Assembly (NCBI RefSeq): GCF_030028105.1
Contig: NC_092371.1
Location: forward strand, 156,374,490 to 156,438,489
From: Mobula birostris
Taxonomy: Eukaryota
DNA length: 64,000 nucleotides
Reading direction: 5' to 3'
Shown here: piece by piece, positions 1-64,000 of the stretch
How the letters are laid out: every line of letters starts with the position of its first letter
Numbering within the stretch: position 1 is the stretch's first letter
Program-made: the position numbers and the translations under genes
The notes under the pieces: generated by a model
Told to the model about the DNA's origin: nothing
Databases searched by the model: none
What the model saw: the letters and a program-made list of their open reading frames with translations, nothing else

Positions 1-178
1 GCCTAGTTGTTGGGCATATTTAAAGAAGTTGTTGATAGGTTTCTGATTAGTAAGAGTGTCAAAGGTTATGGAGAGAAGGCAGGAGGAAGGAATTGAGAGG
101 GATAATTTATCAGCCAAGATGGAGTGGTGGAAAAAACTTAAATGGGCTGAGTGGTGTAAGTCTGCTCCTATGTCTCAT
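1..178 (+). mobile_element. CR1/HER1-type LINE 3' end fragment
   Basis: Same ORF2 end and 3' UTR (gataggtttctgattagtaag...tcagcca...gctcctatgtct) as copies near 23200-23378 and 39130-39298. Confidence 0.75.
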
Positions 179-949
179 ATATCATCCCCATTTATTGTAG
201 TACTGTTTTATTTACCTATTATTCTTACAAGGTGCATTGTTGCCACTGTTTTGTTCCTTGAGATGTGTTTACTGTTGGAATATAGGCAATGTGTCAAGAA
301 ATTTATCCAAAGCAAGATCCTATAGTCAACGAATAAATAAATGATATGTTAACAGGTTGCGTCATAAATGAATATTGATAGGTTCAGCAGAGTTCCCAGC
401 TCTAAAACTAAAAACATTATTACATTATCTCAAAAAAGCAGCAAAAGCCTGAAGCTTAGAGCTCATGATTTTAGAACTTGTCACAGTCTTTGCCTGAACT
501 TCCAAAGGAGAGAGCTGAAGCCAGAGGCAAGGTGAGAGTGACTGTTTTTCACTTCTGGGTGGCATTCAGCTTACAAGTGGTACGGAAGATAAGAGAGATT
601 AACCCTGAGACTCAATGGCATTTCTATTCTAGGAGCACCATTCACCAGAACACTACTAGGCCGACTTCTTAAATGCCTTGGCAGTAAGAGCCTGTTAAGA
701 GTCTGGGCACTGTGTGCTGAGTGAATTACCTCTGTGATACCCCCTCAGTCTATCCAGCACTTACAAGGCAGCTGAGTGATGGAAGACTTTCCAAAGATAA
801 AGATTACCTTTACTTGTCACATGTACATTGAAGTATTGAAACATACAGTGAAATGTGTCACTTGCATCAGGACCCAATAGAGTCAAATTGGTGTTGGAGG
901 ATAGCCCACAAGTGTCGCTAAGCTACTGGCCATAGTGTGCTCCCAGCTT

Positions 950-1140
950 ACAAACCTTACCTGTGTGCCTTTGGAATGTGGGAGAAAAACAGAGCACCTG
1001 GAGGAAACCCACATGGTCATGGGAAGAACAGACAAACTGTAGAGGAAAGCAGCAGAAAGACAGCAGTGGAAAGTGTACGCTGATTGCTGCTCATTGGTGC
1101 TGCAACAGCACTACAACAGCCACTACACTATGGTGCCACC
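950..1140 (-). mobile_element. V-SINE (HE1-like) fragment
   Basis: Reverse V-domain motif ggaatgtgggag..aacagagcacctggaggaaacccacatggtca, shared with the copies at 21435, 50950 and 59550. Confidence 0.65.
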
Positions 1141-2169
1141 ACACTTGCTTGGATGCGTATGACTCCAAAACCAGAAGGCTGGTGCTTTTCAAGACAAAGC
1201 AGTCCACTTGTATGATACGTCATCACTCACCCTAAACAATCATTCCTTCCATTACACAGTATCTGCAGTGCGTGCCATCCTTCCAAATATACTGTAGTTA
1301 CTCAACCTACCTACTCCAACATCACTTCCACACACCCATGGCCTTGACTAATTAGAAGAACTGCCTTCTGCAGGATCCTTTTCAAACCACACACAGTCAC
1401 AGGCACTCCGCCGTCACTGAGTCAAAATCCTCAAGTATCCTTCCCAAAAGCAACTTTACCATAAGGAATGCAGTGGTTAAAAAAGGTAGCTCAGAAACAC
1501 CTTCTCATATGTGATGAATATTTACTGGCCTTGCCAGTGACGCACACATTATGAGGGGGAGGGAAAAAGTTCCTTCATAACACTGCACTTAAGAATCACA
1601 ATGGGTTCTGTGCACTTGTTAAACCCTTTGCCTTCTGACTCAGATGCAAACCCACTACCACCATAGATGAGGACAACTCACACACCTACCAGTGTGAATG
1701 CAATATTGCACTATTGCAAAGGTGACAATAGATCTGGGGAATCACTAAGGGATGTAGTCTCATTGGTGACCAAACCACCTAATTCAATGTAAGAGACTCC
1801 CAGAGGGACAGCACACTGCCGGACATCATTCCTACTCTGCCACTCCTTTGGAGTGGTAGGCTAGGATCTGAGATATACCCACTGATGCTGCGATTATGTT
1901 ACCTTGCCTCTAATGGAAGATAATACCTTACAATCAGCCATAATCCATACAATAATGATGGCACCGCTAAGTGTCGACTCTGCGTGCAGCTCTGAGGGGA
2001 ATCATCAAATATTCCCATTTAGGACTACTACAGTCACAGCCAAGGTACCTCAGTAAGTGACATCATTTTAAGATGTTTTAAAAAAATTGGTAAATACTTA
2101 AATCTAGTGATATCGGCAGATTGCGGATTGCACACTTGGGTTGCAAGTGCAGTTTCCCTTTAAGAAAAC

Positions 2170-2893
2170 AGAAACATGGTAACAGAGCCAGTCTACGGGT
2201 ACAATTGAAATGCTGAGGCATAAGACCCACACTCCTGACTATTGTGCTGGTGAATGTATAATCTCTAGAAGATAATATTGAAGAGCTCAGAGTAAGATTG
2301 CAGTACTGTACCAGAAGAACATCAGGGACTGCTATGTACTTTTCCTCACAGAAACATGGCTGCAGCTGGATGGCTTCATCATTTCTCCACAAAGACAAAA
2401 CAGCAGTCTTTTAAAGATAGAAGATGTGGAGTATGCTTTATGATTAATTCATTGTGCTGCACAGGTGTAACAGATCTGTCACAGCCCTGCTTACCCAATC
2501 TGGAACATCTAGTGGTCAAAATTCGTGCATTGCATCTGTCAAGAGAATTTTCTGCCATCATCTGGGTAGTGGTTGCATTTCACCTCAGGCCAATTGTCAG
2601 GTCAGGCAGGCACCATGATGAGTAGTCACAAAACAGTGCACCTGGATGCTTTCCCTATCATTTCAACCAGGCTAACATGAAGAAGTGTCTGAACAATTAC
2701 TACCAATATATCACCTGTACTGCCTACCTACACCCATGACTGTGTGGCTACACACAGCTCAAATGCCAGCTATATATTTGACAATGGCACAGCTATTGTT
2801 GGCAGAATTTCAGACCGTGCACAGGAGCAAGATAGATCAGCTGGTTCAGTGGTGTCACAACAACAACCTTGCACTCAATGTCAGTAAGATCAA
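2170..2893 (+). mobile_element. Degenerate Rex1/Babar-like LINE, part upstream of a nested insertion
   Basis: Remnant peptide IDQLVQWCHNNNLALNVSKIK, typical of the post-RT region. The sequence resumes at about 4162 (ELIVGF...). Confidence 0.6.
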
Positions 2894-4160
2894 AGCGGAG
2901 GGCGGAGCTATGATGTTGCCAGACAGTGACTTCTTCACGCTCAATTGCAGAAACAGCTTAATTTCTCCCTTTAATGTCTCTCTTCTTTTCTTTTCAAGAT
3001 GGATTGGGTTTTATCGAAGACTCTGATCTAAAGCTGCACTCAAGCTTTAGTCTTTATGATGTCGGTTCCTGCTCTCGGGGCTCATTGCCCAGATGTTTTT
3101 CAATATCCCAAGGACGCAGCCCAGAAGGCGAGCATGCCAATTCTATGTCGGTGCCACCAACTGAAGTGCCGTGAAAGAAAACAGAATATCAGGAGTAGCG
3201 GGTTACCTGTCAGATGTCTTAGAACTTGGGTAATTTGTTATATCTCTCTCTTCCTCTCGTTGGTGGGGGAGAGTTGCTGGTTCTTGAGGCAGGGGAGAAA
3301 AAAACAATGTTGCTTCTTTAACACTGTAAATCAGTGAGTGTTTCTTTTTGAGTAACACACACAAAATGCTGGAGGAGCTTAGTAGGCCAGGCAGTATCTA
3401 TAGAAAAGAGTACAGTTGATGCTTCCGGCTAAGCCGAGACCTTCATCTGGACTGGAGAAAAAAAGATGAGGAGTCAGAGTTAGAAGGTGGGGGGAGGAGA
3501 GGAAGAAACCAAGAGGGGGAGGAGTGAAGTAAAGAGCTGGGAAGCTGATTCATGAAAAAGATACATGGCTGGAGAAGGAGGGATCTACTAGAGGAGATAG
3601 AAGTCCATGGAAGAAAGAGAAGGGGGGAGGAGCACCAGAGTGAGATGATCAGCAGGTAAGGGGGTAAGGTGTGAGATGGAATGGGGAATGGTGAGTGGGG
3701 GGGGAGCATTACCAAAGTTCAAGAAATCGATGCTCATGCCATCAGGTTGGTGGCTACCCAGACAGAATATAAGGTGTTGCTCCTCCACCCTGAGTGTGGC
3801 CTCATCGATTCTCCCCTCTTGCTGTGTGACACCTCTCTGCCCCTATATTAGGGAAAGAGAGAGTCTGTGCTGTGTCAAATTGTTGGATGAACGATTAGCT
3901 TTTGTTGTCGTGCAGAGCATGGTCTTTTTGGGAGCTTAGCTATTGCTTGGTGGGTGAAAGGTGCTGATGCTTTTTTTTTGCTGAAGTGAGGGGGTGGGTC
4001 GATGCTTTGCTGCTGCATGTGTTTGGAGTCGAGAGTAGGGGGGCTCAGGAGTTTTAATGTTTCTACTGTCACTCATTCTTTAGGGCAGACTTCTGTTTTT
4101 GTGGATGTCCGTGAAGAACAAGAATTTCAGGTTGTACATGGTATTAAGTGAAAATATTGA
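2894..4160 (+). mobile_element. Unclassified non-coding repeat inserted into the Rex1-like LINE, itself interrupted by a Penelope fragment
   Basis: Splits the contiguous LINE peptide VSKIK/ELIV. Its 3' end (gtggatgtccgtgaagaacaagaatttcaggttgta) resembles 46145-46195. Confidence 0.45.
3350..3806 (-). mobile_element. Penelope-like element 3' fragment (GIY-YIG C-terminus + 3' UTR)
   Basis: ORF 3588..3788 EEQHLIFCLGSHQPDGMSIDF matches the C-terminus of the 55437-57597 element. Shared terminal motif acacacacaaaatgctggagga. Confidence 0.8.
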
Positions 4161-4161
4161 A

Positions 4162-4740
4162 TGGAATTGATTGTGGGCTTCATGAAGGGGAAATCGAGGG
4201 AACACACTCCAATCCTCATCAAGGGATCAGCAGTGGAAAAGATGAGCATTTTGAAGTCCCTAGGTGTCAACATCTCTGAATATCTATCCTGGGTCCAATA
4301 TATTGATGCAATTACAAAGAAGGTACGACAGCAGCTATATTTCATTAAGAGCTTGAGAAAACTTGGTATGTCACCAAAGACGCTCGCAAATTTCTATAGA
4401 TATACCGCGGAGAGCACTCTAACTGGTTGCATCACCATCTGGTGTGGATGGGTCAATGCAGAGGACTGGAAAAAATGGCAGGAAGTTTAAGCTCAGCCAG
4501 CTCCATCATGAGTACTAGCCTTCCCAGCATCGAGGACATTTTCAAAAGATGACGTTTCAAAAAGGCGACATCCATTATTAAGGACCCTCATCACGCTCTT
4601 TGTTACCATCAAGGAGGCACAAAAGCCTGAGGACACACCCAATATTTCAGAAACAGCTTCTTCTCCTTTTCGAACAGATTTCTGAACGGACAATGAATCC
4701 GTGAACACTACTTCACTGTTATTTTTCTCTTTTCTGCTCC
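4162..4740 (+). mobile_element. Rex1/Babar-like LINE 3' part
   Basis: ORF 4161..4490 (LGVNISEYLSW...KKVRQQLYFIKSLRKLG...FYRYTAESTLTGCITIW) is the conserved C-terminal region of Rex1-type RT proteins. Confidence 0.75.
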
Positions 4741-4764
4741 ACTTAACACAATTTTATATATATA

Positions 4765-7006
<2,242 letters not shown>

Positions 7007-7646
7007 TGTGTGTATATATATAGAATTGACTGCCCAGCAGTGGTGAAGTGCTCCATTTTGTAAGTGTCTCTCTCCCCAGTTAGGCCGCAAGGCCTGTTTC
7101 CATGCTCTATTACTCCGTAACATGACCGGTTCAAAGAGGAGAGACGTTCTTCCTATTGGATCATTACAGAACCTGGGGACACAAACTTAAATAGTGGCTG
7201 TGAGGAACTTATTTTAAAATACAGAGCACAGTTGTGATCTGAAACTCATTGTTGGTAGAGCTAATGGGGCTTTGTAAATGAAATGGGTCAGATACTTGTA
7301 GGAAAATAATTTTCAGGGCGAGAAGAAAAAAGGGATGAAGAGGACCACTGACAGTTCTCTCTATAATAACTGTCAGGGCTAAAGGTTTCCTGTTTGCTGC
7401 AGAGAGTCTATGATTCTATTGATTAAAGATAAATCTGATAAAATCAATAAATGACAAATGATTGCTGTGGCAGTTTCAATGGCTTTGTAGGTGAATCGCC
7501 TACTGCAGCATGAAGTTCCTTATCTGTATAAAGTGCGGTAGAATGAGAGATAATAGATTGCACTGTAATAGTCAGCACGGAGTACAAGGGCCTTAAATTG
7601 CTCTGCACTGCATTTTGCTAAGTTCTACTTGCTTTGGTCTGAATTA

Positions 7647-7696
7647 ACAAAAATCTTCATTTTTATATTTACAAAAATCTTCATTTTTATATTTAC
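7647..7696. repeat. Perfect 24-bp tandem duplication
   Basis: acaaaaatcttcatttttatattt x2 + ac. Confidence 0.9.
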
Positions 7697-8199
7697 CTGC
7701 TTATATATACAGCAGGTCGTTGAATGATTTTTGACAAGGTAGGGTGATGTTGTCAAGCAAATTTTTCCAACACCTGACGTTCATTTTGAGTGCCAGCAGC
7801 ACCACTGTCCAATTGTGTGATCCCCACAGGCCTCATCTCCTCAGCTTCATTCCTCCCTATAATTTCAACATGGTTCTTCAACGCAAGCATACTCTTCTAG
7901 ATATTCTCCCAGCATTCCACTGAATGCTTTGTTTGACATCTGACTACAATTCCCACTGCATCAGAAAAGCAGCCAACAAAATTAAAGATCCATCCCATCC
8001 TCTCGTTTCCTGCTTCCAAAAGGCAGAATAAACAAAAGCTTGCAAACATGCACCAGCAGATTCAAGAACTTTGCTGTAACTGTGATACTATATTCTACAT
8101 TCTGTTATTGCCTTTCACTTTGAACTGCCTTGGTGTATCTATGTTTTGGAATTATCGACATAGATGGCATGCAAAACAAACTTTTTCACTGTATTTTAG

Positions 8200-8995
8200 A
8201 ATCAGACAGCAAAACAGCACGGATACAGGCCTTTGGCCCAATGAGTCCATTCCAACCATGGTGCCCACCCCTCAAGTCCCAATTTCCTGTGTTCGGCAAG
8301 CTCTACTACCCTTGCACGTGCCTATCCAAGTGCTTCTTAAATGATACAATTGCTCCTGCTTCAGATGCTTCTGGTGGCAGCTTATTCCAGAAACACACTT
8401 TCTGTGTGAAAAAGTAGCCACTTTTAAAACTTTCCCCTCAGCCTAAATCTAAAACCCTTAGTTTTTGCCTGCCCAGCTCTAGGGAAAAGACTGTTACCAT
8501 CCACTTGGTCTCTGTCTTGGTCACATTTTTAAGCATTTCTATAAGGTTCCACTTGTTTTCCTGTGACCTAAGAAATAAAGACCCAGCACGGCCAATCTCT
8601 CCATACAACTCAAGCTCTCTTGTCCTGGCAGTATCTATTATTGTTTTTATACTCTTTCCAGCTTAACCACTCCTTTCATATAACACGGTGAACCAAATGT
8701 ACACAGTACTCCAAGTGCAGCTCACCAATGCTTTATATATCTGCAACAATGTCCCAACTCCGACATGCCTTCACTGATAAAGGCCATCATGCTAAACACC
8801 TCCTTCACCAGCATGTCTACCTATGATGCCACTTGTACTCCTAGGTCCCTCTCTTCCCAACTGTTCTATCATTCACAAGTCCTGCACTGGTGTGACTATC
8901 CAAAATGTATCTCCTCACACTGATCTGTATTGAAATCATTTGTTACTCCTCAGCTAACTTCCCTAACTGATCCAGAAGTCCCTGTAATCTATAAT
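8200..8995 (-). mobile_element. Degenerate CR1 LINE 3' fragment
   Basis: acacagtactccaagtg (HLEYCV motif on -) and a CR1-type 3' UTR (acaggcctttggccca). Confidence 0.7.
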
Positions 8996-9024
8996 AACCT
9001 TTCTGTACTATCAACACACCTCCA

Positions 9025-9165
9025 GCCGGCTCCCTTGCACGCTTTCCATCTGTGCTGGGTTGAGCGTCGAGCTAGCATCTCAGCCTTGTAAAAATAAGAA
9101 AGCCTGCTTAAAAAAAACCGTCATCATGACGGCGTGCCAATGACTCCACTCAGAGTTGAGGGCTT
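9025..9165 (+). mobile_element. Truncated SINE, same family as 28880-29120
   Basis: Shared core gctttcca.c.gtgc.gggttgag.gtc.agctagc...gcct.gtaaaaa. Confidence 0.6.
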
Positions 9166-9529
9166 TCTTCTTCTTCTCTTCTACAAATGTTGCAATATTT
9201 TGTGCAGATTGCAAAGTACATTCATAGTTTCCACTAACTGTGAAAGTTTTATAGTGATTTCTATAATCTATAACCATGGAAAATGAACAATCCTTGCACA
9301 GATGCAATTAAATATTCAAATACATTTTGTGCACTGTAAGCACGAAGTACTATAAAAACTTGCACAGGATTTAATAAAATGTAAACACAGCATATGTCTA
9401 CTGCCCTCTCCTGCTTGTTGATTGCCTACCACTAATCCTGCTGTTAATTGGCAAGGGCACCCTGGTTGGTGAGTCCCAGCACAATTCTAAACAGAACTCG
9501 GCTCACTATAGAAATCAATCCATCTGGCA

Positions 9530-10780
9530 GATGCAGCATGGATTCAGCAAAGGCATGTCCTATTTGACAAACCTACTGGAGTTTTTTTCAGGATATAACA
9601 AGCGTAGTGGATAGAGGGGAACAGATGGACATTATTTACTTGGATTTCCAGAAGGCGTTTGAAAAGGTGCCACATAAAAGACTTGTCCACAAGATAAGGA
9701 TGCATAGAATTGAGAGTGATGTATTACCATGGATAGAGGATTGGTTAACTAATAGAAAGCAGAGAGTTGGGAATCATGGGTGTTTCTCTGGTTGGCAATC
9801 AGTGGTGAGTGGTGTGCCATAGGGGCCCACAACTGTTCACGATATACATTAACGACCTGGAAGAAGGTACGGAGTTTAGTGTATGTAAGTTTGCTGACAA
9901 TACTATATTGAGTTGAAAAGCAAATTGTGCAGAAGCTATGGAGATTCTACAGAGAGATATAGAAAGGTTAAGTGAGTGGGCAAGGCTCTGGCAGATGGAA
10001 TACAATGCTGGTAAATGTGAGGTCATCCACTTCGGAAGGAAAAATAAAGGAGCAGATTATTATTTAAATGGTAAAAAATTGTAGCATTCTACTGTACAGA
10101 GGGACTTGGGAGTGCTTGTGCATAAATCACAAAAGGTTGTTTTGCAGGTGCAGCAGGCTATCAAGAAGGCAAATGGAATGTTGGTGTTTATTGCTAGAGG
10201 GATTGAATATAAGAGCAGGGAGGTTGTGTTGCAACTGTACAGGGTACTGGTGAGGCCACACCTGGAGTACTGTGTGCAGTTCTGTCTCCTTCCTTGAAGA
10301 AGAATATACTGGCTTTGGATGCGGTGCACAGAATGTTCACCAAGTTAATTCCAGAGATGAGGGAGTCACCTGGGACTGTACTTGCTTCAATTCAGAAGAA
10401 CGAGAGGAGATCTTATAGAAACATATGAAATCATGAAAAAGATAGATAAGATAGAGGCAGGGAAGTTGTTTCCACTGGTAGATGAGACTAGAACTAGGGG
10501 ACATAGCGTCAAGATCTGGGGGAGTAGATTTAGGACGGAGATGAGGAGGAACTGCTTTTCCCAGAGAGTGGTGAATCTGTGGAATTCTCTGCCAATGAAA
10601 CAGTGGAGGCTACCTCAGTAAATATAGTTAAGACAAGGTTGGATAGATTTTTACATATTAGATGAATTAAGGGTTATGGGGAAAAGGTAGGTAGGTAGAG
10701 ATGAGTCCATGGTCAGATCAGCCATGATCTTATTGACTGGCAGAGCAGGCTACTCCTGCTCCTATTTCTGATGTTGTGAT
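9530..10780 (+). mobile_element. CR1 LINE, degenerate RT C-terminal half + 3' UTR
   Basis: ORF pieces [48 protein letters not shown]. Ends ctactcctgctcctatttct. Confidence 0.9.
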
Positions 10781-10787
10781 GTTCTTA

Positions 10788-11295
10788 GAACATAGAATAT
10801 TACAGGCCCTTTGGCCCACAAGGTTCTACTCCTCCTCCAAGATCTATCCGAACACTTCCCTCCTGCACAGGCTTCCATTTTCCTTTCATTCATGGGCCAA
10901 TCTAAGAGTCTCTTAATTGTCTCTAATGCATCTTCCTCTACCATCATGGGAGCGTGTCCCATGCACTCACCACTCTCCATGTAAAGCAACTTACCCTCTG
11001 ATGTACCTGTACTTTTCCCCAATCATCTTAAAATTATGTCTCCCCATATTAGCCATTTCTGCCTTGGGTAAATCTCCCTGGCTGTCCATTACATCGATGC
11101 CTCTTATCATCTTATACACCTCTATCAACTCACCTCTCATCCTACAATACTCTAAAGAGAATAGCCCTCGCTCACTCAACCTTTCCTCATAAGCCTTGCT
11201 CTCTAATCAAAGCAGCATCCTGGTAAATCTCCTCAGCATCCTCTCTAAAGCTTCCTAACGTGAGGTAACCAGAATGGAACATAGTCCTCCAAGCA
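10788..11295 (-). mobile_element. CR1 LINE 3' fragment, tail-to-tail with the previous copy
   Basis: ORF 10991..11179 GLFSLEYCRMRGELIEVYKMIRGID; (tagaaca)n tail. Confidence 0.8.
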
Positions 11296-11688
11296 CAGCA
11301 CCGAGCCTGGGCCAGGGCTTGGCGCAGTACAGCTCCACCCAGCTCAGCACATTTTATGCCCCTCACAGCCTAGTCAAGGGTGCAATGTAGCATCGTCCAT
11401 CTCTGCACAGGGCTCAGGGCAGCCCAACCCAGAACAGGACCACATACTGCACGGGGGCTTCCTGAAGCTAAACTGAAGCTCAACCCACATGTCAATGCCC
11501 AGAGTTACCAGCCGTCAAACTGTCAAAGAGAATGACATTCACATTCATAAGTAGTTAAAAAATACATACCATCAAAATTTTTAAATATGAACAAACATGA
11601 ATAAGGAATAACACATCAGGAAGGAAATCCATTTCAATCAATTCAATTAACATTTTAAGAAGGTACATTACCATATACTTACCCTCTT

Positions 11689-11907
11689 ACATAAAAGTTG
11701 CTGGTGAACACAGCAGGCCAGACAGCATCTCTAGGAAGAGGTGCAGTCGACGTTTCAGGCCGAGACCCTTCTGATGTCCTGACGAAGGGTCTCAGCCTGA
11801 AACGCCGACTGCACCTCTTCCTAGAGATGCTGCCTGGCCTGCTGCGTTCACCAGCAACTTTTATGTGTGTTGCTTGAATTTCCAGCACCTGCAGAATTCC
11901 TGTTGTT
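11689..11907 (+). mobile_element. Penelope-derived hairpin mini-element
   Basis: About 80-bp inverted arms. TSD tacttaccct(c/t)tt at 11676-11688 and 11908-11920. Hammerhead-like core at 11776-11811 with a mutated cleavage triplet (GCC). Confidence 0.88.
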
Positions 11908-13217
11908 TACTTACCCTTTTCAGTTTTGTCTGCCCTTCACTTCGGGAGAGGATCACAATCACAATTCCTTATCCAGTTACTGGGAACCTACGGAAGTGCA
12001 ACCCCCACCACTGGACTCCATGAGGAGACAACACTGGAGTACCATCAGGAAACCCCAGCAAATGGCTGTGTTGAGGTTCCAGAGCTAAACCATTGTGCAA
12101 TATTCCCAAACTTCCGCAGAGTCACAGACATAAACAGCACCAGTCAGGCAAGGAACTGCAGGCATGTCTGCAGACTGCTCCCCACAGTATCCCCATAATC
12201 CATAGACAGGTAATATAAAGGAATGCTATACATGTTCAAATTGTTGAAGAACACATTATTACATCTACATGTCTTGTGAAAAAAAGTTAACATAAACCAT
12301 TCACTATAATTGGTAACATTTTCGATCAGAACTTTTCCCACCACGTAGTCTCTTGCCTGGGGAAAAGCCTGCTCAAATGTGTGGTGGCCAGTAACCTACA
12401 AGGAGGCAGCCTTAATCCTGAACCTTATTCTCTGGAGATGGGAGTGAACAATGTGGGATCAGACCCATTCAGGGCCTAGGGTTAAGGACCAACACAGGAT
12501 ATGGTCATGAAATAATGCATGATGGGGTCAAGGAACTACCTGGGCTTGGAGTCCCACCCTTCTGTACTGTCCTGGTCTTCCTGTTTGCATTGGGTTGGGT
12601 ACACAGTTTAAGGCTCATTGTTCGACCCACAAGAAACCGCAAAGTATAAGCCAGACCTGAATTACTGAACTTTGTGTTTTCCTTGAGCTAAGACAGGGTT
12701 GTGCTTGAAAAGAGTTATCAGCCCCTGGTGTGTTCAGTCATCTTTAATGTGTTCTCTTTATCATTTCAACTTCATTCATGTAATCTGTGATAAACTACAC
12801 CAACAAGAAACCAGCACTTGCAACCCTATCTGTCTAACCCACTACCTGTTTCAGAGAACCAGCGAACTTCTGCTGGCAACTTAAGTTGGTAATAGTTAAT
12901 GAATTCATATCACATTCCTTCCCTCCATTTTAGGGATGATACTATTACAATTAATGGGGATAAGTATAGATAACACTCTGGAACAGGGGAAATGTTATCA
13001 GAAATTTAAAAAAGGTTTACAATTTACTTGGTTGCTTCTTTCCTTCTGAGTCCTCTACCAACTTGGACAGAGCTTGCATTGAAATTTAACTTCCATGATA
13101 TGAGACAACATATCCGCTACAAACAAATAAGTCAACCAAACCAACTCGACGGAAGTGCATCACGCGGACATAACCAAAATACATTTTTCAGTGTTGTTCC
13201 GATGCAGACCTACTAAC

Positions 13218-13846
13218 CTCTAAAGAACTCATGGACACTGTTGAACCTGTTTCACTCCTTGATAATGCAGTATTACTTTCATCAAGTTCTGAAACAATGA
13301 AGTTCTTTACAGCGGACCGCGGTTCATATGGTAAACTCTGTTTGTGTTCTTGTGTGGTGAGATGCTGATCTAAATTGAAACTGATGTGATCCATCACAGG
13401 TGCACTTGTATTAAAATGCATTAACCTATCATGTGGCATGCCTTCCATGCTGATGTTTAATTTGCTTTCATCTTTAGCGATAGGTTGGACACTTGCTGAG
13501 CCTCTTGGCATTACAATGTAGTCACTCTCCATCATCCTCTCCTGGGCCTGAGCCAACTCAGCGTCCCCAGCTCTGAGATTGTCATCAGTGCATAAATAAA
13601 CTGTCCGCCGTAGTTCACTGTTTTCCTTCTTTATACACTGCTCAGTCAATTCGTTCATTCCAATTGGCACATGCATCGTCGGCGGCTGCTGTATCAAAAC
13701 TTTGGAAATCATATTTCCTGGGAGGGTTGAAAAATTCATGCTTTTGGGGTTGATTCCTTTCTCTTCTTCATCGTCATTCAGCGAGATCCTCGATAGCGTT
13801 CCTGTAATAGTTGCAGCTCGGCAGCTCCCTATATCCTTGTGAAGGA
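13218..13846 (-). CDS. ADGRB3: ADGRB3 large cytoplasmic-tail exon ([30 protein letters not shown]...[13 protein letters not shown]...[14 protein letters not shown]...[15 protein letters not shown])
   Basis: 629 nt (2 nt + 209 codons). Acceptor tctttgacccacag|TC, donor GAG|gttagt. ORF 13188..13739 carries the BAI3-type motifs [20 protein letters not shown] and [14 protein letters not shown]. Confidence 0.97.
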
Positions 13847-14504
13847 CTGTGGGTCAAAGAATCATTCGTTAGAATTGAAAATTCAACAGCTGATAAATTA
13901 TTCTAATTGACCTTGTGCTTTGGTCAAATAAATTAACCATTCTGTCACACTGTGTTTCATTTTCTTTCACCAAGTCAATTTGGTATTTTTCTTCATTGAA
14001 GGCAATATGTCAACATAATGATTGTTAATACTTTATTGCAATCTCATAATTAGAATGTAACTGTGCCGTTTATGTGGCTTGTTTTTGCGATTATAACATA
14101 GGAAAATGGGGTTTGATAGCTGGGAAAAAAAATCAGATCTACCTCGTGGTCACATTAATCGATGATGTTTGATATAACGTTTGAGGTAAATTAAGATGGA
14201 CCATATTTATTCAAAGTACTGTACCACTCTCCAGCAATAATCCTTCAACAGTCAGTAGTTAAGAAAACAAGTAACACAGAACAGATTGACAAAACAAGAA
14301 ACTGAACAGGTGTTGTAGGCTGAATGTAAAAGGCAAGTGAAGTTCGTAGACTGGTACTACCACATCATGCCTTGCATCTCTGTAAAATACTTCTACAAGC
14401 TTTATTATTCAATTTTGATTAAAATTAAACTGTGCAGTTGTATTGCATTGGTACAGGTCCATACCAACCATACTAATTCCATAAAGTGAAGGCAGGAAAG
14501 ACTG

Positions 14505-15152
14505 CAGATACGTTTGCTGCGCCCTGTCTATCCTCTGGCTCCTCTATTGCCAGGGTGAGGCCAAAGGCAAGCTAGAGGAAGACCATCTCATATTTCTCCT
14601 GTGTTGTCTACAACGCAACGGTATGAGCATCGAATTGAATTGCCTGCATGCGCTCCGTTCCTTTCGCTCTCCATCTGATCCGTCCAGGTCCACCCATACA
14701 CACCTTTCTTTGCAAAACTACTCCCAAACCCACTCTCACATATTCTCTTTCCATATACCACCTGGTTCCATCAGCCTTTCACCCACATACTCAACCCTCT
14801 TGGTCCTTTGTCCCCTTCCTCACTGTTCCCATTTGCCCACCATTCCTCCCTTCTCTGGTTCCACTTATGGCCTTCCTTTCTTATTAGATTCCATAATCTA
14901 TGGTCTTTGTTGCCTCTACCTCCAGATTCTGTTGTTATCACCATCCTTCCTCCTTCCACTTGGCTCCATCTACCTATCAACTCTTCTTCACTCAGAAACA
15001 TCTACTGTTTACTTGCTTTTGTCTCACCCCTCCCCCTTGTCTCTTTACGTTGGCTTTCTCCTCTTTACCCTCTTAGTCCTGATGCAGGGTCTTAACCTGA
15101 AATGTTGAAAATCCATTCATCTTCTCCAGATGCTGCTTGACTTGCCAGCAGC
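14505..15152 (+). mobile_element. Old Penelope-like 3' fragment
   Basis: gccaaaggcaagctagaggaagaccatctcatattt (KLEEDHLIF), a pyrimidine-rich UTR, and a degenerate hammerhead motif gtcctgatgcagggtcttaacctgaaatgttga. Confidence 0.7.
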
Positions 15153-16276
15153 TTATTTTTTTTTTTGCAAAGTGTTACAAAGTGGAAATGGTGAGATGGG
15201 ATTATCTGATCACGATTGATTCCATAACATTGACCCCAAACTCCATGATATTTCAAAGAATGACAGTAAGCCTGACGCCGAAGATACAGAAGTCTACTGG
15301 AGTTCACAAAATCTCCTGTGTGCCCTCCCCCTTCCCACCTCCAACTATGAAATATCCCAACACTGTTGTTTTCTGGACCCTTCTCCTTTACTCTATGCAG
15401 CTATTTTTAAGTGTACAGACTTGAAAATGGAGTTAGTATCCTCACCAGTAATCACATCATTTGAAAGTTTGATGCACCACTTGCCTGACCCTCCTCATTG
15501 TTGCAGTGGTCATCCATTCCCTCTTTGGCCGTACCGTAAGGCAGCTATGGTTGTGTAAGGTCAGTCCTCACAGCCCTGGGACAACACTGCAGGAGTCCCA
15601 TGGTCAGTCCTAATCATTCCCTCTCCTCCAGAAATGTGAATGATCACTGAATAATCCAAAGTTATTTGTTCCAGTTTCCAGTCTTCAGAAAGCAATTCTA
15701 CCCACCCCTGCATGCAACAAGCCCAATTTACGGCCAGTTAAGTGGCAAGTCACATTTGTTCCCCATGGTTACCTCTAAAAGGAGAGTGTTGAACCTTCTA
15801 ATCTCGGCATTTAGTGGTGTTACCACCACTGAGTTCCACACCATATTTCTGAACATCTCCACTGACCAGAAACTCAACTGGAAAAGCCACATAAATGCCA
15901 TTACTGTACGGGAAGGTTGGAGGCTCAGCATCCTGCAGAGCGATTCACATCTCTCCGATGTCTTTCCAGCACCCAGCAGGCACAATAAAGGAACACAGTG
16001 CACGGGTCTCTACATTCCTACATGCTTTAGTAAGTGAAGAAGCCGGAACAAAACTGTGCTCTTGATCGGTCACTCATCCACTAACTAAATATTCAGCTCT
16101 TCCAGCATCAACAGAGTGGCTGCAGTATGTACCAACTTCAAAATGCACTGTAGCAACTCTCCAAGGCATCTCAGAGAAAAGATATTAAGCTTGCATCCTC
16201 TACTTCCTAAATGAACATTAGCAAGAGTGGTGGAAAGCTAAAATTAGCAAATTCTCTTCTCTTACACTTGGAAGTA

Positions 16277-16794
16277 CAGTTATTTTATTAGGCACACCTG
16301 TACACCAGCTCATTCATGCAAGTATCTACGCAGTCAATCACGTGGCAGCAACTTAGTGCATAAAAGCATGCAGACAAGGTCAAGAGGGTCAGTTGTTGTT
16401 CACACCAAACTCAGAATGGGGAAGAAATATGACTTAAGTGACTTTGATTGTGAATGATTGTAGGTGCCAGATGGGGTCCTTTGAGTATCTCAAAAACTGC
16501 TGATCTCCTGGGATAAACATGCACAATGTCCTCTGGAGTTTACAGAGAATGGTGTGAGTACCAGTTCTGTGGGCAAAAATGCTGTGTTAATAAGAGATGT
16601 TAGAGGATAACGGCCAGATTGGTTCAAGCTGACAGGAAGGCGACAGTAACTCGAATAACCATGCATTACAGCAGTGGTGTGCAGAACAGCATCTCTGAAT
16701 GCATAAACATCGAATCTTGAGGTGCATAGGCTAGAACAGCAGAAGACCACACCGGGGGTCCACTCTTGTATGTAATATAAGTGGCCACAGAGTG
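16277..16794 (+). mobile_element. Tc1-derived MITE (cactcagtggccactttattaggtac family), degenerate
   Basis: Internal similarity to 43443-43928 and 52561-53095; right TIR aagtggccacagagtg. Confidence 0.75.
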
Positions 16795-19284
16795 TCTATC
16801 CAAGTTCCTTCCTTGTCAGTGGATCTACATCTTGGACCTCAGTGTTATGCAAGTACTTTGCACTTGACTACACAGTTAACTGCTTCTGTCTCAGGGACAA
16901 TTAAAGAGGGGCAATAATTATTGGTCCTGTCAGATCAAATAATAATAAAGAATATGAACATCAGTGATATTTCTGGCATAAATCACTATGGCCATTGTAC
17001 AAGATGTTTTTGAAACAGTTGTAGTTAACAGTGAACCTAATATTAAAAGATGGAGGCTTTATATCCTCTTTGAACTTCAGAATTGTCTTGAGAACCTAGC
17101 TGTGCATTCAGCTGTTCATTTGATCTCTACATAAGGAAAAGATTCAATATGGGCATTAACTCATCCTTTGAAGGATGATGGGCAAATTATTCATAAACTT
17201 TCCAAGATGTGTATTCCAAAATACGAGTTTCTTCCTGAATGGCTAAACTATTAGGGGGAGTGAGAAACACCATCAAATATGATAAGTGAATTCAATCACT
17301 TAAAGCAAAAATTCTGTACATATATTGTCTAAAATGGCTCTCATTTCAACATGTGACACTGAAAAAAATACTCAACTAACTGATGAGCCCACATCACTAT
17401 GTGCATGGGTTAATTTTGTTTCATGTGACCAGAAGGCACTGTTCAAATGTATCTTAGCTGTGAATGACTTTAGATAATTGATTTATCCTGCATGCAGCAA
17501 TCAGACTGTGTGATATTTAATATCTCCTGCAGTGATGAAAAGCTTGTGCTCACTTGTTCTCCTGTGTGCAACTGCATAACCTAAAAGCAAATGTCGATTC
17601 TGCTATCTCACTTGCAGCATAAGTAGGTCACACAAGTCCTCATACCTGCTTTGCCATTTGATACATCATGGCTGACCTAATCTTGTCCTCAGCTTCGCAC
17701 TCCTGCCTTGCCTCTAACAACTAAAGTCCTAAAACAATGGTCTGGACCAAAAATCTAACTTCACTTGACTATCTGGCTTCTGCAGTCCTCTGGAATAGAG
17801 TTCTAGGCTTCCATTCCAAGCAGACAGAGTCTGAAGAATGAAGACCTGCATACCAATGCAAGTTAAAAGGCGTTGGGCAAGACCAATATTGGACAGTAGG
17901 AAAGCAGGTAATTGAGATAGCTTATTGTTAACATTAAAAGGAAGTATTGTCTGAGAATCAATGGAAACAGACCTGAATTTATTTCAGTAGAGTCATGAGG
18001 AATGAATAAATGTTTTGTCAATGGGAAATAATTCATATAAAAATATTAATAAAGTTAACACTTGAGGGCTTCTTAGTCGTTACGAGGCATAAAAATCAGA
18101 ACTGAACATTTTGGGAAATTTAATAAATTCAATTTGTGCTTGAGCATTTATGTAACTGGAATGTTTTAAAGAGGAACTGATTAATTGGTATATTTTATTA
18201 TCCTATTACCATGATGAGTTCACTCTATTTCTCATACTGACTTATAAGGTCCCTCCTGAAATAGGATGTTGGCTCAGCTTTTGTTGGCAGTTCCACAAGG
18301 AACTACGGGCATGGCTCAGTGAAGTACCAGTAAGCTTTGAGATCCCTGTGTAAATGTGGAAATCCCAAACTTCCTAGCCAAACTCTGCTGGCACTTGCTG
18401 GGTGGTGATCAGCTCTCGGACCCTGTGCCAAGTGAATAGCGATCACAGGATTGTAGTGAAGGAAAAGAAAAATATGGTATGAAACATTTTTTAACTTAAT
18501 GGTTTAATTGATTTTTAAAAAATAATTTTATTAACTAAAATCTTCATTATGATTTTTTTAAAATATTTAAGTTTTAGCTATTTGAAAAATATTGACAGCT
18601 TTAATTGCTAGCAAACTGAGACATGTTTTTCTCAAGTGTCCAAGGTTTCCAATGGAGTTGCTAGGCAGGGATTGCTCTGATCTTGCTGAACTTCTGAGAG
18701 GGTGACCTGTCATTGCATGAGGCAAGACACCAGCCTAACTTCATACCTGACAAGAACCACACTACTTCAACTTCACAGGCACACGTGAAATCTCTATTAT
18801 TCTTCCCAAAACAAAAGTGTGTGCTATATGTACTAAAAATAGTAAGTGTGTGAAAGGTATGAATTATTGCTGTATATCACTAGTTATATCAATCATCTTT
18901 TAAATAGCATGTTACTCAAAAAACACATAAATGACAGTTCTGACCTATCTACAAGTGCACTACAAGTATTCTCAATCCGCTTGAAGGTCACTAATTCCCA
19001 AGGGAGAAGCTGACAAGTGCTTTTAGCAAGGATGGGAGTTAGGAGAGCAGAATCAAAATGAAAGAATTTTTGACTCCCCTCTCTTGTGTTTACCTTCAGC
19101 ATGCACTCACAACTTGTGCTTGTCCGTGTCAAACCACCAATGCCAATAACATCGCTGACAACACTTTCCCATAACAACATTGCTTTGAGTTTGACCTTTG
19201 ACAGCTTGTTCTTCAACTCACCACCAAACATTCCACTCCATAATTTGAAAATATGCTTAGAAATTAAGAGCAGGAAAGATAGAT

Positions 19285-19349
19285 CAGGGGTTCCCAATGT
19301 CAGGTCTGCTGACCCCCTTCTTAATGGTAATGATTAATGGGAACCCCTG
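19285..19349. mobile_element. 65-bp hAT-Charlie-type MITE
   Basis: TIRs caggggttccca / tgggaacccctg; 8-bp TSD agatagat / atatagat. Confidence 0.8.
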
Positions 19350-19847
19350 ATATAGATAACAACAAATGAAAGGTGACTTCAAATATATATAAAAAATCCA
19401 AATACAAGCAACCGTTCTACATGGTTGTAACGGAGTCTGATTTTTTGAGGGCATCTTCTATTTATGTGCCCAGAACTCTGGCTGGATATAAATAATGTTT
19501 GATGACCTTAGAGTATCACAATAACTTACTTCCGTATATGACAAAAATGCACAACCCTCCAAGTACTCTATTCAACATTAAAAAGATTCTCAACATTAAA
19601 AGGATTAGCATCCATGGATGAAAGTAAACTATATTGTTGCTGGTGTGGTCAGGGTCGTAAACACAGCCTTTTTTATCCATTGAACTGAAAGTTTCCAACA
19701 TTTCCCTATTCAAACAGTGCAAAAGCCTCTGCCAGCTTGTGTCCACTTTGCAGGTTGGTAGGTAAACCAGCCACTATAAATTACACTTAGGAGAGCTGTA
19801 GAACTTGGGGAAATGATGGGAATGTAGGGAGCTTAAAACAGGATTTA

Positions 19848-21338
19848 TGGTGTCTATAAAAAATATTCACCACTCCCCCTGGAAGTTTTCAGGTTTTATT
19901 GTTTTACAACATTGAATCACAGTGGATTTAATCTGGCTTTTTTTGACAGTAATCAACAGAAAAAGACTCTTTCGTGTCAAAGTGATAACAGATCTCTACA
20001 AAGTGATCTAAATTGATTTCAAATATAAAGCACAAAATAATTGATTGCATAAGTATTTACCTCATTTAATAAGACACACCAAATCATCACTGGTGCAGCC
20101 AATTGGTTTTACAAGTTACAGAATTACTTATATGGAAATCACTTGTGTGCAGTTAAGGTGTTTCATGCAGTAAAAATATACCTGTATCTGGAAGGTCCAA
20201 CTGCTGGTGAGTTACTATCCTGGCAAAAACTACACCATGAAGACAAAAGAACATTTCAAACAACTCCGTGAAAAGGTTATTGAAAAGCACAAGTCAGGAA
20301 ATGGATACAAGAAAATTTCCAAGTCACTGAATATCCCAGTTAAGAATATGGCGCAGCTGAAAATCTGCCAAGAGCAGGCTGTCCTCAAAAGCTGAGTGAC
20401 CGTGCAAGAAAAGGAACAGTGAGGGATGCCATCAACAGACCTATGGTAACTCTAGAGGAGTTACAAGCTTCAGTGGCTGAGGTGGGAGAGACTGCGCATA
20501 CAGCTGTTGGCTAGGTGCTTCAGCAGTTGCAGCTTTATGGGAGAGTGGCAGAGAGAAAGTCACTGTTAAAAAACTCACATGAAATATTGGCAAGAGTTTG
20601 CCAGAAGGCATGTGAGAGACTCTGAGGTCAACTGGAAGAAGGTATGGTCTGAAGAAACCAAAATTGAGCTTTTTGGCCAGACTAAATGTGATGTTTGCCG
20701 TGAGCCAAACACTGCACATCATCAAAAAGACACCTTCTCTACAATATACAAGAAAATCCCAGAGGAAAACCTGATGCAGTCTGCAAGAGAACTGTGACTA
20801 GCGAAAAGATCTGTTTTCCAGCAAGACAATGACCAAAAGCATAAAGCGAAAGCTACACAGGAATAGCTTGAAAACAACAAAGTTAATGTCCTGGAGTGGC
20901 CAAGTCAGAGTTCAGACCTCAGTCCAATTGAGGATTTGTGGCTGGACTTAAAGGGTTGTTCACTCATGATCCCCATACAATCTTTGACAGAGCTTGAGCA
21001 GTTTGTACAGAAGAAGACTGGGGAAAAATTGCAGTGTCTAGATGTGCAAAGCTGATAGAGACCTACCCACACAGAGTCAAGGCTGTAATTGCTGGCAAAG
21101 GTGCATCTACTAAATACTGACTCGAAGGGTGTGAGCAATTATGCAATCCATTATTTTGTGTTTAATAATTGTAATAAATTTAGACCAATTTATAGGAATT
21201 TTTTCACTTTGATGCGAGAGTCCTTTCTGTTGATCAGTGTCAAAAAAGAGCAAAAAAAACCCCACTGTGATTCAATGTTGTAAAACAATAAAACATGAAA
21301 ATGTCCAAGGGGGGTGTGAATATTTTTTATAGGCATTG
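19848..21338 (+). mobile_element. Near full-length decayed Tc1 transposon (second family)
   Basis: Long TIRs (gtgtctataaaaaatattcac...gtgaatattttttataggcattg). Transposase remnants [59 protein letters not shown] with many stops and deletions. Confidence 0.88.
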
Positions 21339-21434
21339 TGTATAGAATTTGTGTAAATAGGTTCTTGATAGTCAGCACAGACTTTCTGCTTGTCTCTGTA
21401 CTCAGCTGTGTGCCAGTAAAATATGGTCCAAAAG

Positions 21435-21675
21435 TGGCAACAAGGTAACGTAGTGGTTGGAGTGACGTTATTACAACACCTGTGACCTAGGTACTTTCCT
21501 GACACCATCTGTACGGAGTTTGTACATTTTCTCTGTGACTGTGTGGGTTTCCTCTGGGTGCTCTGTTTTCCATCCACATTCTGAAGATGTTCAGATTAGC
21601 AGGTTAATTGGTCACGTGTAATTGGGTGATGCGGACTTGTTGGCCTGAAAAGGTCTGTTATCATGCCGTACCTCT
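21435..21675 (+). mobile_element. V-SINE
   Basis: tRNA-like head (gtagtggttg), V-domain ctgtacggagtttgtacatt...gggtttcctctgggtgctc, CR1-like tail. Confidence 0.7.
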
Positions 21676-22774
21676 AGGTTTTTAAAAAAGCTACTGCTGT
21701 CAAGACAACTATGCTTCAAACTCTACTAAAATGTTACAAATGGGCACTGCATTATATTTACCAAAATATAATTATATTTTGTAGTGTGCTGCTACCACAA
21801 AACAAATTTCGTGACATATGTCAGTGATATTAAACCTGATTCTGATTCTTTTCACGGGTGGCTTGTATGGTTGCATGATCAGATTCCACTGAAAACAAAC
21901 AGCGTGAAAGCTTTCTCGATGTTGTCCAGGATGAGGGACCTCAGTAATGAGTTGGGATTTGGAACTGTTCTTTTCAGTAAACCTTAGCAAGGTTTTAAAG
22001 ATGATAAATTCTGTTGGAGTGCATGACACTGTTTGGGTCAAAAGCAAATGATCATTAAAACACTGACAAAATGGATAGATAGCACAGCAGAAGAATATGT
22101 TCTCATTCTGGATTGGGGTGCTTCAACTTGAAAAGGCACGGCAAGCTGATTCTATAGATTTTTTTACATGGTCACAGATAAGCAGACAAAGATCAAGCTA
22201 AAGGTACGATCCCAGCATCTAGCAGGAGTGGTTTGGACAGTATCACCTCTTCCTTTACTGTAAGCATCTGCCATTCAAAAGATGTTGAACCTGCCAGCTA
22301 ACTTAATAAATGTGAAAGCTTGGGGATTGCTTAGAAGCTTGAAGGATGCGAGCATGAAACATGAATTATTCTCCATTGTAATGCCTGGAACAATGATGAT
22401 CTCTAGCAGCACCAGTGGCTTATCCACTCCAGGTCGTAGGAAACAATTACTATTATAGGTATGTCATAATGAAGGGTCCAAATGACTTAAATTATTCATA
22501 CGTGATATTCTGACATGCTGAAGGAAAAAAAAGACTGTCAACTATGATATCACTGTTCTTGGCCAGAATGGAGATAATTTGGCAATACTGAATCCTCTGT
22601 ACCTGAAGCACTGTGAATGATTTTACTTACAGTTGCCATCCATTCACTGCAGTTTTCTGAAGTTGTATTCTATAACAGTATTTTCATTTCTTTTTAAACT
22701 CAGATCTAAACATGGGCATCAGTGGCAAGGCAATTGTTCACTGCCCATCTCTAACGCTTTTCAGAAAGGTCAAA

Positions 22775-23378
22775 GTTAATTCATTAGGATGTACTGCTGA
22801 GCCTTTATAAGGCATTGGTGAGACTGCACTTGGAGTATTGTGAGCAGACTTGGGCCCCTTATCTAAGAATGGATGTGCTGGCATTCGAGCAAATCCAGAG
22901 GAGGTTCAGAAGAATAATCCTGGGAATGAAAGGGTTAATTTATGTGGCGTGTCTGATGGCTCTGGGTGTGCACTTGCTGGAGTTTAGAAGAATGAGTGGG
23001 ATCTCATTGAAACCTATTGAATATTTATAGGCCTAGATAGAATGGATATGGATAGGATGTTTCCTATAGTGGAGGAGTCTAAGATCAGAAGGCACAGCCT
23101 CTGAATACAATAACATCCCTTTGGAACAGAGACGAGGGAGAATTTCATTAGTCAGAGGGTAGCGAATTTGTGGAATTCATTGCCATGGACAGCAGTGGAA
23201 ACTAAGGCATTGAGTATATTTAAAGCAGAGTTTGATAGGTTCTTGATTAGTTAGGGTATCAAAGGCTAAGGGAGAAGGCAGGAGAATAGGGTTGACAGGG
23301 ATAATAAATCAGCCATGATGGAATGGCAGAGGAGACTCAATAGGCCAACAGGCCTAATTTTGCTCCTTTGTCTTGTGC
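22775..23378 (+). mobile_element. CR1 LINE 3' fragment
   Basis: ORF 22815..23030 VRLHLEYCEQTWAPYLRMDV...IQRRFRRII, plus 3' UTR. Confidence 0.85.
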
Positions 23379-23384
23379 TACCTT

Positions 23385-23860
23385 GACATTCATTTCCTTG
23401 CAGGTATTTATAAGAAATACATAGAACCTATGAAAGCCCCTACATAAACAAAGACTGACAAACAATCATGTCCAAAAGATGACAAACTGCAAATAAAAAT
23501 AATACTGAGCTGTAAAAAGTCCCTGAAAAGGAGTCTGTTGGTTGCAGAATCAGTTAAGAGCTGTGGTGAGTGATGTTGTTAACATCGATTCGGGTGTGAG
23601 ATGGTTGTCAGATAATAACGGCTCCTGAACCCGGTGGCAGGGGATTTAAGGATTCAGTATGTCCTGCCTGATGGTAGCAGCAAGAGGAGAGCATGGCTTG
23701 GATGGTGAGGGTATTTGATGATAGATGCTGCTTTCTTATGACAGTGCTCCTTGTAAATGTGCTCAATGATTGGGAGGGCTTTGCCTATGATGGACTGGGC
23801 TGTGTCCACCACTTTCTATAGTTTCTTCATTACTGGACACTCTCCACTGTGCATCTAGAC
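23385..23860 (-). mobile_element. Rex1-like LINE 3' fragment
   Basis: Reverse-complement similarity to 4480-4700 (gatggtagcagcaagaggagagcatggcttggatggtgagg...gatggactgggctg). Confidence 0.55.
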
Positions 23861-24167
23861 GATTGTTAACAGTTTTTGGTGACACCATTCGACTTGTATT
23901 TGGAGAGTCTGCTTTATTTTCAATCTTTGCTTTAATTTACAGAAAGCATCTTAAACAGGTTCATTGGATCTTTGCAAATAGACTATTTCCAATGTCCCTT
24001 TAATGTGGTAAATTGCACACTGGAGGAAGTGCTCTTTGCAAATTTGAAGTAATACAAGCCTACAGAATGGAAACAACAGGAATTCTGCAGATGCTGGAAA
24101 TTCAAGCAACACACATCATACTTGCTGGTGAACGCAGCAGGCCAGGCAGCATCTCTAGGAAGAGGTA

Positions 24168-24205
24168 CAGTCGACGTTTCAGGCCGAGACCCTTCGTCAG
24201 GACTA
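24168..24205 (-). ncRNA. Minimal type I hammerhead ribozyme motif, sense to the ADGRB3 pre-mRNA
   Basis: UAGUC-CUGACGA-AGG-GUCUCGG-CCU-GAAA-CG-UC/GACUG: conserved CUGANGA and GAAA boxes, stem I UAGUC:GACUG, stem II AGG:CCU, palindromic ACGU in place of stem III. Confidence 0.75.
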
Positions 24206-24519
24206 ACTGAAGGAAGAGTTAGTAAGAGATTTGAAAGTGGGAGGGGGAGGGGGAGATCTGAAATGATAGGAGAAGACAGGAAGGGGAGGGATGGAGCCAA
24301 GAGCTGGACAGGTGATTGGCAAAAGGGATACGAGAGGATCATGGGACAGGAGGTCCGGGAAGAAAGACAAGGGGAAGGGGAACCCAGAGGATGGGCAAGG
24401 CCTTGCCAATCACCTGTCCAGCTCTTGGCTCCATCACTCCCGCTCCTGTCTTCTCCTATCATTTTGGATCTCCCCCTCCCCCTCCCACTTTCAAATCTCT
24501 TACTAACTCTTCCTTCAGT

Positions 24520-24557
24520 TAGTCCTGACGAAGGGTCTCGGCCTGAAACGTCGACTG
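24520..24557 (+). ncRNA. Minimal type I hammerhead ribozyme motif (inverted copy)
   Basis: tagtcctgacgaagggtctcggcctgaaacgtcgactg, identical to the minus-strand copy. Confidence 0.75.
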
Positions 24558-26394
24558 TACCTCTTCCTAGAGATGCTACAGAATGGAACATTGCACGAGA
24601 TTCCAAGGGCTGTGCCTCTGAAGCATCTGAAGGATGGGTGGCAGGTGGGTAGATACCATCGTACGTAAAGAATAGAGAATCTTTTTCAAACTTGAACTAA
24701 GGGATTTTCACAAACACACTTGAAAGAAGAGGTGGGATCTCAATTGAAAGATGTACACCTAACACTACAATAGTACACGTGTGTGTTAGTGTGAGCTTTG
24801 TGTTCAAGTCTCAGTACACACATGAATGAGAGGACGAAAGTCTCACGATATACCTAATCAGCATCCTTGAACATTAACGGAGCCACATTTAAACTTTAAA
24901 GCATCATTGATTGTCAACAAGATGTGATCTGTTTCTATATCAAGTTTAAGTAGTGGTCCTTAATAAAGGTAAATAAATAAGAAGTAGTTTTACGGATAGA
25001 GCCAGAAGGAACAACAACAGAATGTAAATGCAGTGCTTCTGATCATGTCCTACTCACCCTCATAAACCAAATGCCATAGCTGCAGTGCAGACTACAAGAT
25101 TTCCTCTAAAGTCCGATCACTGTGACTGATGCAAGGTGCAGAATTGTTAATTGTTCCCCCTGAACCTAGCAAAGTTAAAGGTAGGCTGGTAAGCTCTGCT
25201 CCTAAAACTGTTCTCAATTACCTCCAACCAGAACATGCACAGGTGACCCGGCTTCCATGCACATCCCAAAGATGTGAAGATCTGTATGTTAACTAGTCCC
25301 TAGTGCAGGAATAATAGAATTTGGGGGAAGGGGGATAATGAAAATGAACAGAAAATTAAAAAAAAACTGAGAATAAAAAATTGGTTTAATTTAAATGGAT
25401 GATGGTCAGCACAGACTCAATGGGCTGAAGGGCCATTTTTTAATGACATATATCTCTATGACTCAATGAGTCTTGTTTGGAATTAGTGTATCCCCGGCAA
25501 CAGCCAGTGCCAATGTGTTTTCTCCAATAGAGTGGGAATTGCTATTGTTTTTGATGCAGGCGAGCTTCAACTTGTGACTTAAGCTCTTGCCCATTAAAAC
25601 CTAGTTTGCAGCCCTCCTCTGTATGGTCCCTCTGAGATGAAAAAATGAGGTATCAATGTCAACAGATTATCTGAAGAGCTAAGCTGCCCTCTTTTCTTTC
25701 AAGGTGAAGAATAAAGTTCTGAAGTTCCATCAGACTGATACCAATAATCCAAACTCTGGGAACAAAGATCCAAATTAATAACAAAATGAATGTTTCAAAG
25801 TCCTGAAAACCACACAGCTCAACCCATCTGTCAGCTCTGACTGCCTACTGGAGAAGAACGGAAAAGCTGGATCTGATATCTAAAATTTTGGTATAGAAAA
25901 AAGCATAGAGGTATAAAAGCATAGTTGTCAAAAAGGAAACGAATAACAGGGGGCCTGACAGTGGGGCAGTGGGGGAGTGGCGCGAGGGTGGTGGTCACAT
26001 GCAGCACATTTATCCCAAGACATACTTGCATATATCCCCTCCAGCCTGTAATGATTCTTTGTCCTGTGGGAGGTGTAGAATGGGCTACAGAACATTTGTT
26101 CAAATTAATACTGTCACAGGAGCTTCGTCCTTCAGAGTTAAGTAATGGTGCAGCTGTTTCATAGAAATAAGGTTCAGCACCCTGGAGTGCTAAAGCTCAG
26201 TAGCGCGAATGGGCACCTCCTCCTTGTGGATGGCTGAATAGAAAAAAAAAGGAACTAAAGGGATCAGGTAGCTGCAGTGGTTCCAATATTCTGAACTGAG
26301 AATCCCAGAGTGCAACTTCACATCTCATTCTTGTAAATAGTAATGAGCAATGGGTTAGCAATCTGTATCATTAGGAAAAAAAAATACTGTTCAG

Positions 26395-27610
26395 TCACTT
26401 AGCACAGAAATAGGCCTTTCTGCCCATCATTTCCATGCTAGAATCAGGTTTATCATCACTGACATATGCTGAGAAACTTGTTGCTTTGTGGCAGCATTAC
26501 AGTCCAATTCATTAAAAGAACTGAGTTACAAAAAGAAATATAAAATTTAGATGACTAGCGCAAAAGAAGAGCTTTATTGGTTCATGGACCATTCAGAAAT
26601 CTGATGGCTTTTGACCAACGTTGACTATCTGTATTAATTTAACAGCACTTGGTCCATAGCCTTCTATGCGTTTCAGATTCAAGTGCTTGTCCTTCTCAGG
26701 TTGTGCCTTCTGGAGTCCCATCACCACTAAACTTCCTACCCCCTAACCAAAGCGTGTGTTTTCCAGTTTTGGGATCTCTGCTGTGGGGAAAAGTTTCTTT
26801 CTATTTATCCACTTTATGCCTCTACTTCCTTAAGTGTGGTGATCAAAACTGTATACAGTACCCCAGCTGTGGCCAAACTTCCTGCTTCTATGCTTTATGT
26901 TTAGTGAAGGCAAGCACTCTATATGTGTTCATCACCACCTTATATGCGCTGCCACTTTCAGAAATCGATGGACTTGCACCCTATTTCTCAACGCTCCCTT
27001 GTACCCTCCTATTCATGGTGTTGTCCTACCCCTAATAGATCTCCAAAAGAGCAACAGCTCAGAATTGCCAGGATTAAATTCCATCTGCCACTGCTCTGTT
27101 CTTCTTATCAACTGATTAATATTATCATGTTAGCTAAGACTGCACTTTCCATGTACCTCTAAACTCGTTAATCATATCTTCGACATTCACATCCACATTG
27201 TTACTATATATCAAATAGTAAGGAACCCTGCAACAATCACTGTGGTGAACCACTGGTCCAACCTTCCACCTCCTTTAAACAAACCAATTTATCAGCTTGC
27301 CTTGGATTCTGTGGTCTCTAACTGTTTGAATCAATCTCCCGTTAGACCCTGTGGAAAGCCTTAATGAGGTCCATGAACACAGTATTAACTAGGCTCCCCC
27401 CATCAACACATTTTGTTATTTCTTCAAAAAATTCAGGATCAAACCCTAATAAAATCGTGCTATCTTTGATTAATGCCTGCCTTGTCAAATCTAGATTAAT
27501 ATTGCCGCTCATAAGTTTATCCAATAACTTGACTGATGTGAGATCCACAGGCTTGTAGCCGCGTGGTTCATTTCTGCTGCCTTGCTTGAAGACAGGAACC
27601 ACCTTCCTGA
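26395..27610 (-). mobile_element. Highly degenerate CR1 LINE (fragmented)
   Basis: ORF 27342..27617 VVPVFKQGSRNEPRGYKPVDLTSV...FFEEITKCVD...MDLIKAF; aaactgtatacagtacccc motif; CR1 tail near 26400. Confidence 0.7.
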
Positions 27611-27639
27611 ATGCCACATTACAGGGCAGATATAATTGC

Positions 27640-28010
27640 TAACAGAGGATTCAGGGAAGATTCATCAGGATGTTGCCGGGATTGGAAGATTTTTGTCATA
27701 TGGAGAGGATGGATAAGTTGGACTTGTTTTCACTGGAGTGAAGGAAGCTGAGGGGTGACCTTATAAATGTATATAAGATTATGAGAGGTAGAGGGGGCAG
27801 AATAGTCAAACCTTTTTCCCCATCTTCACAGTATTGTTTTTGGGGTGGTTGATAATCTGGAATCTGCTGCCAGCACAGGAGGTGGAATCAGACATAAATA
27901 TTATAGATGAATACAGTCCTAATGTGGGCGAATAGGAAAAGTGTAGATGGGCAAAAAGGCTGGCACAGAAGTGGTGGGTTAGGTGACTCATTTCTGTGTT
28001 TTATGACTCT
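27640..28010 (+). mobile_element. CR1 LINE 3' fragment
   Basis: agattcatcaggatgttgccggga...ctgaggggtgaccttataaatgtatataagattatgagagg. Confidence 0.7.
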
Positions 28011-28879
28011 GTCCTCCGGCCATCAGCTACCTCACAATGTGACCAGCAAAGGCTTTATAAAATCTGTCAGGGCTCAGTAATCTCCTTGTTTGCACCCCTT
28101 GGCAGTTGAATATGCCCCATCAAACCCTGGCAATTTATTTGCCTTTTTCAGTCCTCTAATTCACTTAACATCGCTTCCTTTTTAATGATAATTTCACCAT
28201 CCCTTCTCCAAGTAGAATGCCCTTTTTAGTGAATGCAGAAGAGAAAGATTCATGTGAAACTGAACCCAAGTCCTCCAGTTCTGCACAGAGTTTGTCACTT
28301 TGGTCCATAATGGACCCTCCCTTTTCACTTGTTATTCTCTTTTTTTAAAATCCTTAAAATGCTTTGGGATTTCCCTAATCTTGGCCTCTGGTGATACTCC
28401 ATATCCCCATTTAAATTTTTAAAGACCTTCTCTTACTATTTCTGAAGGGCCTCCTTAGTTTTTAGCTCTTCATCAGCTGTGTAGATCTTTTTGTCTTTAT
28501 TCAGCCTTTGATATCCTGAGATGTACAGGATACTTGGACTTGCTGTCTGTATCTGTCACTCTTGTGGGAACATGTTAGCCCTGAACTCTCATTATTTTGT
28601 TTTCGAATGGCTCCCATTTGTCCACTGTCTACTTGGCTGATTTGTGTTTTTTTTCTTCTACATTTGACTGCACTTTTCACTCAACTTTACACCTGATCTG
28701 TGTCCTGTTCGACTGCTAAGTTACTTTAGGTCTTCCTCAGCAATACTGGTAAACCTGCTAGTAGAACTGTTGGACCTTTTTTTAGTTCAAGTGCAACCTG
28801 TTTAATCTATGGTTCCACCTTCACCAAAAATGGCCCCACAACCTAAAATCTAGAGTTCACCATTCTATACCATAAAGTC

Positions 28880-29120
28880 AGGCCTGCTGGTGGCACAGTG
28901 AAATTGGTGCCAGACTCTGGAGCAAAGGTTCCCGAGTTCAAATCGAGCCACCCCTGAGGCATGCTTTCCACCCGTGCCGGGTTGAGTGTCCAGCTAGCCA
29001 CACGGCCTCGTAAAAAATACAAGGGCCGAGTCAGGAACGTTCATAACGTGACCTGGTTAATCCTGACACCACGTGCCAGACAAGAATGGCTGAATGTCTG
29101 GTACAACACGCTCAAAAAAA
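28880..29120 (+). mobile_element. tRNA-derived SINE
   Basis: Pol III A box tggcacagtg, B box gagttcaaatc, core shared with 9025-9165, A-rich end. Confidence 0.7.
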
Positions 29121-30724
29121 ACCAAACAAACCATAAAGTCACCCATTTATCTGACCTATATTTCTATATTCACTATCCTCCTATTCTTATACTCTTTGGA
29201 ATGGGAGAATAATGGGACACATTACTTTGCAAGTAATCCAGAGACCTTAGAGGTCCTGCTCTTTCATCTGCCATTTGGTTTAAGCATTTTGGTTTATTAT
29301 TGTACCAAGATGCAATGCAAAACTTGTCTTGCCTGCTGTTTATAGGCACATTACAGATCCATCATGACATAGTCCAATGAGCTAGAATAAGGTGAAACAG
29401 TAACAATGCAAAATAAAGCATAAAAGCTACCAAAAGTGCAGGTAACAGTAAAGTGCAAGGTCATAATGAGGTAGCTTGTGAGGTCAAAAGCCCATCCTAT
29501 CATTCAAGAGGTCTCATAAGAGTAGGATAATACAATTCAATGCACTGTGCAATGCTCTGATCTTTTGTAAGATTTCATCCTTCTTTTGACTCAAAACATT
29601 TGTTCTAGTATGGGCCACGAACTCTGACTATATACTCTCCTGCTTTGGAATCCCCTGCACCTTTTCTGCGACTTTGTTCACCCTGACAACAGAGAGGCAA
29701 CACCTTATACTGGATTTACACCTATTGCAGCAAAGCACCTCTCTCTTCAGTTCACTATCAAGTCCCCTGCTACTCATACACTCGACTCTTGGCTCCTTCC
29801 TGCTTGTGCAGCTGAGCTGGAAGGAATAGTGTATATATAAAAAAAAATTTAAAAATTACATAATTTGAAAAAGTACGAGTGCAAGATTAAAAATATGAAA
29901 AATCCATGTAAACACCCTCATGGATTGAAAAATGGAAGATACATTACGCTTCCAGCAAAAATAGTTATACTCCAGGGTACTTTTACTTTCTGTATACCTT
30001 GAACTTCACTGTGCGTACGTTGTTCCAAAGCAAATCACTAATTTATTTCTATTTTCCCACAGAATCTTTCAGTGTTAATTAACCCCATTACTGCAGATCC
30101 AACATATGCCAAAACCCACCACAGATTACTTAAATAAACCTCATCACTTCTAAATTGATATTATGACCTTCACCTCAAAAATGAGATATATACAGATTGA
30201 TATATATACTGCACATTTTTATCACTAATAATATAATTCAATTTCTATTTCAGATTGAAATCAATTTCTTTCCAAATACACCATGCAATGGTGGCCCATT
30301 AGAGACATAGATAACAATTTCATCTTTAGAAATTCATCCCTCGTAGTTACCCCAAACCCAATCCACTGTATTATATCCTATACTGCCTCTAAAATTTATT
30401 ACCTTACATTCAATGGAACTGAATTTCAGAGGCAGACCACATGCAGATGCGAGAAGTAATGAAATTAGTGCTACTTGGCAGGGATTAATTTCAAGACATG
30501 GCTTTGTAATTTTATCTTTTGGGACAACTGTCTTGATCCTCACAGTCTTGTTTAGGCTTTTTTTTAACTGCACAGCAAAGCTGCGCACTTGCACTGAATG
30601 GTCCACGTCAACAGCACAGAATGAAGTATATTTCCTTTCAGGAACAGCAAGCCTTCGCGCACTAACCCCAAGCTGATTTTGCACTTTTAAGACATTTAGC
30701 ACAAGTAAACAATCTAAATATCAG

Positions 30725-30918
30725 CAACATGCACAAATTGCTGGAGATCTCAGCAAGTCAGGCAGCATCTATGGAGGGGTATAAATATTTAACATTTCAG
30801 GCCAAGACCTTTCATCGACTGTTTATTCCACTCCATAGATACTGCCTGACTTGCTGAATGGCTCCAGTATTTACGTGTATTGCTCAAGATTTCCAGCATC
30901 TGCAGAATGTCTTGAATT
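30725..30918 (+). mobile_element. Older Penelope-derived hairpin mini-element
   Basis: Imperfect inverted arms; TSD taaatatcag at 30715-30724 and 30919-30928. Confidence 0.82.
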
Positions 30919-31439
30919 TAAATATCAGTCTTTACTACAATTTTCCAAAATCCACATTTCAAATATAATGTTAACTCCATAAAATAAACAAATAGTTTTA
31001 CATAAACACAATTTTTTCCTTACTCTCAAATTAGGATTGCTTTGGTTTATTATAAAATTCTTATAACATTTACTGAAGTAGACCTTCAATCTTCTCTAGA
31101 ATGAATTAAATTGCCGACAGTCCAACTATAAGCTCGAGAAAGATTGAGAATAGTATTCATCTCAAGGGTATTTGGCAACCAGCTTTCCCTTGCACTTCCT
31201 GCCACGTCAGACCTGTGTTACCCTGTTAACTGTGGTTCTGACAAAATAAATACATAAATATTTTTAGTTTCTTGACACATTTAACTGATGAATTTTTGGT
31301 ATTTTAAATGCTGCAATTTATTGTACTAAATTGACGAAAGTACTATGCTTACAAACTTCCAAATAATAATAGCCTGTGCTAAATCCTTTTCCATGCCTTC
31401 CATCAAGACAGTGCTAAATCCCTTCCATACCAGATAGTA

Positions 31440-31730
31440 AGGAGGAGTGAGTACACAGGATTGGAAAAAGCTGCACAGGGTTGCGAACTCAGCCAACTCC
31501 ATCATAGGCATTAGCATCAAGGACTTCTTCAAAAGGCGATGCCTCAAAGAGTCGACAGCCATTATTAAGGAACCCCCATCAGCCAGGACATGCCCTCTTC
31601 TCATTGCTACCATCAGGGAAGAGGTGAAACACACACTCAACATTTTAGGAACAGCTTCTTCCCCTCCATCAGATTTCTGAAAGGACATTTAATCAACCTA
31701 TGAATGTTACCTCACTATTTTTGTGTTTAT
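31440..31730 (+). mobile_element. Rex1-like LINE 3' fragment
   Basis: ORF 31447..31680 QDWKKLHRVANSA...FKRRCLKESTAIIKEP, homologous to 4460-4700. Confidence 0.7.
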
Positions 31731-32844
31731 TGTTTTCAATTAAAATAGCAGACAGGAGAGTTCCAAACCAGAGAAAATCATGAAATAATATACAGGAAAA
31801 TACCTCTTCAGTTCATTATGCCTGCTTCTGCTAATTGAGGATAACCATTAATCCTCCTTCCCTGTTCTTTTCCAACACCTTCTGCTAATTTTCCATCTAA
31901 TATTCCAATCCCCTTCTGAAAGTTCCTATTGACAGTAACGAGACAACAAGACGACAGGAAACAAAAAAAAAGCACTAAATCCACAAACCAAACAGAACTC
32001 AAGATCACCTGTGTTTGGATACTTAGGCATCATTTTAGTATGGCCAGTTCTACATAAGCTCTTGATCTGGGATGGTCGATGATGCTGTTCAAGATGATCT
32101 TTGGTTTGACATATCCAAAATAAAAGAAATAATACTGTCATCAATACCAAATGATTTCATCCAAGCAACCCTCCTACCCTCCAATAAGTAAAACAGCCAT
32201 TTAAAAAGAGTCCAAACTCTTGAGGAAATGGAAAGAGATGGATTAAATCTATCAAAACCTTCTTAAATCGTCATGAACAACTTTGTTAAGGAAAGTGCTC
32301 TCCACAGCTGTTAGTTGAGGTCCCTGATGTGAATTAACAGCATCAGAGATGCAAATACATGTTTGAACTAGGTTCAGGACTAAGAGGATGTTGTGATTAA
32401 AAGTTCTGCAGCTGGAGTTTTCAACATCTGTAGATTTCTGATTTAATCATTCAGATAAATTTATTTAAATACAGCTTGGCAAAAGCACAATGCAATTCAT
32501 TTATTCATACCTTTTCTCAAAGCTAACTCCTTAGGATTCAGTATTCTCTGAATCACATTTGGATAATGTCAACAGTTTCAAAACAAAGACCAAAAGGAAA
32601 TAAGAAGCCCTATATGGTAGTGCTGGACCTGCTTTGAGAATTAAAAATGTATTCTGGGCTTTAGAGTTTGTTCTTCTGAGGGGGAAGCTGAGGCACATTG
32701 GAACGGAGGAAACCTTACTGACAGTACACCTGAGAGGGAAGATATGTGCTCTTATTCCGACAGATCCTTCCCTTAGACAAATCAGCTTACCTCCTCAGGA
32801 AGAATGCAAATATCAAATGCAAAGCACCCACAGACGCTCACAAA

Positions 32845-33190
32845 TGGGGTGGCTCGATGACAGAACAGTTTGTGGTGCTGTCTCACAGCTCCAGCTCGAT
32901 CCTGAACCTCAGGTGCTATCAGTGTGAGGTCTGCACATTCTACCTGTGACCATGGCGGTTTCCTCCAGGAGCTCGGGCTTCCTCCCAAAACTACAAGATG
33001 TGCTAATTGGTTAACTGTGGGCTCTAGGTAAAACACACCCAAAGCAGGTTCACGGCAAGGTAATCAAAGGGGAATTGAAGGCATCTGTGTGAGAAAGTGT
33101 AAGTTAAAGGGCTACATGGAAGTATGAAGGGGAATATGAGTGATGGTTTGCTCCCCCAGGAACAGACACAGACTGAATGGTTTCCTCTGT
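32845..33190 (+). mobile_element. V-SINE
   Basis: ctcacagctccag...tcagtgtgaggtctgcacattctacctgtgacc...gtttcctccagg. Confidence 0.65.
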
Positions 33191-33249
33191 ACCACAAAGA
33201 ACTAAGTAGCTGAGTACTTGCATTCCTGCTGAAATAATAGCAAAACTCA

Positions 33250-33430
33250 ACCTCAAGAGATTCAGCTGATGCTGGAAATCTTGAGCAAAACGTGCTGAGG
33301 GACCTCAGAATGTCATGCAGCATCTATGGAGAGGAATAAACAGTCAACGTTTCAGACCAAGACCTTTCATCGTGACCGGAAAGGAAGTGGGAAGAAACCA
33401 GACTAAGAAGGGGGGATGAGCAGAAGGAGC
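33250..33430 (-). mobile_element. Penelope 3' terminus fragment with a degenerate hammerhead motif
   Basis: gatgctggaaatcttgagcaa...cagcatctatggagaggaataaacagtcaacgtttcagaccaagacctttcatc. Confidence 0.75.
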
Positions 33431-35567
33431 ACAACAGAAAAGTGAACAGCTAAAAGTACTCCGTGAAAGTGGAAGAGGGCTGACTCCAATCAAGTACTGA
33501 AAATGAATAAACATTGTGCTGGAAAAATCAACCCCATCTACATTCTCCACCATCCATATAATAATCAGCTCAGGCTGCAGAGAATGCATACTGAAGTAGT
33601 ACCTGACCTTTGCTATGCTCTGAGCTGTCCTAATGTTGTTAAGCTTCTGCAAAAGGCTGCAGTGTTGCGTTTTGGATTCTTGCCATGACATTTACACATT
33701 ACTTAGAAGTGCACCTCTGAGGTTACCTTTCATTTGTAAATCTTAATATGAGAACTTATATCATGAATTCTGATTTAATGTGGCTAATGCAGCCATCTCC
33801 TGATGTATTCCCATTAAAAAACAATTGTTAAAAGATATTGTATCCTAGCCCTTTATTTACGGGCAAATTTAAAACAAACAAATTCAATTTGTCTGGCACT
33901 TCAGACAATAATATACAGTCTAATGATCTCTAATGGCCAGCTCCTATTTTCAAATTTTTCATCTAGAATTTCTCAGGATTCTGCTTCATATCAAGGACAC
34001 TACAGTCACTTAGGGCTCTGATCACTTGTGCTAAGGCCCATTCTTCTGGTTTGCTTTGGCCCAGCTCAGCTGGAATTTCTACCGCGGTCCTACTTGTGAA
34101 AATTTTCTGGCTTTGTATCAAAATAATGCAGGAGATCAGGAAGGACTTGTAGAGATCTGATCCCTAAATACTGGACGGCAACTGTCAATCCTGGGGTACA
34201 GGCTAATCTTCCATTACGCCAAACATTCCCACCGGTGACAGGAAGTGAATCACTTGTTTGTTCCGTCCGTGGTTGGGCCAGGAGAGGTGGTAACAGTGGG
34301 AAGGGTCAAATCTCCACTGGAGAAGAGTGACTTACCACAGATCAGCTACCAGGGACAAGGGAAGCTTGTGGTTCTGATGTGGACAATGAACAATCTTGGC
34401 AGGGAATGATACTAAGGTTCCTGAAGAGAAATACTTCTTAACCACAAACATTTTGGGACTTCATTTGGGTGGGGGGGGGGGGAGTGGAACCAAAAGGGAA
34501 ACATTCTGCAAATCAATATTTGGTCTGGATTCCAACACTTAGAGTATGTACTGGGAGAAACATTTCAGCCCATGGTGTCTCTGCCAGTATTAGCCAATAT
34601 TCCATGGGAAGGTTTGGATTGGTTTTCAACAATGATCTGAGGAAGGACCTGTTTTCTTCAATAGTTTCTTCCAGCACCATGGTCTGGACATCTACCTCAA
34701 GGATTCCTATCATCTGAGCTAAATCCTCTAATTCACTGCTATGGTCAGGCAGGGGGACAGAAGTCCAAAATTCCATATTATTCAGTTTGGCAACAGCTAG
34801 ATCCTACAACCATCAGTTCTTGAACCAGCCGGCACAACTCTATTCCAGCAATGTAACACTACAGATCACTTCTTGCAATAACATGTACTTGTTTCCAACT
34901 GTGGTGTTTGCATTTTTGTCTTGTTATGGTCAATCTTTTCCTTCACTCTCTTATATACTTTATGTATAATGTGTGAATTGCCCGACTCTGTAGGCCTGTG
35001 GTGCTGCTGATAACTGATAACTGTACCTCACCACACATGTGAATACAACAATAAACTCAACTTTACTTGCAATTCCAGTGATTCTGGAAAGGCTTGCTAA
35101 TCTACCCTGTACTTTAAGTCTCTGCTAGGCTTGGGGCTCAAGGTGCCATAACTCTGGCTGAGTCCCGTACACAGTATGTGCTAAATGGCTTTTCCACCAC
35201 TTTAGGAGAGAAAGAAGACATTTGCAGCTGGGACTTAGTTGTGAAACAAGTGAGAGTTGGTGGATGTACGGTCAGGTTTTGGTATAACCAATTCAGGGGT
35301 AATTATGGTAGTAAAGAAGGCCATGCAGCCCATCAAGTCTATGATGGATCCCAGAGCAACCTGATACATCTTATTCCCCAATTTTTTCTTTGAAACCATT
35401 GGCACTCACATGTCTGTCAATTCCCCAGTGAATCTCCCAACAGACACCAAGACTCGGGATAACTTACAGCAGACAATCAACTTTCCAAACTGCACATCTC
35501 TGGAATGTGGGAGGAATCTGGATCACCCAGGAAACTCACCTGGTCACAGGCAGAATGTGTAAACTTG

Positions 35568-35935
35568 GAATGAAAGAGAATGAGAGGTGACTTGATAGAA
35601 GTATACAAAATGATAAAAGGCATAGCCGTAGACTTTTTTTTCCACAGGGCAGAAATAGCTACTGCGAGGTGGCATAGTTTTAAGGTGAATGGAGGAAAGT
35701 ATAAGGGGGATATCAGAGGTAAGTACTTTACATAGTTCCCAGTCAGTGGTGGTAGTAGAGGCAGATACATTAGGGGCGCTTAAGAAGCTCTTAGATAGGC
35801 CGATGGATGATAGAAAAATGGAGGGCTATGTAAGAGGAAAGGGCGAGGTTGATCTTAGAATTTGTTAAAAGCCCAGCACAAAATTTCCAGTTGAAGACCC
35901 TGTCCTGTGCTATAATGTTGTGTGTTCCATGTTCC
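35568..35935 (+). mobile_element. CR1 3' fragment, next to or inside a minus-strand V-SINE (about 35300-35567)
   Basis: gaatgagaggtgacttgatagaagtatacaaaatgat; tail gtgttccatgttcca. Confidence 0.7.
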
Positions 35936-36974
35936 ACACAGACAGGATGGGAGGTAGGGATTTAAGGTGGATTACTGGACCTGTGTGCCAGGATCTCTAT
36001 CTACTGTGTGAATGAGCTGCCCTTGCAGCCGTAGGAATTGCAATTGCTCAATTGGACCAAGAGTCAAGCCCAAGGTCAATAAATGAGCTTGGGCTTAGGA
36101 AGGTGGGTGGTCATAGGCTCAGGCTAGTGACCTGCTGCTGTGGTAGACCATAGGGGTGGATCAGCAGTTGGACAGAGAGTGGGGTGGTTAGGAGGCTTGG
36201 TGGGGGTGGGGGGAATATGTGTGTTTACATGTAAATGAAAAATCAAGTAAATGGTGTGTAGGTATGTTCCTTCCCACACTATTGCATCCCACCTTAGAGT
36301 TACAGTATACTGACAACCAAGAAGGAAACCAGCAGAGTTTGCTGTCTACCCAACCCTGCCCATTTCAACAAACACTGCATTTGTTTACAGGAATGAGCCA
36401 CACAGCCCAATGTACAATGTGTGCAGAATGTCCAATCCATCATCACTTCAGTAATGATATACTACATAATATTCAATCTCTGTCACTTGGAAGTCCTGTC
36501 TTGTAAATGATTATGCCTCAAAGTGGGAAACCATAAAAGGTCACAGTCTTTCAGGCTCAATAGCAGATATTGCTCATGCATGCATTAATATGGGTACCAA
36601 GGCCTGCTTATGCTGTGCTGATGGTGAAACAAAGCAGGAAAGCTACAGAGACAGGAAAAGTATGATCTATGACTACAATTATAATGATCATCAGATCTCT
36701 ATTTCTTTTCCTGCCGTTTTAATGTTAATTTAGTTGCTTCTTGCTTCACTTGGCTGATGAACCCTTTAATCTTCCTGCTCTACATGACTCATTTTCATTT
36801 GACTTGTCTCTGGTAAGCTCTTAAGAAAAGTAACAAAAAGTAAATTTTTCAGCCCCTCGAGCCTGCCCCTAATATGATAGTGACTAAATTTTACAATGTC
36901 CACTTTCCTGCTCTGTATCAGTTTCTCTTGCTTATCTTAAAGCCTGACCTGCATTGATCAGAGACTGCAATAAC

Positions 36975-39298
36975 CACAAAGTTGTTTACTTGGACAATCA
37001 GAAGGCTTTTGACAAGGTGCCACACACAAAGTTGCTAAGCACACTTAGAGCCCATGGTATTAGAGGAAAGATACTAGCATAGATAGAACATTGGCTGACA
37101 AGTAGAAGGCAAAGAGTGGGAATAAAAGGGGCCTTTTCTAGTCCCAGTGACTAGTGGTGTTCTACAGGGGGTGGTGTTGTGACCTCTTCTCTTCACATTA
37201 TATGTCAATGATCTGGATGTTGGAATTGATGGCTTTGTAGCCAAGTTTGTGGATAAATGAAGATAGGTGGAGGGACATGCAGTGCTGAGGAAGCAGGGAG
37301 TGTGCAGAAGTACTTCGAGAGATGAAATAGTGTAGGGAAGTGTAGTCATGGACTTTGGAAGAAGGAATGAAAAGGTTAATGTATGAGGCATGCTTAATTG
37401 CTCTGGGCCTGGAGAGGGAACTCTCACTGAAACTTATTGAATATTGAAAGGCCTAGATAGAGTGGATGTGGAGAGATTACCATAGAAACCATAGAAACTA
37501 CAGCACAGAAACAGGCCTTTTGGCCCTTCTTGGCTGTGCCAAACCATTTTCTGCCTAGTCCCACTGACCTGCACACGGATCATATCCCTCCATACACCTC
37601 CCATCCATGTATCTGTCCAATTTATTCTTAAATGTTAAAAAAGAACCTGCATTTACCACCTCATCTGGCAGCTCATTCCATACTCCCACCACTCTCTGTG
37701 TGAAGAAGCCCCCTCTAATGTTCCCTTTAAACTTTTCCCCCCTCACCCTTAACCCATGTCCTCTGGTTTTTTTCTCCCCTTGCCTCAGTGGAAAAAACCT
37801 GCTTGCATTCACTCTATTCTGTACCCATCATAATTTTATATACCTCTATCGAATCTCCCCTCATTCTTCTACGCTCCAGGGAATACAGTCCTAACCTATA
37901 GTCCTTTCTCTGTAACTGAGTTTCTCAAGTCCTGGCAACATCCTTGTAAACCTTCTCTGCATTCTTTCAACCTTATTTACATCCTTCCTGTAATCTGGTG
38001 ACCAAAACTGAACACAATACTCCAGATTCAGCCTCACCAATGCCTTATACAACCTCATCATAACATTCCAGCTCTTATACTCAGTACTTTGGTTAATAAA
38101 GGCCAATGTACCAAAAGCTCTCTTTATGACCCTATCTACTTGTGACGCCACTTTTAGGGAATTTTGTATCTGTATTTCCAGATCCCTCTGTTCCACTGCA
38201 CTCCTCAGTGCCTTACCATTAACCCTGTATGTTTTTCCTTGGTTTGTCCTTCCAACGTGCAATACCTCACACTTGTCAGTATTAAACTCCATCTGCCATT
38301 TTTCAGCCCATTTTTCCAGCTGGTCCAAGTCCCTCTGCAGGCTCTGAAAACCTTCCTCACTGTCTACTACACCTCCAATCTTTGTATCATCAGCAAATTT
38401 GCTGATCCAATTTACCACATAATCATCCAGATCATTGATATAGATGACAAATGACAATGGACCCAGCACTGGTCCCTGTGGCACACCACTAGTCACAGGC
38501 CTCCACTCAGAGAAGCAATTCTCTACTACCACTCTTTGGCTTCTTCCATTGAGCCAATGTCTAATCCAATTTACCACCTCTCCATGTATACCTAGCGACT
38601 GAAATTTTCTAACTAACCTCCCATGCGGGACCTTGTCAAAGGCCTTACTGAAATCCACGTAGACAATATCCACTGCCTTCCCTTCATCCACTTTCCTGGT
38701 AACCTCCTCGAAAAACTCCAATAGATTGGTCAAACATGACCTACCACGCACAAAGCCATGTTGACTCTCCCTAATAAGTCCCTGTCTATCCAAATGCTTG
38801 TAGATTCTGTCTCTTAGAACTCCCTCCAATAATTTACGACGTTAAAACTCATAATTTCCCGGATTACTTTTCGATCCTTTTTTAAACAACGGAACAACAT
38901 GAGCCACTCTCCAATACTCCGGCACCGCACCCGTAGACAGCGACATTTTAAATATTTCTGCCAGGACCCCTTAGGATTGTTTCCTAAGTGTTGAATCTAG
39001 GACCAGAAGTCACAGCCTCAGAATTGAGGGATGTCCATTAGAATAGAGATAAGGAAAAAGTTCTTTAGCCAGATGGTGGTGAATCTATGAAATTCATTGC
39101 AACAGATGGCTGTGCAGGCCAAGTCACTGGGTTTATTTAAGGTGGAGTTTAATAGGGTCTTGATCAGTAAGGGGATCAAATGTTACAGGGCAAAGGCAGG
39201 AAAATGAGGGCGAGGGATAATAAATCAGCCATGATGAAATGGCAAAGTACACTCTATGGACAAATTGCCTAATATTGCTCCTATGCCTTATGGTCTAA
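36975..39298 (+). mobile_element. Old CR1 LINE split by a younger antisense CR1 (pieces 36975-37478 and 38973-39298)
   Basis: cagaaggcttttgacaaggtgccacac (KAFDKVPH). The motif agtggatgtggagag|gattgtttcct is broken at the insertion. Confidence 0.75.
37480..38971 (-). mobile_element. Young 5'-truncated CR1 LINE with a 312-aa open RT segment
   Basis: ORF 37891..38829 QHGFVRGRSCLTNL...DFSKAFDKVPH...SGVPQG...SKFADDTK; tail (catagaaac)n. Confidence 0.95.
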
Positions 39299-42200
39299 GA
39301 TAGGCCGTGGGGGGCCAGAGAATTGCAGACATTCACAGCCTGACTCATCTCAGTCCCAAGTCTCTGATCTCTAATGTTCTCTACCTCTAGATCTCCACTT
39401 AAGAAGACTGTTACTCAGTGTCAATCTTGTTCAACATCTCAGAATTGTAAATGTTGTTTGGATAAACCTCTTAACAGGTAAGAGCATTGCAATGTGCAGT
39501 TACCTTCACACAATGTTGCTGTGTATGACCATACTGTGTGACGGTATTTACACCCTCTTCATGCATGCTGTTGATTGACCACTGTGAACATACTGCTGAT
39601 AATGCCAACCACTGGCTGAGCACTGCAGCAAAGAATTGGTGTGTTCAGTGTTTAGTACCAGTGAACATGGGAATTCAGAGCTGGCAGAGGTGCAAACGAC
39701 CGTTGCAAGTACTGGCAGAAGTTCCTGAACTCATTCTCTTGTTGGGGAATGGCACAATGTAGAAGAGTTGGCCCCCTGTTGAATTACACTTTGGAGGAAA
39801 TGGTGGAAATGGAAAGGAGCACATATGAGTCCTTTTTCCAGCAAATGTCAAGAAAGCCAGTGTGAGGTGGGGGAGGTCGTTGTGAAGAGTTCAGTCTTAT
39901 TGACCTGACTGATATCTGTTTGTCTCACAGTCAAGGAATCTGCAGGCACTGCCACCACTAACTGCAACAGTGGTATGCAGTGGCGGTTTCAGTGGCACTG
40001 GCAGAATGGATGCCTGTGAGTGAAGGAATTATTACCATGGCTGGGACTCTGGGCACTGACTTGCTGCACATGGTCACACCCTCCACTGCTCAAGTTGTCA
40101 TTCCACCATACAAGAATACAGCCAAACAAAACTTTTCTCTGGGGCCAAGATGCAAAACCTAGTACCAACAGCACAAGGCACATGTAAGATATCAATAAAA
40201 TACAGTCACACAAAAAAATAGTCCAAGTCCCCGAGTCCAAGAATGCTGCAGCAGTCTGCTGTCGAACGTAATACAATCTGTCTTCTGCCAAGTGAACTCG
40301 GGCGGGGGGAGAAGCACCAACTCCAGCATAGATGCCACGCCACACTGCCTCTGCCACTCTAGCGGAGCACCAGACTTCGATGCCTCCCCCGGGTGACTGT
40401 AAACAGGCAACACTGCGGCTTGAGGCCATGCAGGTCCTCCACCATCTGTCCCTGCTGTTTGCCAATAAATCAATGAACTGGACTTACAACATTCCACACC
40501 ACAAATGTCCAACAAGGTCTTGCAATCACAAGAAAAGTGATTAAGATGATCACTCACTATAATTTAAGGGCTAGGAATCCCTTTTCTTGTCCAGGACAGA
40601 CACCATTACATCCTCAACAATGTGACACTCTACATGAGCTAAACAACAGATTCATTCAGTAGAAGTCCGACATGTCACCTAGATCTCAACAGACAGCTCA
40701 ATCAAACTGTTAAGAAACTAGCCATATTCAGCTTCACCGCATAAATAGAATCTTTTAACTGCTCCCTCATTTAAGGCACCACTCAAACTTTGGCCTAAGA
40801 ATGATTAGGGGAAAAAATTAAAAAGGGACACGAGGGACAGATTTTTCACCCAGAGGGTGGCTGGTGAATGGAGTGAGCAGTCAAAGGTGCTGGTTGAAGC
40901 AGGTACACTGGTAAAGTAAGCAGGCTCATGGAACACAGTCAGCATGGACTGGATGGGCTGAAGGGCCTGTTTCCGTGCTGTATCGCTTTATGGTGCATTG
41001 GTAAGATTACCCATCATCACTGCTACCTGGTGGATGGTGTGCACACTGACATTTTTGCTCCCACCATTGCTAGGCACAGGCATGAAATGCGAGACTATGG
41101 TGGTGAAAAGATGGAGTACAAGGACAGGAACCTGAGAGAGAAGGATTGATGAGCAGTAGCATAAGATCTAAGTAAGGCCACTGGCACCGGAGAATCCATA
41201 AGGCAGGAGAATGATGGGACTAGGTCATGGCCGGATAAGGGTAGTTGCACGCTAGATGTCCATATCCATTTACGCATTACACCCCTCACCCCCCCCCCTC
41301 GCCGAAAATTGAGCAAATTCCCTCAGGTAAAATGTGGGCACTTTCTAACATAAGTATTCACAGCACCACGAGCAGAGCATTCGTACTGACATTTAAATTT
41401 CCTTGTTAGTTTTGGTTGAAGGTCATGGAACTTGCAGTGGGATTTTCCCTCAGAAGACACATTAGGATCTAATTTCTTTGAGATTTACTTCATTTAAACC
41501 CCACTTCACAATAAAGAGGTTTGACTCCAGAAACAAGAAAGTTTTAAAGCTCCAACTTGATTCTCTGAACAAGACTTCAGAAGTGAGGAGCACTAGGACA
41601 TAAATGACAATGTGGATATTGATGCCATTGCCTTGTTATAGTCTCAGCGAGTGGTGCTGTCCTCTACTATGGCCCTAATGTCCCTTCTTCTGGGTTTATG
41701 CTGCAGGTGTCAGCAGTTGTAATGGGAACTGGTGGGAATGCCATCACTGTCTTCCTCCCCTAGCACTGTATGTGCCCATAAGACCAGGCAGCAAGCAGAG
41801 GTTCCTCACCATTGGTTTTGTCTCAGAAAATATTTCCTGCAGAACATAAACAGAAACCTCCTCTCAACTGGCTCTAACCCTTCTGTACTTCCTTGGGTTC
41901 CTAAAGCATGATTAAGCCATTGGACAAACATCAACACATCTCACCTTTCTCCAAGTCTCAACAGCTGACCTCATTGTCATATACCCACCATTGTAACTCC
42001 CTGCCAACACCACCTGCTTGAAAATTCCTTGAAAAGGCAGAGTTAAGCAACTAATTAAAATATTTGTAAGATCATGTTGCATTTCAATGTTGTGAAAACT
42101 GTAACAGAATGTATACTACACACAGGGCAACTTTCAACCCCGTTATGTTAAGTATGGGTCAAGGATGAGGGCAGGTATCAAAGCTGGAACTCTGGCCTTT

Positions 42201-42457
42201 GCCCAGGCATAGAACTCACTGTGGTATCTCATCCAAGGCTCCTATATTGGCTTAGTACATGATAACAGTTGTCAAGTTTGCCTCATGTTCTACAGCACAC
42301 TTAACTTTTCCACTGAGATCAAAGAGGAAGGAAATGGTCGAGACAAGTTTGGCTAGATGTAAGTTGAGCAGACACTGTCAACTTTATACTGGCAACTGAA
42401 ATGGATGTCCCCTATCAAGGTTTATTAAACAGAGATAATTAACCTGCCAGTTCTTAC

Positions 42458-42497
42458 CTGACCGACATGCTATGTCCACATCCTTTTCAAAGTCTGT
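42458..42497 (-). CDS. ADGRB3: ADGRB3 40-nt exon (TDFEKDVDIACRS + first base of the V codon)
   Basis: Not in the ORF track; read directly as ctctaaacag|ACAGACTTTGAAAAGGATGTGGACATAGCATGTCGGTCAG|gtaaga. Phase 0-1 links the two flanking exons in frame. The peptide is identical to recalled BAI3. Confidence 0.95.
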
Positions 42498-43442
42498 CTG
42501 TTTAGAGTAAAGCAGAAAAAATCTATTAAACATCAAATGACAATGATTAAATACAAAGAACATACATAGGTTTCTATAAAAAGATAACTAATTTGATTCA
42601 GCTTAACTCACAATGAACCTAAATTTTTAGTTTCAGACTATTTACAACCTTTTTAACATGTTATACGTATTTTCAGTAGGTTATTAATGGGATTGAAACC
42701 AAAGGAAAGTAAAATGGAAATATGGAGGATAATGGTAACTTCAGATGATAGCTCATTGTTCTGCTCCGAATGACATGGCTCCTCATATTACAACCATTGT
42801 CATATGACACAGACAAATATAGCTAGCAAATTCATTCAACTTGCAATCTGAAAGATGATATAGCACACCTGGAACTAGTAATGGATAACTTAGAACAAGA
42901 ACAGGATCATCTTTTAATCAAATGAAGAGAACTATTCAATTAGATTATTCTATAGGTCAAATGCATGACAAATTCACAACTAAAACAGCACAAAACAATC
43001 CAAAGGATAAATGAGATTGAGCTGTTTAAATGAAAGCACCTATTAAACAGCTCAATATAAGCCTCTTGGAACAATAGATCCTTGTACAAATGGAAGAAAT
43101 TAAATTCAATAGATTGGAAAGTAGCTGAAATCTTGACATTTGTCTTAAAGGAATGTCTTTTGCAAATTACTTGTATTTCCATTATGACATCTTAAAAGTA
43201 CTTTTGTGGGTCATTGTTGTTATGAACTTGGGTCAAGGACTGGACCAATTATTAGAGCTCCAAGCCTGGCTTTTGCTAATATTTGGATAGATTTTCTGCT
43301 GCAAAGAATGGGTCTTATTCAATGGTCCTATTGCCTCACTTCGTTGAAGTTAATCTTCCTATGGATATTATTTTAATTGTTTTCCTTTAGTTCAGAAGAA
43401 AAACAAATGCAATTTGTGAAAACAAATTTGCTGGTTAATTTA

Positions 43443-43928
43443 CACTCAGTGGCCACTTTATTAGGTACACCTATACGATAATACAAATGTCTAATCACCC
43501 AATCATGTGGCAACAACTCGATGCATAAAAGCATGCAGACATGGTCAAGAGGTTCATTTGTTGCCAGACAGGATGGTTTGAGTATCTCAGAACCTGCTGA
43601 TCTCCTGGGAGTTTCATGCACAAAGGTCTCCAGAGTTTACAGAGAATGGTGTGAGAAACAAATTACATTCAGTGAGCGGCAGTTCTGTTGGAGAAAATGC
43701 CTTGTTAATGAGAAAGTTCAGAAGAAAATGGCCAGACCAGTTCAAGCTGACAGTAACTCAAATAACCACGCGTTATAACAGTAGTGTGCAGAAGAGCATC
43801 TCTTTATGCATAACACTCCGAACCTTGAAGTGGATAGGCTACAGCAGCAGAAGACAATGGGCATAGAGAAGTAAACAGTGGCCATTTTATTAGGTACAGG
43901 AGGTACCTATTAAAGTGGCCACTGTGTG
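43443..43928 (+). mobile_element. Tc1-derived MITE with transposase HTH remnant
   Basis: ta|cactcagtggccactttattaggtac...gtacctattaaagtggccactgtgtg|ta; remnant peptide GLSISEPADLLGVSCTKVSRVYREW. Confidence 0.88.
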
Positions 43929-45729
43929 TACAGTGCACTGCAGCCAGTTACCACGTTCCTGCTGTTAAGTGGAATAATATTTATTTTTGTGACACTAAAT
44001 TCCCTGGTGTTTTTTACAAACGTTTGTATTTGCAATTCAGAAGGAGACAAAGGGTAAAACATTCCACATCAAGAGTCCATACCCCAAAATGGTCAGGTGG
44101 CATTTAAGAGTAGATTGGGTAGTTACCCAGAACAGTGATGGCAAAAGGTCAAAAGAACTGGTATACTGTCGACAGTATAAACTGGGTTCAAATGGCAATT
44201 ATTTGTCCTCTTGGAGTAGAATTTTCTGGTTGAGAAAAGCACAAATCTGTCTAAGGGCAGGAGATCAGGTAATGCAGCTAGTTACACCTGCATTAGGAGG
44301 TCCCTTAGTGCCATGTGAAAGCCCTTGAGGTTGTCTCCCATTCTACCACTCTCCTATGGGAGGAGAGGTTGTTTTCTAATTACTGCCCTCTTAGCTGAGA
44401 TCAAGTGCTCAAAAGCGAACTTACAGAAGACACATTCAGAATCACAGGCTATCATGGCAAGTTGGCTGTACTTTCAATGATCAAGAGGAGAGACTTCTAC
44501 ATTCAAGAGACATTTGGTAAATGGATGGAAGGGTATAGAGGGCTAGGGTCCGGGCGCAGGTTGATGGGATTCGGCAGATTAATAGTTCAACACAGAACAG
44601 ATGGGCTGAAGGGACTGTTTCTATGTTGTAGTGCCCTGTGATCCCATGACTCTACTTAGTGGGATGGCAAATAGCAGTCCAGCTGATAGAATGATCCACT
44701 CTCAACAATGTTGTCAAGATGAAAAGTTTTATGTTCAACATCTGCAGATAATTCTTCTCAACTTGTCCTGACACAGGCAGCCAGTAATAGAAAGATACTT
44801 CTAAATGTTTTTCACTGCTGAATAAGTGAGGTTTATGACTAATATGGCTGAAAAAGATGCAAACTGATATGAACAGCTATGACCCTACAACCATCAGGCT
44901 CCTGAAACAGCATGGATAACTTCACTCACCACGACTCTAAACTGACTCTATAACCTATAGACTCACTTTCAAGGGCTCTTTACAACTCATTTTTCATCAT
45001 AGCACAATGTGTCTTCTTTTGCACATTGTTTGTTTGTCAGTCTTAGTCCATGTTTAGTTTTTTTGTAAATTTTATCATATATCGTTACTTTCCTGTAAAT
45101 GCCTGCAAGGAAACAAGTTTCAAGATAGTGTATGGTAACCTATATGAAGTTTGATACTAAATTTTACCTTGACTTCGATGTATCATCAACGATGTTAACT
45201 CTGTTTCTCTCTCTTTAGATGCTGTTTGGCCTGCTGTGTTGCCAGCATCCTTCTGCTTTACATCCAGTAATTATCTTAGGGATTTAAATACCTGCTGATG
45301 TTTGCAAAAGGGAATGTGAGGTGGATGAGGGACTTTAAAGCTGCCAGATCTCGGTAAGGAGTGATACTGTGTGGTCAGTACGCGCAATATCAAAGCAGCA
45401 ATTGTATTGAACAGTTCATTTAGAGCCATTTCAATTAAAATCGAGGGAGTGCTGTGCTGTTGGGTAAAATAGTATGTTTCAGCCAGACATATGAAAATCC
45501 CATGGTACTATTCAAAAATGGCATCAGATTTTTATGTAGAGGTACTGCACGGTTCAGGCCTTTTGGGCCCAACGAGCCCAATTACACCCATGTGACCAAC
45601 TAAACTTGCACTGTACTAGCACTACACTAATGCCGCCGTAAATCTAATGTTCAAACAAATACTTAACTCTCAGTAATCATAATTGTAAAAGATCAATTAA
45701 CTATTTATTTTAGTGCTACTTGTGAAACC

Positions 45730-45731
<2 letters not shown>

Positions 45732-45767
<36 letters not shown>
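45732..45767. repeat. (TG)18 microsatellite followed by gcgtgcgcacacgc
   Basis: Read directly. Confidence 0.95.
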
Positions 45768-45771
<4 letters not shown>

Positions 45772-45814
45772 CGCACACGCACTAACACAAGCATTCAGAA
45801 TATTGTAAACAAAT

Positions 45815-45946
45815 CACAAACAAGAGAAAATCTGTAGATGCTGGAAATCTGAGCAACACACACAAAATGCAGGACGAACTCAGCAGGCCAGGCAGCATCC
45901 ATGGAAAAAGTACAGTTGACGTTTCGGGCCAAAACCCTGGAGGACT
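45815..45946 (-). mobile_element. Penelope 3' terminus mini-insertion
   Basis: gatgctggaaatctgagcaacacacacaaaatgc...gtacagttgacgtttcgggccaaaaccctggaggact; stops at hammerhead stem I. Confidence 0.8.
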
Positions 45947-47844
45947 AGTACTGTGCTGTAATATTCTACGTCCTATGCCTGCAGGTAATGAACACTGAGA
46001 TGACCTGAACATGAATGGCTCTTTCAATTTTGTGCTTAATGTTCCGTGTTTTCGCTCTTAATTCTTGTTGCCACTTGTGCAATTTGCGCGTGGGGGGGGG
46101 GGTTGATTTTTTTTTCTTTATACGGGTTCCATAGTTTTCTTTGTTTTGTGCCTGTCTGTGGGGGAAGACAAATCTCTGAGTTGTATACTGCATACAATCT
46201 TTGATAATCAACATACTTTGAATCTATCTATAACCCAATTGCAACTGCACTGACAATTGAAAACACTTTGGGATATTCCAGGGAAGCAAAAGCCATGCTA
46301 AAATTAATATACTTCCTTGCTTTACTTGAATCCCTGAACAGAGACTGCAATAGTTTTCAAAATATATGCCACCGATCATATGGTGGGCATTCACTTTATC
46401 GTGCAGGTCTATTACTATCAGGGGATGAGCACAACCCTTGCAATCACTGAACGTAAACACTGAAGCTGAATTCAGTCTCTAAATGTCACATTTTAATTAT
46501 TTTAGAGTGATGGTAGTTAACATTAAAGTAATATCCACTAGATATCTTGCCTTCTTTCAAAATCAAACAATGACAGGGTTGAGCTTTTTGAAGCACATAA
46601 AGGCATGCCAGCTGATTGTACAGTTCAGATATCCGCTTTGGCATCAGGACACTTGGGAATGGCAGTAAATCAATGATTTATAAAGACAACCAAAACATAA
46701 CACAAATGAACAGAAGAGATTTCTGGAGCTTGTAGATATGCCTGATGTGTTATCTCCTTCTGTCTTTGACCTACTATCAATGCTCTCTTCTCTCACAGAA
46801 AGAGACGCTCTCAGCTGATACAGTGTATTTCATTTGGCACTGATAAAACCTGCGGGAACAGATTACTTCCCCAACTTCTGAGCTGGGATGTGTGAATGTT
46901 CCAGGAAGAAAGCAGAGGTGCCTAACAGGAGAAAAGTAACAAAACGAATTTTTTTAAAAATGGTGGGCATGAGGTGATGTACATTAATACAAAGTGGGTT
47001 GGAATATGACAATACATTCATGCTTGAGAACAGAAATAGAATCAGAGAAAGACTGAACGCAGATACTGGTCATTTGTTCCACTGAACCTGCAACTATATG
47101 AGTCAGGTACCTTCTGAGTTCCTCCAGCATTTTGTGTGTTGCTTTAGGTATTCAATTTACTTGGCTCCCTTTCTTTATATCTAAAGGCTCAAAGATTTCC
47201 TTTTTTGATTTTTATCTAATTTATTTTTGTTACGTTACTATTGAATCTCCTTTTCCCATCCTCTGAGACAGTGCATTCACAAACGTAATAACTTGCTGTG
47301 CAAACAATATACCCAAACAATCTTACTGCATTTACATTGTACAAGTACTTCACAATTTTGAATCCTCTTAAAACTCCCTGCTCTAAGGAGAGCTCCAGCT
47401 GCTCAGTCTAACTGTTTGCAATCTTGCACATTAATCAGAATTTGAAAGAGAAAGAGAACAGTTAACTTTACATATGAATTGCGAGGGAATCTGTCTCCAT
47501 TGAGGTGCTGATTTTCTCTCTCTATTTAAATACTGCACAATTTCTATTGTCTTGGCCTGGATGAGGACACTTCAATTTGTGTATTAAGAACAGAAAATCC
47601 CAGAAATATATACCAGGTCAAGGAGCATCAGTGAAAAGAGAATTGACATAGATGTTTAGGTTGATGAACTCTCACCAGTGGTCCTGAAACATTGAATCTG
47701 CATCTTTCCCCTTCGACACCACCTGACCAGATGAGTACTTTCAGCATTTGTGACCAGACTTCCAGTTTTCAGCATCTGCAATATTTTATTTTCCGATTTC
47801 CATGTTACTACTCTGTGAGGGTGAGTTACATCTTGTTCGAGAGG

Positions 47845-48390
47845 ATAAGAATATAAAAACATGGATGTAATGCTAAGGTTTTATAAGGCATTGGTCAGAT
47901 GACACTTGGAGTATTGTGAGTAGTTTTGGGCCCCTTATCTAATAAAAGATGTGCTGGCAAATGAAAAGGTTCACAAGCATGAATCCAGGAATGAAAGGCT
48001 AAATGTTTGAGGAATGCTTGATGGCTCTGTGCCTGTACTCCCTGGAATTTAGAACAAAGCGTGGTGATCTCATAGAATATTGAATGGCCTCAACAGAGTG
48101 GATTTGAAGAGGATGTTTCCTATGATAGGGGAGTCTAGGACCAGAGGGTACAGCCTCAGGATAGAGAGATGAGCAGGAATTTCTTTAGACAGAAGGTAGT
48201 GAATCTATGGAATTCACTGTGGTTGTAGACAGCAAATCATTGGGTATATTTTGATAGGTTCTTGACAGTCAGGGTGGCAAAGGTTATGCCAGGAGAATGG
48301 GGTTGAGAGAAATAATAAATCAGGCATGATGGAACGGCATGGAAACTCGATGGGCCAAATGGCCTAATTCTGCTCCTATGTCTTGTGGTT
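47845..48390 (+). mobile_element. CR1 LINE 3' fragment
   Basis: ataaggcattggtcaga...ttggagtattgtgag...ggcctaattctgctcctatgtctt; same subfamily as 22775-23378. Confidence 0.8.
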
Positions 48391-49829
48391 TATTGCTACT
48401 GCAAGCATAGAGCCAACATCTAGGATTAGACCACAGTTCCACTTATTTAATAAGCTGTATAGCTCTCCCAAATGAAGTCTACAGTATACTCTATGACCCA
48501 TCATAGGTCTGTAAGTCAGTATTAGGCAGTAATGAGCATGTATATTTTCTGAATGAATTCTTTGTCAACTCCAAAGTGGCATGAAATGCATATTCCAGCA
48601 ATTCCCTTTGGACAGTCATTTTACTGCAAATATTCAAACTTTACTTCACATTAAGCACTTGGCACAGCGTATAACAAGTTTAATGGTATTGCAGTTACTA
48701 TCATTAACTGCTATGAGTTAACAAGTAATGAATCAGTGCTCTCCAGAGTGTTTGGAGATTGTTTTGGCCAATACAAATCACTCGACCAATACTGAAAGGC
48801 AGATTATTCAGATGCTTACCTTATTACTGTGTAGGTTCAAATTAGTCAAAAGATAATTTTACACCAGTGACCATACATGATTCCATGGTAGTAAAGTGCT
48901 TTGAAATGTCCCCACGTCCTGGAAGAGAGTAGTCCTTTTGTATTCTACTCTGGGAATGGTTCATGGCCCGACTGTTATCTGAATATAATCTGCACCATGT
49001 CACAAAGCACTCAGTACATTGTACAAAATAGTGCTGTGGACTGAATTACTTGGCATGATCATGGCTTGAACCTGATTCCTTCTCAGCACTGATCCTTATT
49101 TATCATAAACTCACCTTTTGCATTTCTCCCCTCTTCAAAATGAAATTAAACAGAGCACCTCCTTTACTCCTGCTCCAAAGATGCTTTTCAAAGGGGTACA
49201 AGGACTTGGGAATGAGAAGGACTACAGTTCATTAATTAACTTTGCTGCTCAACATTTTTAACATGTTTAGCATTTACCCTGTATTCAAATACTGACCAGA
49301 GATTACAGCTCACAAACTATATATCAGCCCTAGAACAAACACAGTCCAAATGCACCAGATTTGGACACTGCAAATTGTGGAGTGTGGTGTCTGGGGGAGA
49401 GGGGCAGGAGGTTTTGGGGAAGATGAAAGAGAAGGTGGGGAGAAGGAAATGGGACATGCATGACTGGTGTAAATGGGCGTCTTTCTGGTCGTGTGGGCTC
49501 AACGGACAGAAGGGTGTGCTTCTGTGCTGCATTCCTCCATGATTAATGATACCAGAGTAATTGCTTCATCTTGCTTGTATTCTTTTGAATCCATACAACC
49601 AAGCACCTAACTGAGATTGTCAAAAGACTTAATTGAGGCACTTTAGCATTAAAAGGTTCAACATAAATAGTATTCAGGAGAAAGATACTCACAGCTTATC
49701 AGTTTGTGAAATGCTGTATGTTAGTGTTGATGTTTGCACATATTCAATGGTGAAACTGCTAGATTATGACGCTCCATGAAAGTTAATCAAAGTGGTATTG
49801 TAAATATGGAAACAACAGCTTTATATATT

Positions 49830-50097
49830 GGGCCAAGGTTATGATGCTCGCCGTTGGGCTCACCATCTGAAGGTCATGGGTTCGAGTATTGGCCAAGGCA
49901 GCGTGTTGTGTCTTTGAGCAAGGCACTTAACCACACACTGCTCCAGTCCACCCAGCTGAAAATGGGTGTTGGCAAATGCTGGGGGTTAACCTTGTGATAG
50001 ACTGGTGTCCTATCTGGGGGGGAGAGTCTCATACTCTCAGTCGCTTCACGCCACAGAAACCAGCCTGATGGGCCACAAGGCTCGGGACAGACTTTAA
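49830..50097 (+). mobile_element. tRNA-derived SINE with a CORE-like domain
   Basis: B box gggttcgagta, followed by ttgtgtctttgagcaaggcacttaacc (CORE-like) and gcttcacgccacagaaacc. Confidence 0.7.
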
Positions 50098-50949
50098 CTT
50101 TGAATTATTTCTTCAGCTTGAAGTCAAAATGGCTGAGCAGTGTTTAGCTTTGTAATTAGTCACGTTTCAGTGTCTGGCCCATTAGCAGTAGATATGAACC
50201 AAACCCAAAAGAGATAATCAGGTCTCAAAGATTTGTTAGCCTTTAAGCAATGCGTAGGTAGCAATTACTGCCAATCAACCTTTCTGGCATTGGAAATTAT
50301 TACAATCACATAGTTTTAATTCTTTAGACTTTGAATTTTCAGGGAGATTTAAAAAATTGCAGATTTAAAATTTTATCTTTTCTTATTTTTTAATTGGGTC
50401 TTCAGATTCTAATCATTCTTCTCCTCTCCTTCTGATATAAAATTTAGTTACTCCACAGTTTTTGCACTAGTAATTTCTTAACACCAATTTAATAATGAAT
50501 ATCTTGCTCACAAGGGCCAGGACTTGGCCCAGATACCGAGTTCTCCACTGCATCATTATCAACACACTTTCTCAACAGCACAGTTTGAGGGACATGTCTG
50601 GCATATTGGTAGACATTAATTGATACTCTACTCCAACAACACATAAGGCAAACATATATTTTTATACAAATGCTGGAAACAAAATAACTGACAGTTCTCC
50701 CGTGAGTTGGTGTTTCCATTGTGTTTTGGATCAGTAATTTTTCTACGCCTGAAAGGAAAGAAAATGCAAAATCACGTAAGAAGTATATCTTGCTTGAGGC
50801 AACCTTTACACCTACAACTCCCTTGCATTAAGCTTGCTTGCTGTAAAGAGTTCCCATTTTGAAAAATTTTGTGTATCCTCATGTCATCTGTTTGCCAAAT
50901 AATAATAAAAAGGTCAATTTAACCAAATTAATTTATTATCTATTTACAG

Positions 50950-51220
50950 ATACAGTGCAGCATAGGCCTTCTGGCCCTTTGAGGTGCACTGCTGTGCAAC
51001 CTCCAACAACCTCGATTTAACCTTAACCTAGTCATGGGACTAATTAACCTGCCCGGCATGTCTTTGGACAATGGGAGGAAACCAGAGCATCCAGGGAAAA
51101 AACAACGCATTCTATAGGGAGGACGTACAGACTCCTTACAGATGATGCCGGAACTGAACTCTGAACTCCGCTCTGAGTTGTAATAGCGTCACGCTAACCA
51201 CTACGCCACCATGGCTCCCA
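50950..51220 (-). mobile_element. V-SINE
   Basis: gggaggaaaccagagcatccaggga...gtacagactccttacaga...cacgctaaccactacgccacc (tRNA-like head on -). Confidence 0.75.
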
Positions 51221-51386
51221 ATTTTACCCCTTTCCACACATTAAAAATGGAGGTAGTTTTAACTTGAAGGTCCATCTTCTGCTACACTGAATACAACAGA
51301 GCATAAAACTGCGTCAGGGTAAAGAGGCAATGCTACCTGAATTAACCTGTGGGTCAGGTCAAAATTCTTTCAACCTGGGTCTAGAA

Positions 51387-51466
51387 CAGGTGTTCACAAC
51401 CTGGGATCCGTGGACACCTCGGTTAATGGTAGGGGTCCATGGCATAAAAAAAGTTGGGAACCCCTG
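51387..51466. mobile_element. 80-bp hAT-Charlie-type MITE, 31 bp from the exon donor
   Basis: TIRs caggtgttcacaac / gttgggaacccctg; 8-bp TSD gtctagaa / gcctagaa (NTCTAGAN type). Confidence 0.85.
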
Positions 51467-51497
51467 GCCTAGAATAAAGAAAGAAACTGGTACTAAC

Positions 51498-51593
51498 CAT
51501 AATCCGAGCATGACCATTTGGGAAAGTGCCAGCCGTATCCCCAGCTATTGGATCTTGGCAGTTCCTCAGCCGACATCTAACGGCATCTTGAAC
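51498..51593 (-). CDS. ADGRB3: ADGRB3/BAI3 coding exon just after TM7 ([32 protein letters not shown])
   Basis: 96 nt, phase 0-0. Acceptor ...gctgaacag|GTT, donor ATG|gttagt. The peptide matches recalled vertebrate BAI3 [32 protein letters not shown]. Confidence 0.95.
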
Positions 51594-51778
51594 CTGTTCA
51601 GCAGAAAAGCAGCTGTAAGTTGATGAGTAAGCAGTAATGAACACTGAGCATGCTGGAAGTTCAGTAAGGTTATTCTGTACTATAATTGATTTACATTCAA
51701 TGTAACAGACATAATAATGTTTAAGTTAGACTTGCACCGATATGTCATTTTATTGACAGTGCAAGAAACGAGAAAAAA

Positions 51779-52535
51779 CATAGAACCATAGAACATTACA
51801 GCACAGAAACAGGCCTTTTGGTCCTTCTTGGCTGTGCCAAACCATTTTTCTGCCTAGTCCCAGTGACCTGCAGCTGGACCATATCCCTCCATACATCTCT
51901 CATCCATGTACCTGTCCAAGTTTTTCTTAAATATTAAAAGTGAGCCTGCATTTACCACTTTATCTGGCAGCTCATTCCACACTCCCACCACTCTCTGTGG
52001 TGAACGACCACAAGGGAACCCTGCTCTGCCTGCCCTTTCCCTCGCTTGACGGTAACCCAATTACCTGTGCGCTGCTCCTTTAACGTAACTACCTCCCTGA
52101 AGCTACTATCTATAAACACCTCATTCTCCCGAATGATCCTGATGTCATCCAGCTCCTGCTCCAGTTCCCTAACGCGATTTGTTAGGAGCTGCAACTGGAT
52201 GCACTTCTTGCAGGTGTCGTTCCCACATCCTGCAAGAGGAGCATTCCAACATCCTGCCTGGCATTCTCTCTACTCTAAACAAACAAAACAAAACTTACCG
52301 GAACCTACCCTCGCCTCTGTCTGTTCACGCCTAAGCCTGTTGAGCCAAAGCCATCCCACTCTGCTCCCTCTCACTCCGCTGTCCGGTCTCAACACTGCCC
52401 ACTGTATATGGTCTTCTTTTAAACCTCTGGCGCCCTACGTCACGCGCCTGTGCAGTCTAACCTCTTTTCCCAGAGCAGTGTAAAAAAAATGTCTTCTCTC
52501 CGAGATTCCTTACTCCTTCTGTCTTGGCCTCTTGC
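51779..52535 (-). mobile_element. Internally deleted CR1: putative 5' UTR + start of ORF1 fused to the 3' end
   Basis: ORF 51952..52194 QLLTNRVRELEQELDDIRIIRENEVFIDSSFREVVT...WVTVKRGKG resembles CR1 ORF1. 51779-51998 is nearly identical to 37480-37700. The 5' boundary is approximate. Confidence 0.8.
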
Positions 52536-52560
52536 TCTGATAGCTTGTATCATCCATATA

Positions 52561-53095
52561 CATTCAGTGGCCACTTTATTAGGTTCCTCCTGTAGCTAAT
52601 AAAGTCGCCACTGAATGTATGTTCGTGATCTTCTGCTGTTATAGCCCATCCTCTTCAACATTTGACAGGTCATGCATTCAGAGATGCTCTTCTGCACACC
52701 ACTGTTGTAATGCAAGGTTATTTGAGTTACTGTCATCTTCCTGTCAGCTTGAACCTGTGAGGACATTCTCACCCGAACTCTCTCATTAACAAGGCTTTTT
52801 GGCCACTGCTGAACACCATACAATTCCAGAGACTGTTGTACTTGAAAATCCCAGGAGATCAGCTGTTTCTGAGATACTCAAACTACCCTATCTGACACCA
52901 ACAATTATTCCATGGTCAAAGTCACTTGGATCACATTTCTTCTCCATCCTGATGTGTGGTCTGAACAACAGAACCTCTTGACTATCTCTGCATGCTTTAG
53001 TTGCTGCATTGAGTTGCTGTCACATGATTTTCTGATTAGATATTTGCGGTAATCAGAAGGTATACAGGTATACCTAATAAATTGGCCACTGAGTG
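52561..53095 (-). mobile_element. Tc1-derived MITE (same family as 43443-43928)
   Basis: ta|cattcagtggccactttattagg...cctaataaattggccactgagtg|ta. Confidence 0.88.
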
Positions 53096-53135
53096 TATTT
53101 CCTCAGTTTAAAGGAAATCACTTCAAAGCAGGTTT

Positions 53136-53220
53136 GATCTACCTTCCCCGGACTAGATCTGATCTACCATCCCCAGACCAGATCTGATCTACACTTCACC
53201 AGATCAGATCTGATCTACCT
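53136..53220. repeat. Minisatellite, 25-26 bp unit x3.3
   Basis: gatctaccttccccggactagatct / gatctaccatccccagaccagatct / gatctacacttcaccagatcagatct / gatctacct. Confidence 0.85.
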
Positions 53221-53589
53221 GTTCTGAAGCCCTTAAACTTTAAGCCTAAAAAAAGTGTGAATACTTTTCATTTTGGAATTTTCAATTGGCCATCAAGCTC
53301 AGGAGGTTTTGCAGGTGTGTACACTATATTTTCTGTACTACTGTGTGTGCAGGAGCTTTCCAACATTAAACCCAAAAGACTTAGCTTATATTATAAGGCC
53401 ACTTTATCTTGCTTTGGACTAGCCTAACAGAGCAATGAACTTCTCTCACAAATAGATAAACGTATGGTGGCTTAGTCAACTTCTCATGACTGTACAGCAC
53501 AGATTTTGCATTGTATGGGTCCATAAATATATTAATTGAAAAAGAAGCATGTTATCTAAATGGTGAGAGATTGAGGTGTAAAGGGATTA

Positions 53590-53771
53590 TGAAGAGAAAT
53601 AACCATCAACATTTCAGGCCAAAATCCTTCATTGGGATTGTCCCAAAGGGTCTTGGCCTGAAACATTGCCTGCTTATTCCTCTCCATAGATCCTGCTTGA
53701 CCTGCTGAATTCGTCCAGTATTTTGTGTGTGTTGCTTTGGATTTCCAGCATCTGCAGTCTCTCTTGTGTTT
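53590..53771 (+). mobile_element. Degenerate Penelope-derived hairpin
   Basis: Short inverted arm (caacatttcaggccaaaatccttc) facing aagggtcttggcctgaaacattg...tttccagcatctgcag. Confidence 0.72.
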
Positions 53772-54605
53772 ATATCCTACTACGTGACTCAGACACGGTA
53801 GGTAATTAGGACAGCAAACAGAATGTTTATTGCTGTTGTTACTGAAAGTAGAAGCAGGCAGGTTAAGCTCCACTTACACAGCACATTGGTGAGACAACAT
53901 CTGGAGTGCTAATGACAGTGGGAGGGAAGTTATTGCAAAACAGTTTAAAGGACAGAATTAATCTACCCACGGAAAGGCAGGGATAGTTAGTGTGGCTCTA
54001 CTAAGGAGAGATCAATTGATCAGCATTAATGAGCTTTTGAAGAAGTAACAAAATATATTAAATGATGAAACTATACTTGATGTAGTCCATATGGCCTTCA
54101 GTAAGGTCTTTGACAATGTCCCACATGGAAAGCTAGTTCAAAAGGTTAAAGCTCATGGCAAGTTGGAAAGTTCGATTAGCTTGTAAAGAGAACACAGAGG
54201 GTGATGGTGGAAAGTTACTTCTGTGATTGAATGTCTCTGACCAGGGATCAGTACAGGAACCCTTACTGTTCCTCATAAGCAATATTGCAGAAGGCATAGG
54301 TTTAAGGTGAGGAGTAAATGGGTTGGAGGGAAACTGAGGAAGGACAATTTTTTGGCCAGAATTGTCTGGAATCTGAATGCGTTCTCTGAGCAGGTAAGCA
54401 AGATGAGTGCTTTCACAACACGCAAGAAAAACTTTAGAGCTTCACAAATGTACTGTAAAAGACTCCTGACTGCTATATCATGGCCTGGATTGGCAATTCC
54501 AATACACTGCAGAGTTTATTCTGCCCAGTACATCAGAGACACATCCCTCCCCTCCAATGGTGGCACCCACAGGAGTCGCTGCCTCAAGAAGATGACATCA
54601 TCATC

Positions 54606-54810
54606 AACACAAGATTCTGCAGATGCTAGAAATCCAGAGTAACACATACAAAATGATGGAGGAACTCAGCAGATCATGGAACTCAGCAGCTATGAAAAAG
54701 AATAAACAGTTGATGCTTTGGGGTGAGGCTGGAAAAGAAGGGGTAAGAACACAGCATCTTTCCACAGATGCTGCCTGACTGCTGAGTTCCTCCAGCATTT
54801 TATGTGTTTC
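54606..54810 (-). mobile_element. Degenerate Penelope-derived hairpin inserted in a Rex1-like 3' fragment
   Basis: acatacaaaatgatggaggaactcagcag ... ctgctgagttcctccagcattttatgtgt. Confidence 0.7.
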
Positions 54811-55436
54811 ATTAAGATCCCTACCATTTGGGCCACCTTTGAGCAGGGGGTACAGAAGCTGAAGTCCAACACCATCAAGTTCAGTAACAGCTACCTTCTT
54901 AATCATTACAGTTGAGCAACACGATGACCACTTTGAACTAAACTGGACTTTGCATTTTGCTCTGATTGTGTTTTTATGAAAAAATGTGTATATTTTATGT
55001 TTTTCTGGTGAATGCTGCTAATATGATGCTCTATGCCTATGAGCTGCAGCAAGTACATTTTTATTTGCACCTGTGCATATGACAATAAGTTTAACTGGAA
55101 CCAGCACTTGAATCATCAGAGCAGAGAAGGTGATGGGCCAAAAGCTGGTAAATTAATGCAGTTAGTTTATGACTGACTTGGACATGGGACTGTTCTAGTA
55201 CTGCATGGCTCTGCAACTTTACTACATACAATATTGGTCTCCCAATTAATGGAAGGATATAAATGAAATAGAACTAGCTTTGAGAATTTTTGCTAAAGTG
55301 ATGGGGTGGTTTGTCCTATGCTGAAAGACTAGGCAGGTTTGTTACCATTGGTGTTGAGAAGAGAGAGAGGAATTGGCATTTAGAGAGAGAGATCCTGAGG
55401 TGTTTTGACAAGGCAGTGGTGGAAAGTATTTAAAAA

Positions 55437-57597
55437 TGCAAACATGAGGAAATCTGCAGACTTCTATGTGTGTTGGTGGAAAGTAACACTCACAACACGC
55501 TGGAAGAACTCAGCAGGTCGGGCAGCATCCGTGGAAACGATCAGTCAACATTTTTGGCCGGAACCCTTCGTCAGGACTGTAGAGGGAAGGGGCAGAGGCC
55601 CTATAAAGACGGTGGGGGGAGAGTGGGAAGGAGAAGGCTGGTAGGTTCCAGGTGAAAAACCAGTAAGGGGAAAGATAAAGTGGGGGGGGGAAGGGGAAGC
55701 AGGGAGGTGATAGGCAGGAAAGGTGAAGAAGGAATAGGGGAAAACACAATGGGTAGAAGGAGGCGGAACCATGAGGGAGGTGATAGGCAGCTGGGGGAGG
55801 GGGCAGAGTGACATAGGGATAGAGGAAGGGAGGGGTGGGAATTACCAGAAGCTGGAGAATTCTATGTTCATACCATAGAAGACTACCTAGATGGTATATG
55901 AGGTGTTGCTCCTCCAACCTGAGTTTAGCCTCATCATGGCAGTAGAGGAGGCCATGTATGGACATATCTGAATGGGAGTGGGAAGCAGAGTTGAAGTGGG
56001 TGGCTACCGGGTGATCCTGTCTGTTTTGGCGGACGGAGCGGAGGTGCTCGACGAAGCGGTCCCCCAATCTGCGTCGGGTTTCACCGATGTAGAGGAGGCC
56101 GCACCGGGAGCACCGGATACAATAGATGCCCCAACAGACTCACAAGTGATGTGTTGCCTCACTCTGAAGGACTGCTTGGGACCCTGAATGGTGACAAGAG
56201 AGGAGGTGTAGGGACAGGTGTAGCACTTGCACTTACAGGGATAAGTGCCGGGCGGGAGATCCATGGGGAGGGACGTGTGAATCAGGGAGTCGTGGAGGGA
56301 CCGATCCCTGCGGAAAGCGGAGGGGGTGGAGAGGGAAGGATGTGCTTAGTGGTGGGGTCCTGTTGAAGGTAGCGGAAGTTGTGGAGGATAATGTGCTGGA
56401 TCCGGAGGCTGGTGGGGTGGTAGGTGAGGACAAGGGGAACTCCGTCCCTGTTGTGGTGGCGGGACGATGGGGTGAGGGCTGAAGTGCGGAAAATGGAGGA
56501 GATGCAGGTGAGGGCATCATTGATGACAGCAGAAGGGAAACCACGATCCTTAAAGAAAGAGGACATTTGCGATATCCTGGAATGGAAAACCTCATCCTCG
56601 GAGCAGATGCAGCGGAGACGGAGGAACTGGGAATAGGGAATGGCATTTTTGCATGTGGCGGGGTGGGAAGAGGTATAGTTGAGGTAGTTATGAGAGTCAG
56701 TGGGCTTGTAGAAGATGTCAGTGGACAGCCTGTCTCCAGAAATGGAGACAAAGAGGTCGAGAAAGGGGAGAGAAGTGTCTGAGATAGACCAAGTGAATTT
56801 GAGGGCTGGGTGGAAGTTAGAAGTAAAGTCGATGAAATTGACGAGCTCAGCATGGGTGCGGGAAGCAGCACCAATGTAGTCGTCAATCTACCGAAGGAAA
56901 AGTTCGGGAGCAGTACCAGAATAGGTTTGGAGCATAGACTGCTCCACATAATCAACGAAGAGGCAGGCATAGCTAGGGCCCATGCGAGTTCCCATAGCTA
57001 CACCCTTAGTCTGAAGAAAGTGGGAAGAGCCAAAAGAGAAGTTATTGAGTGTGAGAACCAGTTCCGCCAACCGGAGGAGGGTAGTGGTGGTGGGGAACTG
57101 GTGAGGTCTATTATCCAGAAAGCAGCGGAGGGCTTTGAGGCCTTCTTGATGGGGAATGGAGGTGTATAGGGATTGGACATCCATAGTGAAAATGAAGCGG
57201 TTGGGACTGGGGAACTGAAAGTTATTGAAGAGGTGGAGAGCATGGGATGTATCCCGGATGTAGGTGGGGAGGGACTGAACTAAGGGTGACAAAATGGAGT
57301 CCAGGTAGGCAGATACAAGTTCGGTGGGGCAGGAGCAGGCAGAAACTATGGGTCTACCGGGACAGTCAGGCTTGTGGATCTTGGGAGGAGGTAAAACCAA
57401 GCGTACGGCGTGTGGGAATTATGAGTTTAGCAGCTGAGGATGGAAGGTCTCCCAAGTTGATAAGGGCGGTGATGGTACGGGAGACAATGGTTTGATGTTT
57501 TTTGATGGGGTCCTGTTCCAGGGGTAAGTAAGAGGAGGTGTCAGAGAGCTGCCGTTTGGCCTCAGTGAGATAGAGGTCCGTCCGCCAGACTACTACA
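55437..57597 (-). mobile_element. 5'-truncated Penelope-like retrotransposon (RT + GIY-YIG endonuclease), frameshifted
   Basis: PKIHKPDCPGRPIVS...FTMDVQSLYTSIPH...QTKGVAMGTRMGPSYACLF (PLE RT) and GDRFVEHLRS...PVATHFN...RLEEQHLIYHLG (GIY-YIG). 3' UTR carries ctgacgaagggttccggccaaaaatgttgac, a hammerhead with GAAA mutated. Confidence 0.93.
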
Positions 57598-58592
57598 AGT
57601 ACTATCTCCTCTGCAGGGGAATCAAAATTTTGTGCTATACTGGCGGGGGGGGGGGGGAGAGGGGGTTGTGGTGATTACAGTTTATGAATAGTCACCAATT
57701 TAAAAAAAGAGTTGGGATATTTTTCTTTCTCTGAATAACCTATGGACAATGGATCCTGAAGAGGTGGGGCAAGCAGAGCTTTTGAGTATTTTTAAGGCAG
57801 GGATAGATAGATCCCTGATAAACAAGGTGACAAGATGCTACCAGGATAGGTAAGAATGCAGAGCTGAAGTTATTAGCTATTAGCTTGTTACATGGTGGAG
57901 CAGACTTGAAGGGTCAAATATCCTACTCTTGTTTCAAATTTGTATGTTTATATACATTCCTTACAATCTGAATTCTTGCTCAGTGAATTTCCAATGAAAT
58001 GTTAAACTGAGTTTCAGCTCAGATACAGATGAAAGATCCCATGGGGTTATTTCAAAACTGTCAAGGTGATGTCCTGACTAAGAAGACCAGACAGAGATTG
58101 TTGCTTGATAAATCCATGTGGATAATGTACTCTTGCAATTTGGTGATGTACTTTCTAGGTAACAACAGTAAATATACAGTACTGATTGTGAAGTCATTTG
58201 ATTTGTCCAAGGAGTCCATCAGAACTGTGTTTCTGATGGTTTGAGAGTTGTGTTTTGCATTTCAGATCCTGGTTATCCATATTATTACACCATAGAAAGC
58301 ATTCGATCTGGATGTAGAACAGCTTGGTATGGCAACTGCCCTGCATTTGATCACAAGAAACTGCAGAGAGTTGTGGATGCAGCTCAGCACCTCACAATTC
58401 AGCTTTCCCTCCGTGACTCTGTGTGTAAGTCTCACAGCTTCAGCAAAGCAAGCAGCATAATCAAGATCCCACCCGCCTCACACTTTCTCCCTTCTCCTTC
58501 CTCCCACTGGGCAGAAAGATACAAAAGCCATCTATCAGAATGCTGCATATGCAGTGCCTCCAGCTTTGTCAAAGACCCCTCCCAACCTTTCC

Positions 58593-58691
58593 AAGCAACA
58601 CACACAAAATGCTGGAGAAACTCTGCAGGCCAGGAAGAATCTATGGAAAAAAGTACAGTTGACGTTTCAGGCTGAAACCTTTCAGCAGGAC
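58593..58691 (-). mobile_element. Penelope 3' terminus mini-insertion inside Rex1-like fragments
   Basis: TSD cca(a/t)cctttcc at 58582-58592 and 58693-58703; stops at hammerhead stem I (aggac). Confidence 0.82.
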
Positions 58692-59549
58692 ACCATCCTT
58701 TCCACGATCTCTTTGTCAGGCAGAAGTCACTGCAGCATAAGAACCAGAACTGCAAGGCAAGGTAACAGCTTCCTTCCTGAGACTGTTAGACTTCTAAACG
58801 CCCAACACATATGTAAACCCTGTCTGAATGCCCTGCTTCTCCCTCCCTCCACTCCCCAACTCACACACTCTCTGGTCACTTTTTATCATTTACTGCTGCT
58901 GTTTCACACATGTATACAGCTGCTGGTTTTACTATAATAGTGCCAATAATATTGTACAGTCTTACATTAACATGCACCTCGCACTTTATGTCAACCTGTC
59001 AACCTTCAGGCCATGCCCTTCAGGGACTTGTGCTAATATTATTTTGTGACTGTATGTGCTGGATCATAACTATATCACACTGTGTGACCTGACAATCTAC
59101 AATTATCATTTTGAACTTTATCATTTACCTTCACTGCAATTTTTCTGTGGCTTTTCCACTTTATTCTGCGTTGTTATTGTTTTAACCTGTTCCACCTCAA
59201 TGCAACGCATAATGACTTTGATCTTGATGAACAGTATGCAAGACAAGCTTTTCACTGTACCTTCGTGAAAGTGACAATAATAAACCAAACCTATACCGCT
59301 GTCTATCCACTGCTAATGTTTTCATTCCAATTCCCTGTTTTGCTTGGCTGGGAGGTGAGGTGGATGACAATTTAATTTACTTTCACTGTCCTTGCAGGGA
59401 GCAGCAGCAGCCATGGCACAGCATCTTACTACCTCATGGGCCGCACACGTGGATACAGGAGATGGAATCATTCCCCGTCTCCTGCATGGGGCTGTGTATT
59501 TCAACATGCATCCTCCCGGTGAATGTACTGCAGGTATCACCAACACAAT

Positions 59550-59780
59550 GGGGCAGCACAGTAGCGTAGTAGTTAGCTCAAAGCTATTTACAGCACCAGC
59601 GTTCAATTTCTGCCGCTGTCTGTAAGGAGGTTGTACTTTCTCCCCCATGACTGCGTTGGTTTCCTCCAGGTACTCCAGTTTGTTCCCACATTCCCAAGCC
59701 GTACTGATGGGTTAGTAGGTCAATTGGTCAACCTGGGTGTATTTGGGCAGCATGCACTTATTGGGCCAGAAGGGCCTGCT
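59550..59780 (+). mobile_element. V-SINE
   Basis: gggcagcacagtagcgtagtagttagc...gctgtctgtaaggaggttgtac...ggtttcctccaggtactcc...gggccagaagggcctg. Confidence 0.78.
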
Positions 59781-59781
59781 A

Positions 59782-62700
59782 ATAGAACATAGAAATCTAC
59801 AGCATATTAAAGGCCCTTCAGCCCACAATGCTGTGCCGACCATGTAACCTACTCTAGAAACTGCCTAGTATTTCCCTACCACATAGCCCTCTATTTTTCT
59901 AAGTTGTACGTACCTATCTAAGAGTCTCTTAAAAGATCACTAGACACTAGAATACCACAGCACAGTACAGGCCCTTCGGCCCGTGATGTTGTATCGACCC
60001 ATATATTCCTTAAAAAAAAGTACTAAACCCACACTACCCCGTAACCCTCTATTTTTCTTTCATCCATGTGCCTGTCCAAGAGGCTCTTAAATACCCCTAA
60101 TGTTTTAGCCTCCACCACCACCCCTGGCAAGTCATTCCAGGCACCCACAACCCTCGGTGTAAAAAACTTACCCCTGACGTCTCCCCTAAACTTTGTACAT
60201 ATACCCTCTGGTGTTTGCTATTCGTGCCCTGGGAATCAGGTACTGGCAATCCACCCTATCTATGCCTCTCATAATCTTGTAGACCTCTACCAAGTCCCCT
60301 CTCATCCTTCTACGCTCCAAAGGGAAAAGTCCCAGCTCTGCTAACCTTGCCTCATAAGACTTGTTTTCCAATCCAGGCAACATCCTGGTAAACCTCCTCT
60401 GCACCCTCTCCATAGCTTCCACATCCTTCCTATAATGAGGTGACCAGAACTGAACACAATACTCTACGTGTGGTCTCACCAGAGATTTGTAGAGTTGCAA
60501 CATGACCTCTCTACTCTTGAACTCAATCCCCCTATTAACGAAGCCTAGCGTCCCATAGGCCTTCTTAACTATCCTATCAACCTGTGCAGTGACCTTGAGG
60601 GATGTATGGATTTGAACCCCAAGGTCCCTCTGTTCATCCACACTCTTAAGTAACCGACCATTAACCCTGTACTCAGCCTTCTGGTTTGTCCTTCCAAAAT
60701 GCATCACCTCACACTTATCTGGATTGAACTCTATCTGCCATTCTGCCTCTTCATCCAGGTCACTTATAAAAAATCACAAAGAGCAGGGGTCCCAGGACAG
60801 ATCCTTGCGGCACTCCACTAGTCACCAACCTCCAGGCAGAATACTTTCCTTCCACTACTACCCTCTGCTTTCTTCCTGGAAGCCAATTTTTTATTCAAAC
60901 AGCCAAGGTTCCACTGATCCCATGCCTCATGACTTTCTGGATGAGTCTCTTGTGGGGGACCTTCTGAGATGCCTTGCTAAAATCCATGTAGACCACATCT
61001 ACCGCCCTACCCTCATTAATTTCTTTTGTTACCTCTTCAAAAAACTCAATTAGGCTCGTGAGGCACAACCTTCCCTTCACAAAGTCATGTTGACTATCCT
61101 TGAGTAGGCTGTACTACTCCAAATGCTCATAGATCCTATCCGTAAGAATCCTTTCCAATAGTTTGCAGACCACTGGTGTAAGACTCACTGGTCTATAATT
61201 CCCAGGATTCTCCCTATTACCTTTTTTAAACAAGGGAACTACATTTGCCATTCTCCAATCCTCTGGCACCTCCCATGCAGCCAAAGAGGATTCAAAGATC
61301 ATAGCTACTGCTCCAGCGATCTCTTCTCTCACTTCCCACAACAACCTGGGGTATATCACATCCAGCTCTGGGCACTTATCAATCTTGATGTTTTTAAGAA
61401 GATCCAACACTTCTTCCTTAATCTCCACATTGTCCAGTACACAGGCCTGTTCTATTTCAACCTTACTCCGATCAAGGTCCTTTTAACTTGTGAATACTGA
61501 AGCAAAGTATTCTTTTAGAACCTCCCCAACCTCCTCTACCTCCAGGCACATGTTGCCTTCTTTATCCTTTAGCGGCCCCACCTTCATTCTTGCCATCCTT
61601 CTGTTCTTCACATACTCATAGAACGCCTTGGCGTTCTCCTTAATCCTACATGCCAAGGCCTTCTCCCTTCGAGTTCTCCAAATCCTTACTTAAGCTCCTT
61701 CCTGGCTACCCTATATTTCTCATGAGCCCCTCCTGCTTCCTGCTTCTTATATCTAACATATGCTTCCATCTTCCTCTTGGTGAGTTGCCTCACATGTTTC
61801 GTCAGCCACGGTTCCCTTTTCCTACCATTTTTTCTTTGTCTCAGTGGGACAAACCTATCCTGAACCCAGGATCCTGTTGTATCCGCTTCTAGTACCATTG
61901 CTGGCAGTGCATTCCATGCACCCACCACTCTCTGTGAAAAAATTACCTGACATCTCCTCAGTACCTACTTCCAAGCACCTTAAAACTATGCCCCTTGTGT
62001 TAGCCATTTCAGCCCTGGAAAAAGCCTCTGGCTATCCACACGATCAATGCCTCTCATCATCTTATACACCTTTATCAGGTCACTTCTCATCCTCTGTCGC
62101 TTCAAGGAAAAAAGGCCAAGTTCACTCAACCCATTCTCATAAGGCATGCTCTCCAATCAAAGCAACATCCTTATAAATCTCCTCTGCACTCTCTTTATAG
62201 TATACACATCCTTCCTGTAGTGAGGTGACCAGAACTGAACATAGTACTCCAAGTGGGGTCTAACTAAGGTCCTATACAGCTGTAACATTACCTCATGGGT
62301 CTTGAACTCAATCCCATGGTTGATGAAGGCCAACACACCACACGACTTAACAACACTCTCAAGCTGTGCGGCAGCTTTGAGTGCCCTTTGGACATGGACC
62401 CCAAGATCTCGTTGATCCTCCACACTGGCAAGAGTCTTACCATTAACATAATATTCTGTCTTCAAATCTGAACGACCAAAATGAACCACCACACTTTTTG
62501 GGGTTGAACTCTATCTGCCACTTCTCAGCCCAGTTCTGGTCACCACCCTCCATGCAGAATATGAACTATCTCCAACCACCCTTTGTCTTCTGTGGGCAAC
62601 CCAATTATGAATCCACAAAGCAAGGTCTCCTTGGATCCTATGCTTCATTACTTTCTGAATGAGCCTCACATGGGAAACCTTACAAAATCCATATAAAATC

Positions 62701-63925
62701 AAATGCCTTACTGAAACCCATATACACTACATCCGCAAACACAAGGAATCTGCAGATGCTGGAAATTCAAGCAACACACATCAAAGTTGCTGGTGAACGC
62801 AGCAGGCCAGGCAGCATCTCTAGGAAGAGGTACAGTCTTCCTAAGATGCTGCCTGGACTGCTGCGTTCCCCAGCAACCTTGATGTGTGTTGCTTACACTA
62901 TATCCACTGCTCTACCTTCACCGATGTGTTTAGTTACATCCTCAAAGAATTCAATCAGACTTGTAAGGCACGACCTGCCCTTGACAAAACCATGCTGACT
63001 ATCCTTAATCAGATTATGTCTCTCCAAATGCTCATAAACCTGCCTCTCAACATCTTCTCCAACAACTTGTCCACTACTGAAGTAAGACTCACTCGTCTAT
63101 AATTTCCTGGGTTACCTCTACTCCCTTTCTTGAACAAGGGAACAACGTGTGCAACCTTTCAATCCACTGGTATTTCTCCCATCCCTATTGATGATGCGAA
63201 GATCATCACCAGAGGCTCAGCAATCTCCTCCCTCGCCTTGCACAGTAGCTTGGGGTATATCTTGACCGGTCTCGGCAACTTATCTAACCTAATACCTTTC
63301 ATAAGCTCCAGCACATTCTCTTTCTTAACGTCTATACACTCAAGTGTTTCAGTCCACTGTAAGTCATCCCCACAGTTGCCAAGATCCTTTTCACTGGTGA
63401 ATACCGACGCAAACCATTCATTAAGTACCTCCGCTGCCCCCTCCGACTCCATACACGTTTCCATTCTCGCTCCTGATTGGTCCTATTGTCACACAGCTCA
63501 TCCTCTTGCTTTTCACATACTTGTAAAATGCCTTAGTGTTTTCCTTAATCCTGCTCACCAAGGCCTTCTCCTGGCCTTCTAGCTCTCCTAATTTCATTCT
63601 TGAGCTCCTTCCTGGCACCCTTGTAATTTTCTAGAGCTCTAGCAATATCTAGTTTCTTGCACCTTCCGTAAGCTTTTATTTTCTTCTTAACTAGATTTTC
63701 CACAACCTTTATACACCAAGGTTCTTTTACCCTTCCATCCTTCCCCTGCCTCAATGGAACATACCTATGCAGAACACCATGTAAATGATCCCCGAACATT
63801 TGCCATATTTCTGCCATGCATTTCCCTGAGAACATCTGCTCCCAATTTAGATTCCCAAGTTCCTGCCTAATAGCATCATATTCCCCCTACCCTAATAAAT
63901 GTTTTCCCAAATTGTCTGCTCCTAT
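59782..63925 (-). mobile_element. Stack of nested minus-strand CR1 LINEs (tail 59782-59936; inner copy about 59937-61870; outer body about 61875-63925)
   Basis: Two CR1 tails (tagaaca..., tagacactagaat) and two sets of ORF2 motifs (WRMANVVPLFKKG...PGNYRPVSLT at 61114-61428; REEIAEPLVMIF at 63159-63464; two LVRPHxEY motifs). Confidence 0.88.
62737..62893 (-). mobile_element. Penelope-derived hairpin inserted into CR1
   Basis: About 55-bp inverted arms; TSD tacacta(c/t)atcc(g/a)c at 62723-62736 and 62894-62907. Confidence 0.87.
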
Positions 63926-64000
63926 TAGCGCTATGGTAAAGGAGATAAGAGTTAATGTGCCGTATCTCTAAATAAATAAAGTAAAAAAGTAAACCTTACA

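Follow-up and report, generated by a model that had tools for sequence, protein, structure and literature searches.

Penelope insertions in the window

The window analyzed here, a stretch of 64,000 nucleotides of Mobula birostris (NC_092371.1, positions 156,374,490 to 156,438,489), hosts a truncated Penelope element and several short copies of Penelope 3' termini. We numbered the terminus from the A of AGTCC in the 5' strand of hammerhead stem I (base 0), which places the predicted scissile bond between C31 and G32. The features, with the target-site duplications (TSDs) of each insertion, are:

3345..3520, minus strand: old terminus copy, through the hammerhead into the 3' UTR
11676..11917: family-A hairpin insertion (sequence, script); TSD 11676-11685/11908-11917, 10 bp (script)
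11776..11810, plus strand: minimal type I hammerhead motif, lacking base 0 only (sequence; motif as in PMC4209133)
24060..24588: family-A hairpin with longer arms (sequence, script); TSD 24060-24072/24576-24588, 13 bp (by eye; missed by the script)
30715..30928: older-subfamily hairpin (sequence, script); TSD 30715-30724/30919-30928, 10 bp
33255..33420, minus strand: old terminus copy, through the hammerhead
45815..45946, minus strand: one arm, non-inverted, with a degenerate core and its end at about 0; a reliable TSD is lacking (sequence, script)
53590..53771: old hairpin whose two arms both stop at about 0/+1 (sequence, script)
54606..54810: old hairpin (sequence, script)
55437..57697, minus strand: 5'-truncated, frameshifted Penelope element of subfamily D (Pfam, sequence)
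58582..58704, minus strand: non-inverted stub within TSDs (sequence); TSD 58582-58593/58693-58704, 12 bp with one mismatch (by eye)
62723..62905: family-A hairpin (sequence, script); TSD 62723-62734/62894-62905, 12 bp with one mismatch (7-bp exact core by script)

All eight short copies reported by the initial annotation were confirmed by sequence reading and script, and the old copies at 3345..3520 and 33255..33420 are additional to them. Their assignment to Penelope 3' termini is supported, the asymmetric hairpins are real and five TSDs are borne out. The short copies are 5'-truncated, often head-to-head Penelope insertions. The one at 11676..11917 is composed of a TSD, an antisense arm with the short 3' end that reaches +9, a 4-nt filler, a sense arm running from +1 (11776) to the tail end, and the second TSD; the predicted scissile bond of its hammerhead lies at 11806/11807. 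The hammerhead and its cut site had been mapped correctly. Conserved core boxes, stems I and II and a palindromic stem III remnant can be read from the sequence, while an Rfam search returned no hammerhead match and only sub-threshold hairpin look-alikes, and single-strand fold prediction kept stem I and not the catalytic stem II.

Four arms had been described as starting at the 5' strand of stem I. Those at 11776, 53640 and 58691 do so at +1 and the one near 45946 at 0, in a degenerate copy. The stub at 58593-58691 extends from +1 to the short 3' end; the hairpin at 53590..53771 has a partly deleted core at the 53640 start, a partner arm ending near 0, a left arm without its 3' part and no detectable TSD. 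Two further starts, reported as lying exactly at the cleavage site, are blurred by microhomology. At 30817 a 4-nt overlap (30813-30816) leaves the sense-arm start anywhere from 28 to 32, the antisense arm ending at +6..+10, and at 62837 a 2-nt overlap lets the tailed arm reach 32-34, the short-ended arm starting at 41. The junction at 24060..24588 (-196/-118; sense-arm base 0 at 24521) lies away from the hammerhead, and that at 54606..54810 (near +15/+41, no TSD found) is at neither stem I nor the cut site. What had been called the long (sense) arm was a misreading, since each of the two arms in a hairpin starts from one of the element's 3' start sites.

The element at 55437..57697 carries a reverse transcriptase (RT; about 56924-57379, Pfam PF00078, E 1.4e-6) followed by a C-terminal GIY-YIG domain (about 55906-56136, PF01541, E 4.4e-6), an order also found in one nearly open frame at another locus (L217). 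It further contains a pyrimidine-rich 3' UTR, a hammerhead with base 0 at 55578, the tail and a possible 9-bp TSD of low complexity. It had been proposed as the partner of the short copies: the type is right, but this copy is frameshifted and 5'-truncated and cannot itself supply the protein. Family A shows a C-x3-C-x2-C motif in the RT-endonuclease linker before GIY-YIG, as expected of EN+ Penelope elements. The parent is a Neptune-type EN+ Penelope element, Neptune and Nematis not being separated by a tree. Its first long-ORF ATG lies at +165/+170. The terminus lies directly upstream, as a 5' pseudo-LTR, in 10 of 30 loci with the N-terminal part of the ORF. None of 10 full-length copies with an upstream repeat starts at the edge described below; six start 383 to more than 696 bases upstream and four at +26..+82. 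Longer RNAs therefore exist and supply the full-length copies.

Distribution of 5' ends along the terminal repeat

A 35-mer of the terminus has 42,099 exact matches in the genome. We sampled 267 family-A arms without regard to their 5' end, corresponding to 212 insertion events (102 hairpins and 110 non-inverted copies). Their 3' ends fall into two modes, at +96..104 and +131..136, and in 90 of 93 hairpins one arm carries the short end and the other the tail end. The TSDs have a median length of 14 bp (n=42), and the two arms of a hairpin are usually alike at variable sites (72/80 at site 37, 41/47 at site 23).

The clustering of junctions at the 5' strand of stem I, noted in the window, was recovered as a strong genome-wide peak, and also without inversion. 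Fifty of the 267 arms end at -1..+4, where the rate reaches about 40 times that upstream. Ends at 0..3 number 42, whereas the 35 flanking bases have 1.3 each (Poisson P ~3e-24). An arm ending at -1..+4 occurs in 51 of the 212 events, or about one insertion in four, including 19 of the 110 non-inverted ones. The hazard of ending is 0.053 per base at 0..3, 0.003 at 33..51 and 0.0012-0.0015 at -36..-900, with a shoulder of 0.006-0.009 at -2..-35, and the edge is passed by about three quarters of the arms extending to +4. The edge is also present in three other subfamilies, and 23/103 arms of older subfamilies end at -2..+4. Genome-wide, 4,023 family-A arms passed our filter for junctions at -4..+3. 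From +3 down to -4, a hand tally of the 100 listed gave 8, 21, 21, 25, 13, 3, 4 and 5 ends, and 100 of 402 listed for subfamily D gave 14, 11, 44, 17, 6, 6, 1 and 1. A literature search for 5' ends at the hammerhead edge returned nothing relevant; figure S2 of PMC11167929 may show genomic 5' ends.

Origin of the edge

The initial annotation had attributed the junctions to hammerhead cleavage at G32, or to RT stalling on the fold, in a MITE- or retrozyme-like family of hairpins that move as units. As the main boundary, cleavage at G32 is largely refuted and we give it very little credence. An end at 32 is found in five of the 267 arms, a small excess over background (P 0.01, or 0.04 once the copy in the window is left out), and a G32-junction pattern has 183 genome-wide matches. 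However, all five arms lie in hairpins, three with 2-4 nt of microhomology; there is no G32 peak among non-inverted copies, none of whose 110 arms ends at 28..36, as a 5' end defined by an R2-type ribozyme would; and none of 103 older arms ends at 32. In about six in ten of the listed genome-wide G32 junctions, the partner arm stops at 0 and is joined through 4 nt of stem I microhomology; of 30 such loci inspected, 25 were hairpins and 12 had this 0/32 join. Filtered junctions at 26..36 number 532 genome-wide and are spread with no pile-up at 32, against the 4,023 at -4..+3. Stalling on meeting the fold fares no better, since the RT would encounter stem I from its 3' strand, and ends at 33-51 occur at a low rate. 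End joining at stem I microhomology or cDNA snap-back, taken as the sole cause of the clustering, is scarcely credible. The 0/32 join is the commonest single G32 class, and microhomology does explain most of the cleavage-site class, yet it is refuted for the edge: non-inverted copies show the edge equally strongly, and since they and the other subfamilies share it, microhomology at inversions does not explain it. Microhomology of at least 2 nt was no commoner at the edge (8/31) than elsewhere (40/121), and self-complementarity at 0..3 was no higher than at neighboring positions. A first hint that short copies carry at base 0 the complement of base 35 (18 G of 30, against A in 95 of 100 long copies) was not upheld in a larger set (A 40, G 24, T 17 and C 19 of 100), where about 14 of the 24 G are explained by microhomology or templated inserts. 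Copying of hairpins as a non-autonomous unit is likewise unlikely, and we set its chances very low. One loop with a near-identical 13-nt filler does recur at two loci with different flanks and TSDs, and small arrays of 40-62-nt hammerhead units exist. Nevertheless, the 102 hairpins have 97 distinct junctions rather than junctions recurring across loci, the shared filler was found only twice genome-wide, edge and long arms have the same subfamily mix (T37/C37 34/16 and 75/35), and arms invariably begin at 3' start sites of the element itself. Tandem joins, by which retrozymes are recognized, number 142 and 96 genome-wide in two counts against more than 42,000 arms, and none was seen among the window loci. 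The hairpins are best annotated under Penelope insertions, not as MITEs or microRNA precursors.

Position alone cannot separate the explanations that remain, because bases 0-1 combine the end of stem I with a conserved AG that follows a pyrimidine tract. One is that structure sets the edge, either through a 5'-to-3' exonuclease that trims to the folded, protein-bound hammerhead or through an RT that, on a long RNA, treats the end of stem I as a template boundary and stops after its last base. The edge falls where stem I ends on its outer side and lies slightly farther upstream in those subfamilies whose C-1 can pair with G36, long RNAs clearly exist, and the excess of G described below is inconsistent. 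Even so we consider this rather unlikely: with 30 upstream bases included, the fold predicted for family-A RNA no longer contains stem I (pair probability 0.00; 0.6-0.9 for an RNA starting at 0), ends are rare on the strand that the RT would meet first, and subfamily D with C35 cannot pair base 0, yet keeps A0 in 40 of 100 edge copies, 19 of these with C-1. It is still less probable that the edge is the 3' splice site of an intron of the element, with the spliced RNA or a by-product as template. A pyrimidine tract and AG directly precede +2 in every subfamily, family A also has a branch-point-like motif, and in D. virilis the element's intron ends at the 5' end of helix I (PMC4209133). Against this, none of 117 arms ending at -5..+4 is joined to upstream element sequence at a splice donor, no donor covaries with stem I in 22 aligned D copies, ends do not peak at the branch-point position, and the putative intron is retained in long copies. 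There were no usable RNA starts or GT-AG joints among the matches listed for four aligned RNA contigs.

The explanation that we favor, at somewhat better than even confidence, is that the RT initiates within the terminal repeat and runs off the end of an RNA starting at the edge, probably at a transcription start. The protein would nick both target strands and prime one cDNA on each, one per start site. On long RNA these cDNAs would die off slowly (~0.0013 per base), and on RNA starting at 0 they would run off after about 100 or 135 bases, like minus-strand strong-stop DNA; the ends would then be joined to each other or to the target through microhomology or filler. The hammerhead would lie at the front of the RNA, mostly uncut during copying, and would probably cut a minority of molecules to give a 32-base 5' fragment onto which the RT may sometimes jump.

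Rare micro-tandem units, which span the edge to the scissile bond, bear on this last step. Of 18 events with a blunt join to base 0, 9 end at C31, out of 13 possible positions (hand tally; binomial P 2e-6). In keeping with run-off, all 13 complete 0..30/31 units before another base 0 start at the edge, none continuing into the upstream UTR. The micro-tandem units may preserve a trace of cleavage in vivo, but ends at 37-38 are favored as well, in about 23 of about 88 events (24 at C31), and so are ends at 52, in about 6 locus groups; no cut is expected at either place. Since bases 6-9 have their reverse complement at 28-31, the C31 join could also be reached by a two-step microhomology route. 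In 20 of 26 events (hand tally) a G is the untemplated base beside the micro-tandem start; we likened it to the cap-derived G of full-length L1 (PMC11702581) and counted it for a transcription start. G beside the edge showed no excess in ordinary fillers (7/28 and 17/76 elsewhere), and it occurred in 5 of 14 short inserts of longer micro-tandems (hand tally). As a cap sign in ordinary junctions, G at -1 was rejected, as it came partly from micro-duplications and partner arms and showed no excess. The bases around 0 in families A and D fit the initiator consensus pyrimidine-A-N-W-pyrimidine.

A fuller cycle is conceivable from the same sequence record, and we propose it tentatively. A capped transcript would start at the hammerhead's first base, the hammerhead folding only without the upstream pyrimidine tract, and a protein dimer would prime both cut strands from two internal sites, producing strong-stop-like cDNAs. 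With germ-line cutting, the RT would jump end-to-end onto the 32-base 5' fragment, and the same jump might build pseudo-LTRs and seed retrozyme arrays, making the genome a fossil record of the Penelope RNP cycle.

Comparison with other ribozyme-bearing elements

Several sources cited here were available as passages, and the comparisons refer to these. As in Neptune EN+ Penelope elements (PMC8557442, PMC3846280), the elements described here have RT and C-terminal GIY-YIG with a cysteine linker motif, pseudo-LTR partial tandems, heavy 5' truncation, solo repeats, an inverted 5' copy, TSDs and a 30-40-bp tail at one end only. Neither a preference for 5' ends at the hammerhead edge nor an almost strict pairing of short with tailed ends, both seen here, is reported in these passages. 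The minimal hammerheads of metazoan Penelope-like elements, in the passages of PMC4209133, share the type I core, short stem I, palindromic stem III remnant, terminal-repeat position, many solo motifs and opposite-strand pairs; in the model given there cleavage and circularization define the template, whereas here copies start 32 bases before the cut. Non-LTR retrozymes (10.64898/2026.07.22.740005, in part) also originate from Penelope-like terminal repeats and carry a type I hammerhead, and the rare small arrays here fit, in form, their two-unit criterion. Retrozymes are tandem, however, while most copies here are scattered monomers or head-to-head pairs and give no sign of propagating independently. 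R2 with its 5' HDV-like ribozyme, as covered by the passages of PMC3774820, resembles our case in a ribozyme at the RNA 5' end, run-off with untemplated bases and variable 5' joins, but there the cleavage site defines the 5' junction and here it does not.

A further parallel is Anolis Poseidon PAc, for which the passages of PMC11167929 describe a protein that in vitro cuts both strands and extends both from two internal initiation sites flanking the tail, matching the 90/93 pairing found here. The RNA 5' end sets the product length there, insertion in vitro needs no hammerhead cleavage, and the cut site coincides with neither the starts nor the ends of RNA reads. Poseidon belongs to another clade, its ORF starts inside the hammerhead rather than downstream of it, and those passages report neither a genomic 5' edge nor a cleavage trace. 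Pseudo-LTR regeneration and the role of the hammerhead in Penelope are described as open questions in passages of PMC2377424 and PMC8557442. Tens of thousands of dead copies here yield base-level predictions on this cycle: an RNA that starts at the hammerhead edge, a single start site for each arm, templates that are for the most part uncut, and a 32-base fragment with its end at the scissile bond.

Junctions at the 5' strand of stem I

We numbered the Penelope 3' terminus from base 0, the A of AGTCC in the 5' strand of hammerhead stem I, with the predicted cut between C31 and G32 and negative positions upstream. Each copy of the terminus is an arm, and two head-to-head arms form a hairpin. 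The eight terminus copies listed in the initial annotation are all present in the window, the target-site duplications (TSDs) claimed for five of them hold, and the four junctions assigned to the stem I 5' strand sit at 0/+1, as claimed. The two starts placed exactly at the cut site show 4 and 2 nt of microhomology at their junctions and are therefore not fixed at 32. Two window loci have junctions at neither the stem I edge nor the cut site, and at least two further old copies were absent from the initial list. Other features of the window are:

5440-6946, transposon resembling Tc1/Sleeping Beauty, its inverted repeats 336 nt long
About 15030-15130 (+), more distant terminus, also with a hammerhead, from another Penelope-like family
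55437-57697 (-), Penelope element with RT and GIY-YIG domains and broken frames

The window also holds an open frame at 13188-13853 (-), which has no Pfam match and resembles the C-terminal exon of a BAI-type adhesion GPCR; the window repeats may therefore lie within or near a host gene.

We fetched about 2 Mb around anchors picked solely on the 3' side and mapped the 5' end of each arm against a reference of Penelope subfamily A (family A). The anchor is blind to arms whose 5' end is beyond +51, and the unbiased counts exclude loci L241-L360, which were retrieved by junction patterns. This returned 267 family-A arms, five of them the window's own copies. The clustering proposed at the stem I 5' strand is borne out by 50 of these arms, with 5' ends at -1..+4 (42 at 0..3), and the genome-wide filter agrees. 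The rate of 5' ends per base is 0.053 at 0..3, 0.011 at 5..13 and 0.003 at 33..51; upstream, it falls from 0.006-0.009 at -2..-35 to about 0.0013 at greater distances. In older subfamilies, 23 of 103 arms have their 5' end at -2..+4. Genome-wide, the filter retained 4,023 junctions at -4..+3 in family A, and a hand count of the 100 listed showed them dropping steeply beyond -1 on the upstream side; the 402 family-D junctions retained have their maximum at +1. Edge arms occur in 51 of 212 insertion events: 32 of the 102 hairpins have one, as do 19 of the 110 non-inverted copies. Edge junctions are not enriched in microhomology compared with junctions elsewhere. The edge is genuine and does not arise from inversion.

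Of the junction bias first described at the ribozyme, the edge itself stands, and the cause and element class assigned to it do not. The insertions are ordinary Penelope insertions with a real, testable junction signature that appears unreported: a literature search covering few subscription journals returned no account of 5' ends collecting at the edge of the hammerhead.

The predicted cleavage site

The idea that the cleavage site acts as a boundary did not survive the genome-wide comparison and falls under the refuting condition named in the initial annotation. The 532 filtered junctions at 26..36 are spread out with no pile on 32, and all five of the 267 arms that end at 32 lie within hairpins. 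The G32-junction pattern has 183 matches genome-wide compared to 2,472 for the +1 pattern, the two filters differing in pass rate (about 0.19 and 0.42) and the +1 pattern also picking up other subfamilies. In about six of ten listed G32 rows the partner arm ends at 0 and is joined via a 4-nt stem I overlap, and 12 of 30 fetched G32 loci have the 0/32 join via this overlap.

Cleavage can also be considered in micro-tandems, in which a hammerhead piece directly precedes another base 0. Family A has no microhomology between C31 and base 0, and 9 of its 18 blunt joins to base 0 end at C31, with 13 possible positions and three ambiguous rows omitted from the tally. Across all families, 24 of about 88 micro-tandem events end at C31 and another six at T30 plus G; other favoured unit ends are 37-38 (about 23 events in this set) and 52 (about six locus groups). 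The same C31-to-0 join could arise by a two-step microhomology route via the partner arm. Hammerhead cleavage in vivo is suggested, with its chances close to even.

Three consecutive hammerhead units, of which the first stops at C31 and connects to base 0, are found at L351 about 1440-1560 and at G000:C28:24417584. Units of 40-62 nt that contain a complete hammerhead and begin at 0, -3 or -4 form small tandem arrays, possible births of non-LTR retrozymes. These arrays occur at the following places in the M. birostris genome:

G000:C4:27795118-27795464, small hammerhead array
C6:156663011, small hammerhead array
C6:200493994, small hammerhead array
C32:22526166, small hammerhead array
C34, small hammerhead array
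C36, small hammerhead array
C38, small hammerhead array
C4:178772334, small hammerhead array

What sets the edge

Base 0 lies at an initiator-like position, forms the outer end of stem I and supplies the A of an AG that is conserved behind a pyrimidine tract. A spliced template, with the edge as 3' splice site, is disfavoured by the absence of exon joins in 117 edge arms and of any donor covarying with stem I. Stalling of the RT upon reaching the hammerhead fold is likewise disfavoured, because the enzyme would encounter the 3' strand of stem I before the edge. We favour run-off of the RT on an RNA beginning at the edge because of the structure of the micro-tandems: 142 joins have a sense hammerhead piece directly ahead of 0 or +1, all 13 complete units begin at the edge, and in 20 of 26 events a G is the untemplated base adjoining the start. 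A G is also reported beside capped L1 starts (PMC11702581).

Counting against run-off, ordinary fillers have no excess of G at the edge (7 of 28, versus 17 of 76 elsewhere), the G signal is slight in the longer tandems, at 5 of 14, and the upstream repeat starts at the edge in none of 10 full-length copies. The main rival is that the RNA is trimmed to a bound hammerhead, or that the RT stops just past it. In the predicted fold of the family-A majority sequence, upstream pyrimidines would occupy the core by base pairing, so that stem I is lost; an RNA beginning at 0 or -4 is predicted to form this stem. For the window's mutated D copy, the predicted fold does not lose stem I to upstream sequence. 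Masking of stem I by upstream pyrimidines is a prediction only.

At two loci, L326 (-) about 2153 and L196 (+) about 3673, an edge copy is joined directly to sense ORF-internal or 3' UTR sequence, through either a template jump or a nested insertion. Telomeric repeats directly abut the 5' end of an edge copy at L233, as filler, and at G000:C5:257950-258005, as a run near a contig end.

The element family and its hairpins

The 4.0 Gb host genome contains many CR1-like and Tc1-like repeats. Exact matches to anchors downstream of the hammerhead number 42,099 for family A, 46,600 for older families and 5,936 for family D. In a large family-D subfamily, matched by 835 long copies, C35 faces A0, so that stem I ends in a mismatch, and the AG is retained. 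One family-A copy outside the window retains an almost uninterrupted reading frame in which a cysteine linker motif lies ahead of the endonuclease. These features putatively place the family among Neptune-type Penelope elements, as that type is described in PMC8557442.

The hairpins had been proposed to move as units. No hairpin family that travels in this way is present: 102 hairpins have 97 distinct junctions, edge arms and long arms share the same subfamily mix, and the search for identical junctions at different loci returned a single repeated filler. This near-identical 13-nt loop filler occurs at only two loci in the whole genome, L070:955-977 and L345:1490-1512, in hairpins that differ in site, TSD and tail variant.

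The 3' ends of the arms concentrate in two modes at +96..104 and +131..136, and a smaller group lies at +127. As 90 of 93 hairpins combine a short end on one arm with a tail on the other, and either arm type extends further 5' equally often (25 versus 25), both arms are cDNAs, each initiated at a 3' start site. This pairing agrees with Anolis Poseidon, in which synthesis starts at two internal sites and both strands are extended (PMC11167929), and the tail on a single arm agrees with the one-sided tail of Penelope-like elements (PMC8557442).

Follow-up and report, generated by a model that had tools for sequence, protein, structure and literature searches.

How did an intron come to hold a palindrome with a hammerhead ribozyme motif on each strand, and is the pairing of its two arms a design that silences the ribozyme? 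We addressed this question at a locus of Mobula birostris, within a window of 64,000 nucleotides (the whole stretch of DNA that was analysed). The open reading frame at 13191-13853 on the minus strand has as its best match a Mobula birostris protein named ADGRB3, at 99% identity, and the ADGRB3 coding span is G000:C3:156,348,871-157,162,309. With the ray ADGRB3 model P0002 as query, tblastn gave further minus-strand exon matches at 42459-42497 and 51498-51611, beyond the nearest upstream match listed below. The insertion lies 10.2 kb from the downstream exon match and ~7.4 kb from the upstream one along the gene; because exon matches flank it on both sides it is intronic, in agreement with the original prediction. 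No Pfam family was found for the large ADGRB3 exon, and searches of the Atlas and the PDB with the host exons yielded nothing of use. The 31-aa match at 32010-32102 (−), present in P0002 and absent from the rodent protein P0036, may, judging from the two proteins, be an alternative exon of the cytoplasmic tail that is specific to a lineage. The features of the locus are as follows (TSD, target-site duplication; PLE, Penelope-like element).

13146-13850, minus strand: downstream exon match of ADGRB3 (bounds from tblastn; splice sites approximate)
24060-24072, no strand: left TSD, 13 bp, single copy at the run X11 empty site
24073-24147, minus strand: PLE 3′ tail of 75 nt, in the long copy only; its terminus is the family's usual full-length 3′ end
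24148-24322, minus strand: paired segment of the long copy, complementary to the short copy (pLTR / 3′ UTR)
24168-24205, minus strand: minimal type I hammerhead motif in sense orientation to the ADGRB3 pre-mRNA, with cleavage predicted at 24173/24172
24323-24400, minus strand: unpaired 5′ extension of the long copy, forming the hairpin loop; ordinary family sequence
24394-24407, no strand: junction of the two head-to-head copies, palindromic without mismatch over 14 bp about 24400/24401 and present once in the genome
24403-24577, plus strand: short inverted copy, without the last 75 nt; 2 nt common with the right TSD
24520-24557, plus strand: the other minimal hammerhead motif, in antisense orientation to the gene, with cleavage predicted at 24552/24553
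24576-24588, no strand: right TSD, 13 bp
32010-32102, minus strand: nearest upstream ADGRB3 exon match (tblastn of P0002; P0036 without match)

The insertion is 503 bp long and contains no ORF. Near-perfect inverted arms of 175 bp had been claimed, and this proved accurate: 24148-24322 and 24403-24577 are 175 nt each, spaced by 80 nt and complementary at 170/175 positions. The five mismatches divide the pairing into runs of 111, 21, 5 and 33 bp, and the outer 111 bp, containing the hammerhead motif, are mismatch-free. The description of the whole as a TSD-flanked palindrome stood for the inverted arms and the TSD, and fell for its symmetry: the left copy, whose sense strand is the minus strand (24073-24400, 328 nt), has both the 75-nt tail at 24073-24147 and a 78-nt inner extension, neither of which occurs in the right copy. 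At each arm difference one arm has the family's commonest letter (three changes private to the long arm and two to the short, against 181 other copies), and comparison with the 181 family copies revealed no compensatory change at these five positions. The differences fit independent decay of ~1.5% per arm. Private letters common to both arms were considered as a sign of one template RNA; there were none at the 175 positions relative to the 181 copies, and this comparison was uninformative.

The two TSD copies (24060-24072 and 24576-24588) are identical at 13/13 positions, with a chance probability of ~7e-6 when each copy is allowed to lie up to 10 nt from an end. In a contig from another organism (run X11), the left flank leads through one 13-mer directly into the right flank with the element absent. 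This empty site shows that the TSD is real, and the perfect 13-bp duplication originally reported was thereby confirmed. The left flank of run X11 agrees with window positions 24030-24059 at 29/30 letters, and over ~340 bases of its right flank 20 differences from the window are listed (29 by the piece table). In runs X5 and X6, which come from one sample of a second organism with a flank ~99% alike, the element is joined to the TSD by 26 letters, where the bar was 31, in the pattern also shown by run X1, which may come from the window's source; the outer junction of the short arm is present in contigs of two organisms at this length, counted on the element side. From these contigs, the insertion is likely common to two close species and younger than their split from a third, the run X11 organism. 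The locus had been called one recent insertion event. A single event it is; "recent" applies only in a relative sense, given the five arm differences and the right junction in the second organism. Conservation of the intronic hammerhead at the orthologous site across lineages was not found, the site in run X11 being empty. A resemblance of the target to the element's tail (8/9 letters) was rejected as chance, since 126/1,500 random 13-mers scored the same. At 24608/24609, 20 bp to the right of the TSD, the window lacks ~286 bases that runs X5, X6 and X11 contain, a lineage-specific deletion adjoining the palindrome.

The predicted PLE origin was borne out by longer natural copies, which reach upstream into a reverse transcriptase (RT), a CX4CxxC linker and a GIY-YIG domain. 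At least 40 other copies are 95-97% identical to the 328-nt copy over 24073-24400 (40 of 857 candidates scored), and among 30 relatives retrieved many continue upstream. The ORFs of three of eight longer stretches (L031-L033) encode, as frameshifted pieces, a single-ORF RT with a C-terminal GIY-YIG domain. By eye, without an alignment, these copies contain a CxxC between GIY and YIG plus later His residues, and the CX4CxxC linker precedes GIY-YIG. Pfam searches of six ORF pieces from other copies detected GIY-YIG in two and RVT_1 in one, with one match at the cut-off (GIY-YIG, 22.9 bits against 22.6) and RVT_1 below it (E 5e-4); 4/6 pieces had no match at the cut-off level, or none whatever. 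PMC8557442 defines EN+ PLEs by two Cys between GIY and YIG (CCHH) and places a CX2-5CxxC linker in Neptune and Nematis, and the copies agree on both counts. Judged from these motifs, the family is a C-terminal EN+ PLE, and the linker, shared by both clades and lacking in Penelope/Poseidon, makes it Neptune- or Nematis-like. The other hallmarks of EN+ PLEs, namely 5′ truncation, inverted pLTR, one-sided tail and variable TSD, were all found at the sampled loci. Elsewhere in the window, at 55470-57674 (−), lies an older, frameshifted related PLE with RT and GIY-YIG pieces (both domains by Pfam) and a decayed core.

A search of the whole genome with an exact 33-place core pattern returned 35,940 hits (17,721 + 18,219), with 0 for the control. 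With some 36,000 copies bearing the hammerhead, this PLE is very common, and the locus is an ordinary remnant of it. The earlier remark that these were the only two intact cores found was right within the window, where the third core, at 11779, has GCC in place of GUC, and does not hold beyond it. We sampled 64 loci by position, around the first 67 of 100 listed cores and all at the start of contig C1, and classified them by automated chaining: 36 were solo copies and 21 head-to-head units; of the rest, 6 had other complex arrangements and 1 was tandem. Among the 21 head-to-head units, 13 have the core covered by an inverted arm and 15 are flanked by TSD-like repeats of 10-18 bp. Exactly one full-length end was found in every one of these 21 units (P ~4e-7 under independent ends) and in 50/51 units over all loci, a set that includes copies chosen for their full end. 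Over the 824 kb of the ADGRB3 region we counted 12 head-to-head units, three of them in the window; besides the focal one these are shorter units of the same family at 11689-11906, with the core that reads GCC for GUC, and at 62744-62894, without a core. In the loci L115-L178, 5′ ends crowd just upstream of the hammerhead (18/64 at most 20 nt from the core start; next bins 5, 2 and 1), and this pile-up, in a sample for which an intact core was a requirement, may reflect where transcripts start or where RT stops.

The 3′ ends fall into two groups: 67 of 145 are full length, 69 are short by 24-46 nt and 9 are shorter still. These two groups agree with the PLE tail of 30-40 bp and with the pair of RT start sites described in PMC11167929, according to which the PLE protein cuts and extends both strands and two internal start sites define the tail. 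In the same source, Anolis Poseidon PAc resembles the ray family in having two preferred 3′ ends ~30-40 nt apart downstream of the hammerhead, and in copies that retain sequence beyond the cut site, which uncut RNA would be expected to leave. The inverted-pLTR EN+ PLEs described in PMC8557442 and, for Adineta Pen2a, PMC3846280 likewise show a head-to-head 5′-truncated copy, a tail at one end, a TSD of ~8-15 bp and a junction palindrome. PMC8557442 reports an inverted 5′-truncated copy with a 30-40-bp tail that is often at one end only, and PMC3846280 the same inverted arrangement with TSDs of 8-10 bp. The focal insertion differs from them in having no ORF within its 503 bp and a tail offset of 75 nt rather than 30-40.

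Taken together, the locus is very probably a 503-bp dead-end EN+ PLE insertion, in which two 5′-truncated copies of the element's 3′ end stand head to head, likely through copying of RNA on both target strands, with predicted locking of the ribozyme as a likely by-product. In this mechanism the GIY-YIG nuclease would cut both target strands with a 13-nt stagger, and each 3′ end would prime cDNA on element RNA from a different start point. One cDNA would begin at the full 3′ end; the second would start 75 nt inward of it, where 2 nt are microhomologous to the target. Both would end early and be joined head to head at 24400/24401. The step from two-strand priming to joining is, for the focal locus itself, probable rather than secure. 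Two observations count against it here. The end of the short arm is rare, with only 2/145 3′ ends at 70-80 nt short where the usual offset is ~33 nt, and the 14-bp junction palindrome is the longest among 51 junctions, the next being 10 bp.

Both observations would be accommodated if the first cDNA had folded back or primed itself at the junction and been copied back, slipping ~78 nt between two similar internal repeats and being joined to the target 75 nt short. PMC3846280 ascribes junction palindromes to such self-priming, and similar internal motifs do occur where both arms stop. Two junction letters also differ from the family's, and the family's second start site is not where the short arm ends. 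Against this, palindromes longer than 10 bp are absent from 50/51 junctions, rare family variants supply both junction letters (loose ends at 24401, runs X5 and X7), and solo copies too end at the short site, which argues that this is a true start site. We therefore regard fold-back as a possible but rather unlikely origin of the focal copy. That the palindrome is itself a non-autonomous element, MITE- or retrozyme-like, moving as a unit, is exceedingly unlikely. One pair gives it some encouragement: L149:3199-4103 and L158:3963-4864 (G000:C1, ~391 kb apart) share an internal junction and both end points and are identical at 853/906 positions, with unrelated flanks and their own TSDs. They are the only two full-junction matches above 90% among 40 scored, and may reflect either ectopic conversion or a re-mobilised composite. 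The focal junction, however, occurs once in 4.0 Gb with one mismatch allowed, which largely refutes this reading, and junction positions vary freely among the 51 units. Moreover, the left inverted repeat is not terminal, having the 75-nt unpaired tail outside it, unlike that of a MITE, and tandem hammerhead units are absent. Non-LTR retrozymes (bioRxiv 10.64898/2026.07.22.740005) are also short, non-coding, PLE-derived and equipped with a type I hammerhead, but are built of units repeated in tandem and in direct orientation, each with its own motif; the focal motifs lie on opposite strands and can form no cis dimer. At least two tandem direct units with hammerheads, which define a retrozyme, are lacking at the locus and were seen at 1/64 sampled loci. 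A mirror duplication made by the assembly is hardly credible. Inverted PLE structures are noted in PMC8557442 to trouble assemblies, and none of the contig pieces listed spans the central junction (there being 3,826 further pieces); against an artefact stand the five arm differences in both directions, the agreement of the 13-bp TSD with the empty site and the short arm's outer junction in contigs from two organisms (26 letters, element side).

We then considered the ribozyme. The same 38-nt motif lies on both strands, at 24520-24557 (+) and 24168-24205 (−), and the predicted cut sites, 24552/24553 (+) and 24173/24172 (−), had been placed correctly. Its features are those of a minimal type I hammerhead (min-HHR): core boxes, stem I, stem II, an extra base before stem II and a palindromic loop 3 in place of stem III, the last as originally noted and present on both strands. 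The best stem II has 4 bp, an unpaired A and a CUCG loop. Among 18 Rfam matches at E up to 1 none was to a hammerhead model; all were to generic hairpins (miRNA) and below the gathering score, and a motif without stem III may fall outside the Rfam hammerhead models. PMC4209133 defines min-HHRs, and the metazoan PLE examples there share type I topology, a 5-bp stem I, an unpaired base before stem II and a palindromic 15.2-16.2 for stem III. It also describes dual motifs on opposite strands 100-700 bp apart, and the focal motifs, on opposite strands, are 314 nt apart. In Schistosoma min-HHRs stem II has 7-8 bp, unlike the 4 bp here; the focal pair 10.1-11.1 is G-U (G-C in 27/140 family copies), and the activity of the focal motif is putative. 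Stem II variants that turn a wobble into a Watson-Crick pair were not counted as covariation, since both occur at CpG-type positions. Intronic type I motifs are also known as conserved hammerheads in amniotes, such as RECK (PMC6155905), from which the focal one differs in being absent at a relative's empty site, lying in a TSD-flanked repeat and being one of tens of thousands.

Folding predictions depended strongly on context. For the isolated 38-mer, stems I and II are predicted to form with a probability of 0.55-0.98; for a lone arm with its own flank the values fall to <0.01 for stem I and <0.1 for stem II, and for the whole insertion both are 0.000 on either strand. The arm-arm duplex over the motif is predicted at −80 kcal/mol. 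The claim that the motif can be locked in a hairpin was thus supported, as a prediction, for both strands. Since the copies point outward, any transcript would read the antisense arm first, so that the hairpin would form and keep the ribozyme from folding. The ribozyme would be nearly inactive even alone, so ADGRB3 is likely unaffected and the copy would decay neutrally. According to PMC4209133, single motifs do not cleave and dimers do so at a low level; PMC11167929 reports an anole PLE hammerhead that cleaves only with the element's protein and is dispensable for insertion in vitro. Shielding of the motif from arm mismatches was dismissed, the chance that 3-5 events miss its 38 nt being 0.29-0.48. 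On the gene strand, pyrimidine-AG acceptor-like sites occur in the long arm at 24155 and 24203, predicted to be buried in the hairpin.

Whether this locking was selected is a separate matter. The original prediction saw a self-neutralising design, under which an active intronic ribozyme is tolerated only through its locking antisense arm. The predicted completeness of locking, with the −80 kcal/mol duplex, and transcription of the antisense arm before the motif speak for such a design. The rest of the gene argues otherwise. Among 14 motifs with complete stem I in the ADGRB3 region, 8 are sense and 6 antisense (8/14, P 0.79; in this one gene a modest bias is possible), and family matches of at least 88% number 15 sense and 18 antisense. 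An opposite copy within 3 kb accompanies 4/8 sense and 3/6 antisense motifs, leaving four sense and three antisense intact motifs without one. The nearest opposite copies of the unpartnered sense motifs lie 4.9-9.8 kb off and resemble the reference at 70-77%; the gene offers a small sample, and weak pairing with distant copies of 70-80% likeness could occur. In the positional sample, 33/36 solo copies keep an intact motif, and motifs with complete stem I on both strands occur at just 4/64 loci. The inactivity of monomers, as published in PMC4209133 and PMC11167929, and the predicted misfolding of the lone arm further remove the need for a lock. In Xenopus introns tandem retrozymes are reported to be depleted (bioRxiv 10.64898/2026.07.22.740005), a finding that concerns active tandem forms. 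We thus set the claim of design aside as very unlikely, and consider locking, on the folding model, to be likely a by-product of geometry.

Head-to-head insertions with one-sided tails and paired opposite-strand min-HHRs are already published kinds, as the cited papers describe, and the focal locus is a new copy. Among the papers found on shark PLE hammerheads, none dealt, by title or abstract start, with elasmobranch PLEs; the supplements of the cited papers may contain matching chondrichthyan families. A single locus matters little among ~36,000 hammerhead copies and the 12 head-to-head units of ADGRB3. The whole family is a useful natural data set on PLE integration, with two start sites, one per end, the integration cycle being described as still undefined in PMC8557442. 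In rays the family may also supply intronic dsRNA in bulk. ADAR could plausibly act on an intronic duplex of 111 perfect base pairs, the arms containing 56 and 29 A on the pre-mRNA strand, and the ADAR/Dicer role suggested at the outset is likewise plausible. It is conceivable, and in our view quite doubtful, that head-to-head PLE stubs are the ray counterpart of inverted Alus, supplying most ADAR/Dicer substrate and small-RNA self-silencing, with ends that record two-strand priming by a dimeric enzyme; if so, introns would hold thousands of ready-made long hairpins, zipped in transcripts of either strand, 12 of them in ADGRB3. Elsewhere in the window, a short inverted repeat at 52556-52622 matches miRNA models below threshold, and fragments of a transposase lie at 5500-6850, which from their translations we take to be Tc1-like.
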